Sequence record: OQ957557.1
From: Enterobacter phage ST22
DNA: 45,779 bases
Strand: one strand, 5' to 3'
In this document: one piece after another, positions 1-45,779 of the stretch
How the letters are laid out: every line of letters begins with the position of its first letter
Numbering within the stretch: the stretch's first letter is position 1
Translations under genes and position numbers: made by a program
The notes under the pieces: model-generated
What the model saw: only the letters and a program-made list of their open reading frames with translations
Databases searched by the model: none
Told to the model about the DNA's origin: nothing

Positions 1-632
1 GCCTTTGCGCGGTCCTCTGCCCACATCTCATAGACGTAGCCAAATCCCTCTGGCGTGGTGTATGCGCTCACGCTGTTAAGCGGGCGTTTGGTCATGCGTC
101 GCCAGGTGCGCGGGCGCTGACGGTTACGCGCAATGATTTTACGCCATACGTCACGAGCCTGGAGCGTTGGCAGCGTGTCCAGCTCATCCACATGCGCCCT
201 CATGGACTGATAGCCCACGATGCGATCAGGATTCATCATGGCGCGCAGAACGAAATCCCCAATATTGCCGGAGCTGGTGTAAATGATGTTCTCTGATTTG
301 TTGTAGCGGTAGCGGTAGCCAAACGCGCTGAGGGTTTCCATCATGCGCGGGGCCATAATGAGCCGCACCAGGTCATACGTTGGCTCATACAGCGCGATGA
401 GAGAGCCTGATCCTCCCTCTCTGGCATCCATCAGGGCGCTCTTTGCCATAGTCTCTGATTTGCCCGTACCAAAGCCGCCCACGAAAGCGGGAAACTTTAC
501 GCCCAGATTCATAAAACGCGCCTGAGGCTCAGTGAGCACCATGCGGTAATCGGTCAGGCGGCGCGGCCTGGTCTGCCCGTTTGGCAGTTTGAGGATATTG
601 CCGCAGCGGTCCGGCGTTAAAATCTCACTCAT
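1..632 (-). CDS. terL: Terminase large subunit, N-terminal ATPase part. The ORF runs off the window start and continues in frame at 45026..45779 (circular join).
   Basis: Reverse-complement translation gives MSEILTPDRCGNILKLPNGQT...VGGFGTGKSETMAK (Walker A). ATG at 630-632 overlaps the terS stop. I checked codon continuity across 2,1/45779 by hand (junction codon GCT, no stop). Confidence 0.8.
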   Translation of the reverse strand, partial: MSEILTPDRCGNILKLPNGQTRPRRLTDYRMVLTEPQARFMNLGVKFPAFVGGFGTGKSETMAKSALMDAREGGSGSLIALYEPTYDLVRLIMAPRMMETLSAFGYRYRYNKSENIIYTSSGNIGDFVLRAMMNPDRIVGYQSMRAHVDELDTLPTLQARDVWRKIIARNRQRPRTWRRMTKRPLNSVSAYTTPEGFGYVYEMWAEDRAK

Positions 633-1383
633 CAGGTAACATCTCCAGCAGGCCCAGAAGGTGTCCTCTGACTTTGGCTACCTCCTTGAGCTGATCCTTA
701 TCGTTCTCATCGTATAGCTCAAACTGCTCCAGCCCTTCATCCTCATCTTTGCCCAGGAGTTTATTTTTCTCCCTGGCATCAAGCCAAAGCTGGTAAAACG
801 CATCATCACGATCTTTCACCACCGTGACCACAAAGGCGGTAGCCTCTGGCAGCTCGCCGGTTGATTCAACCTCAGCCTCACTCACACCTTTGGCACGAGC
901 GGCAGCCTCTTTTCCGTTAGTCCATCCGTGATTTTGCGCCAGCACCAGGGCGGCAAAGTTTGGCGGGAGGATATTTTTAGCCGTGGCGCGCTGGACCAGA
1001 TCGGCCTGCATCCCAATCGCTACGCGTAAGGAGTCGGAAAACTCTGGATGCTTATCTGCCCACTCATAGAGCGTGTCACGATGAACTAATAGTTTCGCTG
1101 CAAAACCTTCCAGCGTTGGGAAATCATAATCAGCAAAGTCCTGGCGTGCGCCTTTGTCCGTGTAGTTCGAAAACACGAGGTGCTCAACCTGGAAATATTT
1201 GATGATATCGCCGCAGTAGCTTTTTTGATATTTGGACGGGCGGCCCACGCGGCGGGCTTGAGCAGCATTACGGCGTTTTGCCGCAGTAACGGCGGCCTTT
1301 TGCTTTTTCTCTTGCTCAAAGCGGGCTGATAGGTTTTCTGGGATCTCAGCAGTCTCATCCTGCTGCTTTTTACGCGGTGCCAT
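625..1383 (-). CDS. terS: Terminase small subunit (252 aa), basic N-terminus and acidic C-terminus.
   Basis: It lies immediately upstream of terL and overlaps it by 8 nt. It has a K/R-rich DNA-binding-like N-terminus. The call rests on position and composition. Confidence 0.6.
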   Translation of the reverse strand: MAPRKKQQDETAEIPENLSARFEQEKKQKAAVTAAKRRNAAQARRVGRPSKYQKSYCGDIIKYFQVEHLVFSNYTDKGARQDFADYDFPTLEGFAAKLLVHRDTLYEWADKHPEFSDSLRVAIGMQADLVQRATAKNILPPNFAALVLAQNHGWTNGKEAAARAKGVSEAEVESTGELPEATAFVVTVVKDRDDAFYQLWLDAREKNKLLGKDEDEGLEQFELYDENDKDQLKEVAKVRGHLLGLLEMLPDE

Positions 1384-1420
1384 GTGGTTATCCTCTGGTA
1401 AACGTCAGGGCCGCAAGCCC

Positions 1421-1451
1421 AAAACGACAAAGCCCGCAAGGCTCTGCGGGC
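1421..1451 (-). terminator. Terminator-like hairpin in the terS leader: AGCCCGCA-N6-TGCGGGCT followed by TTGTCGTTTTG on the minus strand.
   Basis: 8-bp GC-rich stem at 1431-1438/1445-1452 followed by a T-run in the transcribed (minus) orientation. It is part of the conserved ~70-nt leader duplicated upstream of the scaffold gene. Confidence 0.45.
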
Positions 1452-1483
1452 TTAGGATATCCAAAATGATTGACGCGTGCAAT

Positions 1484-1759
1484 TTAAGCGGTAGGGCCGG
1501 TCTGTGCATCCAGTTGGCGCTGCCAGTCTGCCAGCTCCTCAGGCGGCACCTCAACGAGCTTAAACACTTTGCCCGCCACCTCTGCGCCGTAAGCCGCAAC
1601 GCTGTTACCGTGCTCACAGCTCATCACTGGACGGCCTCCCTTCACCAGAGCGCCGGAGCGCACGAAAACGTGATGGCCCTCTGCTGCTGCCGCCAGCATC
1701 TCACCGCTACCTTTGCGCAGTAAGCTGCGCGGGTTGAAAATCTTGATTTCTGGTTTCAT
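1484..1759 (-). CDS. Hypothetical protein (~91 aa, MKPEIKIFNP...).
   Basis: ORF downstream of a predicted sigma70-like promoter. I recognise no domain. Confidence 0.4.
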   Translation of the reverse strand: MKPEIKIFNPRSLLRKGSGEMLAAAAEGHHVFVRSGALVKGGRPVMSCEHGNSVAAYGAEVAGKVFKLVEVPPEELADWQRQLDAQTGPTA

Positions 1760-1791
1760 CGTCTGATCCCTGATTTGTTGAATAGGGGTTG

Positions 1792-1824
1792 ACGATAACC
1801 CATTCAAAGCACACCGTCAACCAT
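1792..1824 (-). promoter_or_regulatory. Sigma70-like promoter, GGTTGACG family: -35 TTGACG (RC of 1815-1820), 17-nt spacer, -10 TATCGT (RC of 1792-1797).
   Basis: CGTCAACCAT motif at 1815-1824. A second GGTTGACG copy lies on the plus strand at 1788-1795. Confidence 0.4.
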
Positions 1825-1829
1825 ACCGA

Positions 1830-2795
1830 TTAGAAAGCAACGTGGGCACCAACCGCACCGCCAACCGTGTGCCCGTCAGTGGTCAGATCCAGAGTTACCG
1901 CAGTGCTTTCCGTCGCCTGGTACTGAGCACCAACCGCCAGAGCCGCAGAGTTATCCCATGAGCCAATCGCTACAGCTGCGCCGTTGCCGTGGTCATAGTG
2001 CAGACCTGCCGCAGCTATGGCTGCGCTGGTGGCGCGGGCCAGCTCTTTGTGCGTCACGGTGTCGCGTGGGGTGAAGTCACGCCCAGCCGCGCCAGTGTCG
2101 CCCTTGTCGCCTTTCTCGCCTTTCTCGCCTTTGGCACCGGCCTGGCCATCCTTGCCATCCTTGCCAGCTGCGCCAGCTTTGCCATCGCGGCCCGCCTTGC
2201 CATCCTTGCCGTTAACGCCGTCACGGCCTGCCTTGCCAGCTGCGCCATCCTTCCCATTCAGTCCGTTATGCCCATCAACGCCATTAACGCCATCACGGCC
2301 CGCTGCACCGTCATGCCCGTTAGCGCCAGCAGTGCCGTTTTTGCCATCCACACCATCATGCCCGTTAACGCCATCTTTCCCATCCTTCCCGTTTAAACCA
2401 TCTTTGCCATCATGCACCTGGATGGCGTGCTGGATAGCTGCATCCAGTTTGGCCTGCTGGCGCTGAGCGTCTGTAACGTTGCTATCCAGATGGCTGCTGC
2501 GGTCAATCCCAGCAGGGGCATCTGCGTGCGGTGTAACCGGCTGCTGGTGGTTGCCATCCAGGTGCGGGGTGGTCACGCCGCCAGCGTGCAGATCCTGCCG
2601 CCAGTTAGTGCCTGCCGCCTTGTCAGCGCTGTCAAACTCAGCCTGCTGCTGAGCATCAAAGCCTGAGTAAGTGCGCGCAGCGTCCTGATAGCTCATGTTT
2701 TGGATAGTGTTATACAGGTCAACGCCTGCGCCAGCATGAGCCACGCCAGTGATGGACGCCAGAGCAATGGTTACAGCAACGATAGTTTTACGCAT
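1830..2795 (-). CDS. Secreted collagen-like trimeric-autotransporter (YadA-type) adhesin-like protein. It has a Sec signal peptide, a long G-X-Y collagen repeat tract and a C-terminal 4-strand beta-barrel anchor ending in F.
   Basis: N-terminus MRKTIVAVTIALASITGVAHA. About 35 GXY triplets (GKDGKDGVNGHDG...). C-terminus ...AVAIGSWDNSAALAVGAQYQATESTAVTLDLTTDGHTVGGAVGAHVAF, with alternating hydrophobics and a terminal aromatic residue. Confidence 0.6.
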   Translation of the reverse strand: MRKTIVAVTIALASITGVAHAGAGVDLYNTIQNMSYQDAARTYSGFDAQQQAEFDSADKAAGTNWRQDLHAGGVTTPHLDGNHQQPVTPHADAPAGIDRSSHLDSNVTDAQRQQAKLDAAIQHAIQVHDGKDGLNGKDGKDGVNGHDGVDGKNGTAGANGHDGAAGRDGVNGVDGHNGLNGKDGAAGKAGRDGVNGKDGKAGRDGKAGAAGKDGKDGQAGAKGEKGEKGDKGDTGAAGRDFTPRDTVTHKELARATSAAIAAAGLHYDHGNGAAVAIGSWDNSAALAVGAQYQATESTAVTLDLTTDGHTVGGAVGAHVAF

Positions 2796-2851
2796 GATAA
2801 TTACCTTTGAAATTTTTGAATGGGGCAGGCCATCCCGCCCCGATGTGATGC

Positions 2852-2884
2852 ATGTTACGCCTGAGCCTTAAAAGCGTCAACCAT
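2852..2884 (-). promoter_or_regulatory. Sigma70-like promoter, GGTTGACG family: -35 TTGACG (RC of 2875-2880), 17-nt spacer, -10 TAACAT (RC of 2852-2857). It is followed by the GGGGC..GCCCC hairpin at 2822-2841 in the leader of the adhesin gene.
   Basis: AAAATGGTTGACGC read on the minus strand, with an AT-rich upstream tract. The hairpin lies between the promoter and the RBS of the 1830..2795 gene. Confidence 0.45.
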
Positions 2885-3778
2885 TTTATTTGCCTCAGCC
2901 GGATCAGTTGAGAGATACGCCTTGATGGCGCGATTCATCGCCAGCGTTATCACATGAGGTTTTTGCGCCTCAACAAGCTGCTGCGCCAGATCCTGCTGCA
3001 ATTCTACAGCCGCGTCCAAATGGGCGTTAGCCTCATTCAGCTGCTGCGCCAGCTCTTGCGCCGCCTTGTCAGCACCAACCGCAACCGCACGAGCCTGCGC
3101 CAGCGCATCAATCAACCCCATGACAAAGCACGGCGTAATGTCACGGTTAATCACCACCCTGGAGTGACGCAGATCTGCGCTGTGAGTGAAATCCGCCTCC
3201 ATGATGTTACGCAATGATGAGCTACCAAAACCGGCCTTATACATCGCCTCCAGGTGCGGGTAGGCCTCGCCAGATCTGGTGGCCTTTTGCCCCATGGCAT
3301 ATTCATGAGAGTTTTGCCCGTTACCCATGCGCGGATAACTTATCCCAGGGAATAATGGCGATTTATCCAGCGCCTCAGCGTCATTGATGGCCTTATCCAT
3401 CGCTGAGCCAAATGCCGCCTTAACCGCAGCCTCACCCTGCTCACAATCCTCAACTTTGACGGTTTGCGGGTATGAGACACGGGAGGCAGCGCGCTCAATA
3501 TCCTCATCCAGCCCTTTGCTGGTGAGCACCGGCAGATCGTGGCATCTCGCCATCGCATTCTGGATTTTAGGCACGTTGCCAGTAATGGCTGCCTCCACCG
3601 CAGTGGCCTGCATACTCGCCAGCGTAATGGTGCCCTCTTTGATGCGTGCGCCGGTGATGGTGCGCGGGGCAATAGCCTGCTCAACCGCCTCAACGCGCTT
3701 ATCAACGCCAACCACGGCCTTGTGGATGTTTTGCAGCTCCATGATGGCCTGCGAAATCAAACGGGTGATCTTGCTCAC
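2855..3778 (-). CDS. Hypothetical protein (307 aa), Ala/Gln-rich coiled-coil-like C-terminus.
   Basis: Long ORF tightly packed in the leftward cluster. I recognise no domain. Confidence 0.55.
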   Translation of the reverse strand: MSKITRLISQAIMELQNIHKAVVGVDKRVEAVEQAIAPRTITGARIKEGTITLASMQATAVEAAITGNVPKIQNAMARCHDLPVLTSKGLDEDIERAASRVSYPQTVKVEDCEQGEAAVKAAFGSAMDKAINDAEALDKSPLFPGISYPRMGNGQNSHEYAMGQKATRSGEAYPHLEAMYKAGFGSSSLRNIMEADFTHSADLRHSRVVINRDITPCFVMGLIDALAQARAVAVGADKAAQELAQQLNEANAHLDAAVELQQDLAQQLVEAQKPHVITLAMNRAIKAYLSTDPAEANKMVDAFKAQA

Positions 3779-4085
3779 TTTGTCTCTCCTCTCTGGGATT
3801 TAAAACCGTAAATCAACATGGTGCCCATCAGCTTGACCGCTGGGGATGGCGTGCCGGTCTGCTGGTATGTATCATCACCAGCCACCAATCCCTGCACCGT
3901 AAACTGCACATCTCGCAGCGTGCGCCCTTCCAGTGCCATCTCCCGCCCAGCTCTGCACATCGCCTCTGCGCCTGAGCGAGTGGATTGATTCATGATACTG
4001 CGCACCACCACGCTGCACGGGTTGGCCTGAGCCATCGCCGCAGCTGGCAGCATCAGGGCCACCAGCAACAAAATGCGTTTATTCA
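3775..4085 (-). CDS. Small secreted/periplasmic protein (~103 aa) with a Sec signal peptide (GTG start, VNKRILLLVALMLPAAAMA-QA).
   Basis: Hydrophobic N-terminus with an AMA-Q cleavage-like site and two Cys. The start is inferred from the GTG preceding the signal peptide. Confidence 0.45.
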
Positions 4086-4318
4086 CCGGCAGGCTCCTCT
4101 GGCTGCTCATCAGCCTCCTCACGGATGTTTTCTGCGATGGTCACAGTGCCTACTGCATCGTAAAAAGCCCATTGGCCCTTTAGCTTGATATCCACCAGCC
4201 CCTGCGATGGCGTAGGGTGTACATCCTCCACCAGGACAAGCTCACCATCAATCAGCATGGTCATGCCGTCCTCAACGAAAGCCACCTTAATCAGGCGCTC
4301 ATCATATTTGATAGCCAT
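4079..4318 (-). CDS. Hypothetical small acidic protein (~79 aa).
   Basis: ORF with GGAG 6 nt upstream of the ATG at 4316-4318. The acidic C-terminus is EEADEQPEEPAGE. Confidence 0.4.
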   Translation of the reverse strand: MAIKYDERLIKVAFVEDGMTMLIDGELVLVEDVHPTPSQGLVDIKLKGQWAFYDAVGTVTIAENIREEADEQPEEPAGE

Positions 4319-4366
4319 TCTCATCTCCAAAAAAAGTTAGCCCCACCAGCTGGCAGGGCATTGGGT

Positions 4367-4582
4367 TTATGCGTAACGGTTTACGCGTACAACATACTCC
4401 ACGCCAGTGTAACCGAAAGCGTGATCCAGCGAATCGGCCAGGTTATAGGCTGATGCCTCAGCATCAACTGGAAACTCGCCTTTTTTGACTTCATGCCCGT
4501 TGGTTTGGATTTCAACCACGGTGAATGAGCGGATTGCTTTTCCGTTGTGGTCATACTTCGGATGGCGGCTAGTGGTTGTCAT
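4367..4582 (-). CDS. Hypothetical protein (71 aa). It is the first gene of the leftward cluster.
   Basis: It is preceded by the leader ...GAAACGACAACCACTCAAGAGGATTCATAAATG and a consensus-like promoter. Confidence 0.5.
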   Translation of the reverse strand: MTTTSRHPKYDHNGKAIRSFTVVEIQTNGHEVKKGEFPVDAEASAYNLADSLDHAFGYTGVEYVVRVNRYA

Positions 4583-4621
4583 TTATGAATCCTCTTGAGT
4601 GGTTGTCGTTTCAATGAGGTC

Positions 4622-4654
4622 ATTATGGGGCCACCAGCCCAGAGCGTCAACCAT
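4622..4654 (-). promoter_or_regulatory. Sigma70-like promoter, GGTTGACG family: -35 TTGACG (RC of 4645-4650), 17-nt spacer, -10 CATAAT (RC of 4622-4627). It drives the leftward cluster.
   Basis: TAATAAATGGTTGACGC-N17-CATAAT with an AT-rich UP-like region. The AACGACAACC leader motif lies about 12 nt downstream of the -10. Confidence 0.55.
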
Positions 4655-4746
4655 TTATTAGTTTTTATGTACAAATATTGACCATTATTAGCGTAAGTCC
4701 ATGACGCATAACGATTTATTGAATTATTAGATTTCAGAAGTATAAA

Positions 4747-4773
4747 GGGGGTATGGGGGGAGGGGGAGAGGGG
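4747..4773 (+). repeat. Canonical G-quadruplex-forming motif GGGGGTATGGGGGGAGGGGGAGAGGG, with an extra GGGG at 4783-4786.
   Basis: Four G-tracts of >=3 with loops of 1-4 nt, read directly on the plus strand. Confidence 0.5.
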
Positions 4774-4785
4774 TGCCCCTAAGGG

Positions 4786-4860
4786 GTAGTAGTAGTAAGT
4801 AAGTAAGTAAGTATATATATATATAATAAATAAATAATATATATAATTACTATATAGAAT
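4786..4860. repeat. Composite microsatellite tract: (GTA)3-4, (GTAA)4, (TA)7, (AATA)3, (TA)4-5.
   Basis: tagtagtagtaagtaagtaagtaagtatatatatatataataaataaataatatatataattactatatag. Confidence 0.65.
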
Positions 4861-4869
4861 AGACACTTA

Positions 4870-4970
4870 GGGCAACCGTCAACCGTTTCCAAACCTAATA
4901 ATCTAATAACAGTTTGACACTATCCACCAGCTCAGCGCAAAATGGCAACCTGTTTTGACAACCAACCGGT
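4870..4970. promoter_or_regulatory. Iteron-like CAACC repeats (GCAACC GTCAACC .. CCAAACC .. GGCAACC .. GACAACCAACC) with TTGACA -35-like elements. Candidate origin of replication and early rightward promoter region, immediately upstream of the primase.
   Basis: Five to six CAACC copies within ~100 bp, next to an AT-rich low-complexity tract and the prim-pol gene. Confidence 0.35.
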
Positions 4971-4979
4971 AACGCACCG

Positions 4980-7673
4980 ATGAAAGAGAATCGTTTAACG
5001 CCTCACTGGAGGCTTTACAAGGATGCAGGCTTTTCCATCATCCCAATCATCCCCATGGAGCAAAACGGGAGGGGGGATTGGGTTTGTACGTGTAACAGCG
5101 CCCATTGTCAGGCGGCTGGTAAGCACCCAACGATCAGACGTTGGGAAAACGTTGTGCATACGCATAGCGATGCGGCAACGCACCGCCTGATTAATTCCAA
5201 ATGCCAGAGCTTTGGGGTTTCCGCTGATGGGTGGCTGATTGTGGACGTGGACCCGCGCAATGGTGGCGGGGTAGGTCTGGAAAAGCTGGAGGAGGCACTG
5301 GATTGCTATCTTGAGGATATCGCCGGATTGACCGTTGAAACGGGAGGCGGTGGCCTGCATTACTATTTCAAAGCCCCTGAGGGCGTGAAGATGGTGACGG
5401 GCAAAAAGGAGTTTCCTGGGGTGGACTTTGTGCATGGCCTGCATTACGTGGTTGGGGCCGGTAGCGCGCATAAATCAGGTGGCACTTACACCATCAAAAA
5501 GGGTAGCCCGGACAAGATTGATTATCCCCCTAAAGAGCTGGTGGACCTGATTGAGAGGCAGCCCTGGGTGGCTGGCACTGGTGGGGATGGTGAAGCTGAG
5601 CCGGAGCTGGTGGAGATGGCCCTTGATGCTATTCCAAATGATGATGTGGACTATGATGAATGGCTGCGCATTGGGATGGCTCTGCGTCACTGGGATGATG
5701 ATGCCGGTTATGCCCTGTTTGTTAAGTGGTCGGAGCAGTCCAGCAAGTTTGATCCGGCTGACCTTGATCGCCGCTGGGCATCATTTGGGGATGTGGGCGC
5801 GGTTAACGTGGGCACCATCTTTCAGCGGGCCATGCTGAATGGCTGGGAGCGTCCACGCGATGCAGTTTGTGGTGAGATTGATGAGCAGGGCAAGATCATC
5901 CCGTTCCGCGCTACTGAGGCCCAACTGGATGCCATGCGTAAGATGCTGAGCACTCCACGGGGTAGCAAGGTAATCGTGGTGCATGAGGATGAGGTGATTG
6001 AGTCAGACGCCGCACCCCAGCGCCAGGCTGCGCCTGCCGCCGAAAACCCACAACCCCAAAACCAAAAACCCATGGGCACCGCAGCAAGCTGCCGCACCGG
6101 TGGCAAACCCTTCTGGCAGAAAAGCGATGGCACCACCCCAACCGGCGAGATGCGCCACGCGGGTGTGCTGCCGGTGGCCCCTCCTGCCCCTACCATCAAG
6201 GCCGCGCCGAAAGCCTCAGCTGCGGCTATGCAGTACAAGATCAAGCTCCCTGGCTGGATTGGAACAATTTACGATCACATGGCCCGCACCGCGTGGAGCG
6301 TGCAGCCTGGTGCCATCGCCGCCGCAGCCATTCAGGCCGTTGCCGTCGCTGGGCGCGGGGTGAAGGGCTACAACCGCGCTAACACGAGCCTCATCACGAT
6401 GGTGATCGCCGCGTCAGCGTCCGGCAAAGAGCACCCTCAGCGCGTTTTCCACACCCTGATGCAGAGCGTTGGAATTGACGTTCACGCGGAGATGCGCAGT
6501 GACAAGGATTTAGTTTACGGGCTGGTGGATGGCGACGGTGCAGCGTGCTACCTGGTGGATGAGGCCCATACGCTCTTTGGGGCTGCCGGTGCCGGTGATG
6601 CCGTCAAGCGCGTGGACAAGTCCAGCCTCCAGCTGGGCGGGATGCTGCTGAAAGTGGGCACCGCCACCAAATTGCCACTGCCGCGTAACTGGATGGCTGA
6701 CATTGAGGCGCGTGAGGGCGCTGAGATTGAGAAGCTGCGCAAAAAACAGGCCCAGATTGAGGAGGGCAAAGGCGTATGGAAGCAGCGCCCCACTGAGCAG
6801 GCTAACCTGGAATATGCGCGCCTTGAGGCTCTGATCGGTTTCCGTGAGAAGCGCCTCAAAAACCTCAAAGCCAACGGGCTGGATAACGTCAAATTCAACA
6901 TGCTGTGTAGCTCCACACCTGCCATGTTCTCTGAATACATTGACGAAACGGCGATTAATAACGGGCTGGCGGGCCGTGCGCTGATCTTTGACTGCGGGCA
7001 CAAGGCAGATTATCCATGCTTTGAAGCGCCGCCACTGGATAGCCAGCGCCGCGCTGAGATTGATGATTATATTGCGCGCCTGCGGGAAGCCGGTGAGCTG
7101 GGGCTGGAGGTTGAGGCCAGCAGCGGGGCGGTGGCGTTATTCCGTCAGTTCCATGACAAGATGAGTCAGCCAGCTTATGCAGAAGATCCGCAAACGGGGC
7201 CGGTAAACCGCCGCAGCTCTGAGCGCGTTTCAAGCCTTGCCAGCATCCTGGCGATGGGAAACCAGACACATGAGGGCGTTTTCCTGATCACTGAGGAGAT
7301 CGCGCAAACCGCCATTGATCTGGTGGAGATGCACCTGGCAACGTGCCGCTTTATGCTTAGTCAGACCATGGCAGAGGATAGCCAGATTGACAGCAAGGCC
7401 GCCATCCAGCAGCGGGTGCTGCATATCATGCAGAAAACCACCAGCGATGAGCCTATGGCTTACAGCGTGCTGCGTCAGCGTTTCCTGGCTGCCAAAAAGT
7501 GGAAAACACTTATCAAACGGTTGACGGATGAGGGGCCAAAGTCCGATAATGACCGTCTGGGCCAGGAGATCATTGCCATGCTGCGGCTGGGCTTGATTGA
7601 TGGCGCGGTGAATAAAGCGTGCTGGATCACGCCGAAAGGCAGAGAGAGCGGCGGCTATGGTAAATCTTTATAA
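4980..7673 (+). CDS. DNA primase (bifunctional primase-polymerase N-terminus + PriCT-like region + Pro/Ala-rich linker + large C-terminal DUF3987-like domain).
   Basis: N-terminus ...LIVDVDPRNGGG...GGGGLHYYFK..VDFVHG (prim-pol). 897 aa, with a low-complexity linker at about aa 330-400. Confidence 0.75.
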   Translation: MKENRLTPHWRLYKDAGFSIIPIIPMEQNGRGDWVCTCNSAHCQAAGKHPTIRRWENVVHTHSDAATHRLINSKCQSFGVSADGWLIVDVDPRNGGGVGLEKLEEALDCYLEDIAGLTVETGGGGLHYYFKAPEGVKMVTGKKEFPGVDFVHGLHYVVGAGSAHKSGGTYTIKKGSPDKIDYPPKELVDLIERQPWVAGTGGDGEAEPELVEMALDAIPNDDVDYDEWLRIGMALRHWDDDAGYALFVKWSEQSSKFDPADLDRRWASFGDVGAVNVGTIFQRAMLNGWERPRDAVCGEIDEQGKIIPFRATEAQLDAMRKMLSTPRGSKVIVVHEDEVIESDAAPQRQAAPAAENPQPQNQKPMGTAASCRTGGKPFWQKSDGTTPTGEMRHAGVLPVAPPAPTIKAAPKASAAAMQYKIKLPGWIGTIYDHMARTAWSVQPGAIAAAAIQAVAVAGRGVKGYNRANTSLITMVIAASASGKEHPQRVFHTLMQSVGIDVHAEMRSDKDLVYGLVDGDGAACYLVDEAHTLFGAAGAGDAVKRVDKSSLQLGGMLLKVGTATKLPLPRNWMADIEAREGAEIEKLRKKQAQIEEGKGVWKQRPTEQANLEYARLEALIGFREKRLKNLKANGLDNVKFNMLCSSTPAMFSEYIDETAINNGLAGRALIFDCGHKADYPCFEAPPLDSQRRAEIDDYIARLREAGELGLEVEASSGAVALFRQFHDKMSQPAYAEDPQTGPVNRRSSERVSSLASILAMGNQTHEGVFLITEEIAQTAIDLVEMHLATCRFMLSQTMAEDSQIDSKAAIQQRVLHIMQKTTSDEPMAYSVLRQRFLAAKKWKTLIKRLTDEGPKSDNDRLGQEIIAMLRLGLIDGAVNKACWITPKGRESGGYGKSL

Positions 7674-8061
7674 CTGGGGCCGCGTGGCCCCGTCATGGGA
7701 ACCGCGTAAGCCAGCGGTTGCCCGTGACCCAAATGACCCAATGCCGGACGGGCTGACGGTCACGGCTGAAATCAGGTACGTCCGTTTCCAGAAGGATGGC
7801 GAGAAGATTGATCGCGTGGTTGTGTTCCGCATAACTGCCGGTGAATTTAACAACTGTGAAGCCAATTACCGCATCAAGTGGAACAGGCCGGACAAGCTCA
7901 GGCCGCTCACGGATGTGGTCATGCCGGATAGCAGGGAGCGGGGCCGCATGGTGGCCTCCCGTGATCCAAAGGTGTGGAGTGAGATGTTAGCGGGGCGCTG
8001 CGCCACAATCGTGATTGGCGTCTATATGGGCCACAATTACATTAAAGAAATCAAGAGGTAA
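7657..8061 (+). CDS. Hypothetical protein (134 aa).
   Basis: ORF overlapping the primase stop. Confidence 0.45.
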   Translation: MVNLYNWGRVAPSWEPRKPAVARDPNDPMPDGLTVTAEIRYVRFQKDGEKIDRVVVFRITAGEFNNCEANYRIKWNRPDKLRPLTDVVMPDSRERGRMVASRDPKVWSEMLAGRCATIVIGVYMGHNYIKEIKR

Positions 8062-8066
8062 GCATT

Positions 8067-8912
8067 ATGTTAGATGGAATGAGTAAACCAGGATTAACTG
8101 CGCCGGTTATCGTGATCGCCGGTCCCCCAGGGGCTGGTAAGTCAACGCTGGGCGCATTGTTCCCCATGCCGCTGTTTATTCAAGCTGAGGAGCTGAGTAG
8201 CGTTTTTGATGATTGGGCTGAGGAGGATAAGCCTCACACCTTGCCGATTCTGCCAGCGCATGATCTGGCGCTCAAAAAATCGCCGTATGACACGATCATG
8301 AAACAACTTGATCAGATTGGGCGGGCCAATACCGCAGAGCTGCGGCAGCAGGTGCGCACCCTCGTTATTGACTCCACCAGCGTGCTCAACGCTCTGCTGG
8401 AAGTGGAGATCGTGGAGAAGGACGGCTCTGACTCCATGGGTAACGCCTGCGGTGGTTTCCACAAGGCTTATGAGGTGGCTGCCGGTATGCACACCAAAAT
8501 CATTGAGCGGGCTAAGCGGGTATGCCGCAAGCACAACATGGCGCTCATTTTCCTGGGGCACACCATTGCCCGCAAGATGCGCAACCGCCCAGATGCTGAG
8601 GAGTACAGCGTATGGACTCTGGATATGGGTGAGAAAGCCGCGCAGGTTTACTACCGGCTGAGTGATGCCGTGCTATTCCTGACGGTGGAGGAGTTTGTGC
8701 GCGGTGGGGAAACCAGTAAGAAGGGGATCACCACCAAAAGCGGCAAAATCATCAGCACGGGCCAGCGCATCATTGTGACGTGCCCAGAAGGTAAGCAGGG
8801 ATTCAGCAATGCCAAAAACCGCATGAATCTGGACGCGCTTATCAAAGTGCCAGCTGACAGCAACCCATTGCTGGATCTGATCCCGTTTTACGTCGCCAAT
8901 CCTCTGGGGTGA
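8067..8912 (+). CDS. RecA-like/AAA_24 (Sak4-like) ATPase, putative recombination protein.
   Basis: Walker A VIVIAGPPGAGKST near the N-terminus. RBS AAGAGG upstream. Confidence 0.6.
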   Translation: MLDGMSKPGLTAPVIVIAGPPGAGKSTLGALFPMPLFIQAEELSSVFDDWAEEDKPHTLPILPAHDLALKKSPYDTIMKQLDQIGRANTAELRQQVRTLVIDSTSVLNALLEVEIVEKDGSDSMGNACGGFHKAYEVAAGMHTKIIERAKRVCRKHNMALIFLGHTIARKMRNRPDAEEYSVWTLDMGEKAAQVYYRLSDAVLFLTVEEFVRGGETSKKGITTKSGKIISTGQRIIVTCPEGKQGFSNAKNRMNLDALIKVPADSNPLLDLIPFYVANPLG

Positions 8913-8931
8913 AAATAATTTAAAATAATGG

Positions 8932-8968
8932 TTGACGGTTGAGGTGATTGGGGTAATAATCACCTCAA
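8932..8968 (+). promoter_or_regulatory. Sigma70-like promoter, GGTTGACG family: -35 TTGACG (8932-8937), 17-nt spacer, -10 AATAAT (8955-8960). It is overlapped by the 11-bp inverted repeat TTGAGGTGATT-N8-AATCACCTCAA (8939-8949/8958-8968).
   Basis: ATAATGGTTGACGG with an AT-rich upstream tract. The perfect inverted repeat covers the spacer/-10/TSS, which is an operator-like position. Confidence 0.55.
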
Positions 8969-9007
8969 CAAAACGACAACCGTTTAAACCAAAGAGGACT
9001 TATCAAG

Positions 9008-9976
9008 ATGGCAAACTCAAACGCAATCCGCACCGCTCTGAAAATCGTTTCCCGCATGATTGAACTGCGCAGCTCTGGCATCAAGCTGAAAGTTTATAAG
9101 GCTGAACTGCTCACCATGATGTGCGATCTGCAAAAGGATTTACCGGCAGAGGTTAATTGGTATCTCACCCAGGCTCACCGCTCACGCTCTGGGGAGACTT
9201 TTTTCCGTCGCCTGCGTGATGCAGAGGCGATCATTGTTTCCGCTCTGCGCCTCGCTGAGCAGATGGACGGCTACCACGCTGAGGCGCTGGAAATGGATGA
9301 AGATTTTGAATGCCGCGCCTACACCGTTGAGCACGCTCAGGAGCAGTTTAAAGAGCTTGATCCTGAGGTACGCGGCGAGGTTATCGCAGAGAAACATACT
9401 GAGGCGCTGGCTATTAACGCCGCTTTCGATAGCTCATTCCACCGCCGCGCTGCCAACTGGGGCGCGATGGATATGCTGAGCCGTGAGGTGGCGCTGGATA
9501 AAGCCCACCAGGAAGCGATGGAAATCAATAAGCGCTACCCGCTGAGCCAAAAGCAGAAAGATGCGATCCGCCAGGGTGGCATTGAAATTATGCACCGCGC
9601 CCACCCATTCCTGCTGGAGGAGGATCACGCCAAAGCGCTGCGCATGAATGCGGGTATTGATCGCGCCGTGGAGATCATCAAGCTGATGGCGCTGATGCCT
9701 GGGGCCGGTGATGCAGCAGGTGGCTGCCTTTACCGTGACGGCTTTGACGATATCAATGATCTCGTGGAGGTGGCGCTGCGCATCGTTGGGCCTTACGTCT
9801 ACATGAAGCCAGCAGGATGCGCGGCAGCTATGCGGTGTGATGGGGATCGCGTCTGGTGGTGGTCTGAACGCCGCAAAGTCTGGATTAAAGAGACTGATTG
9901 CACGCCGGAGACTTTCGCCAGCTTTCTGACCACCGGAAACGGATTTTATTGCAGCAACCCAGAAGTAAATCAGTAA
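9008..9976 (+). CDS. Hypothetical protein (322 aa).
   Basis: It is preceded by the leader AAAACGACAACCGTTTAAACCAAAGAGG. I recognise no domain. Confidence 0.6.
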   Translation: MANSNAIRTALKIVSRMIELRSSGIKLKVYKAELLTMMCDLQKDLPAEVNWYLTQAHRSRSGETFFRRLRDAEAIIVSALRLAEQMDGYHAEALEMDEDFECRAYTVEHAQEQFKELDPEVRGEVIAEKHTEALAINAAFDSSFHRRAANWGAMDMLSREVALDKAHQEAMEINKRYPLSQKQKDAIRQGGIEIMHRAHPFLLEEDHAKALRMNAGIDRAVEIIKLMALMPGAGDAAGGCLYRDGFDDINDLVEVALRIVGPYVYMKPAGCAAAMRCDGDRVWWWSERRKVWIKETDCTPETFASFLTTGNGFYCSNPEVNQ

Positions 9977-10045
9977 AAACAGATTGACCAATAACGCCAA
10001 CCGGTTTAAGGTTGGCACCTCAAAACAGTAACGTGGAGTTTTAAA

Positions 10046-10795
10046 ATGGGCTTTTGGACAAAATCAAATGGTGAGCAGGCTGGTGCTAACGCAGACGTTA
10101 ACCAGGACGGCGTTGAAACTGGCAAGGTAGTGCGCATCCCTGACCGCACCAAAGTGCTGGGCGTGCTGAAATCCATTGAGCTGCTGCCGGTCCGTGAGGG
10201 CAAAGAGGCAGATGCTCAGGACGGCGCAACGCTGGGCTATAAAGTCGAGTGGGAAGTGATTGAGAAGGGCGAATATCAGGGCAGCATCCAGCGCCAAGGC
10301 ATCAAGATTTTCGCCACCAAAGATCGCACCCGTGATGAAGCGCTGGAGCTGCTTTTCTTCATGGATAATCTGTTTGCCGATGGTCGTTTCCAGGCAACTG
10401 GTGAGGAGCCGGATCTGGCAGAAATGGAGGCCGCTTTCCAGAATAAACCGGCTATCCTGCTGATCCGTGGTATGGAATCAGAAAACGCGGAAACCGGCGA
10501 GAAAAGCTATTTCAACTGGGTTGGCGGTGTATTCCGTTACAAAGAGCCAGCTACCGCTCACAAAACCCCAGCTGACGCAGTGAACGCAGCCAAAGAGCAG
10601 ATCGCCAAAGGCAACGCAGCAGCAGCCGCCAACAAGCCTAAGCAGGAAACCGCCGCAGAGCGTAAGGCCCGCCTGATGCGTGAGCTGGCTGCTGAGGAGG
10701 AAGCTGAGCAGGCTGAGCAGGTAGAGGCAGCTAAGGCAGAGGATGGCGTTGCACATGGTGGCGCTGATATTGATCCTGAGGATCTGCCGTACTAA
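10046..10795 (+). CDS. Putative ssDNA-binding protein (acidic C-terminal tail ...DIDPEDLPY).
   Basis: The SSB-like acidic C-terminus, the position next to the Sak4-like ATPase and the leader with the AACGCCAACCGGTTTAA motif variant support the call. Confidence 0.4.
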   Translation: MGFWTKSNGEQAGANADVNQDGVETGKVVRIPDRTKVLGVLKSIELLPVREGKEADAQDGATLGYKVEWEVIEKGEYQGSIQRQGIKIFATKDRTRDEALELLFFMDNLFADGRFQATGEEPDLAEMEAAFQNKPAILLIRGMESENAETGEKSYFNWVGGVFRYKEPATAHKTPADAVNAAKEQIAKGNAAAAANKPKQETAAERKARLMRELAAEEEAEQAEQVEAAKAEDGVAHGGADIDPEDLPY

Positions 10796-10817
10796 TCCAG
10801 CCGGATTAATCCCATGA

Positions 10818-10840
10818 GGGCACTGCGGTGCCCTTTTTTA
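10818..10840 (+). terminator. Rho-independent terminator: GGGCAC-TGCG-GTGCCC followed by TTTTTT.
   Basis: Read directly. It lies downstream of the 10046..10795 gene. Confidence 0.7.
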
Positions 10841-10850
10841 CCACTAAAAT

Positions 10851-11198
10851 ATGAGTAAGCCCGTGATGAATGCTGCCACCGATCAGGCACCAGTGCCACG
10901 TAAGCCACGCAAGCGCCGCCGCAGCGCTGCACAAAAGGTTAAGGCCGCCAATAAGGCCAAAGCCAGATACATCAAAAACAACCCCACCAAACGCCGCGCC
11001 CACCGGCTGATTGAGAACGGCCTGAAAAACGGCTCAATCACCAAAGGCACGGAGTGCTGCGAGTGTCACACCCCAACCACTGAGAAGCGCGTGATCGCCC
11101 ATCATGATGATTATGCGCAGCCGCTGGCAATCCGCTGGATGTGTGATAAGTGTCACCGCGCCTGGCATAACATCCACGGCGAGGCGCTCAACCCATGA
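10851..11198 (+). CDS. Small basic protein with a Cys/His zinc-finger-like motif (CCECH..C..CH).
   Basis: N-terminus RKPRKRRRSAAQKVKAANKAKAR, then CCECH...MCDKCHRAWH. Confidence 0.5.
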   Translation: MSKPVMNAATDQAPVPRKPRKRRRSAAQKVKAANKAKARYIKNNPTKRRAHRLIENGLKNGSITKGTECCECHTPTTEKRVIAHHDDYAQPLAIRWMCDKCHRAWHNIHGEALNP

Positions 11199-11746
11199 TC
11201 TACACCAGCAAAACAACGCCGATAATCAGCGCGTGCAGCCGCCTGGTGTGGGCTGCCAGCCACCAGCCGCAGGTGATGGAGATCGTGGAGCGCCTGCACC
11301 TCATTGACGACGCGGTAAAGCGGTCCGTAATGGCTGACGCGCCGCCGCTGCGTTTTAAGGATCTGGCTATCCGGTCCGGCTACATTGACGGCATCATCAA
11401 CGCCGCAGGCAATAAGCTGCTTTACGTGGCGGTTAGCTATGACGATGAGCCAACGGATGCGCACCTGCTGCACGTCCAGCGCCAGCTGGCTGACCTTAAC
11501 GCCCGCAAGGAAACCCACCTGCACATGCAGGAGGCTTTTATGCTCATCGTGAATAAAAGCGCTGGGCGCTTCCGTGAGCGCGTTATGCCTTACCGTGATG
11601 AGTTTGCCATTGACTTTCAATTTATCGCTGATGAGCCGCTCCCAGGCCCTGAGGTGGTCAATTCTGAGTGTAACCTTTGCCCGCTGCGTTATGACTGCGA
11701 AACGCTGGCGGCGAGTGATGCTAAAGGGGTGCATCGTGATTTTTAA
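11195..11746 (+). CDS. Hypothetical protein (183 aa).
   Basis: ORF overlapping its neighbours by 4 and 10 nt. Confidence 0.5.
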   Translation: MIYTSKTTPIISACSRLVWAASHQPQVMEIVERLHLIDDAVKRSVMADAPPLRFKDLAIRSGYIDGIINAAGNKLLYVAVSYDDEPTDAHLLHVQRQLADLNARKETHLHMQEAFMLIVNKSAGRFRERVMPYRDEFAIDFQFIADEPLPGPEVVNSECNLCPLRYDCETLAASDAKGVHRDF

Positions 11747-13637
11747 ACTGAGGGGCTACCAGCAGGATGCAGTTGACGCTGTTATCGCCCAGATCCGGCG
11801 CTCAGTCGCTTCCGCCGTCATTGTCCTGCCTACTGGGGCGGGCAAGTCTCTGGTGGTGGCTGAGCTAGCTAAACGCATTCACCATGACAGCAAGGGCAAG
11901 CGCGTGCTCTGCCTTGCTCCAACCGCTGAGCTGGTGACGCAGAACCGCAAAAAATTCCTGGCTTTTGGCTATGATGCCAGCCTGTTTTCAGCATCAGCCG
12001 GTGGCAAGTCAACCCGCCATCCGGTGATTTTCGGCAGCCCAATGACCGTGGCTAACAGCGTTGAGCGTTTTTATGATGATGTGGCTGCCATCATCGTTGA
12101 TGAATGCCAGGGCATCACCAGCACCCTGCTGAAAATCATTGATTCCATCCGTGAACATAATCCACGCGTGCGCCTGATTGGCATGACTGCCACGCCATAC
12201 CGCACCGGCACCGGCTACATCTACAAAGATCATTACATCAACGGGCCAACGGATGAAACCAACGCCCGTGATCCATATTTTGACCGCGTGGTGTATGAGC
12301 TGCCTGCGCAGTATCTGATTGACAACAGTTTCCTTAACCCGCCTCTGGTAGGCGAGCGGATCACGCTGGGTTACTCCACCAGCGGGCTGGAAATGCGCGG
12401 TGATAAATTCACCAATGACAGCGTGAAAGAGGCGTTTGAGGGTGAGGCTCGCCTGACCTATCAGATTGTCCAGGATATCGTTGAGCGGGTGGAAACTGGC
12501 GGTTATCGCAGCGTGATGATTTTTGCCGCCACCCGTGACCATGCAGAGGAAGTGTGCAGCTATTTGCCAGCCGGTGAGTGGGTTGCGGTGTACGGTGACA
12601 CGCCGAAAGCGCAGCGTGATATTAACCTGAATGCTTTCATTGCCAACAAATATAAATACATCGTCAACCAAAACATATTGACAACCGGTTTCGATGCGCC
12701 TATGGTTGACGTTATCGGAGTGATGCGCGCCACTGAGTCACCTGGCCTTTACCAGCAAATCATTGGACGCGGCACCCGCCTCTGCGATGTTCCATACCCA
12801 GACGGCAGGATGAAAGATCACTTTCTGGTGCTGGAATATGCTGAGAATATCAGCCGCCACTTTAAGGAAACCGGCGATCTATTTGTGCCGGAGATTAAAG
12901 CCCGTAAGCCGCCAACCGGCACGCCCATGGAGGTGCCTTGCCCAGATTGTGGGTTTGTGAATACGTTCACGGCGCGGCCTAACGAGGAGAATCTCAAGAT
13001 TGATGAGCATGGCTATTTCCTGGACTTGTCCGGCAGTCAGCTGATGATTGAGATCAAGGAGGGGCGCAAGGGTGAGGAGATTTACAAAGAGGTGCCAATG
13101 CCTGCCCACTTCGGCAGACGCTGCACCAACATGCTGGAGCAGGGGCCACTGCGTGAGATTAAGCGCTGCGGCTATATGTGGAGCTTTAAGAGCTGCCCTG
13201 AGTGTGGCACTCAAAACGATATAGCCGCACGCAAATGCACGGCCTGCAAATGCGAGATTGTCAACCCTAATGACAAACTCAAAGAGGAGGCCGAAATGCT
13301 GGAGAAAGATCCGCACGCGGTTAAAACGGCAAACGTCACTGGGATGCTGTGGCAACGGTCATGGTCACGCAAAGGCGATCAGATGCTCATCCTGACCTGG
13401 CTGACTGATCACAAGCTCAAGATGTTCCGCAAGATTGAGCAGCCATTTATCCCAGACCACGAAAAGGCGTTTCCGCGCCAGAAGTGGGAGCGCATGAGTA
13501 AAGATCTGTTTGGGCACGTCAAGGATATTGAGGACGCGCTCAGTTTGCAGAAAGCGGCCCGCCTACCGGCGCGCATTGTTTTCCAGCGGCCTAAGGGCCA
13601 GAAGTACCCAATCATTAAACGTCTGGAGTTTGAATAA
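11737..13637 (+). CDS. SF2 (DEAD/DEAH-like) helicase with C-terminal zinc ribbons. Start inferred at the GTG after an AAAGGGG RBS.
   Basis: RGYQQDAV...LPTGAGKS (motif I), DECQ (motif II), and C-terminal CPDCG...CPECG...CTACKC. Confidence 0.8.
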
Positions 13638-14089
13638 TGATTTTTCCTGATGGTGTGCCGGTCTACGGCGATAAAAATTTTCGTGACAAGAAATGCCCTA
13701 AAGAGGATGCGGAGCTGATCACGTTTTTCAATCAGCTACGCCGCCGCAGTCCGGCGCTGGCAGCCGTGGCGCTGCATATCAAAAACGAGGGCCAGCGCAC
13801 CGGTGAGCAGGCCATCAGAGAGCGCGCAAAGGGCGCGCTTAAAACTGGTGCCACCGATATTGTGATCACTGCCGCAGGCTCATTCATCTGTGAGCTTAAG
13901 CGCAAGGATCACACCCTCAGCAGGCTGGAAGGGGCGCAAAAGGAGCAGCTGCTGGCTGGGATGGAGGTTGGCGCGTTTGCCTGCATCGCGCTGGGTTGGG
14001 AGGCCGCATTTGAGGCTCTGGAGGCGTTTATTGACACGCTACCCAAAGCCGTGCGCGCCCGTATTCAATACACTGTGGAGCTGATTTAA
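13637..14089 (+). CDS. VRR-NUC domain nuclease (PD-(D/E)XK).
   Basis: ...TGATDIVITAAGSFICELKRKD... (D..E.K), downstream of the helicase. Confidence 0.6.
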   Translation: MIFPDGVPVYGDKNFRDKKCPKEDAELITFFNQLRRRSPALAAVALHIKNEGQRTGEQAIRERAKGALKTGATDIVITAAGSFICELKRKDHTLSRLEGAQKEQLLAGMEVGAFACIALGWEAAFEALEAFIDTLPKAVRARIQYTVELI

Positions 14090-14658
14090 TGACCACGTTA
14101 CGAATTGATAAGCCTCTGCTGGAGGCCATGCACCTGGTGAAAGGCCAGCCCAATAAAGAATGGCGCGGCTGGATGCTGGGGATCTGCTTTGCCGCAGACG
14201 GGCAGGTTTTTGCCACTAATGGGCATGTGCTGGCTGCCTCGCCTGGCTATCCGGTTGAGGATAAGCCTGAGGGGTTTGCCGGTGTCTGCCTGGAAATCCC
14301 CAAAACGCCCGCCAACCTGAAAAAGTATGAGCAGGTGGTTATCTCTCTGGAGGAGGGGCTGGCCCGCTACCTTGATGAGCAGGGTAATGAGCTGGGAGTG
14401 CAGGCGGTTAAGCGCGTGGACATTCCCAGCCTACCGAAAGTAGGGGCTGTTATTGAGCGCCCACCAGCAGAGCCTCAGAATGAATTTGTTTTCAATCCGG
14501 GCTACCTCGCCATGATTGAAAAAATCGCCCTCCTCTTTGAGAAAAAGCTGGAGAAAAAGATCTATGTGCGTATACGCGGCACGGATAACTGCGCGTTTAT
14601 TGCTTACCCAACCTGCGGCGTTGAAATCCGTTTCATGGTCGCCCCGATTAAGGTTTAA
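14089..14658 (+). CDS. Hypothetical protein (189 aa).
   Basis: ORF with an ATGA start/stop overlap with the VRR-NUC gene. Confidence 0.5.
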   Translation: MTTLRIDKPLLEAMHLVKGQPNKEWRGWMLGICFAADGQVFATNGHVLAASPGYPVEDKPEGFAGVCLEIPKTPANLKKYEQVVISLEEGLARYLDEQGNELGVQAVKRVDIPSLPKVGAVIERPPAEPQNEFVFNPGYLAMIEKIALLFEKKLEKKIYVRIRGTDNCAFIAYPTCGVEIRFMVAPIKV

Positions 14659-14663
14659 AAAAA

Positions 14664-15205
14664 TGCCGATCCCACTCAAACATAAGCATGAAGATCCCAC
14701 CCAGGAATACCTGCACGGGATGTTTAACTATGACCCAGAAACGGGCATTTTCACGTTCAAAGATGCAAAGAGCCGCAACGCATTCAGCCAGGGCAAGAAA
14801 GCCCGCGCTCATCGCATTGGTAAGCCGTGGTGTGGCACTGAGGTGCTCAGCGGGCGCATCTTCATAAACATTGGGAAGCGTCAGCGGCAGGCTAACCGGC
14901 TGGCGTGGATCTACGTCCATGGAAGCATCCCAGAGGGGATGGAGGTTGGGTATATCACTCCGCTGGACCCGCTAAACCCAGAGGCCAGCGGAAACTACGC
15001 CAACCGGCTGAGCAACCTGCGGCTCTGCACCCGTGAGGAGTTTAACACTGAGACTCAGCGCCGGATTGAGAAGCGCGCCAGAGAGGCCGGTAAGAAGGTG
15101 GGCCGCACGCCTAAGCCAATGGCTCAGCTGGAGCGGGAGCGCTCGCAGGCGGGCTATCAGGGCGGCTCTGCGTTGTTCAAAATGATGATGGGCCAGAGAG
15201 TTTAG
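14664..15205 (+). CDS. HNH_3-like (homing-endonuclease-like) protein, degenerate.
   Basis: ...RLAWIYVHGSIPEGMEVGYITPLDPLNPEASGNYANRLSNLRLCTREE resembles the HNH_3 pattern, but the catalytic His-Asp-Gly-Asn is not conserved. Confidence 0.4.
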
Positions 15206-15208
15206 GCC

Positions 15209-15243
15209 AAAAAAAACCCGCGTCCAAAGTGGCGCGGGGTTTA
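15209..15243. terminator. Hairpin CCCGCG-N10-CGCGGG flanked by an A8 run and GTTT. Weak bidirectional terminator.
   Basis: Read directly. The T-tract is short on the plus strand. Confidence 0.4.
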
Positions 15244-15306
15244 ACCAATCCAAACTCAAAAAGTAAGCGGATTAACTTTAGGCAATATTTGATTAAGGAT
15301 CAAACC

Positions 15307-15486
15307 ATGTTTGTTGAGAAATATATTGTTTGGCTGGCTGCGTGCCAATTCCTGCGCCACATCCTGGACGTATGCCGCAGTAAGCCATATGTGGAGCCGG
15401 TAAACAAATGGACCCGATTAGGGCACGCCATTGCCATGGTTATCTGGCTGCTGGCAACAATCCACCTCTGGGGCAAACTGCCATGA
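15307..15486 (+). CDS. Small hydrophobic protein (~59 aa).
   Basis: AAGGA RBS, ATG at 15307, two hydrophobic segments. ATGA overlap with the next gene. Confidence 0.35.
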   Translation: MFVEKYIVWLAACQFLRHILDVCRSKPYVEPVNKWTRLGHAIAMVIWLLATIHLWGKLP

Positions 15487-16052
15487 GTGGAAACTTTAAC
15501 CCAGGGAAAGAGAGTAAAACTGATGCAGACGAAAAGAATTTTTGGGCCACCCAATGGCATTGTTTCCATGATGGTGAGAGGCTTTACGGTCGCCGGTTTG
15601 AGCATGACGTGGCAGCCATGCGGCACACCGCCAAAGTGCCAGGGGCTTATTACGGGCCAGATCACGAGCTTGAGCAGTACCGTGACGCGCTCACGTTAGG
15701 CTGGCCTGATCATTGGTGGTGTAACCCACCGTTTGACCGTAAGCAGGATTTCATCATCAAGGCCCGTGAGCAGCAGGCTATGGGCCGCCCTGGCATGATG
15801 TTGATCCCGTATGAGCCGTGCAGCGGTTGGTGGCAGGATTTGCTGGCTGAGGACGTGATTATCTATGAGCCACGGGGCCGCTATAACTTCTATGCGCCGG
15901 ATGGGGAAACGCCAAAGAGCGGCGTTAACTTCCCGATTGCCTTTGTGGCTTTTCCGACGATGAAGATCGGCCCATCGGTGCGCGTGCAATTCAGGAAATC
16001 ACCGGCCCCGCGCCTGCCACGAAAAAAGAAAGAAAAAAAGGTTGGCGCTTAA
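15483..16052 (+). CDS. dam: Phage-type DNA N6-adenine methyltransferase (Dam family, NPPF motif).
   Basis: ...HWWCNPPFDRKQDFIIKA... (motif IV NPPF). Small ~190-aa phage Dam architecture. Confidence 0.7.
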   Translation: MSGNFNPGKESKTDADEKNFWATQWHCFHDGERLYGRRFEHDVAAMRHTAKVPGAYYGPDHELEQYRDALTLGWPDHWWCNPPFDRKQDFIIKAREQQAMGRPGMMLIPYEPCSGWWQDLLAEDVIIYEPRGRYNFYAPDGETPKSGVNFPIAFVAFPTMKIGPSVRVQFRKSPAPRLPRKKKEKKVGA

Positions 16053-16123
16053 ACGTCATTCGTTTTATAGTTCGTTTCACGGGGCCAGCAGGTGGCCCCA
16101 CTAACCAAACAAAAGGTAAGCAA

Positions 16124-16642
16124 ATGAGCATTTTGTCCATGGTTGTAACAGCTATCCGTAACGCGAAAAGCCGCAAAATGAAACGCACCATTGCAAAGGT
16201 AGGCGCTAACCTGGTGGCGGCAGCCGCAGCTCCTGACACAGGCGCTCTTGTCGAAACTAACGACGCGCCGCACCCGCTGCACATGCTGATCGAAAAAGAG
16301 GGTATTGGCCCACGCGGTAAAACCGGCAAAATCACCCACCGCCTGCGCAACGGGATCGACTTTTACAGCTGCTCAGACCTGGCGGCTAAACAGGTTGATC
16401 GCCTGATTGATGATCTGCGCGATGTGTACGGCAAAACCAGCACGCTGAGCCTGTTTGAGCGCGGCACCGGCAATGCACCTTACGAAATGGTGATGGTGGT
16501 CAAGAAAAATGATCGCACCGTGGCAGAGGTGTGCCTGGTCGCCGGTTACTCTGAGCAGAGCTACGTGCGCCGCAGCCAGAAGATTTTTAACGCTCTGGGA
16601 AGCACCAGCCGCGCATGGGCTATCAACGGCCTGCAAAAATGA
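16124..16642 (+). CDS. Hypothetical protein (172 aa).
   Basis: ORF preceded by a GGGGCCA-N5-TGGCCCC hairpin at 16081-16099. Confidence 0.5.
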   Translation: MSILSMVVTAIRNAKSRKMKRTIAKVGANLVAAAAAPDTGALVETNDAPHPLHMLIEKEGIGPRGKTGKITHRLRNGIDFYSCSDLAAKQVDRLIDDLRDVYGKTSTLSLFERGTGNAPYEMVMVVKKNDRTVAEVCLVAGYSEQSYVRRSQKIFNALGSTSRAWAINGLQK

Positions 16643-16779
16643 GAATGACCGTTATCACCCTGCTTTGTGTAGCTCTGGCAAGCTGCACGGCTCAGCAGGT
16701 GCAGACGGTTGCCACGGTGTGCGATATCGCCGCCAAAGTGCTGGGGTGCGTTGCTGGCACAATGCCACCAGCCAAATAA
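16639..16779 (+). CDS. Small lipoprotein (46 aa), entericidin/Cor-like size class.
   Basis: MRMTVITLLCVALASC has the lipobox LASC. ATGA overlap with the upstream gene. It is below the 60-aa ORF-track cutoff. Confidence 0.45.
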   Translation: MRMTVITLLCVALASCTAQQVQTVATVCDIAAKVLGCVAGTMPPAK

Positions 16780-16783
16780 TTAA

Positions 16784-16808
16784 CCGGCCCACGGATGGGC
16801 CAATTTTT
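16784..16808 (+). terminator. GGCCCA-CGGA-TGGGCC hairpin followed by AATTTTTGA.
   Basis: Read directly, after the small lipoprotein gene. Confidence 0.45.
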
Positions 16809-16821
16809 GAGGATTGACCAG

Positions 16822-17343
16822 ATGAGTTTTGTAAAGGTTGAGCTGCGCACCAGTGTGGCCAACAAAGCCCTGAAATTGATGAGCCGCCGCTATAGCACCA
16901 ATAACCAGCGGGAAATGCAGATCGGCCTGCTGGGTGAATATGCGGTTGCCCAGTGGCTTGAGAGTGAGGGGAAAACTGTTAATCATTGCTCAGTGGCAGA
17001 AATGCGTTTTGCTGAGCGTGAGGGCAGCGCTGACCTGAGCTATCTGAGCCGCTACGGTGAGCAGGTCAACGTGCAGGTAAAGGCCACTGAGTTTGATACG
17101 TGCTGGATCACGGCTGGCTGCCTTAAAGGCTATCTTTGCCGCAACGTTCATGAGATCTATTTTGTGGACGTGTTTATCAACGGGCCGGTAACAACCGCCT
17201 TTATTTATCACCAGACAACGCCGCAGCGCATCAAAGCGCAGTGGGTGGAAGTGGACAAAGGCAAACGCCTGATCCACCCGTCACTGCACCGTGCGCGCCG
17301 CCGTTATACTGGCATTAACCCAACTGAGGAAGTGAGCAAATGA
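16822..17343 (+). CDS. Putative PD-(D/E)XK-family nuclease-like protein (~174 aa).
   Basis: GLLGEYAVAQWL (helix with conserved E) ... GSADL ... VNVQVK (D..Q.K). A weak motif match only. Confidence 0.35.
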   Translation: MSFVKVELRTSVANKALKLMSRRYSTNNQREMQIGLLGEYAVAQWLESEGKTVNHCSVAEMRFAEREGSADLSYLSRYGEQVNVQVKATEFDTCWITAGCLKGYLCRNVHEIYFVDVFINGPVTTAFIYHQTTPQRIKAQWVEVDKGKRLIHPSLHRARRRYTGINPTEEVSK

Positions 17344-18068
17344 GTGGAATCGTAGAAAAGGCCCAGGAAAGCAGGACTGTAAACACTAAAACGCGCATCA
17401 CTGCGTTTATCCGTGACGCGATGATTTCCAAAGCGATGGACACGAGCGGAATTAATGACCGTAAAAAGCAGCTGATTGATGATCGCGCTGCACTGGCTGA
17501 GGATGTGCGCCAGTTTGCTCTGCGTCAGTCCGGTCTGACTGATGAAGGGATCAGGGGCATCCAGGCGAAACTTGAAAAGGAATACCCAAGCGGCGGGCAC
17601 GCTCGTGATTTCCTTAAGGTTGATATTTCGTTTCAAACGCATCAGCGCTTTAACGTCAACCTCAACGGGATGGATGTTTATTTGTGGCTGGATGGTCGCC
17701 CGTTTGAGTATCACGCATATGATGAGGGCAATAATACCCACCTCACTAAAGGCATCCAGGACCGCCAAAAAGAAGATACTACAGCGATCTTTGTTCCGCG
17801 CCAGCGCGCCAACATTGCCAGCGTTGAGCTGGGTGATCGCTTTATCAAACTGGACGCTGAAAAAGAGCTGATCGCCAGCAAAGTTGAGCAAATCACAAAC
17901 ACTCTGCGCGCCACGATCAAAAAGTTTGGCACCGTTGAGACAATGCTGGAGGCGTGGCCTGAGGCTGAGGAGCTGCTGCCTAAAGAGCTGCGCCCATCCA
18001 CTGCGCTGGCTATCAGCCCTGATGATCTGAATGCCATTTGTGGCATCCCAACCGGCAAAGCGGAATAA
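17340..18068 (+). CDS. Hypothetical protein (242 aa).
   Basis: ORF. I recognise no domain. Confidence 0.5.
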   Translation: MSGIVEKAQESRTVNTKTRITAFIRDAMISKAMDTSGINDRKKQLIDDRAALAEDVRQFALRQSGLTDEGIRGIQAKLEKEYPSGGHARDFLKVDISFQTHQRFNVNLNGMDVYLWLDGRPFEYHAYDEGNNTHLTKGIQDRQKEDTTAIFVPRQRANIASVELGDRFIKLDAEKELIASKVEQITNTLRATIKKFGTVETMLEAWPEAEELLPKELRPSTALAISPDDLNAICGIPTGKAE

Positions 18069-18108
18069 CCAATTCAGGGCAAGGATGCCCACCTAACGGA
18101 GAAATAGC

Positions 18109-18678
18109 ATGAGCGTAATTTTGACCTACACGGGGCGGCATGTTGACCTGCTCAGCCCAAACCCTGCTGAGTTTAATCTGGTGGATATCGCGCACGCGCT
18201 GAGCCAGATTAACCGCTTCACCGGTCACACCGTCTATCCTTACAGCGTTGCGCAGCATAGCGTGCTATGCGCTCGCCTGGTGCCGCAGGAGCATCAGCTT
18301 GAGGCGTTATTCCATGACGCCCATGAAGCGTACACCGGCGACGTTACCAGCCCCCTCAAGGCGCTGCTCCCTGATTATCAGGAGATTGAGGCCCGCATGG
18401 AGTGCGCGCTGCGTGCCGCGCTTTATCTGCCAGCGGCAAAGAGCGATATTGTGAAGCACGCCGATCTGGTGATGTTGGCAACTGAGAAACGCGATTTGAT
18501 GCCGCTGGATCTCAACCGCTGGGGATGCCTCACCGGCATTGAGCCGGATTATGCAGTTATCAACCCGTGGCAGCCAACGGTTGCGGCGGCAGAGTTTATC
18601 ACCATGGCGCTGCGGTTAATCCCAGAAGCCGATCACAATCTTTGGGTAACTGAGGGCCAGCTCCATGCACGTACTTGA
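18109..18678 (+). CDS. HD-domain phosphohydrolase (YfbR-like 5'-deoxynucleotidase family).
   Basis: H..H ... FHDAHEAYTGDV ... KHADLV motifs. GGAG RBS. Confidence 0.65.
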   Translation: MSVILTYTGRHVDLLSPNPAEFNLVDIAHALSQINRFTGHTVYPYSVAQHSVLCARLVPQEHQLEALFHDAHEAYTGDVTSPLKALLPDYQEIEARMECALRAALYLPAAKSDIVKHADLVMLATEKRDLMPLDLNRWGCLTGIEPDYAVINPWQPTVAAAEFITMALRLIPEADHNLWVTEGQLHART

Positions 18679-19357
18679 TATTTTGGACACGGTAGGCGCT
18701 ACGCTTAACCAGCGCGGCAAAGATAACGGCTATGACGCTGGCGGCAATGATATGGCTGAGAGCAAGGCAGAGGAGCGCAGCGCCGCAGATATCGCCCGCA
18801 TTTACACCGCGTTGAGTGGGCAGGAGATGAGCACGGCTAACGCCTGGCTATTCCTGATGAGCCTCAAGCTGGCCCGCCTTAAGTCGCAGCTGGTGCAGGG
18901 CAAAGATGTGAGTGATACGGTGATTGACCTCGTGGCATATTCTGGCCTTTACGGCGAGGAGATCACAAAGCCGCAGGTTGAGCTGGTAGACCCAGAAACG
19001 CCGGTTAGCTGGCATGAGCACGAGCTGCGCAAGATCGCCAAAATCATGACCGGCAGTGATGCCCCTGGTGAACTGCGTGCGCTGAGCGTCACCGCGCAGA
19101 GCTACGTTGACCGCTGCAAAGCGCTGGCAGCCGGACGGCAGACGCTGAGCGCTGAGAGCTGGGCCAACCTTGAAAAGCTGATGGCAGAGCCAGCCAGCCC
19201 AACCCGTGGCCTGATTGAGCTGCTGGCGCGCCGTCCTGGCAGCATCACCAGAAAGGTGGTTGAGTCTGCGGTTGCCAGCATTGAGGCGGCTATGTGCCCC
19301 CATGATTCATGGGATGAGCGCGGGCATTGTGTTGACTGTGGGAAGCAAGTGCGATGA
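18665..19357 (+). CDS. Hypothetical protein (230 aa). The C-terminus has a Cys cluster (CPHD..HCVDCGK).
   Basis: ORF. It may have a MazG-like helical N-terminus, which I cannot confirm. Confidence 0.5.
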   Translation: MHVLDILDTVGATLNQRGKDNGYDAGGNDMAESKAEERSAADIARIYTALSGQEMSTANAWLFLMSLKLARLKSQLVQGKDVSDTVIDLVAYSGLYGEEITKPQVELVDPETPVSWHEHELRKIAKIMTGSDAPGELRALSVTAQSYVDRCKALAAGRQTLSAESWANLEKLMAEPASPTRGLIELLARRPGSITRKVVESAVASIEAAMCPHDSWDERGHCVDCGKQVR

Positions 19358-19818
19358 GAAAATCAGCAAAAAGTAACGCCCCGCGAGATTGGTCGCCGGT
19401 TGAGAAAGATAACGGCGTTTACTGCGCACCGGCGTGCGGCTGCGGCTGCCTGAAAGTGGACTATGAGCGATGCCACCAGCAGGCTGCGGTGGTCCAGGCT
19501 GAGCTTAAAGAGCTGGGGCTGGGTGATTGGCAGATCCGTGTCTGGGAAAATGGTGATTGGCACTGGGAGCTGTACGCAGAATACTGGCACCTGTCTCCAA
19601 CGGAGCGAGTTAACAGCGAGCTGCCGAAAGGCCACCCAGAACGCAAAACCATTGTGAGCTGGAGCTGCTACACCCTCCAGGGGCCGCAGGGGTTGAGCCA
19701 AATCTGGGAGCGTGGGCCAAATTATATTGAGGCGCTGCACCGCGCCACCGTGCGGCTCACTGAGCTTGCTGAGGCAGTAAAAGCCACCGGCAACGCTTTC
19801 CCACCAGCCAAAAAATAA
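19354..19818 (+). CDS. Hypothetical Cys-rich protein (154 aa).
   Basis: CAPACGCGC motif near the N-terminus. Confidence 0.5.
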   Translation: MRKSAKSNAPRDWSPVEKDNGVYCAPACGCGCLKVDYERCHQQAAVVQAELKELGLGDWQIRVWENGDWHWELYAEYWHLSPTERVNSELPKGHPERKTIVSWSCYTLQGPQGLSQIWERGPNYIEALHRATVRLTELAEAVKATGNAFPPAKK

Positions 19819-19826
19819 TTTCACTA

Positions 19827-19856
19827 AAGCGGTTGACAATCTCAGCCGCTTTTTTG
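19827..19856 (+). terminator. AGCGG-N13-CCGCT hairpin followed by TTTTTT.
   Basis: It overlaps the promoter of the next operon. Confidence 0.5.
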
Positions 19857-19862
19857 TATGCT
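19833..19862 (+). promoter_or_regulatory. Sigma70-like promoter: -35 TTGACA (19833-19838), 18-nt spacer, -10 TATGCT. It is followed by the conserved leader CGAAACGACAACCGATTTAAAGAGG.
   Basis: Read directly. Confidence 0.45.
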
Positions 19863-19901
19863 TACCACATCGAAACGACAACCGATTTAAAGAGGCTCCA
19901 A

Positions 19902-20249
19902 ATGAAGAAATCAACCGCAGTGATCGCCGTATCAGTAACCACTATCTTAACTATTGTCATGATATTTGGCTCATCTCGCACCATCCTGGATCAGGCTTTC
20001 TACATGATTGCCGGTATCTTTTCCATCTTGGTGATTCTGGCCCTGGCCCTCATCATGGGCATTGACCGCACGCCAGCCGCAGCGCCTGCATCAGTAATTA
20101 AGCCGCGCACCATCACCGGAGATATGCCTGATGATGCAGCCATACGAATGGTGAAGATGTATCACTCAACCGGAATGAGCGCTCCTGATATCGCCGTCAT
20201 TACCGGCCTGCATATCAAGTCTGTTAACCTGATTATTGAGCACGCTTGA
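19902..20249 (+). CDS. Membrane protein (2 TM) with a C-terminal HTH-like segment.
   Basis: MKKSTAVIAVSVTTILTIVMIFG...IAGIFSILVILALALIMGI, then ...MSAPDIAVITGLHIKSVNLII. Confidence 0.45.
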   Translation: MKKSTAVIAVSVTTILTIVMIFGSSRTILDQAFYMIAGIFSILVILALALIMGIDRTPAAAPASVIKPRTITGDMPDDAAIRMVKMYHSTGMSAPDIAVITGLHIKSVNLIIEHA

Positions 20250-20346
20250 CATGAAACGAATCACCGGAATTATTGTAACCGCTATCGCCATAATTGGATG
20301 CTCATACGTGGGCACCACTAACGCAGCAACAAATGAGGGTAAACCT

Positions 20347-20565
20347 GTGAAAAAAACTATTTTAGCTGTATGTATTGCCTCCACCAGCCTGCTGGCAGGT
20401 TGCGCACCACTGGCACCAACGCATGATTATCGCATTGATGCCTCATACAATGACTATCAGGCATGGAAAGGCCACGGCCCGCTCCAGCACAATGAGCGCT
20501 GCAAAGGGCTTACCGCTCAGGGCAAATGTGATGCCGGTCAGTGGCCCGTAACCGGAGCCAAATGA
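20347..20565 (+). CDS. Lipoprotein (73 aa from GTG, VKKTILAVCIASTSLLAGC...). Candidate Cor/Llp-like superinfection-exclusion protein. Alternative in-frame start at 20251.
   Basis: GAGGGT RBS 6 nt before the GTG. Lipobox LLAGC. Mature part with 3 Cys. Confidence 0.5.
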   Translation: MKKTILAVCIASTSLLAGCAPLAPTHDYRIDASYNDYQAWKGHGPLQHNERCKGLTAQGKCDAGQWPVTGAK

Positions 20566-20897
20566 TGATGGCACCCGTTCCGATTGAGGAGCGGTGCCTG
20601 GTCATGACCACCCATGGGCGTGCATTGTACGCCCTTTTTTGGGTGCGTGAGGGTGAGGTGGGATGCTGGAATGGCGAGAAGTACAAAGCCCAACAAAACG
20701 GATGGTGCTGCGTACCGGCGAAATTTGGCAACAATCCCCCGCACCTTGATCAGGCTGATGCTGCCGTGTTTACGCCCAATGACCTAATGCGCATTGACGG
20801 GTATGAGAAGCACCCAGAGATCGCTGCGGCACTGGCAAACAAGCGACAAGTTAACCATGACCGGCTGATCGTTGGTCACTACAGGAAAATGAAATGA
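20561..20897 (+). CDS. Hypothetical protein (~112 aa).
   Basis: GGAG RBS. Start overlaps the upstream stop. Confidence 0.45.
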
Positions 20898-20996
20898 TTA
20901 TTGTCCTGTTTTACCTTGATGAGATTTGCCCTGAGTGGGTGATGATCTGGATCTGGCCTGGCTTTGTTCCCCCAACAATTTTGAGAGAGGTTTGCG

Positions 20997-21443
20997 ATGA
21001 GTAACCACCGCGATGATTTAGACGGCGAGCATAAAGCGCCGCACTGGAGTAATCCACTGGACATGATGAGCACCAGTGAGCGCAAAGAGCTATCCCTGCA
21101 AGGCGAGGATATAGCCCGCCAGCTGGATCAGCCATGCGCCAGCGGCACCCGTGAGCTGGGGAGTGATTTTATCCGCTCTGGTGCAGAGCCATGCACCGGT
21201 GAGCGCGTGGATTTTGACCGCACGCCGCAGCAATATGAAAGCCTGATTTATGGCGGGATAACCAATAAGGCCATCACAAGCTCTACCGCCACCGCCGTGG
21301 CCCGTCACTCATTTAAGGATCATGAGATCCGTGAGCTGGTCAATCAGCTTAAGCATGAGGCTGATATGCACTATCCGCACCCGCTGCGCCGTGATGTGAT
21401 TAGCCGCGTAGTGGCTGAGTTTCTTGGGGGCAAGTTTGAATGA
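20997..21443 (+). CDS. Hypothetical protein (148 aa).
   Basis: GAGAGG RBS. Confidence 0.5.
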   Translation: MSNHRDDLDGEHKAPHWSNPLDMMSTSERKELSLQGEDIARQLDQPCASGTRELGSDFIRSGAEPCTGERVDFDRTPQQYESLIYGGITNKAITSSTATAVARHSFKDHEIRELVNQLKHEADMHYPHPLRRDVISRVVAEFLGGKFE

Positions 21444-22210
21444 GCGGGCGTAAATGCGTTGTTTTGCTCTATGACTACCTTGACACAATGGCGTTACCGT
21501 GGCTGAAAGCCGGTTATGACGTGGTGAGCGTGGACGGAAAGCACCCTGAGGGGCTGACTCATGATTTTTATCACCCTACCGGCGCGGTGCATCACAAAAT
21601 TGGGATGTGGTTTGAGGCCAGCCGCACCACGGAGCAGGCCATTGAGCTGGCGCGCAAAATCGGGCCGGAAAACATCATTATGGTTTTCGGTTTCCCAGAA
21701 TGCACCTATCTGACCAACGCGGGCAATCGCTGGTTTGTGCATCCAGATGATAAGCACCTGCCGCGTGAAAAGCAGCGCCCGCACCCGCTATACCCCAACC
21801 GGATGCAGGATCGCCGTGATGCGGTGGAGCTGGCCCGCTTTGTGCCTCTGGTCGCCGCAGCTCTGCATTGCCCAGTGTGGGCGTTTGAAAATCCACGCAT
21901 TGGCTACCTTAGCACCGTATGGCGCGATCCAGATCACTGGTTTGACCCATGCGATTATGGCGGCTACCTGCCGGAGGACCACCAGCACAAAACGTTTAGC
22001 GATGTTTACCCAGGGCGTGACGCGTACCGCAAGCCCACCGGCATCTGGTGCAGCCCTGGCTTTAAGATGCCTGAGCGCAAGCCCGTGCCACCAGTGGGAA
22101 AAGACTTCCCCGGATGGGCAAAATGTGGCGGCAAATCTGACCGCACAAAGGAGATCAGGAGCGCTACGCCGGAGGGTTTTGCTCTGGCTGTTTTCTGCGC
22201 TAACGAATAA
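21440..22210 (+). CDS. Degenerate C5-cytosine-methyltransferase-fold protein. It has motif IV-like GFPEC, motif VI-like ENP and a DYG motif VIII region. It lacks the FxGxG SAM loop and a TRD.
   Basis: VVLLYDYLDTMALPWLKAGYDVV resembles motif I without glycines. ...MVFGFPECTYL... and ...VWAFENPRIGYL... follow. Only 256 aa. Confidence 0.4.
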   Translation: MSGRKCVVLLYDYLDTMALPWLKAGYDVVSVDGKHPEGLTHDFYHPTGAVHHKIGMWFEASRTTEQAIELARKIGPENIIMVFGFPECTYLTNAGNRWFVHPDDKHLPREKQRPHPLYPNRMQDRRDAVELARFVPLVAAALHCPVWAFENPRIGYLSTVWRDPDHWFDPCDYGGYLPEDHQHKTFSDVYPGRDAYRKPTGIWCSPGFKMPERKPVPPVGKDFPGWAKCGGKSDRTKEIRSATPEGFALAVFCANE

Positions 22211-22220
22211 CTGATATGAT

Positions 22221-22256
22221 GCCCCAGATTAATCTCAATTCTCTGGGGCATTTTTG
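22221..22256 (+). terminator. GCCCCAGA-N13-TCTGGGGC hairpin followed by ATTTTTG.
   Basis: It lies between the replication-region genes and the lysis cassette. Confidence 0.5.
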
Positions 22257-22257
22257 C

Positions 22258-22566
22258 ATGGACAAGGATACTTTTATTACCAAAGCGTGGGCGTGGTTTA
22301 TTGCCGCTTGCCTCGCAGGGGCATTTATTAACGCCGGTGCGCAGAAAGATCACACGCGCAATCAGCGGATTTTCTCATTTCTGGGCGCATTTCTGGCGGC
22401 TTATTTTCTGGCCCCCGCACTCCTCCACCATTTCAACATTGTTGGCGAAAGCGAGCTTTCAGCCGCAGGCTTTGGCGTTGCTGCTGTTTGGCAATTGATC
22501 TATAACAAGGCTGTAACTATCATCAACGGCCTTAATATTCCTTTCTTTCAAGGTAAAAAAGAATGA
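22258..22566 (+). CDS. Class I-like holin (3 predicted TM, ~102 aa). An alternative upstream start at 22216 is less likely because it would include the terminator.
   Basis: Three hydrophobic segments. It lies two genes upstream of the endolysin. Confidence 0.5.
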   Translation: MDKDTFITKAWAWFIAACLAGAFINAGAQKDHTRNQRIFSFLGAFLAAYFLAPALLHHFNIVGESELSAAGFGVAAVWQLIYNKAVTIINGLNIPFFQGKKE

Positions 22567-22934
22567 TTCATTCATTTCACATCATCACGGAGGGGCCATT
22601 TTTCTGGTCTACTCCCATGGGGCTTTTTGTAGCTTTCTCCCTCGCATTCTGTTACGCGGTCAATGTCCTGCACCGTGGTATTGATGATTGTTTTTTTGAT
22701 CGTGTCTATTACTGCATCGTGGCGCTGGTGGCCTTTATGGCCTTTATCGTGGGATCAGATCCTACTCACCAGAATCCGCAAGGGATTGGTGCCACTATCC
22801 TGGTAATGTTAGCCTTGCGCGCATGGTGGCGGCTCACGGTCCGGCTCATTCGATTCTGGCGCACAAAACAGCCCCAGAGCACTTTAACCTCATTCAGTGA
22901 TAAAGGAGGCCATCATGGCACTAAAACGCGCTGA
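22563..22934 (+). CDS. Second holin-family/antiholin-like membrane protein (3 TM, 123 aa).
   Basis: Hydrophobic helices and a basic C-terminus. It overlaps the endolysin start. Confidence 0.45.
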   Translation: MIHSFHIITEGPFFWSTPMGLFVAFSLAFCYAVNVLHRGIDDCFFDRVYYCIVALVAFMAFIVGSDPTHQNPQGIGATILVMLALRAWWRLTVRLIRFWRTKQPQSTLTSFSDKGGHHGTKTR

Positions 22935-23301
22935 GAAGCTGGCAGGAGTCCATCCTCGCCTTGTATCGGTAGTAAACGCGGCGGCCCTGCTCCTGCCGTT
23001 TGATTTGTACGTTGTAGAAGGTTTGCGCACCGTGGAGCGCCAGCGTGAGCTGGTGGCAGCCAAAAAGAGCAAAACGATGAATAGCCGCCACCTTAAACAG
23101 AAAGATGGCTATGGGCACGCGGTGGACCTGTTTAACGGCAAGGATTGGAAAGAGGAGAGTTTCTTCCCCATCCACAAAGCCATGATGGAGGCCGCAAAAT
23201 TGCAGGGCGTTACGCTTACGTGGGGCGGTGACTTTAACGGTGACGGTCACAACGTGGGGCGTGATAACTGGGATTGTCCTCACTTCCAGATTGAGCTGTA
23301 A
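22916..23301 (+). CDS. Endolysin, L-alanyl-D-glutamate peptidase (peptidase M15, T5-endolysin-like).
   Basis: AAAGGAGG RBS. ...VVEGLRTVERQRELVAAKKS...GHAVDL...DNWDCPHFQ (zinc-binding H/D pattern). Confidence 0.7.
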
Positions 23302-23303
23302 CC

Positions 23304-23470
23304 ATGGATAAACTTAAAGCAGCATGGCCTTACATCCGGCGCGCATTGACCCACAAAGCTACCTATACGGCGTTGATCGCCGTTGCCGGTGTGGTTGGGT
23401 ACACCAAAGCGCCGCAGCTCGTTGACGCTATCCAGGCGGTTGTTACCGCCGTATTAGGCCCAATTCAGTG
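23304..23470 (+). CDS. Small TM protein (55 aa) ending the lysis cassette.
   Basis: MDKLKAAWPYIRRALTHKATYTALIAVAGVVGYTKAP.. Start overlaps the endolysin stop. It is below the ORF-track cutoff. Confidence 0.35.
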
Positions 23471-23480
23471 AGCCAATAAA

Positions 23481-23510
23481 AAAGGGAGCCAATGGCTCCC
23501 TTCTCTTTTT
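23481..23510. terminator. Bidirectional rho-independent terminator GGGAGCC-AAT-GGCTCCC, flanked by A6 and a T-rich tract.
   Basis: It lies between the convergent lysis cassette (+) and the J gene (-). Confidence 0.65.
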
Positions 23511-23520
23511 CCCCTTCTCC

Positions 23521-26500
23521 TTATCTCGCCTTAGCCACCAGGAAAATGCCCTGAGTCGAATAACCTGATGCCGTGCTCTTTGCCGCGTTGTCAAAGCGGA
23601 TCGTGGCAGATTTGCCTGCTGGGAGGCTAACCACGCTACTGTTTACCGCTGACAAAATCACCTTGTTATCTGCTGAGGCCAGAACGCTGTGAGCGGCCTC
23701 ACCCTGCACCGTGATGGTAGCTGACACAGAGCCTGAGGCGCTGGTGGTTGATGAAAGCCTAAAGTGAATGTGAATAGGCATGAGAATGATCTCACGGTTT
23801 AGCGTACTATCTGCTGGAATAGTCAGAGTTTGCGCCGGTGCCACCGTGTAAGCCGTCGCAATATCGCCAGTGATCTTATTGGCGTGCAGGCTCTCAATCT
23901 GAGCGCTTTTGATGCTTACAGTGCCCAGGTGCGCCGTATTGATTGACGCATTGGCAATTTTCGCGCTGTCAATCGCCGCTTTGGCAATCTTAGCGTTTGT
24001 GATCGCCCCGTCAACGATATGGGCAGATGAGATAGCCGCGCTAGCAATCTTCGCGCCCTGAATGGTGGCATTAGCGATTTTTGCATTTGTGATCGTGGCA
24101 TCCTGGATCATGGCTAAATTCATCCAGACCCCAGCGGCGTTAACAGTCATCATGTTTTTGAGCACGCCGTTGCCGTTGTTAGCCCCTGGGACGTATACCG
24201 CGAAATTGTTCGCGTTAATCAGCACGGTGCCCTGGTAGCTGCCACCGCCAGCCTCTGACCATGAAACGCCCGCAGAGATGCCTGCCATGTAGTGGCGGCC
24301 TGCGCTGTCTACCTGCGCCTTAACGGTCCATGTGGCATCATATTTGCCCAGCTTATCCCGCGCCGCGTTGGCGGTTACCTGGACCGTTGCCGCCAAATCA
24401 GCCGCACGCTTAGCCGCATCAGCCTCATACATGCAAACGGCATCAATCCAGAAGTTTGTTCCAGCGGGCCATGCAGTGGTGCCGTGAGGAGCGTAGAAAT
24501 AAGGCCGGATTGAGCGCGTGCCCTCTGGCAGCAGCACGTAACCAGAAAACGTTTTCCATGCAGTGGTTAGCCCGTTTGATGCATTAGCTTCCACTGCTGA
24601 CACACTCAGGCGTGTTCCAGCGCCATCATAGCAAGCGATGCCAATGCGCAGAGAGCACCCAGCAGGCGCTGAGCCGCTGCCAATTTTAGCCACGTAGCTG
24701 ACATACCAATATTTAGACTCAAACCCAACCTGAGTCTGCTTGAGCCATTCAAGATCTGCGTTGCCGGTGTTGGTGTTGTATCGCAGGGTTCTAGTGCCTG
24801 CGTAAGCTCCAGAAGTCACCAGAGAAGCCTGCGCCCGCCCGCTATTGATCATCAGATCCAGATCACTCTCAGTCTGGTAACTTTCAAACGAGCCATCTGG
24901 GAAAAGGTTATTCCCTTTGACGTTGGCAACGCCTGCCACCTTCTGGGCCTCAACCGCAGTGTCATGCGCAGTTTTAGCAGCCGCAGCCGCATCCGTTGCC
25001 TGCTTATCAGTTACCGCCGTCCATGCGTTATTAACCCATCGCTTGGGCGTATTGGCGTTGTTCGTGGTGTCAATCCAAAGCACGTTGGCCTTTTGGTCAG
25101 CTGATGGCGGCGGGCTATTCTGAAAGTAGACTTTCGCCCCACCAGCCGCAGCGCTTGCCGCGCTCTCAGCAGCTGATTTGGCTGCATCAGCAGTCTGCTG
25201 CGCCGTCTGCACCGTCTGCTGCATGGTGGTGATGGTTTTGCCCTGCTGCGTCACGGTGCCGCTGATGGTCTGCACGGTGCCGGTTAAGTCGCTAACGTTT
25301 TTGGTAACTGTGTCCACTCTCGCGCCCAGCGCGGTCATATCGTTGCCAACCTTCTCAAGGTTGGTGTCAATGTACGTGGTCACATCTTTGAACGCTTGCG
25401 ACTTCTGGATCTCCGCATCCAGATCTCTGATGTAGTCAGAAATCACCTCATTGGCGGCACCTTTTACTGGAGCAGTCCATGCTGACTGATTGCCCAGCTT
25501 GTCAATGCAGCGAGCGCGAACGGCGATATTTTGCCCGATTGCCAGCCCCATCTGCTGATATTTGCCGGTAGGGTAAGCCACCAGCGTGAGCGGCAGCCAG
25601 TTAGCCGTTACCGGATCGGTAGGAAGGTTTAACGCCTGGTACTGCAATTCAGTAGACGCGGTATCGCCGGAGCCTGCCGCAAATGTCCAATTCCACTGGA
25701 TGCCGTACTGCATTTTAACCGCTGCGCCCATGATTGGCGGCTGCGGTGCGCCGGTGCGGCCTGGCAGCGTGACCATGGCAGACTCAGCCCACGGGCTGGA
25801 AACCTCAGAGGCACCAATGGCGCGCACGCGGGCGTAATAATCACCGGCGTAGATGCCCGCCACCTCATAGGACGTGGTTGACTGACGCGGGCCATTAACC
25901 CAATCGCCATCACCTTTTCGCCACTGAATTTCATACGCCAGCGCGCCCTGCACCTTACCCCATGTGATGCGCATGGTTTTGACGCGCTGACCCTGACGGA
26001 TCACGTCATAGGCACTGATGGCGATATTACCAGGGGCTTTGATGCCAGGCACCGGCAGCAGGCTGACGGTTGGAATGTCCAGCCGTGCGCCCTTATCAAT
26101 CGCGTCATATTTTGAGGCGTTGTGAATGATGGCGGTGATCTCATAGCAGTCCTCACCATCTGAGCGCTTCATGCTCTGCACTTTGAACGTTTGCAGGTGC
26201 AGCGTGCCCGCGTCAATGACGAAAACGGCGTAAGGCACCGGCGCGGCAGAAAGAGCCGTTTGGAGGCCAATGATTGCCCCGTTGACGGTGGCAATAGTCC
26301 GGCGCTCAGGCTTTCCATCTTTGGTACGCACCAGAATGGCATCACCAATAGCTGCATCCGTCACACGGTCCAGCGTCACGGTGCGCAGGTCAGCGGAAAC
26401 TGACTTGATACGCCCGCCCATGACCTTACCGGCAAGGCGCTCATCAGCCAGCGCGATGATGTGACCAGGCAGGAACTGGATGCCGTCAAGACCCATTTTA

Positions 26501-27915
26501 AAGCTCACGCCACGATCCAGCTCATTGCTGAGGAGGATGTATTTGCCACGGCGCTGGCCCTCACCTACTGACGTGCAGCCAATTGCGCTTGTCTGGGTTT
26601 GCTGGAAGCCATAGCGCTTTTGTAGGCGCGGCACGCTCACCAGCACCGGCAGATCCTGGTAATGGTTGGTTTTATCGCCAATACTCACCAGCGCGCTGCT
26701 GTAATGGTTTTTCTGGCTACCGCCCACATAGTTAAATTTGCCATCAACCACGTTGGCGCGGGTAACAACCTGCTTAACGTCGCCAGGCATATCTGAGATC
26801 ACATTCAGCTGTGAATTGCCCCAGAAGGTGGCCCCGTTGAAAATAGACGCGATATCGCGCAGCACGTTGAATGCCTGCTCCTGCCCCTGAATATAAACGT
26901 TACAGGTGAAGCGTGGCTCTTTGCCGGTGCCGCCATCGCCGTTAGGCACCAGCTCATCACAGCGCTGCGCAATGACGTATAGATCCCACTTGCTGATCAT
27001 GTTCGCCTTTACTTTGCGCCCGATAGAAAAGCGATCATTGGTGGCGATATCGTAAAACACCCACGCGGGGTTGTCGGTAAAGGCCCATTTAAACGTGCCA
27101 TCCCAATCACCGGTATAGGTGCGCGCAACTGGATCATAGTTTGATGGCACCTGAATCTGGCGGCCTTGCAGCAGGCAGCTGACGCGTGGCACCTGCGGGA
27201 ATGTTTTTGCGTCATATTCGACGTAAAGCAGCGCGGTGTGAGGGTAACGCATACGCGCATCAATCACCTCAGTGTAACCCTGGATCTGCGTCTTGTTTTG
27301 CAGAGTCTGGGCGGTGCTGTCTGCCGTGACGCGGGTAACTCGCACGCTCCATTTGGTGGTGGCTTTCGGCAGGTCGATGCGGTGATCGCGCTCATAAAGG
27401 CTCGTGGTCTTGCCGGTGGCTTTCATGGTGCTCAGCAGCTTATACGCGCCGCCGTCCGTGCTCAGCTCAATGGTGTAGGTCACTGAGGTGCCTACGGTGT
27501 CACCGTCGCTCTCAGTTTTCGCCATATACGGGAATCCCATGCGCACGCGGAAAGCATCAAGGTTTGTGTCCGTGATCTCATGCACCCATGGGGTGGCCTT
27601 AACCAGATCGATGCCAACCGTGCCAGGACGCTCAACCGCAGGGAAACCTTTGATTGGATCTTGCGTGGCTGTGCCGTTGCGAAACTCCCAGCGCACGCCT
27701 GGGAAATTCATTGTTCCATCCTGCGCCTGCAATGGGGTGCCGTTGAGGAAAATCTTTTTCCCGTCCAGGCCACCCTGCACCACGCCCTCACTGAGCGCAA
27801 TAAGCATGCGCATTTTTGCGGAGCTGCGCAGGCTATCAGGAGACTCCACCGGCGTGTGAGCATTGCCACCGCCGCCCTTTGCGCCCTCAGGAATAAACCA
27901 TTCAGTAATTTCCAT
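23521..27915 (-). CDS. Host-specificity/tip-attachment protein J-like central tail fiber (1464 aa). The C-terminal part has an AxIxxAxI beta-helix-type repeat array and a distal receptor-binding domain.
   Basis: Strong lambda-J-like segments (QNKTQIQGYTEVID..., RPRFTCNVYIQGQ..., GCTSVGEGQRRG...). FN3-like middle region. Confidence 0.9.
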   Translation of the reverse strand: MEITEWFIPEGAKGGGGNAHTPVESPDSLRSSAKMRMLIALSEGVVQGGLDGKKIFLNGTPLQAQDGTMNFPGVRWEFRNGTATQDPIKGFPAVERPGTVGIDLVKATPWVHEITDTNLDAFRVRMGFPYMAKTESDGDTVGTSVTYTIELSTDGGAYKLLSTMKATGKTTSLYERDHRIDLPKATTKWSVRVTRVTADSTAQTLQNKTQIQGYTEVIDARMRYPHTALLYVEYDAKTFPQVPRVSCLLQGRQIQVPSNYDPVARTYTGDWDGTFKWAFTDNPAWVFYDIATNDRFSIGRKVKANMISKWDLYVIAQRCDELVPNGDGGTGKEPRFTCNVYIQGQEQAFNVLRDIASIFNGATFWGNSQLNVISDMPGDVKQVVTRANVVDGKFNYVGGSQKNHYSSALVSIGDKTNHYQDLPVLVSVPRLQKRYGFQQTQTSAIGCTSVGEGQRRGKYILLSNELDRGVSFKMGLDGIQFLPGHIIALADERLAGKVMGGRIKSVSADLRTVTLDRVTDAAIGDAILVRTKDGKPERRTIATVNGAIIGLQTALSAAPVPYAVFVIDAGTLHLQTFKVQSMKRSDGEDCYEITAIIHNASKYDAIDKGARLDIPTVSLLPVPGIKAPGNIAISAYDVIRQGQRVKTMRITWGKVQGALAYEIQWRKGDGDWVNGPRQSTTSYEVAGIYAGDYYARVRAIGASEVSSPWAESAMVTLPGRTGAPQPPIMGAAVKMQYGIQWNWTFAAGSGDTASTELQYQALNLPTDPVTANWLPLTLVAYPTGKYQQMGLAIGQNIAVRARCIDKLGNQSAWTAPVKGAANEVISDYIRDLDAEIQKSQAFKDVTTYIDTNLEKVGNDMTALGARVDTVTKNVSDLTGTVQTISGTVTQQGKTITTMQQTVQTAQQTADAAKSAAESAASAAAGGAKVYFQNSPPPSADQKANVLWIDTTNNANTPKRWVNNAWTAVTDKQATDAAAAAKTAHDTAVEAQKVAGVANVKGNNLFPDGSFESYQTESDLDLMINSGRAQASLVTSGAYAGTRTLRYNTNTGNADLEWLKQTQVGFESKYWYVSYVAKIGSGSAPAGCSLRIGIACYDGAGTRLSVSAVEANASNGLTTAWKTFSGYVLLPEGTRSIRPYFYAPHGTTAWPAGTNFWIDAVCMYEADAAKRAADLAATVQVTANAARDKLGKYDATWTVKAQVDSAGRHYMAGISAGVSWSEAGGGSYQGTVLINANNFAVYVPGANNGNGVLKNMMTVNAAGVWMNLAMIQDATITNAKIANATIQGAKIASAAISSAHIVDGAITNAKIAKAAIDSAKIANASINTAHLGTVSIKSAQIESLHANKITGDIATAYTVAPAQTLTIPADSTLNREIILMPIHIHFRLSSTTSASGSVSATITVQGEAAHSVLASADNKVILSAVNSSVVSLPAGKSATIRFDNAAKSTASGYSTQGIFLVAKAR

Positions 27916-28520
27916 TAAATCCTCACATCCTCAGCAATAATACCGGCAGAGATGATAGCACCGCCAACCTCACGCAGGCCATATAAAACAGCAACCGGAT
28001 TCCCCATGGTGGTGGTATTGACCGGCCCGCCGAAAGCATAGGATGGTTTATTGTCTGCGTCCTGCCGCATCGCCATGCCTTTGGGCTGAGGGCTGAGCAT
28101 CTGGACAACGCCACCCACCGCCATGCTGAGGCCCATACCAAAAACGGCAGTGGCTGCTGAGGCGGCGGCAGCAGCAGAGAAGCCCACCGCAGCAGCAGCG
28201 CCCGCCGTAAAGAATGACGCGGCAATCAGCGCAGCACCCAGGAAAATCTGAGTAAGGCCACCGCGTTTGGCACCGGCAGGGATGCAGACAATTTTCACCG
28301 TTTTGTTGCCGTGGCTATGGTGCAGGCCATCCAGCGGCAGCTCACGGTTGCCTTTCAGCACTGCAAACTCCAGCCCCGTTTGCAGTAGGGTGTCCTCAAA
28401 TCCCTTGCGCGTCCGGCAGAGCGCTTTAATGGCCTCCGCTGGCGATTCCACGTCTAAATGGATTTTGCGCCCGTATAACCGGCCCAGTGGGCCGGTGAGT
28501 GTGATTGTGGTCATTGCCAT
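27915..28520 (-). CDS. Tail assembly protein I-like.
   Basis: Position and size. Gly/Ala-rich hydrophobic C-terminus as in lambda gpI. Confidence 0.65.
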   Translation of the reverse strand: MAMTTITLTGPLGRLYGRKIHLDVESPAEAIKALCRTRKGFEDTLLQTGLEFAVLKGNRELPLDGLHHSHGNKTVKIVCIPAGAKRGGLTQIFLGAALIAASFFTAGAAAAVGFSAAAAASAATAVFGMGLSMAVGGVVQMLSPQPKGMAMRQDADNKPSYAFGGPVNTTTMGNPVAVLYGLREVGGAIISAGIIAEDVRI

Positions 28521-29254
28521 GCTTTTAGCTCCTCAGGTGCTGGCAGATCTTTGTGGCGCACGCAGTACACGGTGCGCTCTTGAATCCATGAGCCGTTATA
28601 TTGCTCGGTGCCGGAAAGCCTGCCGTAAAGGTGATGCAGGATTGTACCATCGCCCACCAGCACGCCGCAGTGATTTGGCACGTCAGCCATCACCTGCGCC
28701 ACGATCATGGCACCAGCGCACGGCTCACAAGGGTAGAAACCGGCTTTCTCAAAGTTTTCTGGGCTGAATAGCCGCTCGCCGCGCTCCCACCACTCATATG
28801 GCACGCGGAAATCCATCAAATCCACGCCCTGCTGCTTATGCCATGCGATAACCAGCCCATAGCAATCATCAGACCCCAGAACGAAATGACGGCCTTTCAG
28901 CGGCAGATCTTCCACCGGCTCAATGATATTGAAATCACCCTCAGGCCATGACGCGATGCCGTGAGGGATGCCGGTATGATTGCAGCTGCTGCGATCAGCC
29001 AGTGAGGGCACGGTGGTGGCCCCGTCGCCGGTGTGGGAGTGGATAATGGCGATCACTTCGCTGCTCTGGAGAGCGGTGAGATATTGATCTTTGTCAAACC
29101 TGAAATGCTCCTCTGGCTCCTCATGCACGTTGTCCATCGCCAGATAAAACTGCTCTCCATCAATGACCGCCACCAGCCCGCAGCACTCACGGGGGTGCTC
29201 AGTCTCAGCGTGGATCATGATTGCCTTAATTACATTATCATTGATTTTGATCAT
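28511..29254 (-). CDS. Tail tip protein K-like (JAMM/MPN + NlpC/P60).
   Basis: IHSHTGDGATTVPSLADRS (JAMM HxH..S..D motif). ECCGLV N-terminal region. Confidence 0.75.
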   Translation of the reverse strand: MIKINDNVIKAIMIHAETEHPRECCGLVAVIDGEQFYLAMDNVHEEPEEHFRFDKDQYLTALQSSEVIAIIHSHTGDGATTVPSLADRSSCNHTGIPHGIASWPEGDFNIIEPVEDLPLKGRHFVLGSDDCYGLVIAWHKQQGVDLMDFRVPYEWWERGERLFSPENFEKAGFYPCEPCAGAMIVAQVMADVPNHCGVLVGDGTILHHLYGRLSGTEQYNGSWIQERTVYCVRHKDLPAPEELKAWQ

Positions 29255-29257
29255 GGT

Positions 29258-30049
29258 TTAACGTCCAGAAAGGTTAGCAGCTACAAAGCCGCCGAAATCC
29301 AGCACCGCCTGCCGTGGATCAGCAAGGCCAGCGCCAAAACGCTTACGGCAATCGTCAAGGAAGCCACCACAAACATCTTTGGATGGATCTGTTACCGGTT
29401 TGCCGTTCTCATCAAAATATGCCGTGCCGGAGTAGCTACAGCCTTTATTGGCCCGATATTCACCGCGCACCGCCCATGTGCAGAGCTGGGTGATCTGGCG
29501 GGTGGGAATAACCTGCCCTTGCAAATCCCCAGGGCTGCCCAGATTGAATACTACCGTTTCGTCTGTCTCGCTGGTCTTAGCGTCAATATACCAGGTTTCA
29601 ATAAAACGCTGAGCCGGATCTGGGCTTTCGCTGTACGCGGGGCGCTGACCAGCAGGCCAGTTTTTTGCGTCGATGTAGTCAACGTAAGTATCAATGATTG
29701 TGACCACCGCCTGCGCCATATCCTCAAAGTTAATACAGAGGGCAGACACGGAGCCATCAAGGTTGCTTACCGTCAGCGTGGGCTGAGCGCTCTGCTCTGC
29801 GGTCATTTCCAGGCCTTCAATGATGGCTGGGTGATAATCGTACTCCTCCCCATTCCACCAGATGGATTTAGGGTAAAGCATGGTTTCATCACCGGCAGCA
29901 ATGGCGGCCTGAATCTCTGCCGGAGTGTGCGCCTGAGGGCTGTAATGGAAGCGCTGCACCGGCGCGCCAAACTCTGAGCCGTCAACGATAATGAGCCGGA
30001 TGCGGCCCTCTTGCTCCAGCTTTGTGCTTTTTTCTAAGATGCCAGCCAT
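29258..30049 (-). CDS. Minor tail protein L-like.
   Basis: PTLTVSNLDG... and a C-terminal Cys cluster CSYSG...CGGFLDDCRKRFG resembling lambda gpL. Confidence 0.75.
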   Translation of the reverse strand: MAGILEKSTKLEQEGRIRLIIVDGSEFGAPVQRFHYSPQAHTPAEIQAAIAAGDETMLYPKSIWWNGEEYDYHPAIIEGLEMTAEQSAQPTLTVSNLDGSVSALCINFEDMAQAVVTIIDTYVDYIDAKNWPAGQRPAYSESPDPAQRFIETWYIDAKTSETDETVVFNLGSPGDLQGQVIPTRQITQLCTWAVRGEYRANKGCSYSGTAYFDENGKPVTDPSKDVCGGFLDDCRKRFGAGLADPRQAVLDFGGFVAANLSGR

Positions 30050-30052
30050 GTG

Positions 30053-30439
30053 TTACTGCCCCTCAATGCCGAAAGCCTGGATCAGCTCTGCCTTAATGCC
30101 GCGCACGCGGGTGCTGATAAACGTGCTCGTGATTGTGGTCCCTGGCTTGACGCGGTAAAGCCCTTGCACCCCACCAGGCGGCGTGAAAACGAAAGCCCGG
30201 ACAACATGCGCATGGAGGAAATTTTCAATATCTTTGGCGGTTTTCGGATCGCCCTTCCAGACCAGTGAGCAGGAAATGCGGCGCGTGTTGATGCCGTCAG
30301 TGGCTAACTGCTCATAGCCATCACCCAGAGCCACCTGCCGCACGCGGTGATTGTTGTCAACGTCGCCGCTGCCGTCCACCTGTAAAGGCCAAATAAAAAT
30401 ATCAATTGCCATGATTTGCTCCTGTTTGTGAGCGGTCAT
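30053..30439 (-). CDS. Minor tail protein M-like.
   Basis: Position and size, between the tape measure and the L-like gene. Confidence 0.65.
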   Translation of the reverse strand: MTAHKQEQIMAIDIFIWPLQVDGSGDVDNNHRVRQVALGDGYEQLATDGINTRRISCSLVWKGDPKTAKDIENFLHAHVVRAFVFTPPGGVQGLYRVKPGTTITSTFISTRVRGIKAELIQAFGIEGQ

Positions 30440-30457
30440 AATACGTCAACCGATCAG

Positions 30458-30484
30458 CAAAGAAAAGGGGAGCCGTAGCTCCCC
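30458..30484 (-). terminator. GGGGAGC-TACG-GCTCCCC hairpin followed by TTTTCTTTG (minus strand). Attenuator-like terminator after the tape measure gene.
   Basis: Read directly. Confidence 0.4.
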
Positions 30485-30488
30485 AGTT

Positions 30489-33143
30489 TTATGCGTGCCC
30501 GTGTAGCTCCTGGTAAATCAAGCCACCTGGCTGCAATTCGCGCTCAATCTGCTGCTTCGCACCGGCAGCCGCAGCCTGCGCATAGGCACGGCCCATAGCG
30601 TCCTGCTTCGCTGGTGTGGCTCCAGCAGTCACGCCGCCTCCTGCATCCACATGCACATTGACCTCATTGATCACCACGCCGCCCGCGCCGGTGGAGCCGG
30701 TAGCCTTAACGCCCAAACGCCCGTTAGCATCACGCGTCAGCGGCATAACAGCCTCAGGGCCAGCCTCACCGAAAACGCCGCCATTGGCGAACAATGAGCG
30801 ATTTTTAAATGTGAAAGGCTGCGGGGTGTCATAAACGCCATTCACATAGCTATGCAGTGACGGATCGTTAAACACGCCGCCGTTAGCAAACTTGAACGCG
30901 CCAGAGATGCCGCTCATGATGCTGCTCAGGAAACCGCCACCTTTGCCTTTGCCTGTGAATGCATCTACGGCGCTCATCATGGTGAGTTTGATGAGCAGCT
31001 GATCCAGCATTTTGAGCGCATCCGTAACGAATGAGCGCAGGTTGAATTTGCCGGTGGTGCAGAACTCCAGCAGCGCATCACTGGACTGCTGCAAGCCACC
31101 GCTCATGGCATCCTTGAATAGCTCAGACTCTTTCACCGCAGAGCTGCCCCACTCCTCAATGCCGGACTTCATGCCGCCCATCCAGTCCTGATCTTTCTTC
31201 TGGCGGGCATCCTGGAGCGCAGCCAGCTCCTGCTCCACTTGCAGCTGGATCTTGCTCTGGGCCACTAAAGGATTATCCTGCTGGCGCTGGCGGATCTGCG
31301 CCTGCTTCTGGAGATACTCAGCCGTTTCCCGCTCAGTCATGCCAATGGTTTTGGCGAGATCAGCCGCAGCGCTCATCTGCTGCCCGTGCTTCTCCTCCAG
31401 CTTGTTTAATTCCTTTTGCAGCTCCAGGCGATGGCTGGCAGCCGCAGCGGCATCCAGTGCGCCCTGGTTTGCTTTCATTGAGGCCAGCGCACGCTTCTGC
31501 TCAGCGCTGAGCAGGTTGCGGCTGTTAGCCAGCTCATACTCAGAGATGAGGTTGCGGTTATGCGCGGCGGCGCGCTCCTCATTGGTGACTTTGAGGCGGC
31601 CCTCAACGGCATCCTTGAGCTGGGCCTGGATATCCAGCAGGCGCACGTTAGCCCCGATCTCCTCCTGGGCGCTTTTTGCCGTGGCGCGGGCCGCCGCAGC
31701 TGCTGCTTTATCTTTCTTCTGGTGGCCTGCCTCCGCTTTCTGCGCGGCCTCAATCTCCCTATTCATGCCAGCCAGTGACGCATCATAATTTTTCTTCTGC
31801 GCCGCCGTCATTGAGTCGTAATATTTGCCAGTATCACGGATGTAATCATTGCGCTGCTTTTCCAGCTTAACGCTGCGCAACGCGTGATCCTCTGCGGCTT
31901 TGTTGGCACGCTCGCCGGCTTGTGCGGCATCGTTTTGCCACTGTGCGCGGCGGCGGTCCATCTCGCTTTGAGTCTCAACCTCTTTCTTTTGCAGCTCAGC
32001 ACGCTGGGCCGCCTCTTTTTTGGCGATCTCAGTGCTTTTCTTCTGGGCCTCGTTTGCCATATCCAGCACGGCAAAGCCCGTTTTACCGCCGCCAGGGGTT
32101 GCTGTGAATCCTGCGTTAGCTGCCGTGTTGCCGCCTGGCTTATATTTGTCCTGAGCGTTTACCGCGTCCATGATGGCTTTGGTGATGCGGTCCCACGCCG
32201 TTACCTCCTGATCAGCCGTCGCCTTAGCATTGCGCCCAATAGCCAGCTGCTTAGCATCATACGCCTCCAGCAGCACGCGGGTAGCGTCTGCTTTGTCGCC
32301 AATGTCCATGTAATGCTGGACCTGATCCACCAGCTGCGGGTTGAGGTTGCCTAACGTGTCACCCATCTGGCGCATGAACTCCAGCGGATCGCTATAGGCT
32401 TTAGATAGGCGCGTAGCCACATCATCAGCCGCCTCACCGGTGTTTTTGATGGTGTCAGCGGTGACTTTGAGCACCTGCTGGATCTGCTCCTGAGACTTGA
32501 GGCGGGAAGCCGCAGCAATGGCTGCCTTTTCGGCTGCGTCTGAGTCAATATCAGTGGAGCGCTGGAGCTGCTTAACCATCTTATCAAGGCTTTCAGCAGT
32601 CAGGCCGGACTGATCACCCATGAGCGCCAGCGCGTCAGTGTAGGCGTTGAGGCGCTTATTGTCAGAATATGCCTCATAGGCCACGTAAGCCAGCGCGCCT
32701 CCAACGGCAGTGAGGCCCACGGTAAGAGGGTTGATTAGGCCCATTAGCACCGTGAGGGTGCCGGAGATTGAGCCAAAGCTGGTGGCTAACTGTGGACCCT
32801 GCTGGATCAGCACGGTTAACGGATTCATGCCGCCTTGCAGTGACACGATCACATCAAAAAGCTGCTGTGTTGCGTTGCCTACACCGGCCTTGAATTGACC
32901 GGCAGAGCCGCCAGCCTCCTGGAAGCGCTTAGACAACCGGCCTACGGCCTTTTCTGCCTCCTCAGCGCCCTGCTTTGTCTTGCGCAGACCTTCACCGGCT
33001 TTGGGGCCAGATGCGCCTAACTTCTCGTTAGCATCATCGGCACCGGCTGCGGCCTCCTCATATTCTTTCATGGCCTTGACTGCATCAGCCAAAGAGCCAT
33101 GTTTAGACTCGATCTCTAAACTAAACTTGCCCGCCATTGTCAT
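30489..33143 (-). CDS. Tail tape measure protein (884 aa).
   Basis: Long coiled-coil-rich protein with a hydrophobic segment, downstream of the G/GT chaperones. Confidence 0.85.
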   Translation of the reverse strand: MTMAGKFSLEIESKHGSLADAVKAMKEYEEAAAGADDANEKLGASGPKAGEGLRKTKQGAEEAEKAVGRLSKRFQEAGGSAGQFKAGVGNATQQLFDVIVSLQGGMNPLTVLIQQGPQLATSFGSISGTLTVLMGLINPLTVGLTAVGGALAYVAYEAYSDNKRLNAYTDALALMGDQSGLTAESLDKMVKQLQRSTDIDSDAAEKAAIAAASRLKSQEQIQQVLKVTADTIKNTGEAADDVATRLSKAYSDPLEFMRQMGDTLGNLNPQLVDQVQHYMDIGDKADATRVLLEAYDAKQLAIGRNAKATADQEVTAWDRITKAIMDAVNAQDKYKPGGNTAANAGFTATPGGGKTGFAVLDMANEAQKKSTEIAKKEAAQRAELQKKEVETQSEMDRRRAQWQNDAAQAGERANKAAEDHALRSVKLEKQRNDYIRDTGKYYDSMTAAQKKNYDASLAGMNREIEAAQKAEAGHQKKDKAAAAAARATAKSAQEEIGANVRLLDIQAQLKDAVEGRLKVTNEERAAAHNRNLISEYELANSRNLLSAEQKRALASMKANQGALDAAAAASHRLELQKELNKLEEKHGQQMSAAADLAKTIGMTERETAEYLQKQAQIRQRQQDNPLVAQSKIQLQVEQELAALQDARQKKDQDWMGGMKSGIEEWGSSAVKESELFKDAMSGGLQQSSDALLEFCTTGKFNLRSFVTDALKMLDQLLIKLTMMSAVDAFTGKGKGGGFLSSIMSGISGAFKFANGGVFNDPSLHSYVNGVYDTPQPFTFKNRSLFANGGVFGEAGPEAVMPLTRDANGRLGVKATGSTGAGGVVINEVNVHVDAGGGVTAGATPAKQDAMGRAYAQAAAAGAKQQIERELQPGGLIYQELHGHA

Positions 33144-33809
33144 TGTCTCCTGGCTTGCGGTTAATGACCGCCATCGCGGCAGCCTCCATCACGCGAATAT
33201 CTTTGATGGCCTGCGCCTTATCAGTGATCTCGTGCGCGTCCAGTATAAAGGGAATTGACGAATAAATCAGGCCGGTTACACCACCAGCAGGGCCAGCGCG
33301 CCACTGCGTTTGTAAATCGGTAAAAGCCCAGAAGATGGGAGCGATGGAGGGCAGCAGGTCAACGTGGATCTCATAGTCCTCAGGATCGCCGCCAAACATC
33401 TCAATGTTAGCGGCGCTCACTGGAGGCTCATAGAAAGCCTCTGCTGCTTCCCTCAGGGCTTTTGGCGCAGGCACCAAAGCTCACGGGCATAACCGATAGT
33501 GACGGCCTCAAACCAGCGCGGATAGTTAGCAAAGCAGGCCACCAGGTGGGCGCGGTCCATAGGCTGCTCCAGCTCCCATCCTTCGGCAATCAGCAGGATG
33601 AAATCAGCCATTGCTTTAAACTGGCCTTTCAAGTCGCCTTTCTCTTTCGCTTTGTCCTGCTCTTTCTGGCTCTTTGCCTCAGCGGCTTGCAGCTCCTCCA
33701 GCGTCAGATGCTTAAACGTCATTACCAGCTCAGCATCCTCACGGCCTGGCTGTGGAATCATGATCGGGTGCTCAAACGTCGCAGCTGGGGCAAGGGTGAA
33801 TTTAGCCAT
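33121..33809 (-). CDS. Tail assembly chaperone G-T fusion made by programmed -1 ribosomal frameshift. The T-frame ORF 33121..33477 is in the -1 frame relative to G and overlaps its 3' end.
   Basis: I checked the frames by hand. G ends ...CGC CAA AAG CCC TGA. The T frame reads GCG CCA AAA GCC. The candidate slip site is CCAAAAG at 33459-33465. Confidence 0.5.
33453..33809 (-). CDS. Tail assembly chaperone G-like (start at the ATG with GGAG RBS; the track's upstream TTG start is unlikely).
   Basis: It lies immediately upstream of the T-frame ORF and the tape measure. Confidence 0.65.
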   Translation of the reverse strand: MAKFTLAPAATFEHPIMIPQPGREDAELVMTFKHLTLEELQAAEAKSQKEQDKAKEKGDLKGQFKAMADFILLIAEGWELEQPMDRAHLVACFANYPRWFEAVTIGYARELWCLRQKP

Positions 33810-33821
33810 GTGAATCTCCAA

Positions 33822-33850
33822 TAAAAAAAAGGGCCAACAATCGTGGCCCT
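33822..33850 (-). terminator. Rho-independent terminator AAGGGCCA-N7-TGGCCCTT followed by T8 on the minus strand, between the major tail gene and G.
   Basis: Read directly. Confidence 0.7.
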
Positions 33851-33884
33851 TAGTCTATAGCGTGTGCTGGTTGCCGTCTACCGG

Positions 33885-34619
33885 TTATGGCGTAACGAGC
33901 GCCTTAACCGCATCACCTTCCAGGAATCGCATATCAGAAGCCAGGGAGAAGGTGGCAACCACCGTTTCAACGCTGTTAACTTCTGACGTAGGGATTTTGT
34001 TGAAAGATACCTGAGCGCCATACACGCGGTATTCGCCCTTACCGCCACGCGCACGCGGGTTAAAGAACTGGAAAGCCAGGAAGGTTTGTTTTTTGTCAGC
34101 CGCTTCCAGCAGAGGATAAATTGGATCTTCTGCGTCGTGGGTGAAGGTAAACGCCTGCGTTACCGCCGTTTTGGTGGTGTTCAGCGGGATCGCTTTGTCA
34201 ACCTGGATCGGCTGGAAAGAGGTTTGCTGAGATTCGCCACCGGATACGCTCACGCTGGTGGTGTAAGGCAGTGGTGCCCAGCCGGTGATCTTCGCAATCT
34301 GGTAAGTGATCGCCGTGGAGCCGGTGCCCACCGGAGCCATGCCGCCCGCAGGGAAATCCGTTGTATCGGTGGTATCACACTGGTAAAGCGTCACGCTTTT
34401 GGCGGTGGCATCTACGGCCTTAATCACCTGCACGGAGTTTTGCAGGGCCAGCCAACCGGCTTTAGGCACCAGAACGAAATCACCAGCTTTAAGGCCGGTA
34501 ACATCCTTGAGGACTAAAACGCACTCAGCGGCGTTAGACGCGGAAACGATATCCAGCGGCGTAGCCAGCGCTTTGGAGATGGCAAGCTGGGAGCCATTTG
34601 GTAACTGATACTGTGGCAT
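33885..34619 (-). CDS. Major tail (tube) protein.
   Basis: Position upstream of G/GT. Size 244 aa. Flanked by its own promoter and terminator. Confidence 0.65.
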   Translation of the reverse strand: MPQYQLPNGSQLAISKALATPLDIVSASNAAECVLVLKDVTGLKAGDFVLVPKAGWLALQNSVQVIKAVDATAKSVTLYQCDTTDTTDFPAGGMAPVGTGSTAITYQIAKITGWAPLPYTTSVSVSGGESQQTSFQPIQVDKAIPLNTTKTAVTQAFTFTHDAEDPIYPLLEAADKKQTFLAFQFFNPRARGGKGEYRVYGAQVSFNKIPTSEVNSVETVVATFSLASDMRFLEGDAVKALVTP

Positions 34620-34643
34620 GGTGTGCCCCTTTTAAATGTTAAA

Positions 34644-34692
34644 TCAACGTTGACAACGGCGCATTATAGCGCTTAATGCCCCTCATACTCAA
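34644..34692 (-). promoter_or_regulatory. Sigma70-like promoter: -35 TTGAGT, 18-nt spacer, perfect -10 TATAAT (RC of 34663-34668). The 10-bp palindrome TCAACGTTGA (34644-34653) lies in the leader.
   Basis: Read on the minus strand: TTGAGTatgaggggcattaagcgcTATAATgcgccgTTGTCAACGTTGAttt. Confidence 0.45.
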
Positions 34693-35104
34693 ATGAGATG
34701 GGGCAGATATAACCCTGCACGCTCTCACTCGCTCCCCATACCGTGCATGGGCCATTAGCAACCACCGTGAAACCACCGGCACCGCGCAGGATCATGGTAG
34801 CAGGGAAACCCTGTTTAATCTCCTCAGCCAGCTCCAGAATGCGCTGCTCACCGTCGCCCTGAGGCCCGCAGAGGGTGATCTGGTAAACGCCCCGCAGCTG
34901 CTCCATCTGCTGCTGGATATCCGGCGCGGAGGTGGTGGCGGGCATCAGGTGAGCCTCAACGTAATAGGCATCCGTAGGCGGCACAAATTCCACGTTGGGC
35001 CATGCAATCTGGAGCGGGGTGCTCATGCCAGCCACAACCTGCTCCAGCTGATTCTCCAGTAATTCTTTGACTGTGATCAAGCTCATAAAAAAATCCTGTT
35101 CCAA
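34673..35104 (-). CDS. Tail terminator-like protein (gpU-like position).
   Basis: Position immediately upstream of the major tail protein. AGGAAA RBS. Confidence 0.4.
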   Translation of the reverse strand: MEQDFFMSLITVKELLENQLEQVVAGMSTPLQIAWPNVEFVPPTDAYYVEAHLMPATTSAPDIQQQMEQLRGVYQITLCGPQGDGEQRILELAEEIKQGFPATMILRGAGGFTVVANGPCTVWGASESVQGYICPISFEYEGH

Positions 35105-35778
35105 ATTTCCTGGGCCTCAGCCAGCGAGATGCGCACCACGCCCTGCGGCGCTTGCTTACTCCAGACGGGCCACAATGGATGTTTACCTGGCACACCAAAC
35201 TCAATAGCCATGGCGTAATCCAGATTGTTGGTGAAGAAAGCCGCCTTGCTGGTGGTGATATCCAGCGAGGCCAGCCCAGCCTTAAGCGCCTCAATTGCCA
35301 GCGCGCCGGATGGATCAATTGCGTCCAGCACCTCAGCGGTGCCAGTTTCCAGCGTAAACTGCCAGTTAGCGCGGAATCGCCCGCCCTGATATCCCTCAGG
35401 AGCGCGCCACATATCGCCGCCACGGCGCACAATGTGACGGCGCGGCCCAGCTGCTGAGTAGTTTTTCCCCCAGCGCGTTGGCAGGACGCTTTCACCGGTG
35501 GCTTTCTGGCCCTTGCGCAGCACTCTGGTGGTGCCGCCGCCTTTCAGCTTGCGCACGTAGCTGGTGCTGCTCATGTTGCGCCGCAGGGCATTCTGGGCGG
35601 CTGCAAATTCCGTTGCCGTGCGCTGGTTTTTGTTTACCTTCCAGTTGCGCGGGTTGCCCACCGGCGAGCGCTGAATGATGAGCATAAACAGCTCCAGATA
35701 AAACTGGCGCACGCCAGCCTCCAGATCACCGCGCATCTCAGCAATGCCAGCCTGCACCTGCATCAGAAATTTTCCCAT
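35083..35778 (-). CDS. Neck/tail-completion protein (231 aa).
   Basis: Position in the connector module. Confidence 0.4.
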   Translation of the reverse strand: MGKFLMQVQAGIAEMRGDLEAGVRQFYLELFMLIIQRSPVGNPRNWKVNKNQRTATEFAAAQNALRRNMSSTSYVRKLKGGGTTRVLRKGQKATGESVLPTRWGKNYSAAGPRRHIVRRGGDMWRAPEGYQGGRFRANWQFTLETGTAEVLDAIDPSGALAIEALKAGLASLDITTSKAAFFTNNLDYAMAIEFGVPGKHPLWPVWSKQAPQGVVRISLAEAQEIWNRIFL

Positions 35779-36131
35779 CAGGCGGCCCTCAGCACGGCCT
35801 TATTGACGATAATCACCTTCCCAGGGGCTACTGGGTTTGGGTGCTCAACGCGGTAAAGCGTGCTGTTATGCGTGATGAGATCGCCCACCAGCAGCTCATT
35901 CTCAGGCACGCAGATGAGTTTGAGATCACCGGTCTGGATGGTCTTGCCGTCCACCTCACGCGGATCAAACTGCGTCACCACCCCAACGCAGCCAAAGGTG
36001 GCATCTGGCTGGCGCGTTTCCTTGCCCGCTACGCGCTCCAGCTTGCCCTTGCGGGTGATGGTATACATGCGCCCGTTATCGCCCAGCAGGCGCTTAGCTG
36101 TGGCCCTCATTTGGGCATAGTTGATTGCCAT
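35778..36131 (-). CDS. Head-tail joining/head-closure protein (117 aa).
   Basis: Size and position. Resembles the Phage_H_T_join family in length and composition. Confidence 0.4.
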   Translation of the reverse strand: MAINYAQMRATAKRLLGDNGRMYTITRKGKLERVAGKETRQPDATFGCVGVVTQFDPREVDGKTIQTGDLKLICVPENELLVGDLITHNSTLYRVEHPNPVAPGKVIIVNKAVLRAA

Positions 36132-36135
36132 GGGG

Positions 36136-36630
36136 TTAGCCTCGCGTCACTGGGAAGTTAATGCCAAAACTTGAGCACTCATCCAGCTCCCACGGGGCCA
36201 GCATCGCATCCCAGTAAGAGAAGATTGGGCCAGCGCCAATAGATGCCTCTTGATACTTCATCGTAACCGCGCCCTCAATGCGCTCCTCAATCACCTGTTT
36301 GCCCGCCGTGGTTGGCATCAGGTCAACGCCCGCAGCGCTATCCATCGCCAGCAGGAAAAGGCCGGATTGAACGGTGCGCGGCGTGGCTGGATCTTGAACG
36401 ATATCCCCCACGGTCAGACCCTGAATGACTTGCCCGTTAATGTCCAGCAGTGGGGTGCCGGTGTACTCCAGCCAGCTGCGCGGGAAAACGTCCTCCCCAA
36501 ACTGGTAGCCCTTCCAGCATTTGGTTGCCAGCAGGTCATTGGCTTTGGTCAGGGCAATCTCTGCCTCATCGGCGGTTAGGGTGATGCCTCGCTTTTTGGC
36601 GTAGGCGATTAAATCAGTGGTCAGATCCAT
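36136..36630 (-). CDS. Head-tail connector/adaptor protein (164 aa). Start at the internal ATG with AAGGAGG RBS.
   Basis: First gene after the MCP terminator. RBS AAGGAGGcacgcATG. Confidence 0.4.
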   Translation of the reverse strand: MDLTTDLIAYAKKRGITLTADEAEIALTKANDLLATKCWKGYQFGEDVFPRSWLEYTGTPLLDINGQVIQGLTVGDIVQDPATPRTVQSGLFLLAMDSAAGVDLMPTTAGKQVIEERIEGAVTMKYQEASIGAGPIFSYWDAMLAPWELDECSSFGINFPVTRG

Positions 36631-36671
36631 GCGTGCCTCCTTAATGGGTTGACGAAATAATACACCAGACA

Positions 36672-36698
36672 ATAAAAAAGGGCACTCATTGAGCGCCC
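36672..36698 (-). terminator. GGGCGCTCA-N-TGAGTGCCC hairpin followed by TTTTTTATTG on the minus strand, just downstream of the major capsid gene.
   Basis: Read directly. Confidence 0.55.
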
Positions 36699-36729
36699 TT
36701 TAAAAAGAGGAGGCTAGTGCCCCCAGCTT

Positions 36730-37821
36730 TTATTTCTTACCGAAAGTCACGATCAGACCGCCCAGGCCTTTGGCGACTTCCAGATCTGCACCGCTCAGGC
36801 GGCCCGTAGTGGCGGTGATGCCACGCGGATCGCTGATTTTCCAGCTGGAGGAGTCCAGCACTGTAGCGGTAGATGGAGATGCAGAGCCGGACTGATCCGC
36901 TTTCTGCTCAGTTGCAGGGGTTGGAGAAGTCGCTTTGTCACCGGTGCCCAGAACGCCAGATTTACCCACGAAAGTTTGACCTTTGAGAGCCAGGTTGAAA
37001 TGGTATTCACCCTGCATCAGATCATAAACGTTCTCCTCGCCCAGGATGGTTTGGCTATACATCTGGAGCGGAGAGGTGGAGATGGTGACGGCACCAGGGA
37101 CCAGACCCAGCACGCGGGAGCGCTGTTTAGGCGTGGTGTCAGCGGTTGGAGCATCCAGAGCTGCCACTGCGTCAGTAACCACAAAGCGACGGCCCAGACC
37201 ATCCTGGATCACGGTCACGGTTTCAAACTTAAACAGCTGCTGACCGTTCACGAAAGCATCCTCTGCCAGCAGGTCGTTATAGGTCGCGCCGGACATAACC
37301 CAGCAGCCCAGACGCGCAGCAGCATCACCCAGCTGACCAGACGCTTTGATCAGGTTGCGGATTTTAGGGATATCGCCACCGGTCTGAGCGGTGAAATCGT
37401 AATTCAGGCCCGCAGGAGTCGCAGCCATGAAAGCACCCAGACCAGTAGCCAGGTAATCCTCAATGATCTGGAGAGCAACCTGCTCACCCATCACCGCAGC
37501 CGCTTCTTTCGGGGTTTTGCCCAGGCGGTCCATCAGAGCTGGGGTGACTTTCAGCGGCAGGGTGCCGCCGTCAATCTTGATCGCACGCTCCAGCGCCTGC
37601 GCCAGCTCGGTAGGAGTGAGCTTGCCAGTGCCGTAGGCATTACGGCGGCGCACGAGCTGCTGAGCTGCCCAGAAGGTGCGCTCCAGCCAATCGCCCAGGA
37701 AGTCAGCCGCGCCCATCAGGATGGCACCATTGGAGGCGGTGTTAAACAGGTTGAGGTTAGCCTCAATCACTTTCGTGGTTGCCGTCGCTACCTGCTGATC
37801 AAAAACAGTAATTTGTGGCAT
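36730..37821 (-). CDS. Major capsid protein (HK97-fold-like, 363 aa) with a Ser/Thr-rich C-terminal region.
   Basis: Position after the scaffold gene. Strong AGGAG RBS. Confidence 0.65.
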   Translation of the reverse strand: MPQITVFDQQVATATTKVIEANLNLFNTASNGAILMGAADFLGDWLERTFWAAQQLVRRRNAYGTGKLTPTELAQALERAIKIDGGTLPLKVTPALMDRLGKTPKEAAAVMGEQVALQIIEDYLATGLGAFMAATPAGLNYDFTAQTGGDIPKIRNLIKASGQLGDAAARLGCWVMSGATYNDLLAEDAFVNGQQLFKFETVTVIQDGLGRRFVVTDAVAALDAPTADTTPKQRSRVLGLVPGAVTISTSPLQMYSQTILGEENVYDLMQGEYHFNLALKGQTFVGKSGVLGTGDKATSPTPATEQKADQSGSASPSTATVLDSSSWKISDPRGITATTGRLSGADLEVAKGLGGLIVTFGKK

Positions 37822-37832
37822 GTGGTGCTCCT

Positions 37833-37872
37833 AAAATAAACAAATGGGGTGGGGGTTTAAGCCACCCCACCA
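37833..37872 (-). terminator. G/C-rich hairpin (GGTGGGG/CCCCACC) followed by ATTTGTTTATTTT on the minus strand, between scaffold and capsid genes.
   Basis: Read directly. It would act as an attenuator within the head operon. Confidence 0.4.
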
Positions 37873-37878
37873 ATGGCC

Positions 37879-38565
37879 TTATTCGTTACCCAGCGCGTCA
37901 ATGGCCTGCATTGCAATGCTGCGGTTGTCCAGCTGCTGGCCTGGCTTGTGCTCAATCGGCTGTACGTCCGTTTTGCTGGTGGCTCCAGATGGCCCCTGAG
38001 CTTTGGTCGTTACCAGGAACGGCGCAAAGGTCTTGTTACCGGCAAACTCTTTTTCCAGATCATCCGTGGTGAGCGCTGACGGCTTGCCATCCAGACCCAG
38101 CACGCGGGTTTTAAACTCACCGTTTTCACCCTCTTCCAGGGTAATGCGGCTCTTAACGTGGTGCTCCAGAACTCCAGCATTAGCGCCAAACAATTTAGCA
38201 GCCAGCTGCTGCGCTACGTTACCCACCATCAGCTCATTGAGCTTAGCGCCATAGCGGGCTTTATCCGCTTCATGCGCCTGCTGGGCTGCGGCTAGCTTTT
38301 CGCCCCATGATTTATCAATGGCGTCCAGGTTTCCGGCAAGGCGATCAGCTTTATCCTTCTCAGCTTTCGCGTCCTCCTCTGCCTTACGGCGGGTTTCGTC
38401 GCCCTGCTTTTTCTCATCCAGGAGCTTATTGAGCTTTTGCTCCATCGCATCAAAGTCCGGCATCCCTTCAATCTTAATCTGGTAGCCATCACCTTTGGCG
38501 GTGTACTGCGCTTTCTGCTCATCAGTCAGAGCGTCAAACTCTGCTTTCGTAATCTTAAATTTCAT
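37879..38565 (-). CDS. Scaffolding protein (coiled-coil, Lys/Glu/Ala-rich).
   Basis: Composition and position immediately upstream of the MCP. Confidence 0.6.
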   Translation of the reverse strand: MKFKITKAEFDALTDEQKAQYTAKGDGYQIKIEGMPDFDAMEQKLNKLLDEKKQGDETRRKAEEDAKAEKDKADRLAGNLDAIDKSWGEKLAAAQQAHEADKARYGAKLNELMVGNVAQQLAAKLFGANAGVLEHHVKSRITLEEGENGEFKTRVLGLDGKPSALTTDDLEKEFAGNKTFAPFLVTTKAQGPSGATSKTDVQPIEHKPGQQLDNRSIAMQAIDALGNE

Positions 38566-38662
38566 GGGGTTTTCCTCTGGTAGTCACCTAACGCCGCAAG
38601 CGCTAAATGGTCGCCCCGCAAGGGCTAACGGGCTAATCATACAGCCGGTGGACGGCAACCAC
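38566..38662 (-). promoter_or_regulatory. Conserved structured late leader upstream of the scaffold gene, a near-duplicate of the terS leader (AGCCCG..CTTGCGGG..CTTGCGG..ACCAGAGGAAAACCCCATG), with a -10-like TATGAT and -35-like TTGCCG.
   Basis: I aligned the two leaders at 1384-1460 and 38566-38640 by hand. Confidence 0.4.
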
Positions 38663-38683
38663 AAATTTTTTTGCAATGCGGTG

Positions 38684-38712
38684 TTGACACGTCAACCGGT
38701 TGCCGGTAGATT
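38684..38712 (+). promoter_or_regulatory. Sigma70-like promoter of the plus-strand island: -35 TTGACA (38684-38689), 17-nt spacer, -10 TAGATT. The inverted repeat GTTGAC-AC-GTCAAC overlaps the -35. It is followed by the leader GTAACGACAACCATTTGAGAGG.
   Basis: Read directly. Confidence 0.5.
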
Positions 38713-38750
38713 TAGCGATGTAACGACAACCATTTGAGAGGTTTATTAAG

Positions 38751-39353
38751 ATGCAAACTGAGTTAATCGACGTAGCTATGAAGGCCATCGCGGCCCACGT
38801 AGCAGCCCCTTACAAGCTGCGCATTGCGGAGCTTGAGCAGCAAGTGCAGTCTGGTTTCACTCCTGAGGCTCTGGCGCAAGAGGACCGCGCTGAGCGTGCT
38901 GAGGATGAGCTGGAAATGATGCGCATCAAACTCAAAAACGAGACTGACCGCGCCAATAACGGGATGATCCCATACCAGACGCGCATTAATGATCTGGAGA
39001 AAAAACTGGATCAGGCCCGAAAAATCCAGGGTGGGATGCAGAAGAAAAACGACGCGCTGATCGCTCAGGTTAATGAGCTGGTGGCGCACGGCCCAACCGG
39101 CGCTCTGGAGGAGGAGCTGCGCAAGCATCTGGCAGCAGCCAACGCAGAGATTAAGCGCCTGGAGCAGGAAAACCGCAACCTGCGCGGTGAGCTTTCCGGC
39201 AAGCGCTTTGCCGCAAAAAGCAGCCTGCATAAAGCTGTGGTTGATTCTCAGCACGTTGAGCCTGATACGCGCCCCCAGCCACCTAAAACCGGCGTGGGCC
39301 ACGGTGGCCTGGTGCTTAACATGAACGATGCACGCGAATGGGATCACCGCTAA
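38751..39353 (+). CDS. Coiled-coil protein (200 aa), first gene of the antisense island.
   Basis: GAGAGG RBS. Heptad-rich ELEQQ../KRLEQENRNLRGEL segments. Confidence 0.55.
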   Translation: MQTELIDVAMKAIAAHVAAPYKLRIAELEQQVQSGFTPEALAQEDRAERAEDELEMMRIKLKNETDRANNGMIPYQTRINDLEKKLDQARKIQGGMQKKNDALIAQVNELVAHGPTGALEEELRKHLAAANAEIKRLEQENRNLRGELSGKRFAAKSSLHKAVVDSQHVEPDTRPQPPKTGVGHGGLVLNMNDAREWDHR

Positions 39354-39733
39354 TGAATATTGCACAGATGGCAATGAAATCACTGCGCGCCCAGGGAGGG
39401 CGCAATAAGCAGCGTGTACTGCTGCGCGTGGAAGGGGATCGGACCAATGAGCGCCTTTGGTGGACCGATGAAGATAAAGCGCTGTTTAATGAGCTGGTGG
39501 GTAAAGTCCATGTGAGCGTGCTGATGCATCGCCTGGGCCGCAGCTACGCCGCAATCATTCAGCACGCCAGTAATGTAGGCAAATCCGTGCGCGTCCTGCA
39601 TGTTTGCCGTGGCGGGCATCAGCTGGAGCAGCGCCCATCTGGAAAGTGGGTTTGCCGCAAATGCATCGCTGAGAAAGCCCGCGCTAAACGTCAGGAGGCT
39701 AAACGTGAGAAAGAAGCCAACGCCACACGATGA
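39338..39733 (+). CDS. DNA-binding protein with a GcrA/Myb-like HTH (WTDEDKALFNELVGKVHVSVLMHRLGRSYAAIIQHA) and a C-terminal zinc ribbon (C..GH..x..C..C).
   Basis: Motif-level similarity to the GcrA N-terminal domain (WTDE..L...L....S....LG..S..AVI). An alternative start at 39354 is possible. Confidence 0.45.
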   Translation: MGSPLMNIAQMAMKSLRAQGGRNKQRVLLRVEGDRTNERLWWTDEDKALFNELVGKVHVSVLMHRLGRSYAAIIQHASNVGKSVRVLHVCRGGHQLEQRPSGKWVCRKCIAEKARAKRQEAKREKEANATR

Positions 39734-40004
39734 ATTGATCGGCCTCAAATCGGCGCGCATTATCGCCGGTCTGGGGGCATCCATGAAGGGGCACGCTGAG
39801 CGCACGCGCAAGGCCATTATTGCCTCAAACCAGACCACTGGCATGGTGAAATATTTCCGCAGCATTAACGAGGCTTACCAGTGCGGCGGGTTCTCAGTTA
39901 ACATTGTACGCGCCATCTGTGATGGCAAGCGCGAACATTTTAAAGGCTGGCGTTTCCGCTACGCCACTAAACAGGAAAGGAAAGAGTATGAGCTTAGTAA
40001 TTAA
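39705..40004 (+). CDS. Stand-alone NUMOD1-like HTH DNA-binding protein (~100 aa). GTG start after an AGGAGG RBS.
   Basis: VKYFRSINEAYQCGGFSVNIVRAICDGKREHFKGWRFRYA matches the homing-endonuclease C-terminal DNA-binding motif (F.SI.EA..........I...C.GK......G..W.Y). Confidence 0.5.
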   Translation: MRKKPTPHDELIGLKSARIIAGLGASMKGHAERTRKAIIASNQTTGMVKYFRSINEAYQCGGFSVNIVRAICDGKREHFKGWRFRYATKQERKEYELSN

Positions 40005-40359
40005 AGATCCAATGATGCGCGGCGGCCTGGCCTCTGAGGCTATCCAGCAGGGCTATGAGAAAGCCACGGGCCGCATTCTGACGGTGGCAGAGGGCCGCCT
40101 GCTCACTTACCTGCGCTATTCAGCCTGCAATGGCGGCTACATTGACACGCGCCGCATGAGCAAGCCTGAGCGTCAGACCGTTGAGGATCTGTGTGCCGCT
40201 GGCCTCATGACCCGTGACGCAAACTACAAAATCGGCCTCACGCCGGTGCTGTTTGAGCAGATCAACCTGATCGAATGGGATGTGTACTGCACGCAGGCCG
40301 CTGAGGATGAAACGCAACCGGCTGAGCCGTCACTAGCTGATGGTGGCCTTGATGCGTAA
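39988..40359 (+). CDS. Hypothetical protein (123 aa).
   Basis: GGAAAGAG RBS, ATG at 39988. Confidence 0.5.
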   Translation: MSLVIKDPMMRGGLASEAIQQGYEKATGRILTVAEGRLLTYLRYSACNGGYIDTRRMSKPERQTVEDLCAAGLMTRDANYKIGLTPVLFEQINLIEWDVYCTQAAEDETQPAEPSLADGGLDA

Positions 40360-40573
40360 GGTAGATCGCCGGTTTAAGCTCCAGGACCAGATCACCAAAG
40401 TTAAGGCCGCCCTCACGGGCGTGCCTGATAGCGCTGCCCGCACTATCCTGGTGGAGGTTTTGCTGGATATCTGCGAGCGTGAGGACGTGCATTATTTCAG
40501 CAGTGGATGCGCTGATTATGATGTGCGCATTGACATGCGGCCTATTGAGGAGCGCCACCGTGACCGTAATTAG
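40340..40573 (+). CDS. Hypothetical small protein (73-77 aa).
   Basis: ORF. The start is uncertain (40340 or 40352). Confidence 0.35.
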   Translation: MVALMRKVDRRFKLQDQITKVKAALTGVPDSAARTILVEVLLDICEREDVHYFSSGCADYDVRIDMRPIEERHRDRN

Positions 40574-40838
40574 CATCAAGATGGGGATTCAGGTAACTCC
40601 GCATTACCGCCATGATCTGCCTAATACCATGCGCACAAACCTGCGCCGCACTCGCTTCTGCCGCCTGCGCGGCGTGAAGGATGAGCAAACGCTGCGCACA
40701 ATGATTAAGGCTGGAAGGATTTATCAGCACGTCCTGGAAGGTGTGGGGCTGAGGCAGGTTAAATCCGGCACGCCCACCGCATCAATCACATGGGCAATGC
40801 TGACGGGCCGCATATGGCTCGCTACCGGCAGGAAATAA
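40560..40838 (+). CDS. Hypothetical basic protein (~93 aa from the GTG after a GAGGAG RBS).
   Basis: Arg-rich. Last gene of the island, followed directly by a strong terminator. Confidence 0.4.
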   Translation: MTVISIKMGIQVTPHYRHDLPNTMRTNLRRTRFCRLRGVKDEQTLRTMIKAGRIYQHVLEGVGLRQVKSGTPTASITWAMLTGRIWLATGRK

Positions 40839-40840
40839 CA

Positions 40841-40860
40841 AAGGGGCCAAACGGCCCCTT
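40841..40860. terminator. Bidirectional terminator AAGGGGCC-AAAC-GGCCCCTT followed by TTCTT.
   Basis: Perfect 8-bp stem between the convergent island (+) and head genes (-). Confidence 0.7.
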
Positions 40861-40863
40861 TTC

Positions 40864-41139
40864 TTATGCGTCTGGGTAGACGGTGAAGATAAACGAGCCA
40901 CCACTCACGCCGCCGCTCACAAACGGAGAAATGCCTTTCGGCAGCAGGATGGCATCACCCGCCAGCAGGATGGCATCACCCGCCAGCAGGGTGTGCGCTG
41001 GCACCGGCTGCCCCGCCTGCGGAGCGCTGGCGCTATCACACCAGTAGACCGTTGTAACCGCCTCAATCAGCACCTGAGAAGCGCCACCACCGGCTGCCTC
41101 CCACTCACCTGGCGCAACCTCTTTTAATTCTGTAGCCAT
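40864..41139 (-). CDS. Hypothetical head-module protein (91 aa) containing an in-frame tandem 21-bp duplication (LLAGDAI x2).
   Basis: ORF 13 nt downstream of the Ig-domain gene. Confidence 0.45.
   Translation of the reverse strand: MATELKEVAPGEWEAAGGGASQVLIEAVTTVYWCDSASAPQAGQPVPAHTLLAGDAILLAGDAILLPKGISPFVSGGVSGGSFIFTVYPDA
40942..40990. repeat. Tandem direct repeat: 2.3 copies of the 21-bp unit CAGCAGGATGGCATCACCCGC.
   Basis: Read directly. Confidence 0.7.
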
Positions 41140-41152
41140 GATTCAAATCCTC

Positions 41153-42394
41153 TTATGCTTTCGTGATTGGTGATTCTACAACCACCGGAGTGGTGTTGCC
41201 ATCGCTAGCCACCAGTTTAAACGTTACGCCGCTTTTCAGGTCCGTTGGCACCGTGCCGCTGTATGTGGTCTTAACGTCGCCGCCTGGGGTGCTGGTGCCG
41301 TTATAGAGGATCACATCAGACTCGCCACCCGCTGCGCTAACTGCCACCAGACGGATCTTGATAGGGATCTTACCGCCCATCACATCAATCGTAATAGGCT
41401 GGCCCACCGTGAAGGTTGCCGGTGGATTCAGGAAGCGGATAGGCGCATAAACACGGACGCGGGCCAGGCGGCTGGTTTTCGTCTGAGGCGTGCCAGGGGT
41501 GTTATCCGTGGCGACGGCCTTATAAATCCCGCTATCAGTCTCCACCGCGTTGCTTTTGTTGTATGTATTGGTGGCACCGCCCAGCTTAGTGGTGCCGTGA
41601 TACCACTCAAAGTTGATCGGAGGAGTACCACCAACCGGCGTAACGCTCAGGGAGATGGCGCTGCCAGCAGCGATCTCCTGCCCAGTGGCTGGCAGATCTG
41701 GGTTAAAGCTCAGCGCCCTGATCACGGTTGTGGTGGCGGTCAGCTTGCTGCCGTCTGCATCCTCAACCTCAACGGTGTAATCACCAAACGGCTGGTTAGT
41801 GCCGTCAATCTTGAGCGTGATGAGCTTATCAGTGGTGTTCTCATCGTTGAGGAGCAGGTTGTTAGGGCCGGTGATTTTCGCCACATAAGGCGCTTTGCCG
41901 CCAGCCCATTCAAACGTGCGCGGCACGTTCACGCCCAGCACGGTTTGAGGCTGCGGGCCAGATACCCATGCCAGTGGCACCACCACAACCGCCGCACCTA
42001 CCTCCAGCGTGCTGCTGGCCTCGCCATCATCCGGTGTAAGCTCCCATTTGCAGTATACGCGCCCGTTGCCCTCCATCAGAGGATGGATGATCGCGTGAAT
42101 ACCTCCAGTGGAATCAACCGGCGTGATGGTCGCCAGCTCTGGTGGATCTACTCGCCAGGTGAGCGTGAGGCCTGGGGTGCTGAGCAGCGCCTCATCATCA
42201 GCCACCACGTTGATCTCCCAATCCTGGCCCATCGCCGCCTCTTGATAGCCATCCTCAACGCCTCCCACTGGGTAAATGTGCGTAGTATCAAAGCCTGGAA
42301 TGGTGAAGCCTTTCGGCCCATCAACCACCGGCCTGGCCCCTAACGGGCTACCATCCCACGGCTTACGCGTGAGCGTCATGCGTCGTTTTCTCAT
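41153..42394 (-). CDS. Ig-like (I-set/BIG-type) multi-domain head-associated protein (413 aa). Possible capsid decoration/accessory protein.
   Basis: Classic Ig motif FEWYHGTTKLGGATNTYNKSNAVETDSGIYKAVATDN. Several beta-rich T/S/V-rich repeats. It lies between the MuF-like and small head genes. Confidence 0.5.
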   Translation of the reverse strand: MRKRRMTLTRKPWDGSPLGARPVVDGPKGFTIPGFDTTHIYPVGGVEDGYQEAAMGQDWEINVVADDEALLSTPGLTLTWRVDPPELATITPVDSTGGIHAIIHPLMEGNGRVYCKWELTPDDGEASSTLEVGAAVVVVPLAWVSGPQPQTVLGVNVPRTFEWAGGKAPYVAKITGPNNLLLNDENTTDKLITLKIDGTNQPFGDYTVEVEDADGSKLTATTTVIRALSFNPDLPATGQEIAAGSAISLSVTPVGGTPPINFEWYHGTTKLGGATNTYNKSNAVETDSGIYKAVATDNTPGTPQTKTSRLARVRVYAPIRFLNPPATFTVGQPITIDVMGGKIPIKIRLVAVSAAGGESDVILYNGTSTPGGDVKTTYSGTVPTDLKSGVTFKLVASDGNTTPVVVESPITKA

Positions 42395-43482
42395 TTCATT
42401 GCCTCAGGGTGTTTTCTGTATAACTCAGCGAGGGAGATCATTTTCCCATCGTCGTAAAAGTCGCCCACTTTGAGCTTGCCAGCACGCAGCAGCTCAGCGC
42501 GAACAATGCCCAGCACCTCATCCTGCACCGCGATGCTGGCGCGCTCCTCAAGCCACTGGCGATAATTCATCTTCTCAGGCACTTGCCCATCCAGTGAGGC
42601 GCGGGTGCGCTTGCTCACGTCGCCACCAGGGGCCATATCATCCCAGCTTTTGAGAATCCATGTTTCCACTGACCGGCACCGGAAATGCAGTTTGCCAGGG
42701 CCTGCCCCGTATGGTGGATCGCCCTTCACCACCGGCACAATGGGCTGCTTCATCGTGTAACGGATATGGTCACGCACAATGCACATCGGGCTGGTGCGGT
42801 TGTCCAGCGTAGACAACCAAAGGCGCTCTTTGATCAAGTCCTCATTGGCCTGCGCAGTGCGCTCACGGGCATCAGCAGCCACATGGCTGATGGAGCTATG
42901 CACGATGGTAGCCAGGTTGCGCTCAGCGTTGCCCATGGTGCCTGATGCTTTCAGCTCATTGATGATCTGCATGGTGCTTTTTCCCTGCGTCACACCTTGC
43001 TGTACGCCGGACATAATAGCCCGTGTCACGTCCTCTGGCAGCTTGTCAAACCAGCCCTTTAGCGCCAGATTCTGGATGGGCTTATCCAGTGAGGACTCCA
43101 GCACCTGCTTATGGTCAGCCTGCACCACGTCAGCGCCCTTGATGCTCATGATCTCAGCGATGCCAGGCGTGCCAGCCAGCTGCTGGTGGTAGTAAAGCGT
43201 TTCACGCTGGGCAAACGTCGCCAGCTCTTTCTCCAGCGCCACGTAAATGGCCTGATACTCAGATTTGACCTGAGAGAGGACCGCACGCGCAATGATCTGG
43301 AGCTTTGCCGGTGACATGTTGCCCAGATTCAGACCCATGACCTTTTCCAGCACCCTGGCCCAGATTGACGGCTTAGCCTGCCTCAGCAGCTTGATCATCG
43401 CGTTGGCCTGGCTGTTTGAGTAGCGGAGCAGCAGGAGGCGGTGCCGGACCGCCTCAAGCATTAAGCGCTCATTGGCGCTCAC
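42391..43482 (-). CDS. Head morphogenesis protein, Mu gpF/SPP1 gp7-like minor capsid protein. GTG start.
   Basis: ...LWLSTLDNRTSPMCIVRDHIRY... (Phage_Mu_F-like motif). It overlaps the portal stop by 4 nt. Confidence 0.7.
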   Translation of the reverse strand: MSANERLMLEAVRHRLLLLRYSNSQANAMIKLLRQAKPSIWARVLEKVMGLNLGNMSPAKLQIIARAVLSQVKSEYQAIYVALEKELATFAQRETLYYHQQLAGTPGIAEIMSIKGADVVQADHKQVLESSLDKPIQNLALKGWFDKLPEDVTRAIMSGVQQGVTQGKSTMQIINELKASGTMGNAERNLATIVHSSISHVAADARERTAQANEDLIKERLWLSTLDNRTSPMCIVRDHIRYTMKQPIVPVVKGDPPYGAGPGKLHFRCRSVETWILKSWDDMAPGGDVSKRTRASLDGQVPEKMNYRQWLEERASIAVQDEVLGIVRAELLRAGKLKVGDFYDDGKMISLAELYRKHPEAMK

Positions 43483-45011
43483 TCATCACCGCCTTTGTCA
43501 GCTGGTGGATCTTTATCGTCTGGATTATCCGGCTGCGTCTTGCTGTTTACCAGGTCCATCTGATTGCCCATGAGATCCAGACCAGGCAGCGGAGCCTGAT
43601 CACGGATCTCACCCTCAACCTCCTCAGGGGTTTTCTCATCGCTGATGAGGCCAATGCTCTGCTGGTAACGGATGAAGTTATGCAGGCTGAGCGTGCCATT
43701 CTGGACCATCTGCATGAGCGCAGTGAGCGCTGGCGCGTCAATGGTGGCAACGTCATATTGCTGGGCAATGCCAACCTCACCTTTGCCGTTGACCATCAGA
43801 GAAGCCGCACGCAGGGCTGCGTTAACGCACTTCTCCACGTTACCGGCGCAAAGGCTTAGGATGCTGTTATCCGTCTGGGCCTCAAAACTGGCCTGGGTGG
43901 CGGTTTTGGCACCAGTGCCGCGCTCAATGAGCTTAGCGCCCAGCATCGCCATCTCTTTGGCTCGTGTCTCTTTCAGCAACGTGTTGCCGTTGGTGTCATT
44001 GGCCTGGATGATTTCAGCTTTGGCGTTTTCGTTGAGCAGGATGCCGGTTGTGGCCCCCACCTTACAGCCGTGCTTGAGATACTTCTCAGCCCACGCCTGA
44101 GTAAGACCGGAAATCGCCAGGGTGGGGTTGCTCGCCAGATGGGCAATCTCACATACGTTAGCATCAGCCTGGTAGTGACCGATGTTAAGTGATGCGATAT
44201 CAGCCAGCGGGGCCGGATCTGGGGTTGCGTCGTTATTCTCAGACCCCAGCCAGAAAGCAGGCAGCTCAGTGATCGGCGCGCCGTTAATATCCCGCAGCGG
44301 TGCCAGTGGCGTTTTGCCGGATTTGTTGGCGTTGTCCAGATACTTGCCATTGGTCTGGATATCCTCATGCCATTTGCGGGCATGGGCCACACCATCAACC
44401 ATTCTCAGCTCCAGCCAGATCCACCGCTCATACAGCTGGAAATCATCGGTGCTGGTTTCCTGGTCCTCTTTCCACTTCACAACCACCATAGTGGTTTTGT
44501 CGCCGGTTTCACGCCAGTTGATGATCTGGTCAGCCGTGAAGAAACGCAGCAGCAGCTGGCCCTGAGTGGTCGCCGTCTGCTCTCCGCTGCCGGTAAAGTC
44601 AGGGATAAGCATACCGCGCCCACTCTCCAGCACCTCACCCAGCATATTACGGATAACCTGAGTCAGTGGCTGGCCCTTGCCATCAGCGTTGGTTTCCAGC
44701 TCAGTGAGGCCGCCGCTGAGGGTGATCTCCACTGGCTTGCTGAATGCCACGCCCAGCATCCCAGATTTGGTCCTGCCGGTAGCGTTGAGGAAACGGGCGC
44801 GCATCTTGTAGTTTTTGTATCGATCAATGGCTGCCTCACGAATCTTTTGCTCAGTGGCCTTAAGCTCACCAGGCACCGGATGCGGCAGGTAAAGCTCACC
44901 GCGATATTTGATCTGGTCCTCACCCGCCACACAATCCTTGACGCGCTGCCAGCTGGCAAGATTGCGCATGTATAGCGGGTGCTTAGTGTCTACGCCGGAG
45001 TTTTGCGGCAT
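43479..45011 (-). CDS. Portal protein (510 aa).
   Basis: Size and position directly after terL. Acidic C-terminus. Confidence 0.75.
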   Translation of the reverse strand: MPQNSGVDTKHPLYMRNLASWQRVKDCVAGEDQIKYRGELYLPHPVPGELKATEQKIREAAIDRYKNYKMRARFLNATGRTKSGMLGVAFSKPVEITLSGGLTELETNADGKGQPLTQVIRNMLGEVLESGRGMLIPDFTGSGEQTATTQGQLLLRFFTADQIINWRETGDKTTMVVVKWKEDQETSTDDFQLYERWIWLELRMVDGVAHARKWHEDIQTNGKYLDNANKSGKTPLAPLRDINGAPITELPAFWLGSENNDATPDPAPLADIASLNIGHYQADANVCEIAHLASNPTLAISGLTQAWAEKYLKHGCKVGATTGILLNENAKAEIIQANDTNGNTLLKETRAKEMAMLGAKLIERGTGAKTATQASFEAQTDNSILSLCAGNVEKCVNAALRAASLMVNGKGEVGIAQQYDVATIDAPALTALMQMVQNGTLSLHNFIRYQQSIGLISDEKTPEEVEGEIRDQAPLPGLDLMGNQMDLVNSKTQPDNPDDKDPPADKGGDE

Positions 45012-45025
45012 GGTTGAATCCTCAG

Positions 45026-45779
45026 TTAGTACATGAAGCCGATATCAGGCAGAGCCTCAGGCAGAATGTCACGGATGATCGGGAACGTGTAGGCGATGTA
45101 ATAGCCGCCTGCATCGTTGGCATGGTCAAAGCCGCTTTTCTTGTCCGGCTCGCCAGTTTTCTCATCATAGATCTGATTCTGGAGACACTTAGAATACCAC
45201 GGGCAGAGTAAATCATTCACAAAATAACGGCGTTCACCTGCCGCATTGAGGAACATCGCGTTTACTGCGTTGATGCGGCTCTTGACGGCTGGGTTAGTCT
45301 GCTCATAGTGGACCATGAAGCCCGCACCCTCCAGCAGGGCAATATCAGAGGTGGATGCGCCGCTGGTCTTGCGGTTTTTGCCTGAGCTGTCAGGGTAAAC
45401 GTTGATTTGGTGGTGCCCGTTGCCGTAGCGCTCAATGATGGCCTCAATCATATCCGGCGTATCATAGCGATCCACAAACTCAGCCACTGCATGTGGCTTT
45501 CCGTCACGGATAACGTGAACGATGGCGCTCATGTGCTGGACGTTAAAGTCCATCCCGATAAACAGCGGCTCACCTGGCTGCACCTCCTCACGGGAGCGGT
45601 TGCCCGCCACATCATAGGTGTAATAGATCGTGCCTGATGCAAGGTTAGTGAACTGGCCCAGGATGTAAGCCTTGACCAGCTCAGGCGGGTAGGAAACCAG
45701 CAGGCCAGGCACGTAGTCCAGAGGCAGGTAAGGGTTGCTCAGGGTGGCAGCCTGCACCATCTTGTAACCTTTGGCCTCA
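45026..45779 (-). CDS. terL: Terminase large subunit, C-terminal nuclease part. It continues from 1..632 across the circular junction, giving a combined protein of ~462 aa.
   Basis: ...LFIGMDFNVQHMSAIVHVIRDGKPHAVAEFVD... The ORF is open to the window end and in frame with the window-start segment. Confidence 0.8.
   Translation of the reverse strand, partial: EAKGYKMVQAATLSNPYLPLDYVPGLLVSYPPELVKAYILGQFTNLASGTIYYTYDVAGNRSREEVQPGEPLFIGMDFNVQHMSAIVHVIRDGKPHAVAEFVDRYDTPDMIEAIIERYGNGHHQINVYPDSSGKNRKTSGASTSDIALLEGAGFMVHYEQTNPAVKSRINAVNAMFLNAAGERRYFVNDLLCPWYSKCLQNQIYDEKTGEPDKKSGFDHANDAGGYYIAYTFPIIRDILPEALPDIGFMY

Follow-up and report, generated by a model that had tools for sequence, protein, structure and literature searches.

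Each of the two head-gene units of Enterobacter phage ST22 (record OQ957557.1), that of terS and that of the scaffold and capsid genes, is headed by a copy of the same twin-hairpin leader, whose stems covary among relatives and whose loops are invariant. The leader is an uncatalogued RNA element of a familiar general kind, the structured phage 5' leader. What sets it apart is that its loops are invariant, that it is strictly confined to two operons and that its architecture is deeply conserved. With about even confidence, we propose that the twin-hairpin leader serves as a cis-acting 5' UTR, which protects the 5' end, leaves the ribosome site open and provides a docking place for a reader of the loops.

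The whole stretch of DNA that was analysed (45,779 nt, called the window) is an apparent circularly permuted siphophage genome, in which the large terminase gene apparently exits at the window start and continues at the window end. The structural genes are on the minus strand. The large terminase, portal, MuF-like and decoration genes lie 3' of terS, across the window ends, and run to the terminator at 40861-40840; the scaffold and major capsid genes lead the remaining head and tail genes. A module on the opposite (plus) strand is inserted between the MuF-like gene and the scaffold gene. Both leaders are on the minus strand, and each forms a 5' UTR of about 65 nt. The features referred to below are as follows.

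625-1383, minus strand: terS, coding sequence (PHROG match to terminase small subunit)
1381-1399, minus strand: ribosome-binding region of terS, ACCAGAGGAUAACCAC plus ATG, unpaired
1403-1426, minus strand: terS hairpin 2, CGUU-UU-GGGC-UUGCG-GCCC-U-GACG, abutting hairpin 1; two-part stem, with covariation in both parts
1427-1447, minus strand: terS hairpin 1, GCAGAGCC-UUGCG-GGCUUUGU, supported by covariation; it begins at the predicted +1 (1447), 7 nt past the -10
1420-1453, minus strand: alternative 10-bp hairpin AAGCCCGCAG/UUGCGGGCUU with U tract (stem 1453-1430, tail to about 1420)
1454-1459, minus strand: -10 of the terS promoter, TATCCT (relatives TATTCT or TATCCT, at the same distance to hairpin 1)
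1477-1482, minus strand: -35 of the terS promoter, TTGCAC (relatives TTGCAC or TTGCTT)
about 4980-23301, plus strand: early/middle operon with lysis genes
30484-30467, minus strand: terminator after the tape-measure gene (terminator scan)
33851-33829, minus strand: terminator after the major tail gene (terminator scan)
36677-36701, minus strand: strong terminator-like hairpin after the capsid gene (terminator scan; same position in L020 and MED16)
36730-37821, minus strand: major capsid gene, 3' of the scaffold gene
about 37833-37872, minus strand: terminator between scaffold and capsid genes, 7-bp stem, 9-nt loop and U-rich tail (by eye only)
37879-38565, minus strand: scaffold gene, coding sequence
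38563-38581, minus strand: ribosome-binding region of the scaffold gene, ACCAGAGGAAAACCCC plus ATG, unpaired
38585-38609, minus strand: scaffold hairpin 2, CAUUUAGCGC-UUGCG-GCGUUAGGUG, supported by covariation
38610-38629, minus strand: scaffold hairpin 1, core GCCC-UUGCG-GGGC (38613-38625), supported by covariation; predicted +1 at 38629
38636-38641, minus strand: -10 of the scaffold promoter, TATGAT (relatives TATTAT)
38659-38664, minus strand: -35 of the scaffold promoter, TTGTGG (L017 TTGTGG; L020-type TTGCAT or TTGCAC; MED16 TTGACT)
40840-40861, minus strand: terminator-like hairpin that ends the terS-terL-portal-MuF-decoration unit (terminator scan)

The initial annotation had proposed a structured leader duplicated at terS and at the scaffold gene, and this was confirmed. 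From the -10 hexamer to the ATG, 56 of the 81 alignment columns are identical between the two copies (69%), and the alignment score of 27 compares with -12.3 ± 4.7 in 2000 shuffles (z=8.3). A nearly identical translation initiation region had also been claimed; the ribosome site ACCAGAGGAWAACC indeed has exact matches solely at 1386-1399 and 38568-38581 on the minus strand, where 0.29 chance matches with up to 2 mismatches would be expected. Two CTTGCGG boxes and a stem-loop had been noted in each leader. The heptamer by itself occurs in the window about as often as chance would give (13 against 12.1), but the boxes turned out to be the loops of two hairpins: all four leader boxes form hairpins with a TTGCG loop and differing stems, which as DNA read GCAGAGCC-TTGCG-GGCTTTGT and GGGC-TTGCG-GCCC in the terS leader, and GCCC-TTGCG-GGGC and CATTTAGCGC-TTGCG-GCGTTAGGTG in the scaffold leader. 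Seven TTGCG-loop hairpins were found in the window, four of them in the two leaders, compared with about 2 expected per whole-window shuffle. In every leader, the start of one box is 21-24 bp from the start of the other.

Both leaders follow a promoter. In all relatives a TTGnnn -35, a spacer of exactly 17 bp and a TATnnT -10 were found 5' of the leaders, and the spacer sequence drifts. Since the hexamers are conserved and the spacer is fixed in length but variable in sequence, these are taken to be working sigma70 promoters. The terS promoter was found as first described, TTGCAC-17-TATCCT, with hexamers and 17-nt spacer kept in relatives. The scaffold promoter had been given as TTGCCG-19-TATGAT; the TTGCCG is only 11 nt from TATGAT, and the actual promoter is TTGTGG-17-TATGAT. 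The hexamer AGCCCG, said to follow the -10 directly, is present in both copies, but one base intervenes and the hexamer is unconserved in relatives (L017 has CCACCCTG at this position). The two copies have no common sequence 5' of the -35, and their similarity starts at the hexamers and the transcribed part. The suggestion of an activator-dependent late promoter was not supported, as both promoters have a recognisable -35 and -10 and no common upstream sequence. A sigma54 promoter reading of the TTGC was rejected by eye, with no GG found 10 nt upstream.

The first 45 nt or so of the leader RNA form two abutting hairpins, each capped by C-UUGCG-G. They are followed by an unpaired A/C-rich stretch containing the Shine-Dalgarno sequence ACCAGAGGA and then the ATG; the distance from the end of hairpin 2 to the Shine-Dalgarno sequence is 7-14 nt. 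The RNAalifold consensus of 18 leaders contained the same two hairpins, the second with a two-part stem, and it paired U16 with G20 inside the loop, giving a UGC triloop closed by U-G. At the 12 pairs tested, 97.2% of the cells were paired, compared with 73.7% in shuffles (0 of 500 reached this value), and the covariation score was 0.619 compared with 0.204 (again 0 of 500). When the partners were slid by 1-3 columns, the score fell to 0.03-0.15. Compensatory changes were found in 7 of the 12 pairs; one pair occurs as UA, CG, AU and GC, and another as five pair types. Much of this covariation lies between the two leader types, terS and scaffold, and independent changes are therefore fewer than the cell counts would imply. 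G-U pairs are frequent in the stems, and the opposite strand would have A-C mismatches at these positions; hence, the fold belongs to the mRNA strand. The claim of a structured leader RNA is thus supported by the covariation across relatives. Since the similarity of the copies starts at the hexamers and extends through the transcribed part, and the fold is specific to the RNA strand, the leader element appears to act as RNA.

The loop columns are invariant, all 10 of 10 in 18 distinct leaders. In the other unpaired segments, few columns are invariant and the major-allele frequency averages 0.61-0.82. UUGCG is not among the loops of the window's terminator hairpins. In fold energy the leaders do not surpass shuffled GC-rich sequence (z from -1.7 to +0.5), and the minimum-energy folds of the L020-type scaffold leaders miss hairpin 1, though covariation supports it. 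CCUUGCGG is complementary to the hairpin with a GCAA tetraloop in helix 27 of 16S rRNA; this link was treated as a coincidence of complementing a GNRA hairpin.

The +1 was taken from promoter geometry as the purine 7 nt past the -10. Hairpin 1 has its first paired base 7-11 nt past the -10 in the 13 leaders measured, and for most terS leaders the distance is exactly 7 nt. When folded by minimum energy from the predicted +1, nearly all terS leaders gave two abutting hairpins and left 0-2 bases unpaired at the 5' end. The hairpins of the window clade leave the Shine-Dalgarno sequence and the ATG unoccluded.

Relatives were identified by an alignment-based scan of scaffold homologues and by exact-protein look-ups. 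Both copies of the UUGCG element were found in the metagenomic contigs L017, L270, L020, L021, L022, L348, L349, L351 and L352, and the scaffold copy was found in the shorter contigs L018, L019, L023, L024, L288, L339 and L353. The leader is therefore conserved in related phages, with both copies in at least 8 metagenomic genomes. In L270 both leaders are nearly identical to those of the window. The scaffold protein is 73% identical to that of the window in L017 and 52-59% identical in L020, L021, L022, L348, L349, L351 and L352. The L020-type genomes have no opposite-strand module between the MuF-like and scaffold genes, and the leader fills a gap of about 100 nt in the head operon. Since the leader occurs there without an adjoining module, the second copy is not there to repair the insertion that the window carries. 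No close nucleotide relative was found among isolated phages, and by capsid protein, Pantoea phage MED16 is the closest named one (50%); the UUGCG-loop clade is otherwise known only from metagenomes.

A covariance model built from the alignment of 18 distinct leaders found exactly two strong sites per genome, at 62-83 bits. In the window these scored 67.7 and 66.9 bits, the next match had E=0.84, and the model gave no third copy. L024 has an additional, more diverged terS copy (47 bits). A weak look-alike with a single hairpin was seen within a tail gene of L020. Searches of wider collections returned little. IMG/VR scans with a single scaffold or terS protein gave almost no matches, and the IMG/VR pattern CTTGCGG..CTTGCGG..CAGAGGA returned solely an unrelated coding family. 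A stricter pattern applied to genome and metagenome collections recovered only L270, L288 and L339 as true relatives, the remainder being mostly chance matches in GC-rich genomes and an unrelated human-gut repeat. The whole window had no match in Rfam 15 at gathering thresholds, permissive Rfam scans, run on the two window leaders and on the terS leaders of L020 and L048, gave chance-level matches only, and no description of a twin-hairpin leader was found in the literature.

The architecture extends beyond the UUGCG clade. In L350 (46% scaffold identity), in the Dhillonvirus-like L048, L050 and L053, and at terS in MED16, the promoter is again followed by two abutting hairpins, a Shine-Dalgarno sequence and the ATG, with (A/U)GG triloops instead of UUGCG in every hairpin present. 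The twin hairpins precede both genes in L350 and in L048, L050 and L053. The MED16 scaffold gene has a good promoter, TTGACT-17-TATTCT, and a short leader without hairpins; the hairpins are thus dispensable at this gene. A generic scan of about 90 loci for a pair of nearby hairpins with (A/T)G(G/C) triloops, with a Shine-Dalgarno sequence and ATG after them, gave 52 matches, compared with 2 in shuffles, and every one of the 52 was located at a leader of terS or of the scaffold gene. Among them are scaffold homologues of only 31-34% identity, in which the Shine-Dalgarno sequence is inside the second hairpin. In the most distant relatives the hairpins lie 3' of a terminator with no obvious promoter, so that a place at the very 5' end is not general unless it arises by RNA processing.

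Within any one genome, all hairpins share the loop type despite different stems. This would point to selection by a common reader over gene conversion, and gene conversion was rejected as the source of the identical loops because the stems are not homogenised. An artefact of recent duplication was likewise rejected, since the terS and scaffold types are each separately conserved across the clade and their leaders are 45% identical outside the boxes.

A role of the leader in the mRNA after initiation is favoured because hairpin 1 is at the predicted 5' end and the hairpins are tightly spaced to an open, conserved ribosome site, and because the second hairpin of the sister clades overlaps the Shine-Dalgarno sequence and a strong hairpin follows the capsid gene. 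The 5' hairpins would protect the mRNA end of both head-morphogenesis messages and keep their ribosome sites open. The post-capsid hairpin is likely the 3' end of the scaffold-capsid mRNA segment, and together with the leader it would delimit a stable scaffold-capsid message. The frozen loops suggest an added sequence-specific interaction that couples the two head units, and the hairpins may accordingly offer a common docking site for one sequence-specific reader, probably phage-encoded, that would couple the terS and scaffold units after initiation. What we infer in this model is where transcription starts, that the leader stabilises the message and that a reader exists. When about 45 proteins of the window were scanned against PHROG and Pfam, none matched N, Q or an RNA-binding regulator that would be a loop-binding candidate, and a screen of the window for small zinc-finger or arginine-rich proteins gave none that was convincing or core.

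The E. coli ompA 5' UTR and the T7 gene 10 leader (phi10 promoter) are 5' stem-loop mRNA stabilisers of highly expressed genes, and T7 gene 10 is a head gene. The ST22 leaders resemble them in having a hairpin at or near the 5' end, as predicted here, followed by an unstructured, efficient ribosome-binding region. The distance of about 0-4 nt between hairpin and 5' end that characterises a stabiliser is found here when counted from the predicted +1. The ST22 leaders differ in their two abutting hairpins, their invariant loop, their presence at two operons and their cross-genus conservation. Known 5' stem-loop stabilisers need no particular loop sequence. An invariant loop would be unneeded in a pure stabiliser, which counts against a stabiliser-only reading.

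A tentative and on balance doubtful extension of the docking model is that the leader is the RNA half of an undescribed late-gene switch in virulent siphophages without N and Q. In this scheme, the 5' ends of both head operons would recruit a loop reader specific to the clade, which could be RNA polymerase or a small protein of the phage, and its recruitment would give terminator resistance or a licence for translation. Reader and loop motif, UUGCG in the window clade and (A/U)GG triloops in Dhillonvirus, MED16 and L350, would co-evolve in the manner of the lambdoid N/boxB pairs.

The leader might also be a translational operator, whose two loops would be bound by a protein of the phage, such as free scaffold or an early product, with the effect of repressing translation of both head units or setting its timing. 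This model overlaps the favoured mRNA-leader model and differs only in the sign and target of the regulation. Hairpin 2 ends 7-14 nt before the Shine-Dalgarno sequence, within reach of the 30S footprint, and the frozen loops would suit a binding protein. In L350, the Dhillonvirus-like phages and the distant relatives, the second scaffold hairpin contains or overlaps the Shine-Dalgarno sequence, which links the element to translation. The scaffold protein of P22 is autoregulated post-transcriptionally, which is a likeness in gene class and, as predicted here, in control at the mRNA level; we know of no defined RNA operator in P22, and the ST22 element differs in that it also precedes terS. The window-clade hairpins do not occlude the Shine-Dalgarno sequence or the ATG, however, and no binding protein was found in the window scans. 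We regard a translational operator as unlikely.

The main rival to the mRNA-leader reading is antitermination, for which the terminators of the window have to be considered. The initial annotation had listed several intrinsic terminators within the head operon. Those after the capsid, major tail and tape-measure genes were recovered by the terminator scan, while the one at 37833-37872 was seen by eye only. Three or four strong terminator-like hairpins lie in the path of the scaffold unit, which has no room for a promoter after the capsid gene. The scan gave no strong internal terminator in the terS unit.

The terminator-like hairpin with U tract reported in the terS copy is real but limited to the subclade of the window, L017 and L270. 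Its 10-bp stem (1453-1430) is followed by UGUCGUUUUG, which agrees with the G+C-rich stem and U tract of an intrinsic terminator. The sequence is the same in L017 and L270. Since it is absent from the L020-type terS leaders, this hairpin is not a defining part of the leader element. Its 5' arm lies upstream of the predicted +1, and it would therefore form only in transcripts from the preceding operon. In this subclade it may act as a terminator for upstream transcripts, insulating terS from the preceding operon.

In an arrangement like that of lambda N and boxB, the twin hairpins would load a phage antiterminator, and late transcription would then pass the capsid, major-tail and tape-measure terminators. 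N/boxB pairs differ between lambdoid phages. The ST22 leaders resemble the lambda nut sites in the form of their hairpins, which are small and have a conserved 5-nt loop on variable stems, in a loop type that is clade-specific and uniform within one genome, and in their place at the start of an operon with terminators, three or four of which are crossed by the scaffold unit. On the other hand, direct reading found no boxA (CGCTCTTA-like) in either leader, the UUGCG loop is not GNRA-like and shrinks to a triloop in the RNAalifold consensus, the hairpins are in tandem, and the operons are late rather than early. The PHROG and Pfam scans are in line with the earlier remark that the phage has no obvious Q or N gene, and gave no N-like or other antiterminator among the approximately 45 proteins, N proteins being too divergent for this to prove absence. 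The only strongly basic small proteins in the window are an HNH endonuclease (10851-11198) and a non-core protein of the plus-strand module (39338-39733). The terS unit has the same leader without a strong internal terminator, and MED16 keeps the terminators after its capsid and tape-measure genes without hairpins at the scaffold gene. A nut-type site also needs neither the tight, conserved spacing to the Shine-Dalgarno sequence nor the overlap with it in the sister clades. Loading of an N-like antiterminator therefore seems improbable to us.

The initial annotation had likened the leader to HK022 put, in which case RNA polymerase would become terminator-resistant through direct binding of the nascent twin-hairpin RNA. 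The structured leader that this presupposes is supported, but no test favoured the put mechanism, and we judge it distinctly unlikely. Both systems have an element of about 70 nt with two stem-loops near the 5' end, which is promoter-proximal, occurs in two similar copies per genome heading two operons, and belongs to a phage in which neither N nor Q can be recognised (PMC9378689); there are terminators 3' of the scaffold copy. The put stem-loops are about 30 nt each, bulged, with a triplex, and putL pairs from +3 (PMC9378689). In contrast, the ST22 hairpins are regular and much shorter (13-25 nt), about a third of the 70 nt is ribosome site, and the gene that follows is a late one, whereas put belongs to early operons. 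The covariance model was run on positions 24,000-32,000 of the HK022 record, the immunity region where the early promoters and put, which is unannotated in the record, are expected; it gave only a 10.9-bit chance match in a repressor-like coding sequence. The loops differ between clades with closely related hosts, which would argue against a conserved target such as the beta' zinc-binding domain of the polymerase. Two objections to an N-like antiterminator apply here as well: internal terminators are lacking in the terS unit, and MED16 has no hairpins at its scaffold gene.

Other antitermination systems found no counterpart. For Q and qut, there was no Q-family match in the PHROG and Pfam scans and no conserved TAnnnT in the first 15 transcribed bases across leaders. 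For RfaH, the 12-nt ops sequence GGCGGTAGnnTG was absent from both leaders at up to 2 mismatches. A double-stranded DNA element, in which the CTTGCGG direct repeats would bind a regulator or roadblock or the small terminase subunit (pac-type), fits the spacing of the boxes, about two helical turns, and the copy adjoining terS, but it is very improbable, because the flanks covary as base pairs with G-U, which is sensible only in single-stranded sense RNA, because the hairpins kept in the sister clades conserve a loop motif of just 3 nt, which would not suffice for a DNA site, and because a second copy before the scaffold gene is unexpected for a packaging site.

The leader bears on the timing and balance of head-gene expression in virulent enterobacterial siphophages without their own RNA polymerase, sigma factor, N or Q. 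In ST22 and its relatives, a compact RNA motif supported by covariation marks exactly the two head-gene units and is a candidate for a new RNA family. A variant form occurs in cultured E. coli phages of the Dhillonvirus group and in Pantoea phage MED16, which makes it directly testable. If there is no reader, the leader would be a portable module of promoter, stabiliser and ribosome site, possibly useful for expression design. If the frozen loops are read by a factor, they would represent a new post-initiation control point for phage morphogenesis.

Outside the twin-hairpin leader of the terS and scaffold genes, two leader-like elements were scored by the covariance model of that leader (R1). 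In L250, a high-GC, phage-like contig, a score of 16.5 bits was obtained at 4534-4606, where GGAGG and an ATG come after a pair of hairpins with TTGCG loops (ACTCCC-TTGCG-GGAGT and GCGCCC-TTGCG-GGCGC). The first ORF directly 3' of these hairpins had no PHROG match, and the two ORFs after it matched only PHROG families of unknown function. This element may be a remote analogue of the phage leader. The other, at 20073-20145 of the related contig L020, scored 21 bits and has only one hairpin, TATGC-TTGCG-GCATA, with CCAGAGGA and an ATG after it. It lies within the preceding coding sequence, ahead of a tail gene, and may be a partial leader copy or a chance occurrence. The pattern scan picked up a repeat, TTTGACGCGAAGGGGGACCCCGCAAAGGTTCCCCCTTCACACAACCCCTTCCTTGCGGGGAGGAAGGTTTGCTTGCGGC, that has no relation to the phage leader and is shared by over 20 human-gut metagenome contigs besides L230, L232, L238 and L240.

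In the enterobacterial prophage-like scaffold homologues (L025-L047), the layout before the scaffold gene is unlike that of the window's clade, and the order is a terminator, TTTTTTAT, one hairpin and ACCAGAGG. The base of this hairpin (CCGCAG...CTGCACC) is kept while its loop is variable, which is the reverse of the conservation pattern in the window's clade.

Downstream of the scaffold gene in the window, a stem was observed which the terminator scan had missed because of its loop size:

37833-37872, minus strand, scaffold-capsid intergenic region: 7-bp G/C-rich stem around a 9-nt loop, then a U-rich tail (GGUGGGG...CCCCACC CCAUUUGUUUAUUUU)

Ahead of its terS promoter, L020 carries an AT-rich non-coding region of about 350 nt (~4960-5300), as do L021 and L022. 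Repeats of the GTAAT/ACGTAA type and an alternating purine-pyrimidine run, GCGCATGCGCATGCGCACGCACAC, were observed within this region, a candidate for a packaging site or an origin. The window has no such region at the equivalent place and carries tail-fibre-like genes there instead. The gene that immediately precedes the terS unit in the window, and shares its strand, contains a repeat with a 9-nt period:

1830-2795, minus strand: collagen-like (Gly-X-Y) tail-fibre gene

Between the head genes, the window carries an inserted module and a promoter surrounded by the palindrome TTGACACGTCAA:

38677-38712, plus strand: near-consensus promoter, TTGACA-17-TAGATT
38751-40838, plus strand: inserted module

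This promoter drives the module. The site is empty in the L020-type phages, and the cargo differs elsewhere, with five small reverse genes in the related contig L017 and an HNH endonuclease in Pantoea phage MED16, from a sister group. The site between the head genes looks like an insertion hot spot.

Follow-up and report, generated by a model that had tools for sequence, protein, structure and literature searches.

The gene at positions 1830..2795 on the minus strand of Enterobacter phage ST22 (OQ957557.1) very probably encodes a collagen-stalked surface fibre that is anchored in the outer membrane of the infected cell. The window analyzed, 45,779 nucleotides, is the complete ST22 genome. The ORF opens with an ATG, the first start codon past the upstream stop, and encodes a 321-aa TAA-like protein identical to WKV24413.1 of ST22, which is labelled "hypothetical protein". 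Its sequence and the modelled fold make it likely that the product is a short type Vc (trimeric autotransporter, TAA) surface protein with a stalk formed by a collagen triple helix and not by a coiled coil. Similar genes are present in dozens of other virulent phages and the ST22 protein is not the first of its sort. Its particularities, as read from alignment and structure prediction, are a divergent anchor, a head with an HLD motif, and a collagen tract joined almost directly to the predicted anchor helix. An earlier note on this DNA had claimed a 321-aa secreted collagen-like protein, and the ORF, the triplets and the C-terminal pattern were all recovered, together with a signal peptide read from the sequence.

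Domain architecture of the ST22 protein

The first 21 residues (2733..2795, minus strand) form a predicted Sec signal peptide of the SPase I type, MRKTIVAVTIALASITGVAHA, with cleavage before G. This call is a reading of the n-, h- and c-regions and of the AXA site: the n-region has a charge of +2, the 15-residue hydrophobic core has a mean Kyte-Doolittle hydropathy of 2.13, and AHA occupies positions -3 to -1. The same N-terminal pattern is kept in the aligned homologues, in agreement with the Sec signal peptide of the earlier note. The next 108 residues (aa 22-129; 2409..2732, minus strand) make up the passenger head. It is laid out as a short helical region, a His/Asp-rich module, TPHLDGNHQQPVTPHADAPAGIDRSSHLDSNVTDAQR, and a helix that runs into the collagen tract. 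The head shares 40% identity with the N-terminus of a family member encoded on the Serratia fonticola chromosome; no family in Pfam or PHROG covers it, and a word-indexed protein search with the head alone as query gave no matches. Among the catalogued TAA head, neck and coiled-coil stalk modules, Pfam finds none in the ST22 passenger, where its sole match is Collagen.

The predicted stalk consists of 37 uninterrupted, proline-free G-X-Y triplets rich in GKD and GVN (aa 130-240; 2076..2408, minus strand), and is matched by Pfam Collagen (PF01391) with E = 7.7e-19 and 67.7 bits against a cut-off of 27.2. The tract had previously been put at about 35 triplets at 2095-2400; its presence is confirmed and its limits are corrected by these figures. 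It is the sole tract of at least five triplets in all frames of the genome. If the triple helix is fully formed, the predicted stalk length is approximately 32 nm. Since a collagen helix necessarily takes three chains, the tract is in keeping with a trimer. NCBIfam matches to bacterial collagen-like proteins cover the collagen tract only, with 104 bits against a cut-off of 325. In the family alignment the ST22 collagen occupies the place of the N-x-x-I heptads of the relatives. A coiled-coil stalk is typical of TAAs and not strictly defining, and phiEco32 gp119 and others likewise carry collagen.

The DNA encoding the G-X-Y tract has an imperfect 9-nt periodicity. The best array is TCGCCTTTC repeated 3.9 times with 92% matches, and the remaining copies are 60-76% alike. 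Because the repeats are imperfect, the suggestion that this DNA is a hotspot for length variation is not sustained at the DNA level. IMG/VR scans with terS and with the 307-aa upstream neighbour revealed no close ST22 relative, and the phage collection gave no matches, in megablast or tblastn, to the gene, its region or the same neighbour; consequently, neither tract length nor gene presence can be compared among isolates. Across the protein family as a whole, the number of triplets ranges from 0 to 57.

On both sequence and predicted structure, the C-terminal helix and four-strand unit belongs to the YadA/Hia/AtaA anchor family. The helix (aa 243-263; 2007..2069, minus strand), predicted by AlphaFold from the family alignment and equivalent to the pore-traversing helix of TAA anchors, begins just 2 residues beyond the last G-X-Y triplet. 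Four beta-strands (aa 272-280, 283-293, 298-306 and 311-319; 1839..1982, minus strand) are predicted in the same AlphaFold model. The protein ends in GAHVAF, and its last residue, Phe321, is the C-terminal aromatic (F, W or Y in the family) that in TAAs serves as a beta-signal for BAM. Pfam YadA_anchor (PF03895) matches aa 273-320 with 22.2 bits (E = 1.5e-4), 0.5 bit short of the 22.7-bit cut-off. Exhaustive HMMER searching from the last 84 aa found 20 relatives, with the match at the extreme C-terminus in each, and the anchor domain reaches the final residue in 21/21 family proteins. PF03895 is matched at E <= 0.01 by 20/21 family proteins scanned, the ST22 protein among them. Seven of the nine relatives scored individually exceed the cut-off (Y2 gp20, 30.1 bits; P0002, 27.1; P0004, 26.7; P0012, 26.2; the Serratia fonticola protein L084, 24.2; P0020, 23.9; P0013, 23.7), and two lie under it (P0005, 20.1; P0015, 17.6).

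The ST22 anchor retains 13/13 invariant columns of a nearly gap-free alignment and is the most divergent of its subfamily, with a mean identity to the others of 40% versus 58% among the others. A word-indexed protein search with the anchor alone produced no matches and a profile search via the word index only 6; the relatives surfaced solely by exhaustive HMMER. An exact look-up of the ST22 protein returned no contig. When compared with the PDB, the family profile finds the YadA anchor 2lme (E = 4.1e-5) and 9gh4, deposited as "cell surface protein" (E = 6.6e-5). AlphaFold on the family alignment yields a helix and four strands with pLDDT 90-96 over the anchor, whereas single-sequence AlphaFold of the full-length protein is uninformative (pLDDT 44). 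The top five Foldseek matches in the PDB are anchors of Hia (3emo, 2gr7, 2gr8), AtaA (9vnj) and YadA (2lme), with probability 1.0, TM 0.66-0.73 and rmsd 2.1-2.6; the next match has E ~1 and no other is significant. In a BFVD structure search the best match is Erwinia phage Y2 Gp20 (TM 0.81, rmsd 0.8), followed by about 20 phage proteins named "YadA-like anchor" or "agglutinating adhesin". The earlier note had proposed a YadA-type anchor, for comparison with PF03895, and the proposal is borne out by Pfam via the family, the profile against the PDB, AlphaFold and Foldseek, the modelled C-terminus being structurally like the TAA anchors of Hia, AtaA and YadA.

Genome setting and candidate promoters

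The gene is placed in a leftward operon, between a divergent promoter region and terS, and the tail module lies at 23.5-34.6 kb. A Shine-Dalgarno-like AAGG (2804..2807, minus strand) is positioned 9-12 nt 5' of the ATG. Further upstream, AAAATGGTTGACGC is found at 2886..2873 (minus strand), and a sigma-70-like promoter candidate (2852..2884, minus strand) is composed of the decamer ATGGTTGACG (2884..2875), the -35 hexamer TTGACG, a 17-nt spacer and the -10 hexamer TAACAT. This candidate covers the last part of the upstream gene, stop codon included; its hexamers agree with the sigma-70 consensus at 9/12 positions, the -10 hexamer at only 4/6. The decamer has 5 exact copies in the genome, and 15 matches when one mismatch is allowed versus 2.7 expected, a number reached by 0/100 shuffles. 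A consensus-like promoter dedicated to this gene had been claimed; the motif is present, but it is one of a genome-wide set in which the 4650 and 8932 sites are stronger. Candidate promoter aside, the gene could simply be cotranscribed with its neighbours. A second promoter-like site with the decamer, TTGACG-17-TATCGT (1787..1826, minus strand), lies directly past the stop codon and inside an inverted repeat, GGTTGACG...CGTCAACC; this candidate would serve the next gene and terS. The leader hairpin reported earlier is present between the promoter candidate and the Shine-Dalgarno sequence (2822..2841, minus strand), a GC-rich hairpin of 8 bp with a fold energy of -17.3 kcal/mol (z = -2.6). As no U-run follows directly, it may be a leader hairpin or a weak terminator of the upstream gene.

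Neither an integrase nor a repressor, nor any other recognizable lysogeny gene, is present among the ST22 ORFs scanned, which agrees with the description of the phage as apparently virulent; on the same evidence we rejected the status of a prophage moron for the gene. Its GC3 resembles the remaining genome, and a recent horizontal acquisition was therefore also rejected. A lysis or spanin role was discarded since the gene is 20 kb away from the lysis cassette and the anchor is of the ordinary TAA type.

Phage and bacterial relatives

Genes encoding YadA anchors occur in approximately 100 deposited phage genomes, such as phiEco32, Erwinia Y2, Erwinia S6 and Yersinia P778. The majority of these genomes belong to phage groups commonly considered virulent. 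Several of the encoded proteins combine a signal peptide with a collagen stalk, and several bear the erroneous label "tail protein"; many are named in UniProt [quoted passage not shown] or "agglutinating adhesin". The yadA homologues of virulent Salmonella phages and of phiEco32 were discussed by Switt et al. in 2013 (PMC3728262). With some 100 phage genomes carrying such genes, and the matter in print since that year, the view that an adhesin of this kind is unexpected in a virulent phage has to be abandoned.

Like the ST22 protein, phiEco32 gp119, Yersinia P778 ORF096, Erwinia RF1 00026 and P0020 (from an uncultured FelixO1-like contig) combine a signal peptide, collagen and a C-terminal YadA anchor, and their genes likewise sit among nonstructural genes. 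They contain 22, 35, 17 and 57 G-X-Y triplets, respectively, compared with 37 in ST22. P0020 and the ST22 protein share 43% identity in a 235-aa stretch that takes in the "AAG(R/K)DF" exit of the collagen tract and the anchor. All four have a coiled coil of approximately 30-70 aa between collagen and anchor, whereas ST22 has 2 residues, and the HLD-motif head is a feature of ST22 that they do not share. The anchor of the phiEco32, P778 and RF1 proteins is of the canonical "...AGIAGVAAMANIPQ...GVSYEW" form, in contrast to the "LHY...H..F" subtype of ST22. The ST22 anchor subfamily includes gp20 of Erwinia phage vB_EamM-Y2 and its homologues from 14 Erwinia Loessnervirus genomes (Chaseviridae), which also have a signal peptide and are annotated just "gp20" or "hypothetical". 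Unlike the ST22 protein, Y2 gp20 lacks a collagen tract and has a coiled-coil stalk and a different head. Y2 and its relatives have been described as virulent.

Other phage-borne trimeric autotransporters are the Eib proteins (EibA/C/D) of the E. coli ECOR-9 prophages, and the P-EibA/C/D records are matched by a family anchor at E ~1e-6. The ST22 and EibD anchors share 39% identity over 54 aa (E = 3e-6, pairwise BLASTP), with the helix and first strands aligned, and the same comparison gives no similarity outside the anchor. Unlike the ST22 gene, the eib genes belong to temperate prophages and act from the lysogen, and their products, which contain no collagen, have a YadA-like head, a neck and a long coiled-coil stalk that carries Ig-binding sites. 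ST22 does not present an Eib-type passenger on a lambdoid prophage. The type Vc anchors of YadA, Hia and AtaA (PF03895) share with ST22 a helix and four beta-strands per chain and a C-terminal aromatic residue, at approximately 20% identity. Scl1/Scl2 of Streptococcus and Lcl of Legionella resemble the ST22 protein in that a proline-poor G-X-Y tract presents a globular N-terminal domain at the cell surface; they are held there by LPXTG/sortase or other means, whereas ST22 would use its predicted beta-barrel anchor.

Proposed export pathway, possible roles and alternative explanations

From what is established for TAAs, we infer the following pathway. The gene would be transcribed during infection by the host RNA polymerase, from the leftward operon starting at the 4650 promoter, with its own ATGGTTGACG site as a possible additional start. 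The precursor would cross the inner membrane via Sec and be cleaved after AHA. In the outer membrane of the infected Enterobacter cell, the BAM complex would then build a single 12-stranded barrel from three C-termini, and the three passenger chains would exit through the pore with the C-terminal part leading. The three pore helices would hold the chains in register, and the collagen helix would zip from C to N without an intervening coiled coil. The end product would be a fibre of approximately 30 nm with a trimeric His/Asp-rich "HLD" head at the tip. By analogy, the head may have a binding function, probably common to the chromosomal homologues in Serratia and other Enterobacterales. Infected cells would then adhere or autoaggregate and progeny would be released beside fresh hosts, a role that we regard as the likeliest, at somewhat below even chances. 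The literature searched contains no functional work on phage YadA-like proteins or on ST22.

The same outer-membrane fibre could instead serve exclusion, a dense 30-nm layer or the masking of receptors blocking superinfecting phages or the loss of progeny on debris. The outer-membrane proteins Llp of T5 and Cor of T1/phi80 are the analogues for such a purpose, to which we give about one chance in four. In favour of exclusion, the gene is in an operon behind sigma-70-type candidate promoters and adjoining the early divergent promoter region, and yadA-like genes elsewhere are found among early or nucleotide-metabolism genes: the neighbour is dUTPase in Erwinia S6 and Pantoea AAM22, nrdD and nrdG flank the gene in Yersinia P778 and contig L094, and in Erwinia Y2 it follows the SSB gene. 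Their recurrence in many unrelated phage lineages generally held to be virulent suggests a benefit to the phage itself. However, conservation of the head in chromosomal homologues of bacteria suggests a binding function not specific to phages, and the literature searched offered no experimental example of exclusion by a TAA. That this is a captured host gene, passively carried or decaying and either unexpressed or expressed without consequence to infection, is improbable. Such genes can decay, as the equivalent anchor-coding stretch of Pantoea phage SSEM1 lies outside any intact annotated ORF, and the ST22 anchor is unusually divergent; yet the ST22 ORF is intact, with a Shine-Dalgarno sequence, signal peptide, uninterrupted 37-triplet tract and 13/13 invariant anchor residues, its GC3 is similar to the remaining genome, and the gene is conserved in the 14 Erwinia Loessnervirus genomes.

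A virion component, that is, a collagen-like fibre or whisker, is very improbable. Collagen-like tracts are common in phage fibres and 334 IMG/VR loci were matched, the top PHROG matches are tail-fibre families (E down to 3e-24), and the relatives from phiEco32, Yersinia P778 and the FSL SP-076 group go by the labels "tail protein" or "tail fiber protein". Nearly all of the PHROG and IMG/VR matches, however, lie chiefly over the G-X-Y tract and the residues on either side of it (approximately aa 50-295), and local tblastn finds the head or anchor in 0/80 IMG/VR loci retrieved with the whole protein. Neither a cleavable signal peptide nor a beta-barrel membrane anchor is compatible with virion assembly in the cytoplasm. 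The ST22 protein bears a predicted export signal; its gene lies outside the tail module, and Switt et al. noted that phage yadA genes are not near tail genes (PMC3728262).

The identification of an outer-membrane-anchored fibre corrects the "hypothetical protein" label of the ST22 gene and exposes a systematic mislabelling of its phage relatives, phiEco32 gp119 and Yersinia P778 ORF096 among them, as "tail protein" or "tail fiber protein". The near-direct junction of collagen and barrel helix is a minimal natural scaffold for studying collagen folding in autotransport, and could serve to display trimeric collagen-like fibres on cell surfaces. In phage therapy and biocontrol, regulators usually want to see adhesin-type genes of lytic phages flagged. 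The 321-aa protein is also a compact test case for a question that has stood since at least 2013, what phages that lack lysogeny genes gain from making an outer-membrane adhesin. A tentative and rather doubtful answer is that virulent Enterobacterales phages have repeatedly captured short trimeric autotransporters, whose expression in the course of infection serves to reshape the surface of the doomed host. The lineages concerned would be the ST22 siphovirus, Loessnervirus, Kuravirus, Schitoviridae, FelixO1-like phages and jumbo phages, and the remodelling could take the form of aggregation, adhesion or a protective fibre coat. If true, this would be a general infection strategy, and ST22 would show that a type Vc barrel can both export a collagen triple helix and nucleate it directly, without a coiled-coil adaptor.

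Architecture of the gene and its product

The collagen/anchor gene of ST22 (1830..2795, minus strand, 321 codons) begins at the first possible start codon, has a Shine-Dalgarno-like AAGG 9-12 nt 5' of its start, and encodes a protein 100% identical to WKV24413.1, annotated 'hypothetical protein'. The N-terminus, MRKTIVAVTIALASITGVAHA followed by G, has an n-region with two basic residues, a hydrophobic core of 15 residues with a mean hydropathy of 2.13, and an AHA site; by inspection it is a classical SPase I signal peptide, as expected of the secreted protein proposed in the earlier note. The head, with its HLD motif, is without a Pfam or PHROG family. Residues 76-106 (window 2479-2570) form a His/Asp-rich module, TPHLDxxxxxxxTPHLDAPxIDRSSHLDSNVTxEQR, which is also found in the family proteins P0012, P0013 and P0018 and at the Serratia fonticola locus (L084:9101-10285), in one to several copies per passenger. 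No Pfam family covers this repeated module, which may be a metal-binding or trimer-layer motif.

The collagen-like tract consists of 37 uninterrupted G-X-Y triplets without proline (aa 130-240, window 2408..2076, minus strand), close to the approximately 35 triplets at 2095-2400 first noticed. X is mainly K, A, V or R and Y mainly D, A or N, and it is the sole tract of at least five triplets in any frame of the whole genome. The plus-strand ORFs 1989-2396 and 2017-2466 that overlap the collagen-coding region are the usual by-product of a GCC-rich repeat. A recent import of the gene was considered and is ruled out by its GC3, which is like that of the phage genome.

A YadA-like C-terminal anchor

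The ST22 protein scores 22.2 bits (E = 1.5e-4) against Pfam YadA_anchor (PF03895), half a bit below the curated cut-off. The YadA anchor was also the best match in a PDB sequence search with the ST22 protein, at an insignificant E = 0.13, and a word-indexed protein search for anchor relatives found nothing. When the last 84 residues were used for an exhaustive HMMER search of 1.8 billion representatives, 20 relatives besides the ST22 protein were recovered, every match extending to the last residue. Counting the ST22 protein itself, 20 of 21 scanned proteins match PF03895 at E <= 0.01, and seven of the nine relatives scored individually lie above the cut-off (Y2 gp20, 30.1 bits; P0002, 27.1; P0004, 26.7; P0012, 26.2; the Serratia fonticola protein, 24.2; P0020, 23.9; P0013, 23.7), with P0005 (20.1) and P0015 (17.6) below it. 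The family anchor alignment contains one single-column gap, and all 13 invariant positions are kept in ST22. Against the PDB, the profile of this alignment matches the YadA anchor 2lme (E = 4.1e-5) and 9gh4, a 'cell surface protein' (6.6e-5).

With the same alignment, AlphaFold predicts a helix (aa 243-263) followed by four strands (aa 272-319) at pLDDT 90-96. The top five Foldseek matches to this model in the PDB are the membrane anchors of Hia, AtaA and YadA (probability 1.0, TM 0.66-0.73, rmsd 2.1-2.6 A), and no further match falls below E of about 1. The earlier note had made its YadA-like reading depend on structural similarity to anchors of trimeric autotransporter adhesins; since the predicted fold matches those of Hia, AtaA and YadA, the identification of the ST22 C-terminus as a YadA anchor stands. 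As judged by sequence and structural model, the finding is real and its molecular interpretation correct.

Relatives in bacteria and other phages

The relatives share a plan in which a signal peptide, a short helical N-domain and at least one His/Asp-rich module (TPHLD...IDRSSHLDSNVT.EQR) precede a variable-length G-X-Y tract, which is followed by an N-x-x-I coiled coil and the anchor; the triplets number 0, 7, 8, 10, 16, 18, 37 (ST22) or 57 (P0020). Bacterial family members have ordinary chromosomal surroundings: pyruvate kinase and an LRR protein flank the Serratia fonticola gene, an alcohol dehydrogenase and a sulfatase that of Citrobacter amalonaticus, and further members are present in Phytobacter and a Neisseriaceae bacterium. 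The first 116 residues of the ST22 protein are 40% identical to the S. fonticola protein, and the head is therefore a bacterial invention kept by the phage. The gene for P0002 (L092:10001-11092, Logan contig DRR122529_0) sits exactly where bacterial housekeeping genes meet a phage-like block (tape measure TMP_3, HNH), a position that suggests a prophage-edge moron copy of the ST22-type subfamily.

Within its subfamily ST22 is an outlier, with a mean anchor identity to the others of 40% versus 58% among them. Its anchor is of the 'LHY...H..F' subtype, in contrast to the canonical 'AGIAGVAAMANIPQ...YEW' of most phage copies. All collagen-bearing relatives inspected place a coiled coil of about 30-70 residues between collagen and anchor, whereas residue 240 closes the final triplet of ST22 and its predicted pore helix starts at 243. 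The AAG(R/K)DF exit motif common to ST22 and P0020, together with 43% identity over 235 residues, points to kinship of these two phage copies. P0020 comprises a signal peptide, coiled coil, 57 triplets and anchor and is flanked by nrdD and nrdG; the nrdD on its contig is 73% identical at the DNA level to that of Yersinia phage vB_YenM_P778, a phage of about 90 kb.

At the equivalent place P778 encodes ORF096 (L097:7669-8586), a protein annotated 'tail fiber protein' in which a signal peptide, 35 triplets and a coiled coil are combined with a canonical YadA anchor. A tblastn search with its anchor matched 85 phage records, among them phiEco32-like Kuravirus, Erwinia S6 (Schitoviridae), the Pantoea phages AAM22, LIET2 and Nafs113, as well as SKML-39 and jumbo phages such as GAP32 and fHe-Yen9-04, under labels as different as 'adhesin', 'YadA-like protein', 'agglutinating adhesin', 'tail protein' and 'hypothetical'. 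The phiEco32 gp119 (L098:2027-2824; signal peptide, 22 triplets, coiled coil, canonical YadA anchor) is annotated 'tail protein', and an Erwinia phage RF1 protein has 17 triplets. The genus Loessnervirus contributes 14 Erwinia phages with ST22-subfamily anchors (Y2 gp20 and relatives), and Pantoea phage SSEM1 retains a remnant of such a gene. The SSEM1 anchor-like stretch (L091:5001-5285, MT230534 7999-8283) is read in another frame than the annotated gp22 (7712-8317) and is not covered by any intact ORF; it is either a pseudogene or a mis-called gene. In BFVD about 20 viral proteins have the ST22-type anchor fold, many already carrying UniProt names.

Temperate precedents exist in the Eib genes of ECOR-9 prophages, and yadA homologues have been reported in the virulent Salmonella phages FSL SP-058 and SP-076 and in phiEco32, not close to tail genes and with their function left open (Switt et al. 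2013, PMC3728262). Given that report, the 85 records and the Loessnervirus phages, the view that such a protein is unexpected in a virulent phage has to be abandoned. The searchable literature yielded no experiments on a YadA-like protein of any virulent phage.

Genome setting, expression and role

Terminase_6C lies at 45026-45760 (minus strand) with the rest of terL in window 1-600 (minus strand), so the window is a complete, permuted genome opened inside terL. On the minus strand, a divergent promoter region (about 4600-4980), three small genes and a 307-aa gene without assigned function precede the collagen/anchor gene, which is followed by a small gene, terS, terL, portal, head genes and tail genes. 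Two genes upstream of the collagen/anchor gene, a 115-aa ORF (3775-4122, minus strand) has a signal-peptide-like N-terminus that includes KRILLLVALMLPAAAMA followed by QANPC, two cysteines and no Pfam or PHROG match; on this sequence it would be a second exported protein of the operon. Encoded on the plus strand are primase, a helicase-family protein, Sak4, SSB, RusA and methylases, together with a holin-holin-endolysin cassette (22216-23471, plus strand), in which no Rz/Rz1 spanin is recognisable; downstream of the endolysin is a 55-aa ORF that has a hydrophobic stretch (23304-23471). Four plus-strand ORFs (38751-40838) form an island within the minus-strand structural module, one of them (39338-39733) weakly resembling a D5-like transcriptional regulator and the others having no matches. 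Neither integrase nor repressor was detected among the ORFs scanned, which agrees with an apparently virulent phage, short of proof. ST22 is an isolated lineage: its capsid protein shares only 50% identity with that of Pantoea phage MED16, and searches of the phage collection and IMG/VR found nothing closely related.

The decamer ATGGTTGACG has five exact copies in 45.8 kb, where about 0.09 are expected from length alone; with at most one mismatch there are 15 matches versus 2.7 expected, a number reached in none of 100 shuffles. Four of the copies are oriented towards downstream genes, each with a -10-like hexamer at a distance of 17 nt: 4650 (minus strand, CATAAT), 8932 (plus strand), 2880 (minus strand, TAACAT) and 1820 (minus strand, TATCGT). 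The best two candidates (4622-4654, minus strand; 8928-8960, plus strand) have in common the downstream leader 'cacctca..aaacgacaacc' and an AAGAGGA Shine-Dalgarno. They resemble a promoter-leader unit that has been duplicated, with the leftward operon behind one copy and a rightward operon behind the other, and the sites at 4650 and 8932 probably serve as the main divergent promoters. The 2880 candidate in front of the collagen gene has nothing but the -35 decamer in common with these two; its -10 hexamer matches at four of six positions, and it sits inside the end of the upstream gene. The promoter attributed to the gene is therefore plausible, as one of a genome-wide set rather than an especially strong site of its own; the hairpin proposed with it follows downstream (8 bp, -17.3 kcal/mol, z = -2.6, no U-run). 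Directly 3' of the stop codon, a second decamer copy lies within an inverted repeat (GGTTGACG...CGTCAACC, 1787-1826) that covers both the -35 and the -10 region of the following promoter-like site and may act as an operator or form a terminator-like hairpin.

What the analysis shows of the mechanism is the architecture of the sequence and the anchor fold as predicted; the other steps would follow known type Vc secretion. The precursor would be exported by Sec and its signal peptide cleaved, three chains would assemble with BAM into a 12-stranded barrel, and the passengers would be extruded C-terminal part first and fold outside the cell. A collagen helix requires that one end keep its three chains in register, a task that the three pore helices would perform at the C-terminal end, so that the emerging stalk, with a predicted length of about 32 nm (111 residues x 0.286 nm), could zip from C to N.

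As the biological role we tentatively favour that infected cells adhere or autoaggregate through the conserved head. In second place, and rather unlikely, is a coat of fibres that shields the cell or excludes other phages. A virion role, which the 'tail' labels of P778 ORF096 and phiEco32 gp119 would imply, is very improbable; these labels are probably a systematic misannotation driven by collagen repeats. The neighbours of both genes are nucleotide-metabolism or early genes. The ST22 protein, for which adhesion or autoaggregation is the preferred role, adds a new, divergent member to a class of phage genes that is functionally unexplored though already annotated.

Follow-up and report, generated by a model that had tools for sequence, protein, structure and literature searches.

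Morons of lambdoid phages such as HK97 and HK022 are autonomous units located between conserved genes, in which a promoter of their own and a terminator enclose one or a few ORFs. The PeSL of T4-type myoviruses is a composite repeated element containing an AT-rich tract and σ70-like -35 and -10 boxes separated by N17, with a stem-loop that separates the promoter boxes, overlaps them, or immediately precedes them; its 3' end is formed by an RBS and ATG (PMC2839356, PMC4122927). Phage nt-1 is among the phages with described PeSLs (PMC4122927), and in the PeSLs of RB49 the mapped crossovers fall in the stretch from the -10 to the ATG (PMC2839356). Here, we analyze a short leader word that recurs behind promoter-like sites of Enterobacter phage ST22 (OQ957557.1), the full 45,779 nt of which we refer to as the window.

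The leader word and its predicted promoters

The exact 10-mer AACGACAACC occurs four times in the window, always in an intergenic region and in the sense orientation relative to the next gene. The four copies, the cassettes that contain them, and the hairpins that close the units behind them are as follows.

4601–4610, minus strand: leader word AACGACAACC of P4650, exact, 11 nt after the -10 CATAAT (4622–4627) and 5 nt before AGAGG (4591–4595)
4574–4675, minus strand: cassette P4650, with AT-rich tract, GGTTGACG (4645–4652), -10, leader, RBS, and ATG (4582)
4340–4359, minus strand: terminator-like hairpin and T-run closing the unit of the 71-aa ORF, with a Chi octamer inside
8972–8981, plus strand: leader word of P8932, exact, 11 nt after the -10 AATAAT (8955–8960) and 11 nt before AGAGG (8993–8997)
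8908–9010, plus strand: cassette P8932, upstream of the ORF at 9008–9976
19874–19883, plus strand: leader word of P19833, exact, 11 nt after the -10 TATGCT (19857–19862)
19815–19904, plus strand: cassette P19833, with hairpin, T-run, -10, block TTACCACATCGAAACGA, leader, RBS, and ATG (19902)
20616–20634, plus strand: terminator-like hairpin and T-run closing the unit of two ORFs that follows P19833
38722–38731, plus strand: leader word of P38684, exact, 9 nt after the -10 TAGATT (38707–38712)
38663–38753, plus strand: cassette P38684, heading the rightward block 38751–40838
40840–40861, no strand assigned: terminator-like hairpin where the P38684 block ends against convergent leftward genes

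At all four sites, the word follows the -10 of a promoter-like TTGAC(A/G)-17/18-TAnnnT by 9 to 11 nt. The first-pass annotation gave 8 to 12 nt for five sites, a distance that does not apply to the fifth. That annotation also had the word overlap the RBS, which is incorrect: the word ends 5–11 nt upstream of AGAGG and 17–26 nt upstream of the ATG, with 6–10 nt from AGAGG to ATG. The promoter hexamers (TTGACG-17-AATAAT, TTGACG-17-CATAAT, TTGACA-18-TATGCT, and TTGACA-17-TAGATT) each match the consensus at 10 of 12 positions and, judged by these letters, the four sites are predicted to be strong, near-consensus promoters of the host σ70 type. Because of this promoter geometry and the homology to the promoter cassettes of other phages described below, we place the word in the initial transcribed region, at about +3/+6 to +15 of the predicted start; the same position had been proposed before, and the evidence supports it.

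The word is overrepresented. With at most one mismatch allowed, it is matched 10 times where 1.32 matches would be expected, a count reached by none of 100 shuffles, and AACGACAA is present in 5 copies against 0.69 expected. A weight matrix was also built from 18 clade sites; since these include the four window sites, the high scores of the latter (19.7–21.6 bits, with the next match at 14.9) are partly circular. At or above 9 bits, the matrix finds 23 matches in the window compared with 4.3 in Markov shuffles.

The first-pass annotation had listed a fifth shared leader, and its account holds at four of the five sites. The fifth copy is the variant AACGCCAACC (9993–10002), which we rejected as a leader, given that it sits in a promoter-like spacer and within a hairpin, 43 nt before the ATG. 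A degenerate copy lies elsewhere, at the primase-polymerase promoter-like site (TTGACA at 4914, CAAAAT at 4938), where GACAACC is found 13 nt after the -10.

9984–10016, plus strand: the fifth site, TTGACC (9984)-17-TAAGGT (10007), upstream of an SSB-like gene (10046–10795)
4953–4963, plus strand: degenerate copy TTTTGACAACC, which starts 10 nt behind the -10 CAAAAT

The hairpin at the fifth site is GCCAACCggtttaaGGTTGGC (9996–10016; z -2.6), and the RBS there is GGAG at 10035. This arrangement is identical in L143 and L144, and the orthologous promoter-like spacers of more distant relatives contain GCCAACC or GGTTGTCA. Describing the leaders as those of the first genes of operons is likewise loose, since the unit behind P4650 is a single 71-aa ORF (4367–4582) followed by its hairpin.

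Stem-loops accompany the promoters to very different degrees, being clear at P8932 (z -7.1) and P19833 (z -3.8) and weak at P4650 (z -1.75), with a z score of -0.34 at P38684. At P8932, an inverted repeat spans the promoter (8930–8981), with outer arms GGTTGACG/CGACAACC and inner arms GTTGAGGTGATT/AATCACCTCAAC; its predicted stem-loop reaches -28.5 kcal/mol, and the outer octamers form the base of the stem. The terminator-like hairpin of P19833 (19826–19852) includes the -35. P38684 has only a 14-bp palindrome, GTTGACACGTCAAC (38683–38696), which produces back-to-back -35-like hexamers and folds no better than shuffles. The inverted repeat around the promoter offers a simpler explanation for the earlier observation that the reverse complement of the word resembles GGTTGACG, from which recognition of both by one protein had been suggested: the -35 octamer and the leader word can be read as imperfect inverted-repeat arms.

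The leaders themselves are predicted to be unstructured, with folds that match those of shuffles or fall short of them (z +0.2 to +2.5), and these folds give no sign of a conserved boxB/put hairpin of the kind used in lambda-type nut/put antitermination. A search of the leaders against Rfam gave no family at gathering score. A σ70-dependent promoter-proximal pause (Q-type) site was also considered and rejected, since AACGACAACC is devoid of T and so cannot form a -10-like hexamer (A2, T6); Pfam and PHROGs scans of about 47 ORFs gave no antiterminator family of the Q type.

Similarity to other phages and conservation within the clade

Window positions 19826–19894 align to vibriophages VH7D and ValKK3 (83% over 66–69 nt) and nt-1 (81.5%), with E values of 3e-6 to 1e-5. 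The P19833 cassette is thus aligned to PeSL elements of KVP40-like vibriophages (best E 3e-6). In 50 kb of VH7D, ATCGAAACGA occurs nine times on a single strand, always behind a promoter-like site and about 6–7 nt after the -10. The discriminator together with the first 10 transcribed bases, TTACCACATCGAAACGA, is found in exact or near-exact form at host-type promoter-like sites of T7-like, T1-like, ICP1, and rV5-like phages: it is identical at 17 of 17 positions in the T1-like Tlsvirus U136B, TACCACATCGAAACGACA is identical at 18 of 18 in the T7-like Kayfunavirus PE3-1, and near-identical copies lie immediately behind the -10 in Webervirus TSK1, ICP1, and Certrevirus KaOmega. Altogether, 356 phage records were matched, most of them individually weak, and the similarity (hexamers, G/C stem plus T-run) could be partly convergent.

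Within the clade, a different segment is the most conserved, namely AAACGACAACC (+5 to +15), rather than the block common to several phage families. The first-pass annotation had named conservation of the motif in related phages as its own test, and the comparison of leaders bears it out: uncultured relatives whose primase identity is as low as about 40% retain AACGACAACC, even though the promoter bases around it and the neighboring genes diverge. In the relatives at 62% and 40%, TACCACATCG has decayed and the 10-mer is still 100% identical; the word of P38684, for example, is fully retained in the 62% relative. In relatives at 40%, 42%, and 35%, GACAACC is also present in promoter spacers, at the -35, in both orientations, and in inverted pairs.

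The cassettes are islands of identity, and their 3' edge is the breakpoint at which the downstream ORF is replaced between relatives. In most comparisons, cassettes are 73–98% identical against 51–63% for their flanks. Between the window and the 89% relative, P8932 shows 98% identity across its promoter, leader, and RBS as far as the ATG, after which identity falls to 58%. Similarly, the P4650 cassette is 82% identical to that of the 62% relative, with flanks at 51–56%; promoter, leader, and the terminator-like hairpin at 4340–4359 are kept, while the enclosed ORF is unrelated (71 aa vs 61 aa).

Possible roles of the leader word

We consider it moderately probable that AACGACAACC is the conserved cis-acting 5' leader of a repeated, portable early-promoter cassette of the PeSL/moron type. 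The architecture seen in the sequence comprises an AT-rich upstream tract, near-consensus host σ70 -35 and -10 boxes, to varying degrees a predicted stem-loop at or across the promoter, a short A/C-rich leader predicted to be unstructured, AGAGG, and the start codon. The word would act in cis via host machinery, setting a productive start and early transcript for the host RNA polymerase, and the structure-free, nearly U-free 5' UTR may allow ribosomes to load on whichever ORF comes next. The word and the remainder of the cassette may also jointly supply the short homology for exchange of accessory ORFs, although 10 to 12 identical bases is short for homologous recombination. A dedicated phage regulator is not required by this portable cassette. 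Against it counts the distribution of GACAACC in the distant relatives, which looks like that of a DNA site. Furthermore, a generic good leader needs no exact 10-mer, and a clade-specific reader of AACGACAACC is therefore possible. In a more tentative proposal, to which we give somewhat less than half the credence of the cassette, two signal layers overlap: a pan-phage block, TTACCACATCGAAACGA, and the clade-specific AACGACAACC, which a phage protein could read. The former, found at host-type promoter-like sites of at least five unrelated phage groups, could be an initial-transcribed "code" for the host RNA polymerase or the mRNA 5' end. The latter, better conserved in the clade, could be an asymmetric operator or a 5' RNA tag, with a role in timing or insulating accessory-gene cassettes.

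The first-pass annotation had offered three roles: an operator, a site of translational control in the manner of RegA, and a signal for RNA processing. Our results support none of these. No repressor, RegA-like, or RNA-binding protein was detected among the approximately 47 ORFs scanned, the leaders have a predicted lack of structure and no Rfam match, and the word stops short of the RBS. Of the rivals to the cassette, an asymmetric DNA operator is the least improbable, although we judge it unlikely. A clade-specific phage protein would bind (A)ACGACAACC as double-stranded DNA at +5 to +15, blocking promoter escape or otherwise timing host-type promoters, and distant relatives would place its site in spacers, at the -35, and in inverted pairs. 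Retention of the exact 10-mer at orthologous promoters whose surrounding bases change is consistent with this, as are the 17 copies of GACAACC/GGTTGTC in the 40% relative (about 5.6 expected by hand arithmetic with equal base frequencies), of which roughly 10 are at promoter-like sites in both orientations. In two relatives, inverted pairs CGACAACC-N16-GGTTGTCG flank a promoter-like TTGAAC/TTGCCA-17-TATTAT, but such pairs can equally be read as PeSL-type stem-loops; upstream of the primase gene, CGTCAACC in the window corresponds to an inverted GGTTGTCG in the 62% relative. Candidate binders are a NUMOD-like HTH protein (39705–40004; Pfam 24.7 bits against a cutoff of 27; phrog_3855) and the product of 39338–39733 (a weak match to phrog_323). 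However, a comparison of ORFs across the clade did not show these candidates to be conserved, the ORF scans gave no repressor or regulator family above threshold, and no PDB sequence matched. In addition, one half of the word, AAACGA, is common to promoters of unrelated Vibrio and Klebsiella phages, making a shared regulator unlikely.

Less probable still is that CGACAACC serves as the 3' arm of a promoter-spanning stem-loop by pairing with the -35 octamer GGTTGACG. A hairpin in read-through RNA (or single-stranded DNA) would then attenuate or process upstream transcripts, while transcripts from the cassette's own promoter would lack the 5' arm and be open. The stable fold at P8932 points in this direction, and in the 62% relative that hairpin persists through compensatory changes, its inner stem being made of other bases (GGTGTGAGG/CTTCACACC; z -2.5); P4650 has the same outer pairing, and the unusual GG before TTGAC matches the CC after CAA. 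Yet the outer stem shows no covariation and keeps an A-A mismatch, no U-run follows the P8932 hairpin, and in two cassettes the -35 has another pairing partner (within the terminator-like hairpin of P19833 and the adjacent palindrome of P38684) with the word still exact. We regard as quite improbable that early mRNAs carry the word at their 5' end as a single-stranded RNA tag for a nuclease or RNA-binding protein of phage or host, a role that would include the RegA-like repression, stability, and processing ideas of the first-pass annotation. Such a tag would fit a word that both the window and the 62% relative have exclusively in the sense orientation, that keeps a constant spacing to the predicted 5' end, and that predicted folds leave unpaired, but its distance from the RBS and AUG leaves the initiation region uncovered. 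Moreover, in the 40% relative some 465 nt separate one copy from the start codon that follows it, while further copies are antisense or fall in spacers that are not transcribed, and neither RegA, RegB, or another RNA-binding family in the ORF scans nor an Rfam family was found.

Significance and comparison with known phage elements

The base-level borders of accessory-gene swapping are visible at the cassette edge. A by-product of the analysis may prove more useful: the discriminator and first ten transcribed bases common, exactly or nearly, to T7-like, T1-like, ICP1, KVP40-like, and rV5-like phages, which would reflect either cassettes moving between phage families or a common optimum imposed by host RNA polymerase or ribosomes. 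These bases could be used for predicting phage early promoters and for designing strong portable expression cassettes.

In T4, the operators of RegA extend over the AUG or RBS, and the cleavage sites of RegB lie in GGAG. As in those systems, a short sequence is common to the 5' regions of several early mRNAs in ST22; however, the word is located upstream of the RBS, and no RegA or RegB homologue was detected in the ORF scans. The stoperators of gp71 in mycobacteriophage L5 and the C1 operators of P1 are scattered asymmetric sites of temperate phages with an identified repressor. The ST22 word is likewise short, non-palindromic, multi-copy, intergenic, and mostly in one orientation to transcription, but it has a fixed position behind the -10, and the scanned ORFs yielded neither a repressor nor an integrase family. 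The T7 A1 early promoter is a strong promoter of the host RNA polymerase with the discriminator and start TAC..CC ATCGA. TACCAC ATCGAAACGA in ST22 resembles it, as do the matches in the T7-like Kayfunavirus, and the A1 transcript after ATCGA is G-rich (GAGGGACACGG) and lacks AACGACAACC.

Like morons, the units at 4340–4675 (71-aa ORF) and 19815–20634 (two ORFs) have their own promoter and terminator-like hairpin around a varying ORF. They differ in that promoter and leader form a repeated conserved module common to several units, and P8932 and P38684 resemble morons only in part, since they head longer operons.

The differences from PeSLs are that ST22 is a 45.8-kb siphovirus-like phage rather than a T4-type myovirus, that it has only four full copies plus variants, and that CAACC, a clade-specific addition to its leader, is more strongly conserved than the remaining bases. 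For PeSLs, mini-circles from recombination between copies and promoter/attenuator activity have been described by inverse PCR on infected cells and by reporter assays (PMC2839356). The window and its relatives have lambda-like tail genes and no T4-type core, and we therefore file the element as PeSL-like rather than as a strict T4-type PeSL. The likeness is nonetheless extensive: the cassettes have AT-rich tracts and σ70-like boxes spaced by about 17 nt and end in an RBS and ATG; aaaataatttaaaataat, acataaaaactaataaat, aaaaaataatttcactaaa, and caaatttttttgcaat, read directly from the window, also fit the PeSL definition; the cassettes mark borders at which closely related genomes differ by insertion, deletion, or replacement; and P19833 is directly similar in sequence to the VH7D and nt-1 elements. 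PeSL-type mobile regulatory cassettes, hitherto described in T4-type myoviruses, would thus now extend to an uncultured siphovirus-like clade.

Copies, geometry and conservation of the leader word

The 10-mer AACGACAACC occurs exactly in the leaders behind four predicted promoters, which are named here by position.

Exact copies of AACGACAACC in the window
4601-4610, minus strand: leader behind P4650
8972-8981, plus strand: leader behind P8932
19874-19883, plus strand: leader behind P19833
38722-38731, plus strand: leader behind P38684

All four copies are intergenic and have the same sense as the next gene. When one mismatch is allowed, 10 matches are found versus 1.3 expected in the window. 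A weight matrix scores the four sites at 19.7-21.6 bits and all other window hits at 14.9 bits or less, although this separation is partly circular, since the matrix was made from 18 clade sites that include these four. The word lies 9-11 nt past the -10 of a promoter-like site (10/12 consensus matches, with an AT-rich tract upstream), 5-11 nt ahead of AGAGG and 17-26 nt ahead of the ATG. Given a predicted start about 7 nt past the -10, it would occupy roughly +3/+6 to +15.

The first-pass annotation had proposed a leader shared by five operons. Four of these carry exact copies behind promoter-like sites, but the fifth site (AACGCCAACC, 9993) differs in both sequence and place: it falls between the two hexamers of TTGACC-17-TAAGGT, as the 5' arm of a GCCAACC/GGTTGGC hairpin. 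The "TTTAAGG" that had been taken for its ribosome-binding site (RBS) is actually hairpin loop plus -10. A degenerate copy (TTTTGACAACC) lies downstream of the primase promoter-like site.

Relatives, all uncultured, were found via the primase-polymerase, a tail protein and a head protein, and are named by primase identity to the window (89%, 62%, 42%, 40% and 35%). In the 89% and 62% relatives the word is kept at orthologous promoters, with variants ACCGACAACC and AACGGCAACC and one additional site, AGCGACAACC, and the 40% relative has it at two promoters; the loss in related phages that would have spoken against a shared leader is thus not seen. Throughout these three relatives the -10-to-word distance is 8-11 nt. 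At P19833, the 62% and 40% relatives match the word at every base, compared with 88% and 73% identity over the remaining cassette (AT-rich tract to ATG) and about 50-60% in the flanks. Farther afield, Dhillonvirus-like phages (reached via a 322-aa protein) lack the word, and L157, a phage reached via a head-morphogenesis protein, differs in genome layout and carries no copies at promoters. Scanning IMG/VR with the primase gave no relatives, and loose patterns searched there (TTGAC-N34-40-AACGACAACC, ACCWCANNNRAAACGACAACC, CATCGAAACGACAAC) gave nearly all chance matches, the exceptions being vibriophage VH7D itself and a contig, L182, with a promoter-like context.

Genome layout of the window

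The window appears to be a complete, circularly permuted tailed-phage genome (45.8 kb, 55% G+C). Synteny with the compared phage L143 indicates that the large terminase gene is apparently split over the window ends (45026-45779 and 1-about 620), and the window therefore looks like a circular permutation of the whole genome.

Gene blocks of the window
4866 to 1, then 45779 to 40864, minus strand: leftward block, small ORFs and packaging/head genes
4980-23471, plus strand: rightward replication block (primase-polymerase, AAA_24 protein, SSB-like protein, helicase, RusA-like protein, Dam, Nmad5, lysis genes)
38565-23521, leftward: head-tail block
38751-40838, plus strand: small rightward block

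Megablast of 7.7-23 kb pieces against a phage collection and E. coli genomes gave no close DNA match; the best matches of the portal protein are about 50% identical, and a tRNA/tmRNA search found none. A DNA-modification-type gene set (Dam, Nmad5, YfbR-like HD hydrolase, DUF6378, second methyltransferase) lies at 15408-19357 and 21440-22210. On the minus strand, 1830-2795 encodes a 321-aa protein in which collagen triple-helix repeats are combined with a C-terminus weakly resembling a YadA anchor. Upstream of it, at 2852-2882, the gene has a GGTTGACG promoter-like site of its own, and it is possibly accessory (moron-like), since the protein is diverged or absent in relatives. A likely replication origin, 4740-4880, lies between divergent promoters 5' of the primase-polymerase gene and contains a G-rich run, (AGTA)n, (TA)n and an AT-rich block; similar purine-rich runs with (TA)n and short tandem repeats occur in L143, L145, L146 and L148.

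Cassette borders, pairing and alternative readings

The cassettes coincide with abrupt changes in conservation. At P8932, identity between the window and the 89% relative is 98% over promoter, leader and RBS versus 58% right past the ATG, and the proteins behind have only C-terminal parts in common. At P4650, promoter, leader and terminator-like hairpin are common to the window and the 62% relative, whereas the ORF between them is unrelated (71 aa versus 61 aa). ORFs behind P19833 are replaced or barely similar in relatives; neighbouring replication genes are 45-96% identical. Because the P4650 and P19833 units close at terminator-like hairpins (4340-4359 and 20616-20634), they resemble morons, i.e., autonomous promoter-ORF-terminator units. 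Altogether, we somewhat favor the reading that the word is the leader module of portable early-promoter cassettes, PeSL-like (promoter-early stem-loop) or moron-type. As such, it would act in cis via host polymerase and ribosomes and would mark the border of accessory-ORF exchange.

The first ORF behind P19833 (19902-20249) matches no family; judged by eye, it seems to have two transmembrane helices and a short helix-turn-helix-like tail, a make-up that its weak counterpart in L146 shares. The E. coli Chi octamer GCTGGTGG is present in 38 copies on both strands versus 12.6 expected (third-order Markov shuffles; maximum 22 in 200), with no orientation bias, and relatives are Chi-rich too. Its intergenic copies lie at 4343, 4631 and 4924: two sit at either conserved edge of the slot in which the 71-aa ORF is exchanged (terminator-like hairpin and promoter spacer) and one further copy lies in the primase promoter spacer.

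Could the word instead be conserved as an arm of a promoter-spanning stem-loop? At P8932, such a stem (-28.5 kcal/mol, z -7.1) is predicted for read-through RNA or single-stranded DNA, with the -35 octamer GGTTGACG paired to the leader CGACAACC at its base. The same stem forms weakly at P4650, and the 62% relative retains the P8932 hairpin with compensatory inner-stem changes. This pairing accounts for the earlier observation that the reverse complement of the word resembles GGTTGACG. However, the word is still exact at P19833 and P38684, where the -35 has other pairing partners, so pairing is not the whole reason for its conservation, and we consider this explanation improbable. Even less probable, in our estimate, is that the word serves as an RNA tag. 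The transcripts predicted to start at the cassette promoters lack structure (z +0.2 to +2.5), and an Rfam search returned no matching family. At 38683-38696, a perfect palindrome, GTTGACACGTCAAC, forms back-to-back -35-like hexamers of the divergent promoter regions, rightward P38684 and the leftward one of the head-tail block.

A clade-specific operator read by a phage regulator is unlikely, albeit less so than either of these. In its favor, the part best kept within the clade is AAACGACAACC rather than the block matched across phage families. Moreover, the 40%, 42% and 35% relatives have GACAACC/GGTTGTC in other settings as well, in spacers abutting TATTAT or TATCAT, as a -35, overlapping the start and in inverted pairs, and the element 5' of the primase gene has opposite orientations in the window and the 62% relative at the same place. 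Candidate binders are weak (a NUMOD-like HTH at 39705-40004; a phrog_323 match at 39338-39733, with a Myb-like HTH and zinc ribbon by eye). Against it, Pfam and PHROGs scans for regulators yielded only weak HTH hints; PDB sequence searches with three conserved or candidate small proteins returned nothing usable.

Related octamers also occur elsewhere. Three lie within 50 nt inside the helicase gene (12662-12711: CGTCAACC, TGACAACC, GGTTGACG), a cluster mostly kept in L143 and L144 that could be an internal regulatory site or mere coding constraint. At 30438-30451 on the minus strand, GGTTGACG abuts a TATTAT -10 upstream of a minor-tail gene, just past the tape-measure terminator-like hairpin; the 40% and 42% relatives likewise place the octamer next to TATTAT (GGTTGTCG/GGTTGTCA).

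Several other readings were dropped by sequence inspection or from general knowledge: an Hfq A-R-N motif (wrong register), a sigma-dependent pause element (the word has no T), boxA, nut and RfaH ops (unlike the word), an antisense promoter with GGTTGTCG as -35 (no -10 at the proper distance), 16S rRNA pairing (merely a partial match, helix 34), a leader peptide (no ATG), known E. coli transcription-factor sites, and Dam or other methylation sites.

Likeness to PeSL elements and to promoters of other phages

Within P19833, the block TTACCACATCGAAACGA (19855-19878) comprises the discriminator and the first 10 bases transcribed from the predicted start. It occurs exactly or nearly so at host-type promoter-like sites of T7-like (PE3-1, SH3), T1-like (U136B, TSK1), KVP40-like (VH7D, nt-1) and rV5-like (KaOmega) phages and of ICP1 (records L234-L238, L158-L161, L233); searching the literature for the sequence strings turned up unrelated primer sequences only, and no mention of TTACCACATCGAAACGA came up in the searchable literature.

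A 46-nt query restricted to -10 to RBS matched 356 phage records, most of the matches being weak on their own (E about 1-10). PE3-1 and U136B match (T)TACCACATCGAAACGA(CA) exactly over 17-18 nt, with near-exact matches of the discriminator/start block in SH3, TSK1, ICP1 and KaOmega, and in each of the six cases inspected the match lies directly behind a -10. Since this block is outside the sigma-70 hexamer constraint, convergence on the hexamer consensus cannot explain the cross-phage match. We regard this conservation of discriminator and start across phage families as the most interesting lead.

With a 91-nt query around 19833, Certrevirus phages and the KVP40-like vibriophages VH7D, ValKK3 and nt-1 were matched, the latter at 83% over 66-69 nt (E 3e-6 to 1e-5). 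The vibriophage alignment takes in the G/C stem with the -35 inside it, the T-run, the -10 and also the leader CATCGAAACGACAAC. Nine copies of ATCGAAACGA are found in 50 kb of VH7D, all on a single strand; each follows a promoter-like site, with its first base about 6-7 nt past the -10. A PeSL combines promoter, stem-loop, RBS and ATG in one composite unit, and such units recur within a genome and are located at the borders of indels and replacements (PMC4122927, PMC2839356). The vibriophage elements that align with P19833 fit this PeSL type of T4-type phages such as nt-1.

Follow-up and report, generated by a model that had tools for sequence, protein, structure and literature searches.

The genome of Enterobacter phage ST22, analyzed here as a single 45.8-kb window (the whole stretch of DNA under study), is approximately 91% coding and 9% non-coding. 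From the sequence and its list of open reading frames (ORFs), a non-coding gap of approximately 400 bp was delimited between two divergent genes, the rightward of which encodes an 897-amino-acid protein that is the candidate initiator. An earlier note on this DNA had proposed the gap as a replication origin and had listed in it a promoter, a G-quadruplex (G4) motif, microsatellites, CAACC repeats and TTGACA elements, all of which were found in the sequence where that note had placed them. The features of the locus are as follows.

4367-4582, minus strand: first leftward gene, left neighbor of the gap
4583-4979: non-coding gap between the two divergent genes
4601-4611, minus strand: leader motif AAACGACAACC (GGTTGTCGTTT on the plus strand), between the -10 box of PL and the leftward gene's ribosome-binding site
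4622-4650, minus strand: PL, leftward sigma70-like promoter TTGACG-17-CATAAT, 10 of 12 consensus matches
4631-4638, minus strand: Chi octamer GCTGGTGG, inside the PL spacer
4655-4661, 4685-4691 and 4724-4730, plus strand: left TTATTAG set, left of the core
4747-4773, plus strand: G-run GGGGGTATGGGGGGAGGGGGAGAGGGG, a canonical G4 motif (four tracts of at least three G, loops of 1 to 7 nt), inside a 40-nt C-free stretch (4736-4775)
4776-4786: palindrome CCCCTAAGGGG, whose CCCTAAG half is complementary to CTTAGGG at 4866-4872
4786-4862: compound microsatellite (GTA)4(AGTA)5(TA)7(AATA)3 followed by a TA-rich palindrome, the core and candidate DNA-unwinding element; units (GTA)4 at 4786-4797, (AGTA)5 at 4794-4813, (TA)7 at 4812-4825 and (AATA)3 at 4825-4836
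4866-4886, plus strand: CTTAGGG, then the tandem 7-mer doublet CAACCGT-CAACCGT, the best-conserved block adjoining the core
4895-4901 and 4903-4909, minus strand: right TTATTAG set, an 8-bp tandem in the orientation opposite to the left set, abutting the -35 box of PR
4914-4943, plus strand: PR, rightward sigma70-like promoter TTGACA-18-CAAAAT (TTGACA at 4914), 10 of 12 consensus matches
4924-4931, minus strand: Chi octamer, inside the PR spacer
4946-4979, plus strand: primase mRNA leader, with CAACC at 4946, 4959 and 4963 and a GACAACC-type leader motif
4980-7673, plus strand: Prim-Pol/PriCT_2/DUF3987 gene (897 amino acids), right neighbor of the gap

A protein-coding reading of the gap was rejected; the minus-strand ORF at 4579-4866 translates to low-complexity sequence and is not kept as an ORF in a relative at 89% identity. 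An Rfam search of the gap found no RNA family, the one sub-threshold hit being a chance match.

Relatives of the locus

Seven metagenomic relatives, with primase identities ranging from 99% to 40%, keep the layout of divergent promoters, low-stability core and primase-helicase. Among the loci cited below, L001 is the 99% relative and is 96% identical across the flanks of the region, L020 has 92% DNA identity over the primase gene, and L007 is the 40% relative. The earlier note had named absence or non-conservation of the region in relatives as grounds for giving up the origin; what was found is an architecture that persists at protein identities as low as 40%. A search of a phage collection for nearly identical DNA returned no match, and no relatives were found in IMG/VR by protein search or with a conserved 19-mer. 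The same 19-mer was present at 11 loci in metagenome and genome collections, only one of which (L009) was a relative by blastn. In Pantoea phage LIET2, the closest named phage (41% identity), the corresponding junction spans just 13 bp, and LIET2 was rejected as a carrier of an equivalent gap.

Divergent promoters and the GGTTGWCG family

PL and PR face outward on opposite strands and bracket the low-stability core. The promoter of the earlier note corresponds to PL, its GGTTGACG at 4645-4652 (minus strand) being the -35 element of the TTGACG-17-CATAAT promoter-like site. The PL block is conserved in L001, L002, L004 and L009, while the PR sequence is the same in L001 and differs in L020 by one base just 3' of the -35 box. 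The primase mRNA leader has no visible Shine-Dalgarno sequence and is replaced by an ORF of 83 to 106 amino acids in five relatives (L002, L005, L007, L020 and L021).

The earlier note had taken CAACC as the iterons of an origin. The CAACC words of the gap (at 4873, 4880, 4946, 4959 and 4963) proved not to be origin specific but mostly ordinary promoter-associated motifs, part of a genome-wide GGTTGWCG family, which has 18 copies (1.9 expected), at least 10 of them within the approximately 9% of the DNA that is non-coding. GGTTGWCG marks the -35 boxes and mRNA leaders of this region and of about ten other promoter-like sites. The inverted form, AAACGACAACC, lies just 5' of the ribosome-binding sites of four operon-leading genes, at 4601-4611 and also upstream of the genes that start at 9008, about 19902 and 38751. 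Neither L020 nor L002 conserves the CAACC words at 4959 and 4963, which fall in the leader of the primase mRNA. The conserved 4866-4886 block reads GGTTGACGGTTG on the minus strand, which is -35-like and lacks a good -10 box; its equivalents are CAACCGGTTGTCG in L004, GGTTGTCGGTTACCGTT in L021 and GGTAACCGATTACC in L005. The shared GGTTGACG/AAACGACAACC promoter-leader signature bears on the organization of transcription in this phage.

Both promoter spacers contain a Chi octamer, which the earlier note had missed; the one in PL is conserved in L001, L002, L004, L007 and L009. In the ST22 genome as a whole, the RecBCD hotspot Chi is the commonest 8-mer, with 38 sites (1 per 1.2 kb) in both orientations that fall in orientation blocks. 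The local cluster of five sites in 900 bp was not significant alone (P = 0.16) and was discarded. ST22 also encodes recombination proteins (AAA_24, SSB and a RusA-like protein), and the abundance of Chi bears on how the phage deals with host RecBCD.

TTATTAG repeats on both sides of the core

All five copies of TTATTAG in the 45.8-kb genome fall in the gap, three on the left of the core and two, inverted, on the right. The copy at 4724 is paired in an 8-bp tandem with a degenerate TTATTGA at 4716. Only 1 of 2,000 local shuffles gave at least five copies of any non-microsatellite 7-mer. TTATTAG is the top non-coding 7-mer cluster of the genome, and no other non-coding iteron-like cluster was found anywhere in it; one in the DEAD-helicase gene (12351-12711) was rejected as ordinary coding sequence for helicase motifs. 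Judged on sequence, the TTATTAG copies, which the earlier note had missed, are better iteron candidates than CAACC.

The two-sided opposed arrangement also occurs in L001 and, with a word of its own, in L007, where AAATGCA is present as seven plus-strand copies, the core, three minus-strand copies and three more, in tandems of 8 to 9 bp that abut both promoters. L002 shows it in part, with a single exact copy on the right side of the core. The right set of L004 points the same way as its left set and the opposed layout was not found there, and L005 has ATTATCA-type repeats. The TTATTAG repeats track the primase, persisting without the small upstream ORF and with the first leftward gene replaced. 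The small ORF family 5' of the primase was rejected as the source of a repeat-binding protein, as ST22, L001 and L004 lack the ORF and keep the repeats; so was the first leftward gene, which is not common to ST22 and L004.

A low-stability core conserved by property

The gap is the genome extreme for AT content, repetitiveness and ease of melting. Four of the five perfect microsatellites of period 2 to 4 in the whole window lie contiguously in it, and TA-rich sequence continues after (AATA)3 to about 4860. It holds the lowest 4-mer complexity of the genome (35 distinct 4-mers per 100 bp, versus 75.4 ± 5.8) and the lowest GC content (23% versus 55.6 ± 5.7%). The least stable 40-bp duplex of the genome is 4808-4847 (-31.7 kcal/mol versus -58.1 ± 3.9), and the second and third least stable 40-mers are likewise within the gap. 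The two longest C-free runs genome-wide are at 4780-4849 and 4736-4775. The arms of the AT-rich palindrome are at 4806-4820 and 4837-4851, and the single-strand fold has a z score of -2.6.

In eight of eight related loci the least stable 40-mer falls within the homologous gap, and every relative has a low-stability core of 130 to 150 bp whose sequence is wholly turned over. The region is therefore conserved by property rather than by sequence across the clade. The variation in repeats among relatives that the earlier note had predicted was found between L020, which carries (GA)12, (TA)6 and (AATA)4, and ST22 with its (GTA)4(AGTA)5, (TA)7 and (AATA)3. The counterparts of the palindrome CCCCTAAGGGG are TCCCCTAAGGGA in L002, CACCCTATAGGGG in L004, CCCCTATAAGGGGG in L007 and CTCTAAGGGG in L020. 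The contigs of L009, L020 and L021 end inside the core.

That the microsatellites phase-vary early transcription, as had been suggested, is unlikely, since they are placed between PL and PR and inside neither; at 4786-4860 they are non-coding and more than 50 bp away from the hexamers of either promoter. Among close relatives, the repeat tract of L001 is identical to that of ST22 at 76 of 76 positions, with flanks that differ by 4%, and that of L020 differs in repeat number and type.

The G-run is the sole canonical G4 motif of the window on either strand, and the probability of at least one in shuffles of the 397-bp region was 0.0004. The motif is thus present as the earlier note had described, but it is not conserved as would be expected of a functional element, being shared with L001 only. 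It is absent from L002, L004, L005 and L007, and in L020 one loop is 8 nt. Other relatives have G/T-rich tracts instead, or C/A-rich ones in inverted orientation.

The adjacent Prim-Pol/MCM-like helicase

The 897-amino-acid protein comprises Prim-Pol, PriCT-2 and MCM-like AAA+ helicase domains and a C-terminal helix-helix-helix-strand-strand domain. Its structure was predicted with good confidence (pLDDT 80.7). The C-terminal half matched MCM helicases by Foldseek and gave a weak match to them in a profile search. The C-terminal helix-helix-helix-strand-strand unit of the model suggests a winged-helix-like fold. In lineages with different repeat words, residues 801-897 form the least conserved folded domain (28 to 32% identity versus 41 to 57% for the other folded domains). 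A sequence search of the PDB with this protein found nothing relevant, and no SaPI Rep structure was among its sequence and Foldseek matches.

Among the genes scanned, neither a second initiator-like gene nor a gene for a DNA polymerase was found. In related primase-helicases such as N15 RepA, the origin is inside the gene. The ST22 primase gene (4980-7673) contains no low-stability window or 7- to 9-mer cluster; its sole tandem array, the 7-nt AAAACCC at 6043-6072, falls in the stretch that encodes the low-confidence linker. DnaA boxes are not enriched in the window (26 sites with at most one mismatch versus 27.6 expected), and one lies in the region. GC skew was rejected as origin evidence. 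Its cumulative minimum is at approximately 5 kb, but its sign follows gene strand everywhere, including the small plus-strand block at 38.7-40.8 kb, and it is therefore not independent evidence.

DISCUSSION

We consider the gap at 4583-4979 to be a probable replication origin embedded in a divergent early-promoter region, a reading that, on sequence features, we put at about an even chance. It is a credible but unproven origin because it is flanked by short repeats absent elsewhere in the genome. The origin architecture described by the earlier note held up with regard to the AT-rich unwinding element, the flanking repeats and the sole initiator-like gene, but not with regard to CAACC as the iterons.

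Building on what was directly observed, namely the anatomy of the region, how it stands apart statistically from the rest of the genome, its conservation by property and the fold class of the adjacent protein, we infer how initiator binding, melting, priming and any role of the G-run might proceed. The Prim-Pol/MCM-like helicase encoded just downstream would recognize TTATTAG, oppositely oriented on either side of the core, and would self-load on both sides of the compound microsatellite at 4786-4862. Negative supercoiling between the outward-firing PL and PR would aid opening, and non-B structures in the G-run and in two palindromes, the short GC one and the TA one, could keep the bubble open. 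The Prim-Pol domain would then prime on the exposed strands. Because each promoter has an outermost repeat next to its -35 box, initiator binding would also autoregulate PR and PL.

The most substantial rival, which we regard as rather unlikely, is purely transcriptional control, in which divergent sigma70 promoters with UP-like AT-rich DNA and operators for a phage regulator would account for the region and the core would be a spacer or supercoil sink. Both promoters are of consensus grade, GGTTGWCG marks this region together with about ten other promoter-like sites, and the gap matched no RNA family in Rfam. Three of the five TTATTAG copies would occupy UP-element or activator positions just upstream of the -35 boxes, the outer copies being at about -40 to -50 of each promoter, and their inverted symmetry could merely reflect two similar divergent promoters. 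The position and symmetry of the copies weigh against the origin reading, as do the 13-bp junction of LIET2, the uniformly oriented copies of L004, the in-gene origins of related primase-helicases such as N15 RepA and the lack of a SaPI Rep structure among the protein matches. However, the other GGTTGACG promoter sites lack TTATTAG, two or three TTATTAG copies adjoin the core at 35 to 75 bp from any -35 box, and a core of 130 to 150 bp in all relatives exceeds what a promoter spacer needs in a genome that is 91% coding. It is doubtful that the core is slippage-prone filler at a mosaic junction, that is, neutral microsatellite build-up in a non-essential spacer with gene gain and loss. The fast turnover of repeat type and number among relatives, the presence or absence of the neighboring family of 83- to 106-amino-acid ORFs, the variation of the first leftward gene by lineage and the termination of three metagenome contigs in the core are all in line with filler. 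Against it stand the short blocks conserved amid this turnover (CTAAGGG, CACTTAG, the CAACCGT doublet and CCTAATAAC), the low stability retained at 40% protein identity, and a 76-bp tract that is the same in ST22 and L001 despite 4% flank divergence.

An R-loop origin primed by a transcript, as in ColE1, T7 or mitochondrial CSB2, with a rightward transcript forming an RNA-DNA hybrid or hybrid G4 at the G-run as primer, has a mechanistic precedent in CSB2 (PMC5027508). It would suit the G-rich non-template strand directly 5' of the AT-rich tract and the 110 nt of top strand that are nearly C-free. We nevertheless find it improbable. A scan of 4655-4746, upstream of the G-run, found no plus-strand consensus promoter, and a TTGAAT-16-TATAAA match picked out by eye does not satisfy the -10 rule. 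Moreover, the G4 is absent in four relatives (L002, L004, L005 and L007), the core appears inverted in L007, and the phage has its own primase. A role as packaging signal or physical end of the genome is more improbable still. It would account for the assembly breaks, namely the contig ends of L009, L020 and L021 in the core, and would fit the switch of Chi orientation blocks near 2.5-7.4 kb. Being of the P22 gp3 type, the small terminase implies headful packaging that begins at a pac site within or close to its gene, about 3.2 kb away. Furthermore, the ST22 and L002 assemblies continue through the region, and low-complexity G-rich sequence alone suffices to explain the breaks.

Returning to the origin reading, a more elaborate form of it is speculative, and we think it distinctly unlikely to hold in full. 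For the MCM-like Prim-Pol helicase of this clade, the origin melting element would be kept physically, as a cassette of non-B-forming simple repeats (a tract that is either a G4 or G/T-rich, (GA)n, cruciform-forming (TA)n and a GC palindrome) that turns over by slippage and can invert. The cassette would be opened by supercoiling from the flanking promoters, and repeat length would tune initiation; populations would be heterogeneous, hence the assembly breaks. Chi in the spacers and converging flanking Chi would channel RecBCD/RecA recombination-dependent replication there.

If the gap is indeed an origin, it would be the first mapped for an uncharacterized group of Enterobacter and related phages, which replicate with a fused Prim-Pol/MCM-like helicase and lack a recognizable polymerase gene. 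The SaPI-type layout, in which two hexamers load on either side of an AT-rich centre, would then reach to a virulent-looking siphophage. Approximately 260 bp of DNA and one protein would, moreover, make a compact test system, which could address DNA melting by self-loading helicases and the use of simple-repeat non-B tracts as unwinding elements.

Comparison with known systems

The origin of Lactococcus phage c2 is non-coding, AT-rich and composed of direct and inverted repeats between divergent early and late promoters. ST22 likewise has AT-rich repeats between divergent promoters, although the host and replication proteins of c2 are unrelated to those of ST22, and we know of no report of microsatellites or a G-run in the c2 origin. 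Iteron-type origins include lambda ori inside gene O, which is activated by transcription, P4 ori/crr with the alpha primase-helicase, and N15 ori inside repA. As in the ST22 candidate, their initiator-binding repeats adjoin an AT-rich unwinding tract and the initiator is encoded nearby. They differ in that these origins are inside the initiator gene or kilobases off, whereas the ST22 primase gene has neither repeat cluster nor AT-rich tract.

With regard to the G-run, a G-tract next to the origin in CSB2 can form a hybrid G4 or persistent R-loop and shows length heterogeneity (PMC5027508). ST22 resembles CSB2 and the G-run of ColE1 RNA II in having a G-tract that adjoins a candidate origin, and differs from both in that its G-run has no visible upstream promoter and its G4 is not conserved in the clade. 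For Chi, the E. coli phage LLS has 23 sites, a density many times that of chance or host (PMC12315714). ST22 is similar in having Chi far above chance or host density and in orientation blocks; unlike LLS, it is not lambdoid, has more Chi (38 versus 23) in both orientations, carries recombination genes and has Chi inside both promoter spacers.

SaPI origins, which serve self-loading Rep helicases, have 6 to 12 penta- or hexamer iterons, two or more of them on each side of an AT-rich centre and the two sides pointing in opposite directions, and lie immediately downstream of the gene for a primase/helicase-initiator with a C-terminal DNA-binding domain (PMC9371898). The ST22 candidate differs in lying immediately upstream of the primase-helicase gene, in having five exact 7-mers, and in being set between divergent promoters with a compound microsatellite and G-run as its AT-rich centre. 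It is like the SaPI origin in that its repeat sets are split around an AT-rich centre in opposed directions next to a primase/helicase gene, and Rep2 is MCM-like (SF6), as is the helicase half of the ST22 protein.

Genome organization and composition of the gap

The ST22 record is a complete, circularly permuted genome; it is cut inside the large terminase gene (both ends, 1-632 and 45026-45779, fall within it), and the permutation is therefore arbitrary. A full-text search by phage name returned no paper on ST22, and a near-identity DNA search found no near-identical DNA in the phage collection. The noncoding gap at 4583-4979 divides a leftward gene block (small ORFs, a collagen-repeat protein, a P22 gp3-type small terminase, the large terminase and the portal) from a rightward replication/recombination block. 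The latter begins with the 897-aa primase-helicase (WKV24419.1), followed by an AAA_24 ATPase, an SSB-like protein, a nuclease, a DEAD/SNF2 helicase, a RusA-like resolvase, an HNH protein and a methyltransferase. Comparison of the rightward ORFs up to 19815 with PHROGs, and of a few also with Pfam, revealed no DNA polymerase or second initiator-like gene among them.

Features of the gap and its flanks
4343: Chi octamer in a terminator-like hairpin (4340-4359)
4622-4650, minus strand: leftward sigma70-like promoter PL
4631: Chi octamer in the PL spacer
4655, 4685 and 4724, plus strand: TTATTAG
4747-4773: G-run with canonical G4 motif
4786-4862: core, a compound microsatellite and AT-rich tract
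4873 and 4880: CAACC copies forming a tandem CAACCGT doublet that adjoins the core
4895 and 4903, minus strand: TTATTAG
4914-4943, plus strand: rightward sigma70-like promoter PR
4924: Chi octamer in the PR spacer
4946: CAACC at the predicted PR start
4959 and 4963: CAACC in the primase leader, lost in the related metagenomic loci L020 and L002

The features listed for this gap in an earlier note, made from the sequence alone, were present in every detail. Of the five perfect microsatellites in the window, four are contiguous at 4786-4836, and the gap holds the genome minima of 4-mer complexity (35 versus 75.4 +/- 5.8), GC content (23% versus 55.6 +/- 5.7%) and 40-bp duplex stability (-31.7 versus -58.1 +/- 3.9 kcal/mol). 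The second and third least stable 40-mers, both of the genome's longest C-free runs and the window's only canonical G4 motif are also found there (P of at least one such motif in shuffles of the region, 0.0004). A coding explanation was rejected, the ORF crossing the region being low-complexity sequence without conservation.

The genome's sole other low-complexity outlier is a set of tandem arrays (9-, 27- and 36-nt repeats, 2090-2415) in the collagen-repeat gene. The gene (1830-2795, minus strand), flanked by the small ORFs on one side and the terminase genes on the other, encodes 321 aa with collagen triple-helix repeats; a weak match to a YadA-like anchor falls just short of the Pfam cutoff. 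The highest TRF score of the window belongs to a perfect 21-nt tandem repeat at 40942-40990, with 2.3 copies of CAGCAGGATGGCATCACCCGC.

CAACC copies and the promoter-associated motif

CAACC, which the earlier note had taken for origin iterons, is enriched genome-wide (168 copies versus 100.5 +/- 9.7). More informative is the word GGTTGWCG, found 18 times versus 1.9 +/- 1.3 expected; at least 10 of these copies lie in the approximately 9% of the genome that is noncoding by a crude gene model; several others are at gene ends, in promoter-like positions. Sites of this family were located at 1787-1822, 2875, 4601-4652, 4877, 7519, 8930-8981, 19831-19883, 30444, 36647 and 38690-38731. In one form, GGTTGACG makes up the -35 box, PL and the site at 8930 being examples; in the other, four genes that lead operons (the gap's leftward gene and those starting at 9008, about 19902 and 38751) have an inverted AAACGACAACC a few bases 5' of their ribosome-binding sites. 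The leader copy of L007, a distant relative, is reversed, suggesting that the motif is a binding site on DNA and not an element of the RNA.

The CAACC copies of the gap are largely explained by promoters, and the clade as a whole keeps only the CAACCGT doublet, in one orientation or the other. Since similar doublets are found at other ST22 regulatory sites (8930 and 38690), we read it as a putative site for the same promoter-associated factor as GGTTGWCG, or as an element resembling a -35 box, instead of an iteron specific to an origin.

TTATTAG repeats as candidate iterons

A better iteron candidate is TTATTAG, all five genome copies of which are in the gap. It is the genome's top noncoding 7-mer cluster in a 300-bp sliding scan, and any non-microsatellite 7-mer reached at least five copies in only 1 of 2,000 dinucleotide shuffles of the flanks. 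The right pair forms an 8-bp tandem, as does the copy at 4724 with a degenerate TTATTGA, and a distance of 4 bp separates each outermost copy from the -35 box of the promoter beside it, PL or PR.

The metagenomic relatives have primases 99% (L001), 89% (L002), 62% (L003 and L004) or 35 to 42% (L005/L006, L007, L021, L022 and L008) identical to that of ST22; L020 represents a further member of the 90% cluster, and L009 carries the left half of the same gap. The same five TTATTAG copies are present in L001, and exact plus one-mismatch copies are kept in L002 and L004, the right-hand copies of L004 not being inverted. L005 has ATTATCA-type repeats. In L007 the word is AAATGCA, with seven plus-strand copies, the core, three minus-strand copies and three more, arranged as 8- to 9-bp tandems adjoining both promoters. 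Candidate repeats remain where the small ORF 5' of the primase is missing or the first leftward gene is unrelated; as judged by these comparisons, the primase-helicase is the only neighboring gene that tracks them.

Conserved layout and turnover of the core

All relatives whose contig reaches the junction have one layout in common.

Elements of the common layout, in order
PL-like promoter with a Chi octamer in the spacer
AT-rich stretch with short repeats
G/T-rich tract, strand-asymmetric
Short GC palindrome of the CCCCTWWAGGGG type
Simple repeats rich in GTA and TA
Conserved block CACTTAG-N-GCAACCGTCAACCGTT or a variant
PR

In eight of eight loci, the minimum of 40-mer stability across the whole locus falls in the gap. 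The repeat units of the core differ between lineages: (GTA)4(AGTA)5(TA)7(AATA)3 in ST22 and L001, (GA)12(TA)6(AATA)4 in L020, and (ACC)4, (TA)5, (CT)5, (AT)5 and (ATC)4 in L007, the first core of which is, by eye, the reverse complement of the ST22 order. Between ST22 and L001 the 76-bp repeat tract is identical and the flanks differ by approximately 4%. The G4 motif to which the earlier note drew attention is not conserved in relatives. Three metagenome contigs (L009, L020 and L021, each at position 1) stop within the G-run/AT-repeat core. Such breaks suggest that coverage falls off here or that repeat length is heterogeneous; the two assemblies that supplied L009 and L020 have neighboring ENA accession numbers.

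L001 (1165-1185) and L004 (5688-5708), whose primases are only about 62% identical and whose surrounding gaps scarcely align, share an identical 21-nt block, ATTATTAGCGTAAGTTAATGA; the ST22 version (4683-4703) differs at two positions. To judge from its sequence, the block could be bound by a protein or be left over from a recent exchange. Five relatives encode a small protein of 83 to 106 aa between PR and the primase (L002 5719-5991, L005 4482-4739, L007 4738-4989, L020 219-539 and L021 204-458). The recorded Pfam annotation of the called genes gives this family no hit. ST22, L001 and L004 lack it, and the rest of the window contains nothing resembling it. No Shine-Dalgarno sequence is visible in the ST22 primase leader.

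The primase-helicase

The AlphaFold model of the 897-aa protein is confident (mean pLDDT, 80.7) and predicts an N-terminal Prim-Pol with PriCT-2, a disordered linker (residues 329-418), an AAA+ domain and a C-terminal helix-helix-helix-strand-strand unit (828-890). Foldseek matches at E < 0.001 were all archaeal or eukaryotic MCM subunits, and a PDB profile search gave weak but consistent MCM matches. Identity over residues 801-897 is 98% in L002, 59% in L004 and 28 to 32% in L005, L021 and L007, where this is the least conserved folded domain. Within the gene, an AAAACCC-type 7-nt tandem array (6043-6072) lies in the stretch encoding the low-confidence linker, the protein's least conserved part.

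Chi sites

Chi (GCTGGTGG) is the genome's commonest 8-mer, with 38 copies versus 3.2 +/- 1.9 expected, or 1 per 1.2 kb (0.5 to 1.4 per kb in relatives); Chi-rich phages are a class recently described among lambdoid phages (PMC12315714). Its orientation is in blocks, the strand switching 10 times around the circle (P = 0.003), and is independent of gene strand. Sites are densest at 4059-6528, where five minus-strand (4059-4924) and three plus-strand (5537-6521) copies converge on PR and the primase 5' region, an arrangement kept in relatives; a conserved site at primase +557 is encoded by an ELV[DE] motif. Only three sites (4343, 4631 and 4924) are outside all candidate ORFs; another three, noncoding by the crude gene model, are inside such ORFs. 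The hairpin at 4340-4359 (minus strand), located after the first leftward gene and followed by a T-run, has a stem built around the Chi octamer and a CCAGCTGG palindrome. A series of headful packaging events, and not the origin, could underlie the long-range Chi pattern.

Assessment of the proposed origin

The origin proposed in the earlier note is plausible, though unproven, and is refined here by different candidate iterons, TTATTAG in place of CAACC, and by a G4 that lacks conservation. We consider it about as likely as not that an origin is embedded here between divergent promoters, for which the clustered repeats, the unstable core and the adjacent primase-helicase are the relevant observations. 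Against it, no DnaA-box signal was found, the closest named phage, LIET2, is without such a gap, and GC skew, confounded by gene strand, gives no support. The outer repeats, moreover, occupy positions expected of UP elements; a purely transcriptional region is the less likely, second-ranked explanation. The remaining probability is shared among a variant primed by a transcript, filler that is neutral, and a terminus.

Comparison with SaPI origins

SaPI origins have 6 to 12 penta- or hexanucleotide iterons, at least two per side in opposite directions, with an AT-rich region near the center (PMC9371898). A self-loading Rep helicase, which requires no loader, binds the iterons through its C-terminal winged-helix domain; primase and Rep are fused in one SaPI, and one of the Rep types is MCM-like (PMC9371898). 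The ST22 region differs in being upstream rather than downstream of the gene, in sitting between promoters, in repeat number, and in having a microsatellite and G-run at its center. The ST22 protein matched no SaPI Rep by sequence or Foldseek, and we therefore claim likeness of architecture and not family membership. The ST22 region would appear to have the same kind of architecture as a SaPI origin and, on paper, could work like one.

Follow-up and report, generated by a model that had tools for sequence, protein, structure and literature searches.

Morons, as known from lambdoid and HK97-like phages, are additional genes placed between conserved late genes and equipped with a promoter and a terminator of their own. 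The block described here, in Enterobacter phage ST22, resembles them in separating, as additional DNA, two genes that adjoin each other in relatives, in bearing an apparent sigma70-type promoter and intrinsic terminator of its own, and in not being needed for the conserved head module; it departs from the usual moron in comprising six genes (rather than one or two), in lying on the opposite strand, and in its genome-like GC content and lineage-wide fixation. Expression from a prophage, a further moron trait, does not apply to ST22 because this phage appears to be virulent. A classic single-gene moron occupies the junction at which the ST22 block lies in a related prophage-type locus (L090). 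A second comparison is offered by acr-aca loci and early counter-defence clusters, with which the block shares a strong host-type promoter, an inverted repeat at the -35 box, small, fast-evolving orphan proteins together with helix-turn-helix-like proteins, and replaceable cargo: a Sequestin gene in one ST22-like locus (L007) and a DNA methyltransferase in a Jedunavirus counterpart. Unlike in acr-aca loci, the ST22 island proteins lack any match to known Acr, Aca or other anti-defence families, the helix-turn-helix-like genes sit in mid-operon rather than at the 3' end, and the palindrome at the promoter is not conserved in locus L003.

That Jedunavirus counterpart is an uncharacterised cassette of Klebsiella myophages (KB2 gp71-gp76, JustaPhage gp21-22, VLCpiM12a gp48-50), for which our literature search found no explaining paper. 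It is headed by a homologue of the second ST22 island gene, g2 (35% identity over 77 aa to KB2 gp74 across the Myb-like and zinc module; RefSeq name 'SANT/Myb-like DNA-binding'), runs opposite to the structural genes within the structural module and ends in a bidirectional terminator, as read from the KB2 sequence; outside the ST22-like phages, g2 homologues were found only there. The cargo 3' of the g2-type gene varies, with one cassette carrying the methyltransferase. Both the methyltransferase and the Sequestin are cargo of other phages and absent from ST22. However, Jedunavirus belongs to a different phage family, its cassette occupies the junction of a neck gene and a virion structural gene, its g2-type protein bears an extra N-terminal TrmB/MarR-like winged helix, and the two cassettes share no genes beyond g2. 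Finally, the third island gene, g3, corresponds in alignment to the DNA-binding helix-turn-helix at the C-terminus of free-standing HNH homing endonucleases (I-HmuI, PDB 1u3e); unlike in these, there is no nuclease domain in g3 or its neighbours, and g3 occurs in all siblings instead of patchily.

Genomic position and conservation

Within the window (the whole stretch of DNA analysed, the 45,779 nucleotides of ST22 record OQ957557.1), the block (Table 1) lies on the plus strand among minus-strand head genes, flanked by the scaffold gene (phrog_206) and, further, by a 91-aa ORF and the genes of a Hoc-like Ig protein and a Mu-F head protein, so that the Mu-F-like head cluster and the scaffold gene enclose it; the initial annotation had placed it between a small head gene (40864..41139) and the scaffold gene, and the features were found at the positions given there. 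It had also been described as lying inside the head operon: its opposite orientation among head genes stands, but the site has the appearance of a natural boundary between operons, not of the interior of one. Serratia phage Scapp carries an annotated terminator at the same junction. In ST22, the block lies at the junction of the packaging, portal and Mu-F genes with the scaffold, capsid and tail genes.

The gap between the Mu-F and scaffold genes amounts to ~3.8 kb in ST22, whereas only 28-92 nt separate the two in 78 of 80 related capsid modules, and they are directly adjacent in four annotated phages (Scapp, phiES15, IME1369_01 and pAEv1818), in agreement with the view of the block as an insertion relative to the contiguous head module of relatives. 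All eight ST22-like metagenomic loci (siblings, designated by L numbers) hold the block in the same place, with the same g1-g6 order and orientation; homologues with the genes co-directional to the structural genes, which the initial annotation had regarded as evidence against an island, were not among these eight. The predicted promoter, leader and terminator of the block are likewise present in ST22 and conserved in siblings. The block is a real, conserved accessory cassette. Its GC content is 56.4% (genome 55.6%) and its GC3 0.59-0.66, as in neighbouring genes, and it is hence without compositional sign of foreign origin; with its GC matching the genome and its fixation across the ST22 lineage, the block is not a recent acquisition. 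At the nucleotide level, neither the island nor 23 kb of the window had a match among 50,697 phage records, and IMG/VR yielded no close relative when scanned with g4, g6 and the capsid protein; Rfam and tRNA scans of the window detected nothing, and our literature search found no paper naming phage ST22.

Table 1. Coordinates of the accessory block of Enterobacter phage ST22 and its elements (promoter, operator and terminator assignments are predictions).
Feature	Position	Strand	Remarks
Accessory block, whole	38684-40861	+	promoter, leader, six coupled genes, bidirectional terminator
Conserved non-coding region 5' of scaffold gene	38566..38680	-	candidate divergent promoter TTGTGG (38664-38659), 17-nt spacer, TATGAT (38641-38636)
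Island promoter	38684..38712	+	-35 TTGACA (38684-38689), 17-nt spacer, -10 TAGATT (38707-38712)
Palindrome GTTGACACGTCAAC, 14 bp	38684..38697	.	overlaps -35 box; possible operator; read from sequence
Leader AACGACAACC, 10 nt, 5' UTR	38722..38731	+	followed by ribosome-binding site GAGAGG (38736-38741)
g1 (WKV24462.1)	38751..39353	+	200-aa coiled-coil protein; Pfam matches coiled-coil-type only
g2	39353..39733	+	126-aa basic protein; Myb/GcrA-like helix-turn-helix, C-x3-H...C-x2-C zinc motif
g3	39705..40004	+	99-aa stand-alone NUMOD-like helix-turn-helix; C-terminal DNA-binding domain of HNH homing endonucleases
g4	39988..40359	+	123-aa acidic (pI 4.6) winged-helix-like protein, acidic tail
g5	40352..40573	+	73 aa (77 aa if start 40340); conserved C-terminal HY..G..D.DVRID.RPIEER (alignment)
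g6	40560..40838	+	92-aa very basic (pI 11.7) alpha/beta protein
Bidirectional intrinsic terminator AAAGGGGCC-AAAC-GGCCCCTTT	40840..40861	.	9-bp stem, U-rich tails on both sides

Transcription signals

The putative island promoter, found as initially annotated (TTGACA-17-TAGATT) and conserved among siblings, agrees with the sigma70 consensus at 10 of 12 positions and obtained the top score among three promoter-like matches in a consensus scan of 36-43 kb: both boxes are retained in five ST22-like genomes, with TACATT present in L003. The palindrome is a possible operator of uncertain function; it is exact in ST22, L007 and L005, whilst L008 has one mismatch in it and L003 has lost it.

Exact copies of the leader occur four times in the genome, each ~11 nt past a -10 box and 5' of an AGAGG ribosome-binding site: those outside the island lie downstream of promoters at 4601(-), 8972(+) and 19874(+). 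When one mismatch is allowed, the genome holds 10 matches against 1.3 expected, and at the island promoter the leader is invariant in 8/8 ST22-like loci. It had been taken as common to the early operons; that it is shared with three other ST22 promoters holds, but its use as an early marker is not supported. Whilst it precedes an operon with single-strand-binding protein and helicase genes, it is also found 5' of short small-gene units at 4.6 kb and 19.9 kb, in which no replication genes were recognised, and early timing is therefore not established by the leader. Scanning IMG/VR for GTTGAC-N(32-44)-AACGACAACC returned single scattered matches only, consistent with chance. Together with the extended -35 box GGTTGACG, the shared 10-nt leader provides a handle on the organisation of transcription in this phage group.

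The calculated dG of the terminator hairpin is -16.6 kcal/mol (plus strand) and -17.2 kcal/mol (minus strand), and seven sibling loci (L003-L007, L096 and L097) share its core GGGGCCAAACGGCCCC unchanged. The initial annotation gave it a perfect 8-bp stem at 40841-40860: its bidirectional nature is retained, but the stem extends to 9 bp when the A-U pairs are included.

The six encoded proteins

All six plus-strand ORFs are joined by ribosome-binding sites or overlapping stop/start codons, in line with the six tightly packed small genes first proposed; start codons were corrected for g2 (39353, TAATG overlap), g3 (GTG 39705) and g6 (GTG 40560), and that of g5 most likely lies at 40352. Purifying selection acts on the island: dN/dS across g1-g6 ranges from 0.1 to 0.86 and is thus below 1 in every case. 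Where alignable, the island proteins are 36-69% identical to those of L008, compared to 67-85% for the structural genes, and hence evolve faster. No known anti-defence, defence or host-takeover family was matched in Pfam, PHROGs, PADLOC or NCBIfam, with PADLOC and NCBIfam returning only coiled-coil noise and the homing-endonuclease tail of g3; confident matches to structural or head-assembly families, named in the initial annotation as grounds for rejecting an island, were not found in Pfam or PHROGs.

In case of g1, annotated as a coiled-coil protein in accordance with its Pfam matches, tblastn against phages gave no match; the gene shows a dN/dS of 0.23-0.34 and is frameshifted in L003 and interrupted in L008. 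The g2 protein matches phrog_323 'transcriptional regulator' (1.8e-6), gives no Pfam match at E up to 1 and has a dN/dS of ~0.10. A zinc motif is present in ST22 (it is missing in L008), but the GcrA/Myb-like assignment is weaker than had been claimed, resting on sub-significant matches of the family profile against the PDB (GcrA DNA-binding domain, E 0.24; SANT, E 0.47; PHD fingers also weak) and on the RefSeq name of the Jedunavirus homologue. For g3, the NUMOD-like helix-turn-helix was borne out by phrog_20162 (1.1e-9) and PADLOC HEase (4.8e-8, covering model positions 114-175 of 178 only), accompanied by PF22083 (1.7e-5; 24.7 bits, below the gathering score of 27) and I-HmuI residues 121-171 (E 0.87). 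Neither g2, g3 nor any other island protein contains an HNH, GIY-YIG or LAGLIDADG nuclease domain according to Pfam, PHROGs and PADLOC; g3 is frameshift-fused to g4 in L005 and L006.

Structure models of moderate confidence (pLDDT 66-68, built from 5-7 sequences) predict an acidic winged helix for g4, whilst the g6 model found no PDB fold match and solely uncharacterised proteins in BFVD. Sequence profiles against the PDB gave nothing credible for g4, g5 or g6, and protein searches with g4, g6 and g2 in 5.8 billion sequences returned only proteins of ST22-like metagenomic contigs. There are no family matches for g5 in Pfam, PHROGs, PADLOC or NCBIfam; a full HMMER search revealed two true distant homologues, sitting in small-gene arrays of unrelated phages, with the further matches P0044 and P0045 rejected as low-complexity artefacts. 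The g1, g5 and g6 proteins are orphans.

The initial annotation regarded the six genes as a candidate for an undescribed system, but nothing in the data indicates that they function as a single one: some siblings have a disrupted g1, others a disrupted g3 or g2 zinc motif. Whilst g1, g2 and g3 decay in some lineages and the alleles of g5 (two types among siblings) and g6 reassort, g4-g6 are intact in all siblings, a degree of conservation that would also fit an essential phage function.

Function of the block

We consider the block to be a moron-like accessory operon that is read by host polymerase, probably early in infection, and probably serves host modulation or counter-defence, with g2 as its likely regulator, and assign this reading a probability of about one half. 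A self-contained accessory operon would have become fixed in the ST22 lineage: host sigma70 RNA polymerase would initiate at 38684-38712 to give a transcript bearing the common 5' leader of the phage, the six genes would be translated as a coupled chain, and the hairpin at 40840-40861 would halt both the island transcript and the converging late transcript, so that head-gene expression would be undisturbed. The products would be small, cytoplasmic, non-virion proteins, three to four of them with nucleic-acid-binding folds, which shortly after infection most likely target host or phage DNA, transcription or defence functions; the Myb-like/zinc protein of the g2 type would be the most likely cassette regulator and the downstream genes replaceable cargo. 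Expression is probably early, and we infer DNA binding by island proteins and counter-defence activity of g4-g6.

The anti-defence idea, already raised in the initial annotation, gains indirect support from L007, although no ST22 island protein belongs to such a family: here, a gene for a 68-aa Sequestin (PF21825, 1.5e-19; 70.1 bits, cut-off 24.8) is translationally coupled to g6 and precedes the same terminator, whilst PF21825 has no match among the ST22 proteins. In this family, type I Thoeris is inhibited by 10 of the 13 members tested, and SequestinA in purified form binds 3'cADPR (bioRxiv 10.1101/2025.07.12.664507). Accessory operons read by host polymerase are a recurrent source of new counter-defence and host-takeover proteins, and that of ST22, compact and conserved in a small lineage, is in one sibling already the expression site of a proven anti-Thoeris sponge. 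Because the operon is conserved and hosts this sponge in a sibling, and because its six protein families are without assigned function, g4, g5 and g6 are reasonable candidates for a screen against defences of Enterobacter and related hosts. On present evidence, the block is an ordinary type of feature whose content is uncharacterised; it is not a demonstrated new system.

It is possible, albeit unlikely, that the block instead acts as a late-gene switch, in which island transcription factors (g2, perhaps g4 and g6) made from the host-type promoter would activate the scaffold-capsid-tail operon via 38566-38700 as well as other late promoters. The island promoter stands back-to-back with a 115-nt non-coding stretch whose conservation exceeds that of the genes around it: almost unchanged in five genomes (with a -10 box of TATTAT in L008) and giving no alignment with the same region of MED16, Scapp or phiES15, it holds a candidate promoter with a weak -35 and a good -10 box, assigned by reading of the sequence as opposed to a scan match. 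The palindrome is located ~60 bp upstream of the start site of this candidate promoter, and the scaffold operon requires a promoter of its own because of the terminator at 40840-40861. Moreover, no other late regulator was recognised in the ST22 genome, g4-g6 are undamaged in all siblings and the Jedunavirus g2 homologues likewise sit in opposite-strand cassettes within structural genes. Against such a switch, related phages that share the head module lack the cassette, L008 dispenses with the g2 zinc motif and L003 with the palindrome, the island proteins outpace the core genes in evolution and swap alleles, and the late strand already has many sigma70-like TTGACG promoters.

More speculative, and in our view doubtful, is the proposal that the g2-type protein defines an unrecognised class of regulator-led, opposite-strand cassettes placed among the late genes of phages as unrelated as ST22-like siphoviruses and Jedunavirus myoviruses, and in ST22 forms a new module with the always-intact g4-g5-g6. 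Were this true, g2 and g4-g5-g6 (acidic winged helix, small neutral and very basic protein) would reprogram transcription or neutralise host defence by an undescribed mechanism.

We regard it as improbable that the block, now of little function, is the remnant of free-standing homing endonuclease or other mobile genes inserted at a junction that tolerates them. Such an origin would suit g3 as a homing-endonuclease DNA-binding domain devoid of nuclease, the breakage of g1, g2 and g3 in some siblings, and Pantoea phage MED16, which at the same junction carries an opposite-strand gene pair including an annotated putative endonuclease; it sits poorly with a dN/dS below 1 in all six ORFs, with the conservation of promoter, leader, ribosome-binding sites and terminator, and with the presence of the block in 8/8 siblings rather than in a patchy manner. 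The MED16 genes are furthermore unrelated to g2 and g3: the possibility that these two represent a split MED16 endonuclease was rejected for lack of similarity, and Pfam finds no nuclease in the MED16 protein.

Very unlikely is a role of the proteins in head assembly or as accessory virion factors specified by the opposite strand, with g1, for instance, as a second scaffold-like coiled coil: the site among head genes and a match of g1 to phrog_1660 'PmgS-like head morphogenesis' point in this direction, but a match of this quality (E 0.007) is what coiled coils are expected to give as noise, g1 shows no similarity to the ST22 scaffold protein and is broken in L003 and L008, and the remaining proteins are without structural family match in a cassette that is missing from related head modules. 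Least probable of all is superinfection exclusion, proposed initially and a frequent role of moron-like cassettes in temperate phages, by which the cassette would block the entry of competing phages, since no g1-g6 protein has a membrane-spanning or lipoprotein-like segment (maximum in a 19-residue Kyte-Doolittle window <=1.16) and no integrase or repressor was found in the ST22 genome, such that no lysogen is expected.

Anatomy of the island and its regulatory signals

Exact protein look-ups returned WKV24460-WKV24469 around the island and identified the window as the complete genome (45,779 bp) of Enterobacter phage ST22, in which g1-g6 are the sole plus-strand genes inside the virion block. 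The promoter, leader, six ORFs and terminator described in the initial annotation were all recovered, with slightly different coordinates. Of the three promoter-like hits in the 36-43 kb interval, the island promoter scores best; the ORFs exhibit ribosome-binding sites or stop/start codon overlaps, and the folding energy of the terminator is -16.6 kcal/mol for the plus strand and -17.2 kcal/mol for the minus strand.

Features of the island and of the surrounding ST22 genome
Feature	Position	Strand	Remarks
Small terminase	625-1383	minus
Collagen-like tail-fibre gene	1830-2795	minus	internal 72/9-nt repeats
Primase, Sak4-like protein, single-strand-binding protein, helicase, RusA, methyltransferases, holin	within 4980-23301	plus
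Tail genes	after capsid, down to 23521	minus
Capsid	36730-37821	minus
Scaffold	37879-38565	minus
Conserved non-coding stretch	38566-38680	minus	upstream of scaffold
Island promoter	38684-38712	plus	TTGACA-17-TAGATT
Leader	38722-38731	plus	AACGACAACC
g1	38751-39353	plus
g2	39353-39733	plus
g3	39705-40004	plus	GTG start
g4	39988-40359	plus
g5	40352-40573	plus
g6	40560-40838	plus	GTG start
Bidirectional terminator	40840-40861		9-bp stem, U-rich tails in both directions
91-aa ORF	40864-41139	minus
Hoc-like Ig protein	41153-42394	minus	413 aa
Mu-F-like head gene	42391-43482	minus
Portal	43479-45011	minus
Large terminase	45026-45779 + 1-640	minus	appears to wrap around record ends

The leader AACGACAACC occurs in four exact copies in the genome, every one about 11 nt past a -10 box and ahead of an AGAGG ribosome-binding site, and in 10 matches when one mismatch is allowed (1.3 expected). 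The island shares it with the replication operon and with short small-gene units at 4.6 and 19.9 kb; it is a mark of the strong host-type promoters of the phage, not of a proven temporal class. A second motif, GGTTGACG, is present at 13 genome sites versus 0.9 expected (including 1787, 1815, 2875, 4645, 4877, 7519, 8930, 12662, 12704, 30444, 36647 and 38690); many copies are themselves -35 boxes of sigma70-like promoters, and several are arranged as inverted pairs. As AACGACAACC is nearly the reverse complement of the GGTTGACG box, inverted half-sites approximately 45 bp apart bracket the four leader-bearing promoters, an arrangement that could provide operator logic for some regulator.

The Mu-F/scaffold junction

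Judged by gene order, the island is an insertion at the Mu-F/scaffold junction: as the initial annotation had anticipated for an inserted block, Mu-F is followed directly by scaffold in Scapp, phiES15, IME1369_01 and pAEv1818. Amongst 80 IMG/VR loci that encode a related capsid protein, the gap between the two genes measures 28-92 nt in 78, 668 nt in one MED16-like locus and approximately 400 nt in the prophage-type locus L090 (7900-8320), where a single co-directional AT-rich gene of 84 aa with its terminator is a classic moron. Pantoea phage MED16 itself carries two opposite-strand genes at this position, unrelated to those of the island, and in Scapp a terminator is annotated between the Mu-F and scaffold genes. 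The empty or differently filled junctions in relatives indicate a permissive boundary of two late transcription units; the island thus appears to lie at an operon boundary, not inside the head operon as proposed.

We read the island as a moron-like accessory operon transcribed by the host polymerase, probably early, and assign this reading a probability of about 0.5. On this view, the encoded proteins would target either nucleic-acid transactions of host or phage or the defences of the host, with g2 as the likely regulator of the cassette. The main rival, to which we give distinctly less credence, supposes a late-gene switch that targets the region adjoining the island: the roughly 115 nt upstream of scaffold are near-invariant in five ST22-like genomes, exceed the adjoining genes in conservation and contain a candidate promoter with a weak -35 and a good -10 box, but a comparable cassette is absent from related phages. 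This stretch comprises TTGTGG-17-TATGAT (-10 box TATTAT in L008), two small hairpins with CTTGCGG loops and then the scaffold ribosome-binding site, making it a candidate late promoter or structured 5' UTR.

Conservation and content of the island

In eight ST22-like metagenomic loci (set: L003/L004, L005/L006, L007, L008, L096, L097/L098), g1-g6 are all present in identical place, order and orientation. These siblings retain the promoter boxes, leader and ribosome-binding site, with the leader invariant even in L008, the most diverged genome, and L003, L004, L005, L006, L007, L096 and L097 share an identical terminator core. Pairwise dN/dS values of 0.10-0.86 for every island gene indicate that g1-g6 are genuine plus-strand coding genes. 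Where alignable to L008, island genes display 36-69% identity versus 67-85% for structural genes; GC content is 56.4% in the island, close to the 55.6% of the genome. For g5 and g6 there are two reassorting allele types each, g1 is broken twice (frameshift in L003, interruption in L008), g3 is fused to g4 by a frameshift in L005/L006 and g2 of L008 is devoid of the zinc motif, so that only g4, g5 and g6 are intact in every sibling.

The protein g2 (pI 10.8) matches phrog_323 "transcriptional regulator" (1.8e-6), and its family profile gave GcrA DNA-binding, SANT and PHD-type zinc finger matches, all sub-significant. The protein g3 corresponds to the NUMOD-type helix-turn-helix found at the C-terminus of HNH homing endonucleases and lacks the nuclease part. 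That the island is a decayed selfish insertion is nonetheless unlikely, given dN/dS values below 1 and the conserved expression signals. The same holds for an assembly role, with g1 giving coiled-coil-type matches only and being unrelated to the scaffold protein, and for superinfection exclusion, with no membrane-spanning segments found in g1-g6. No family match was obtained for g5, which has two distant homologues (P0042 and P0043) in a RecT/YqaJ phage and a T1-like phage; these lie in extended series of genes for proteins of 48-190 aa that gave no Pfam hits (L012 6700-11500; L014 7300-13000), which are typical small-gene accessory arrays. Two island proteins were modelled with moderate confidence from shallow alignments; the g6 model (pI 11.7; pLDDT 68) exhibits an alpha/beta fold for which the PDB offers no analogue, and its matches, all of them weak, are to small phage proteins that are uncharacterised. 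Against 5.8 billion proteins, g2, g4 and g6 showed no relatives beyond the ST22 lineage.

The sole outside homologues of g2 come from Jedunavirus Klebsiella myophages, with 35% identity over the Myb-like and zinc module. Compared to ST22 g2, the Jedunavirus protein (212 aa) has an additional N-terminal winged helix; it also heads an opposite-strand cassette within structural genes (L095 4222-6013; L099 2608-3457; L100 2608-4426), which in the KB2 sequence closes with a bidirectional terminator. The cargo downstream differs: KB2 carries small orphan genes together with a helix-turn-helix protein, VLCpiM12a has a DNA methyltransferase, and in JustaPhage there is almost nothing. A conserved DNA-binding protein with replaceable cargo is the pattern of regulated accessory or anti-defence operons. 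We found no literature on ST22 and no functional study of the Jedunavirus cassette.

Sibling L007 carries an additional 68-aa gene (10884-11090) between g6 and the unchanged terminator, which begins at a GTG overlapping the stop codon of g6 and whose product matches PF21825 (Sequestin, 1.5e-19). When 13 members of this family were tested, 10 inhibited type I Thoeris, and 3'cADPR is bound by SequestinA in purified form (bioRxiv 10.1101/2025.07.12.664507). With this gene coupled into it, the L007 operon serves to express a proven counter-defence gene. The island is best filed as an autonomous accessory cassette in the late region, of a kind already known and with uncharacterised content: as such unsurprising to a phage specialist, it is a good hunting ground for new counter-defence or regulatory proteins.

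Other features of the genome

No nucleotide-level relatives of ST22 were found in the phage collection; the nearest annotated phage is MED16, with 50% capsid identity. From the gene order of L003 together with the ORF table, the deposited genome appears to begin within terL. Compared with MED16, Scapp and phiES15, the Hoc-like Ig protein and the 91-aa ORF are likewise additions, and both are variable: at the Ig position, the called gene encodes 209 aa in L008 but 307 aa in L096, whilst the 91-aa ORF contains an in-frame TAG in L007 and, in ST22, a 21-bp tandem duplication (40939-40980) repeating LLAGDAI. The collagen-like tail-fibre gene is placed between terS and a leftward small-gene unit and adjoins two TTGACG promoters. 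Finally, an odd intergenic stretch at 4700-4880, flanked by divergent promoters and containing TA repeats, (ACTT)4, (ACT)3 and the C-rich run CCCCTCTCCCCCTCCCCCC, may represent a genome end or origin.
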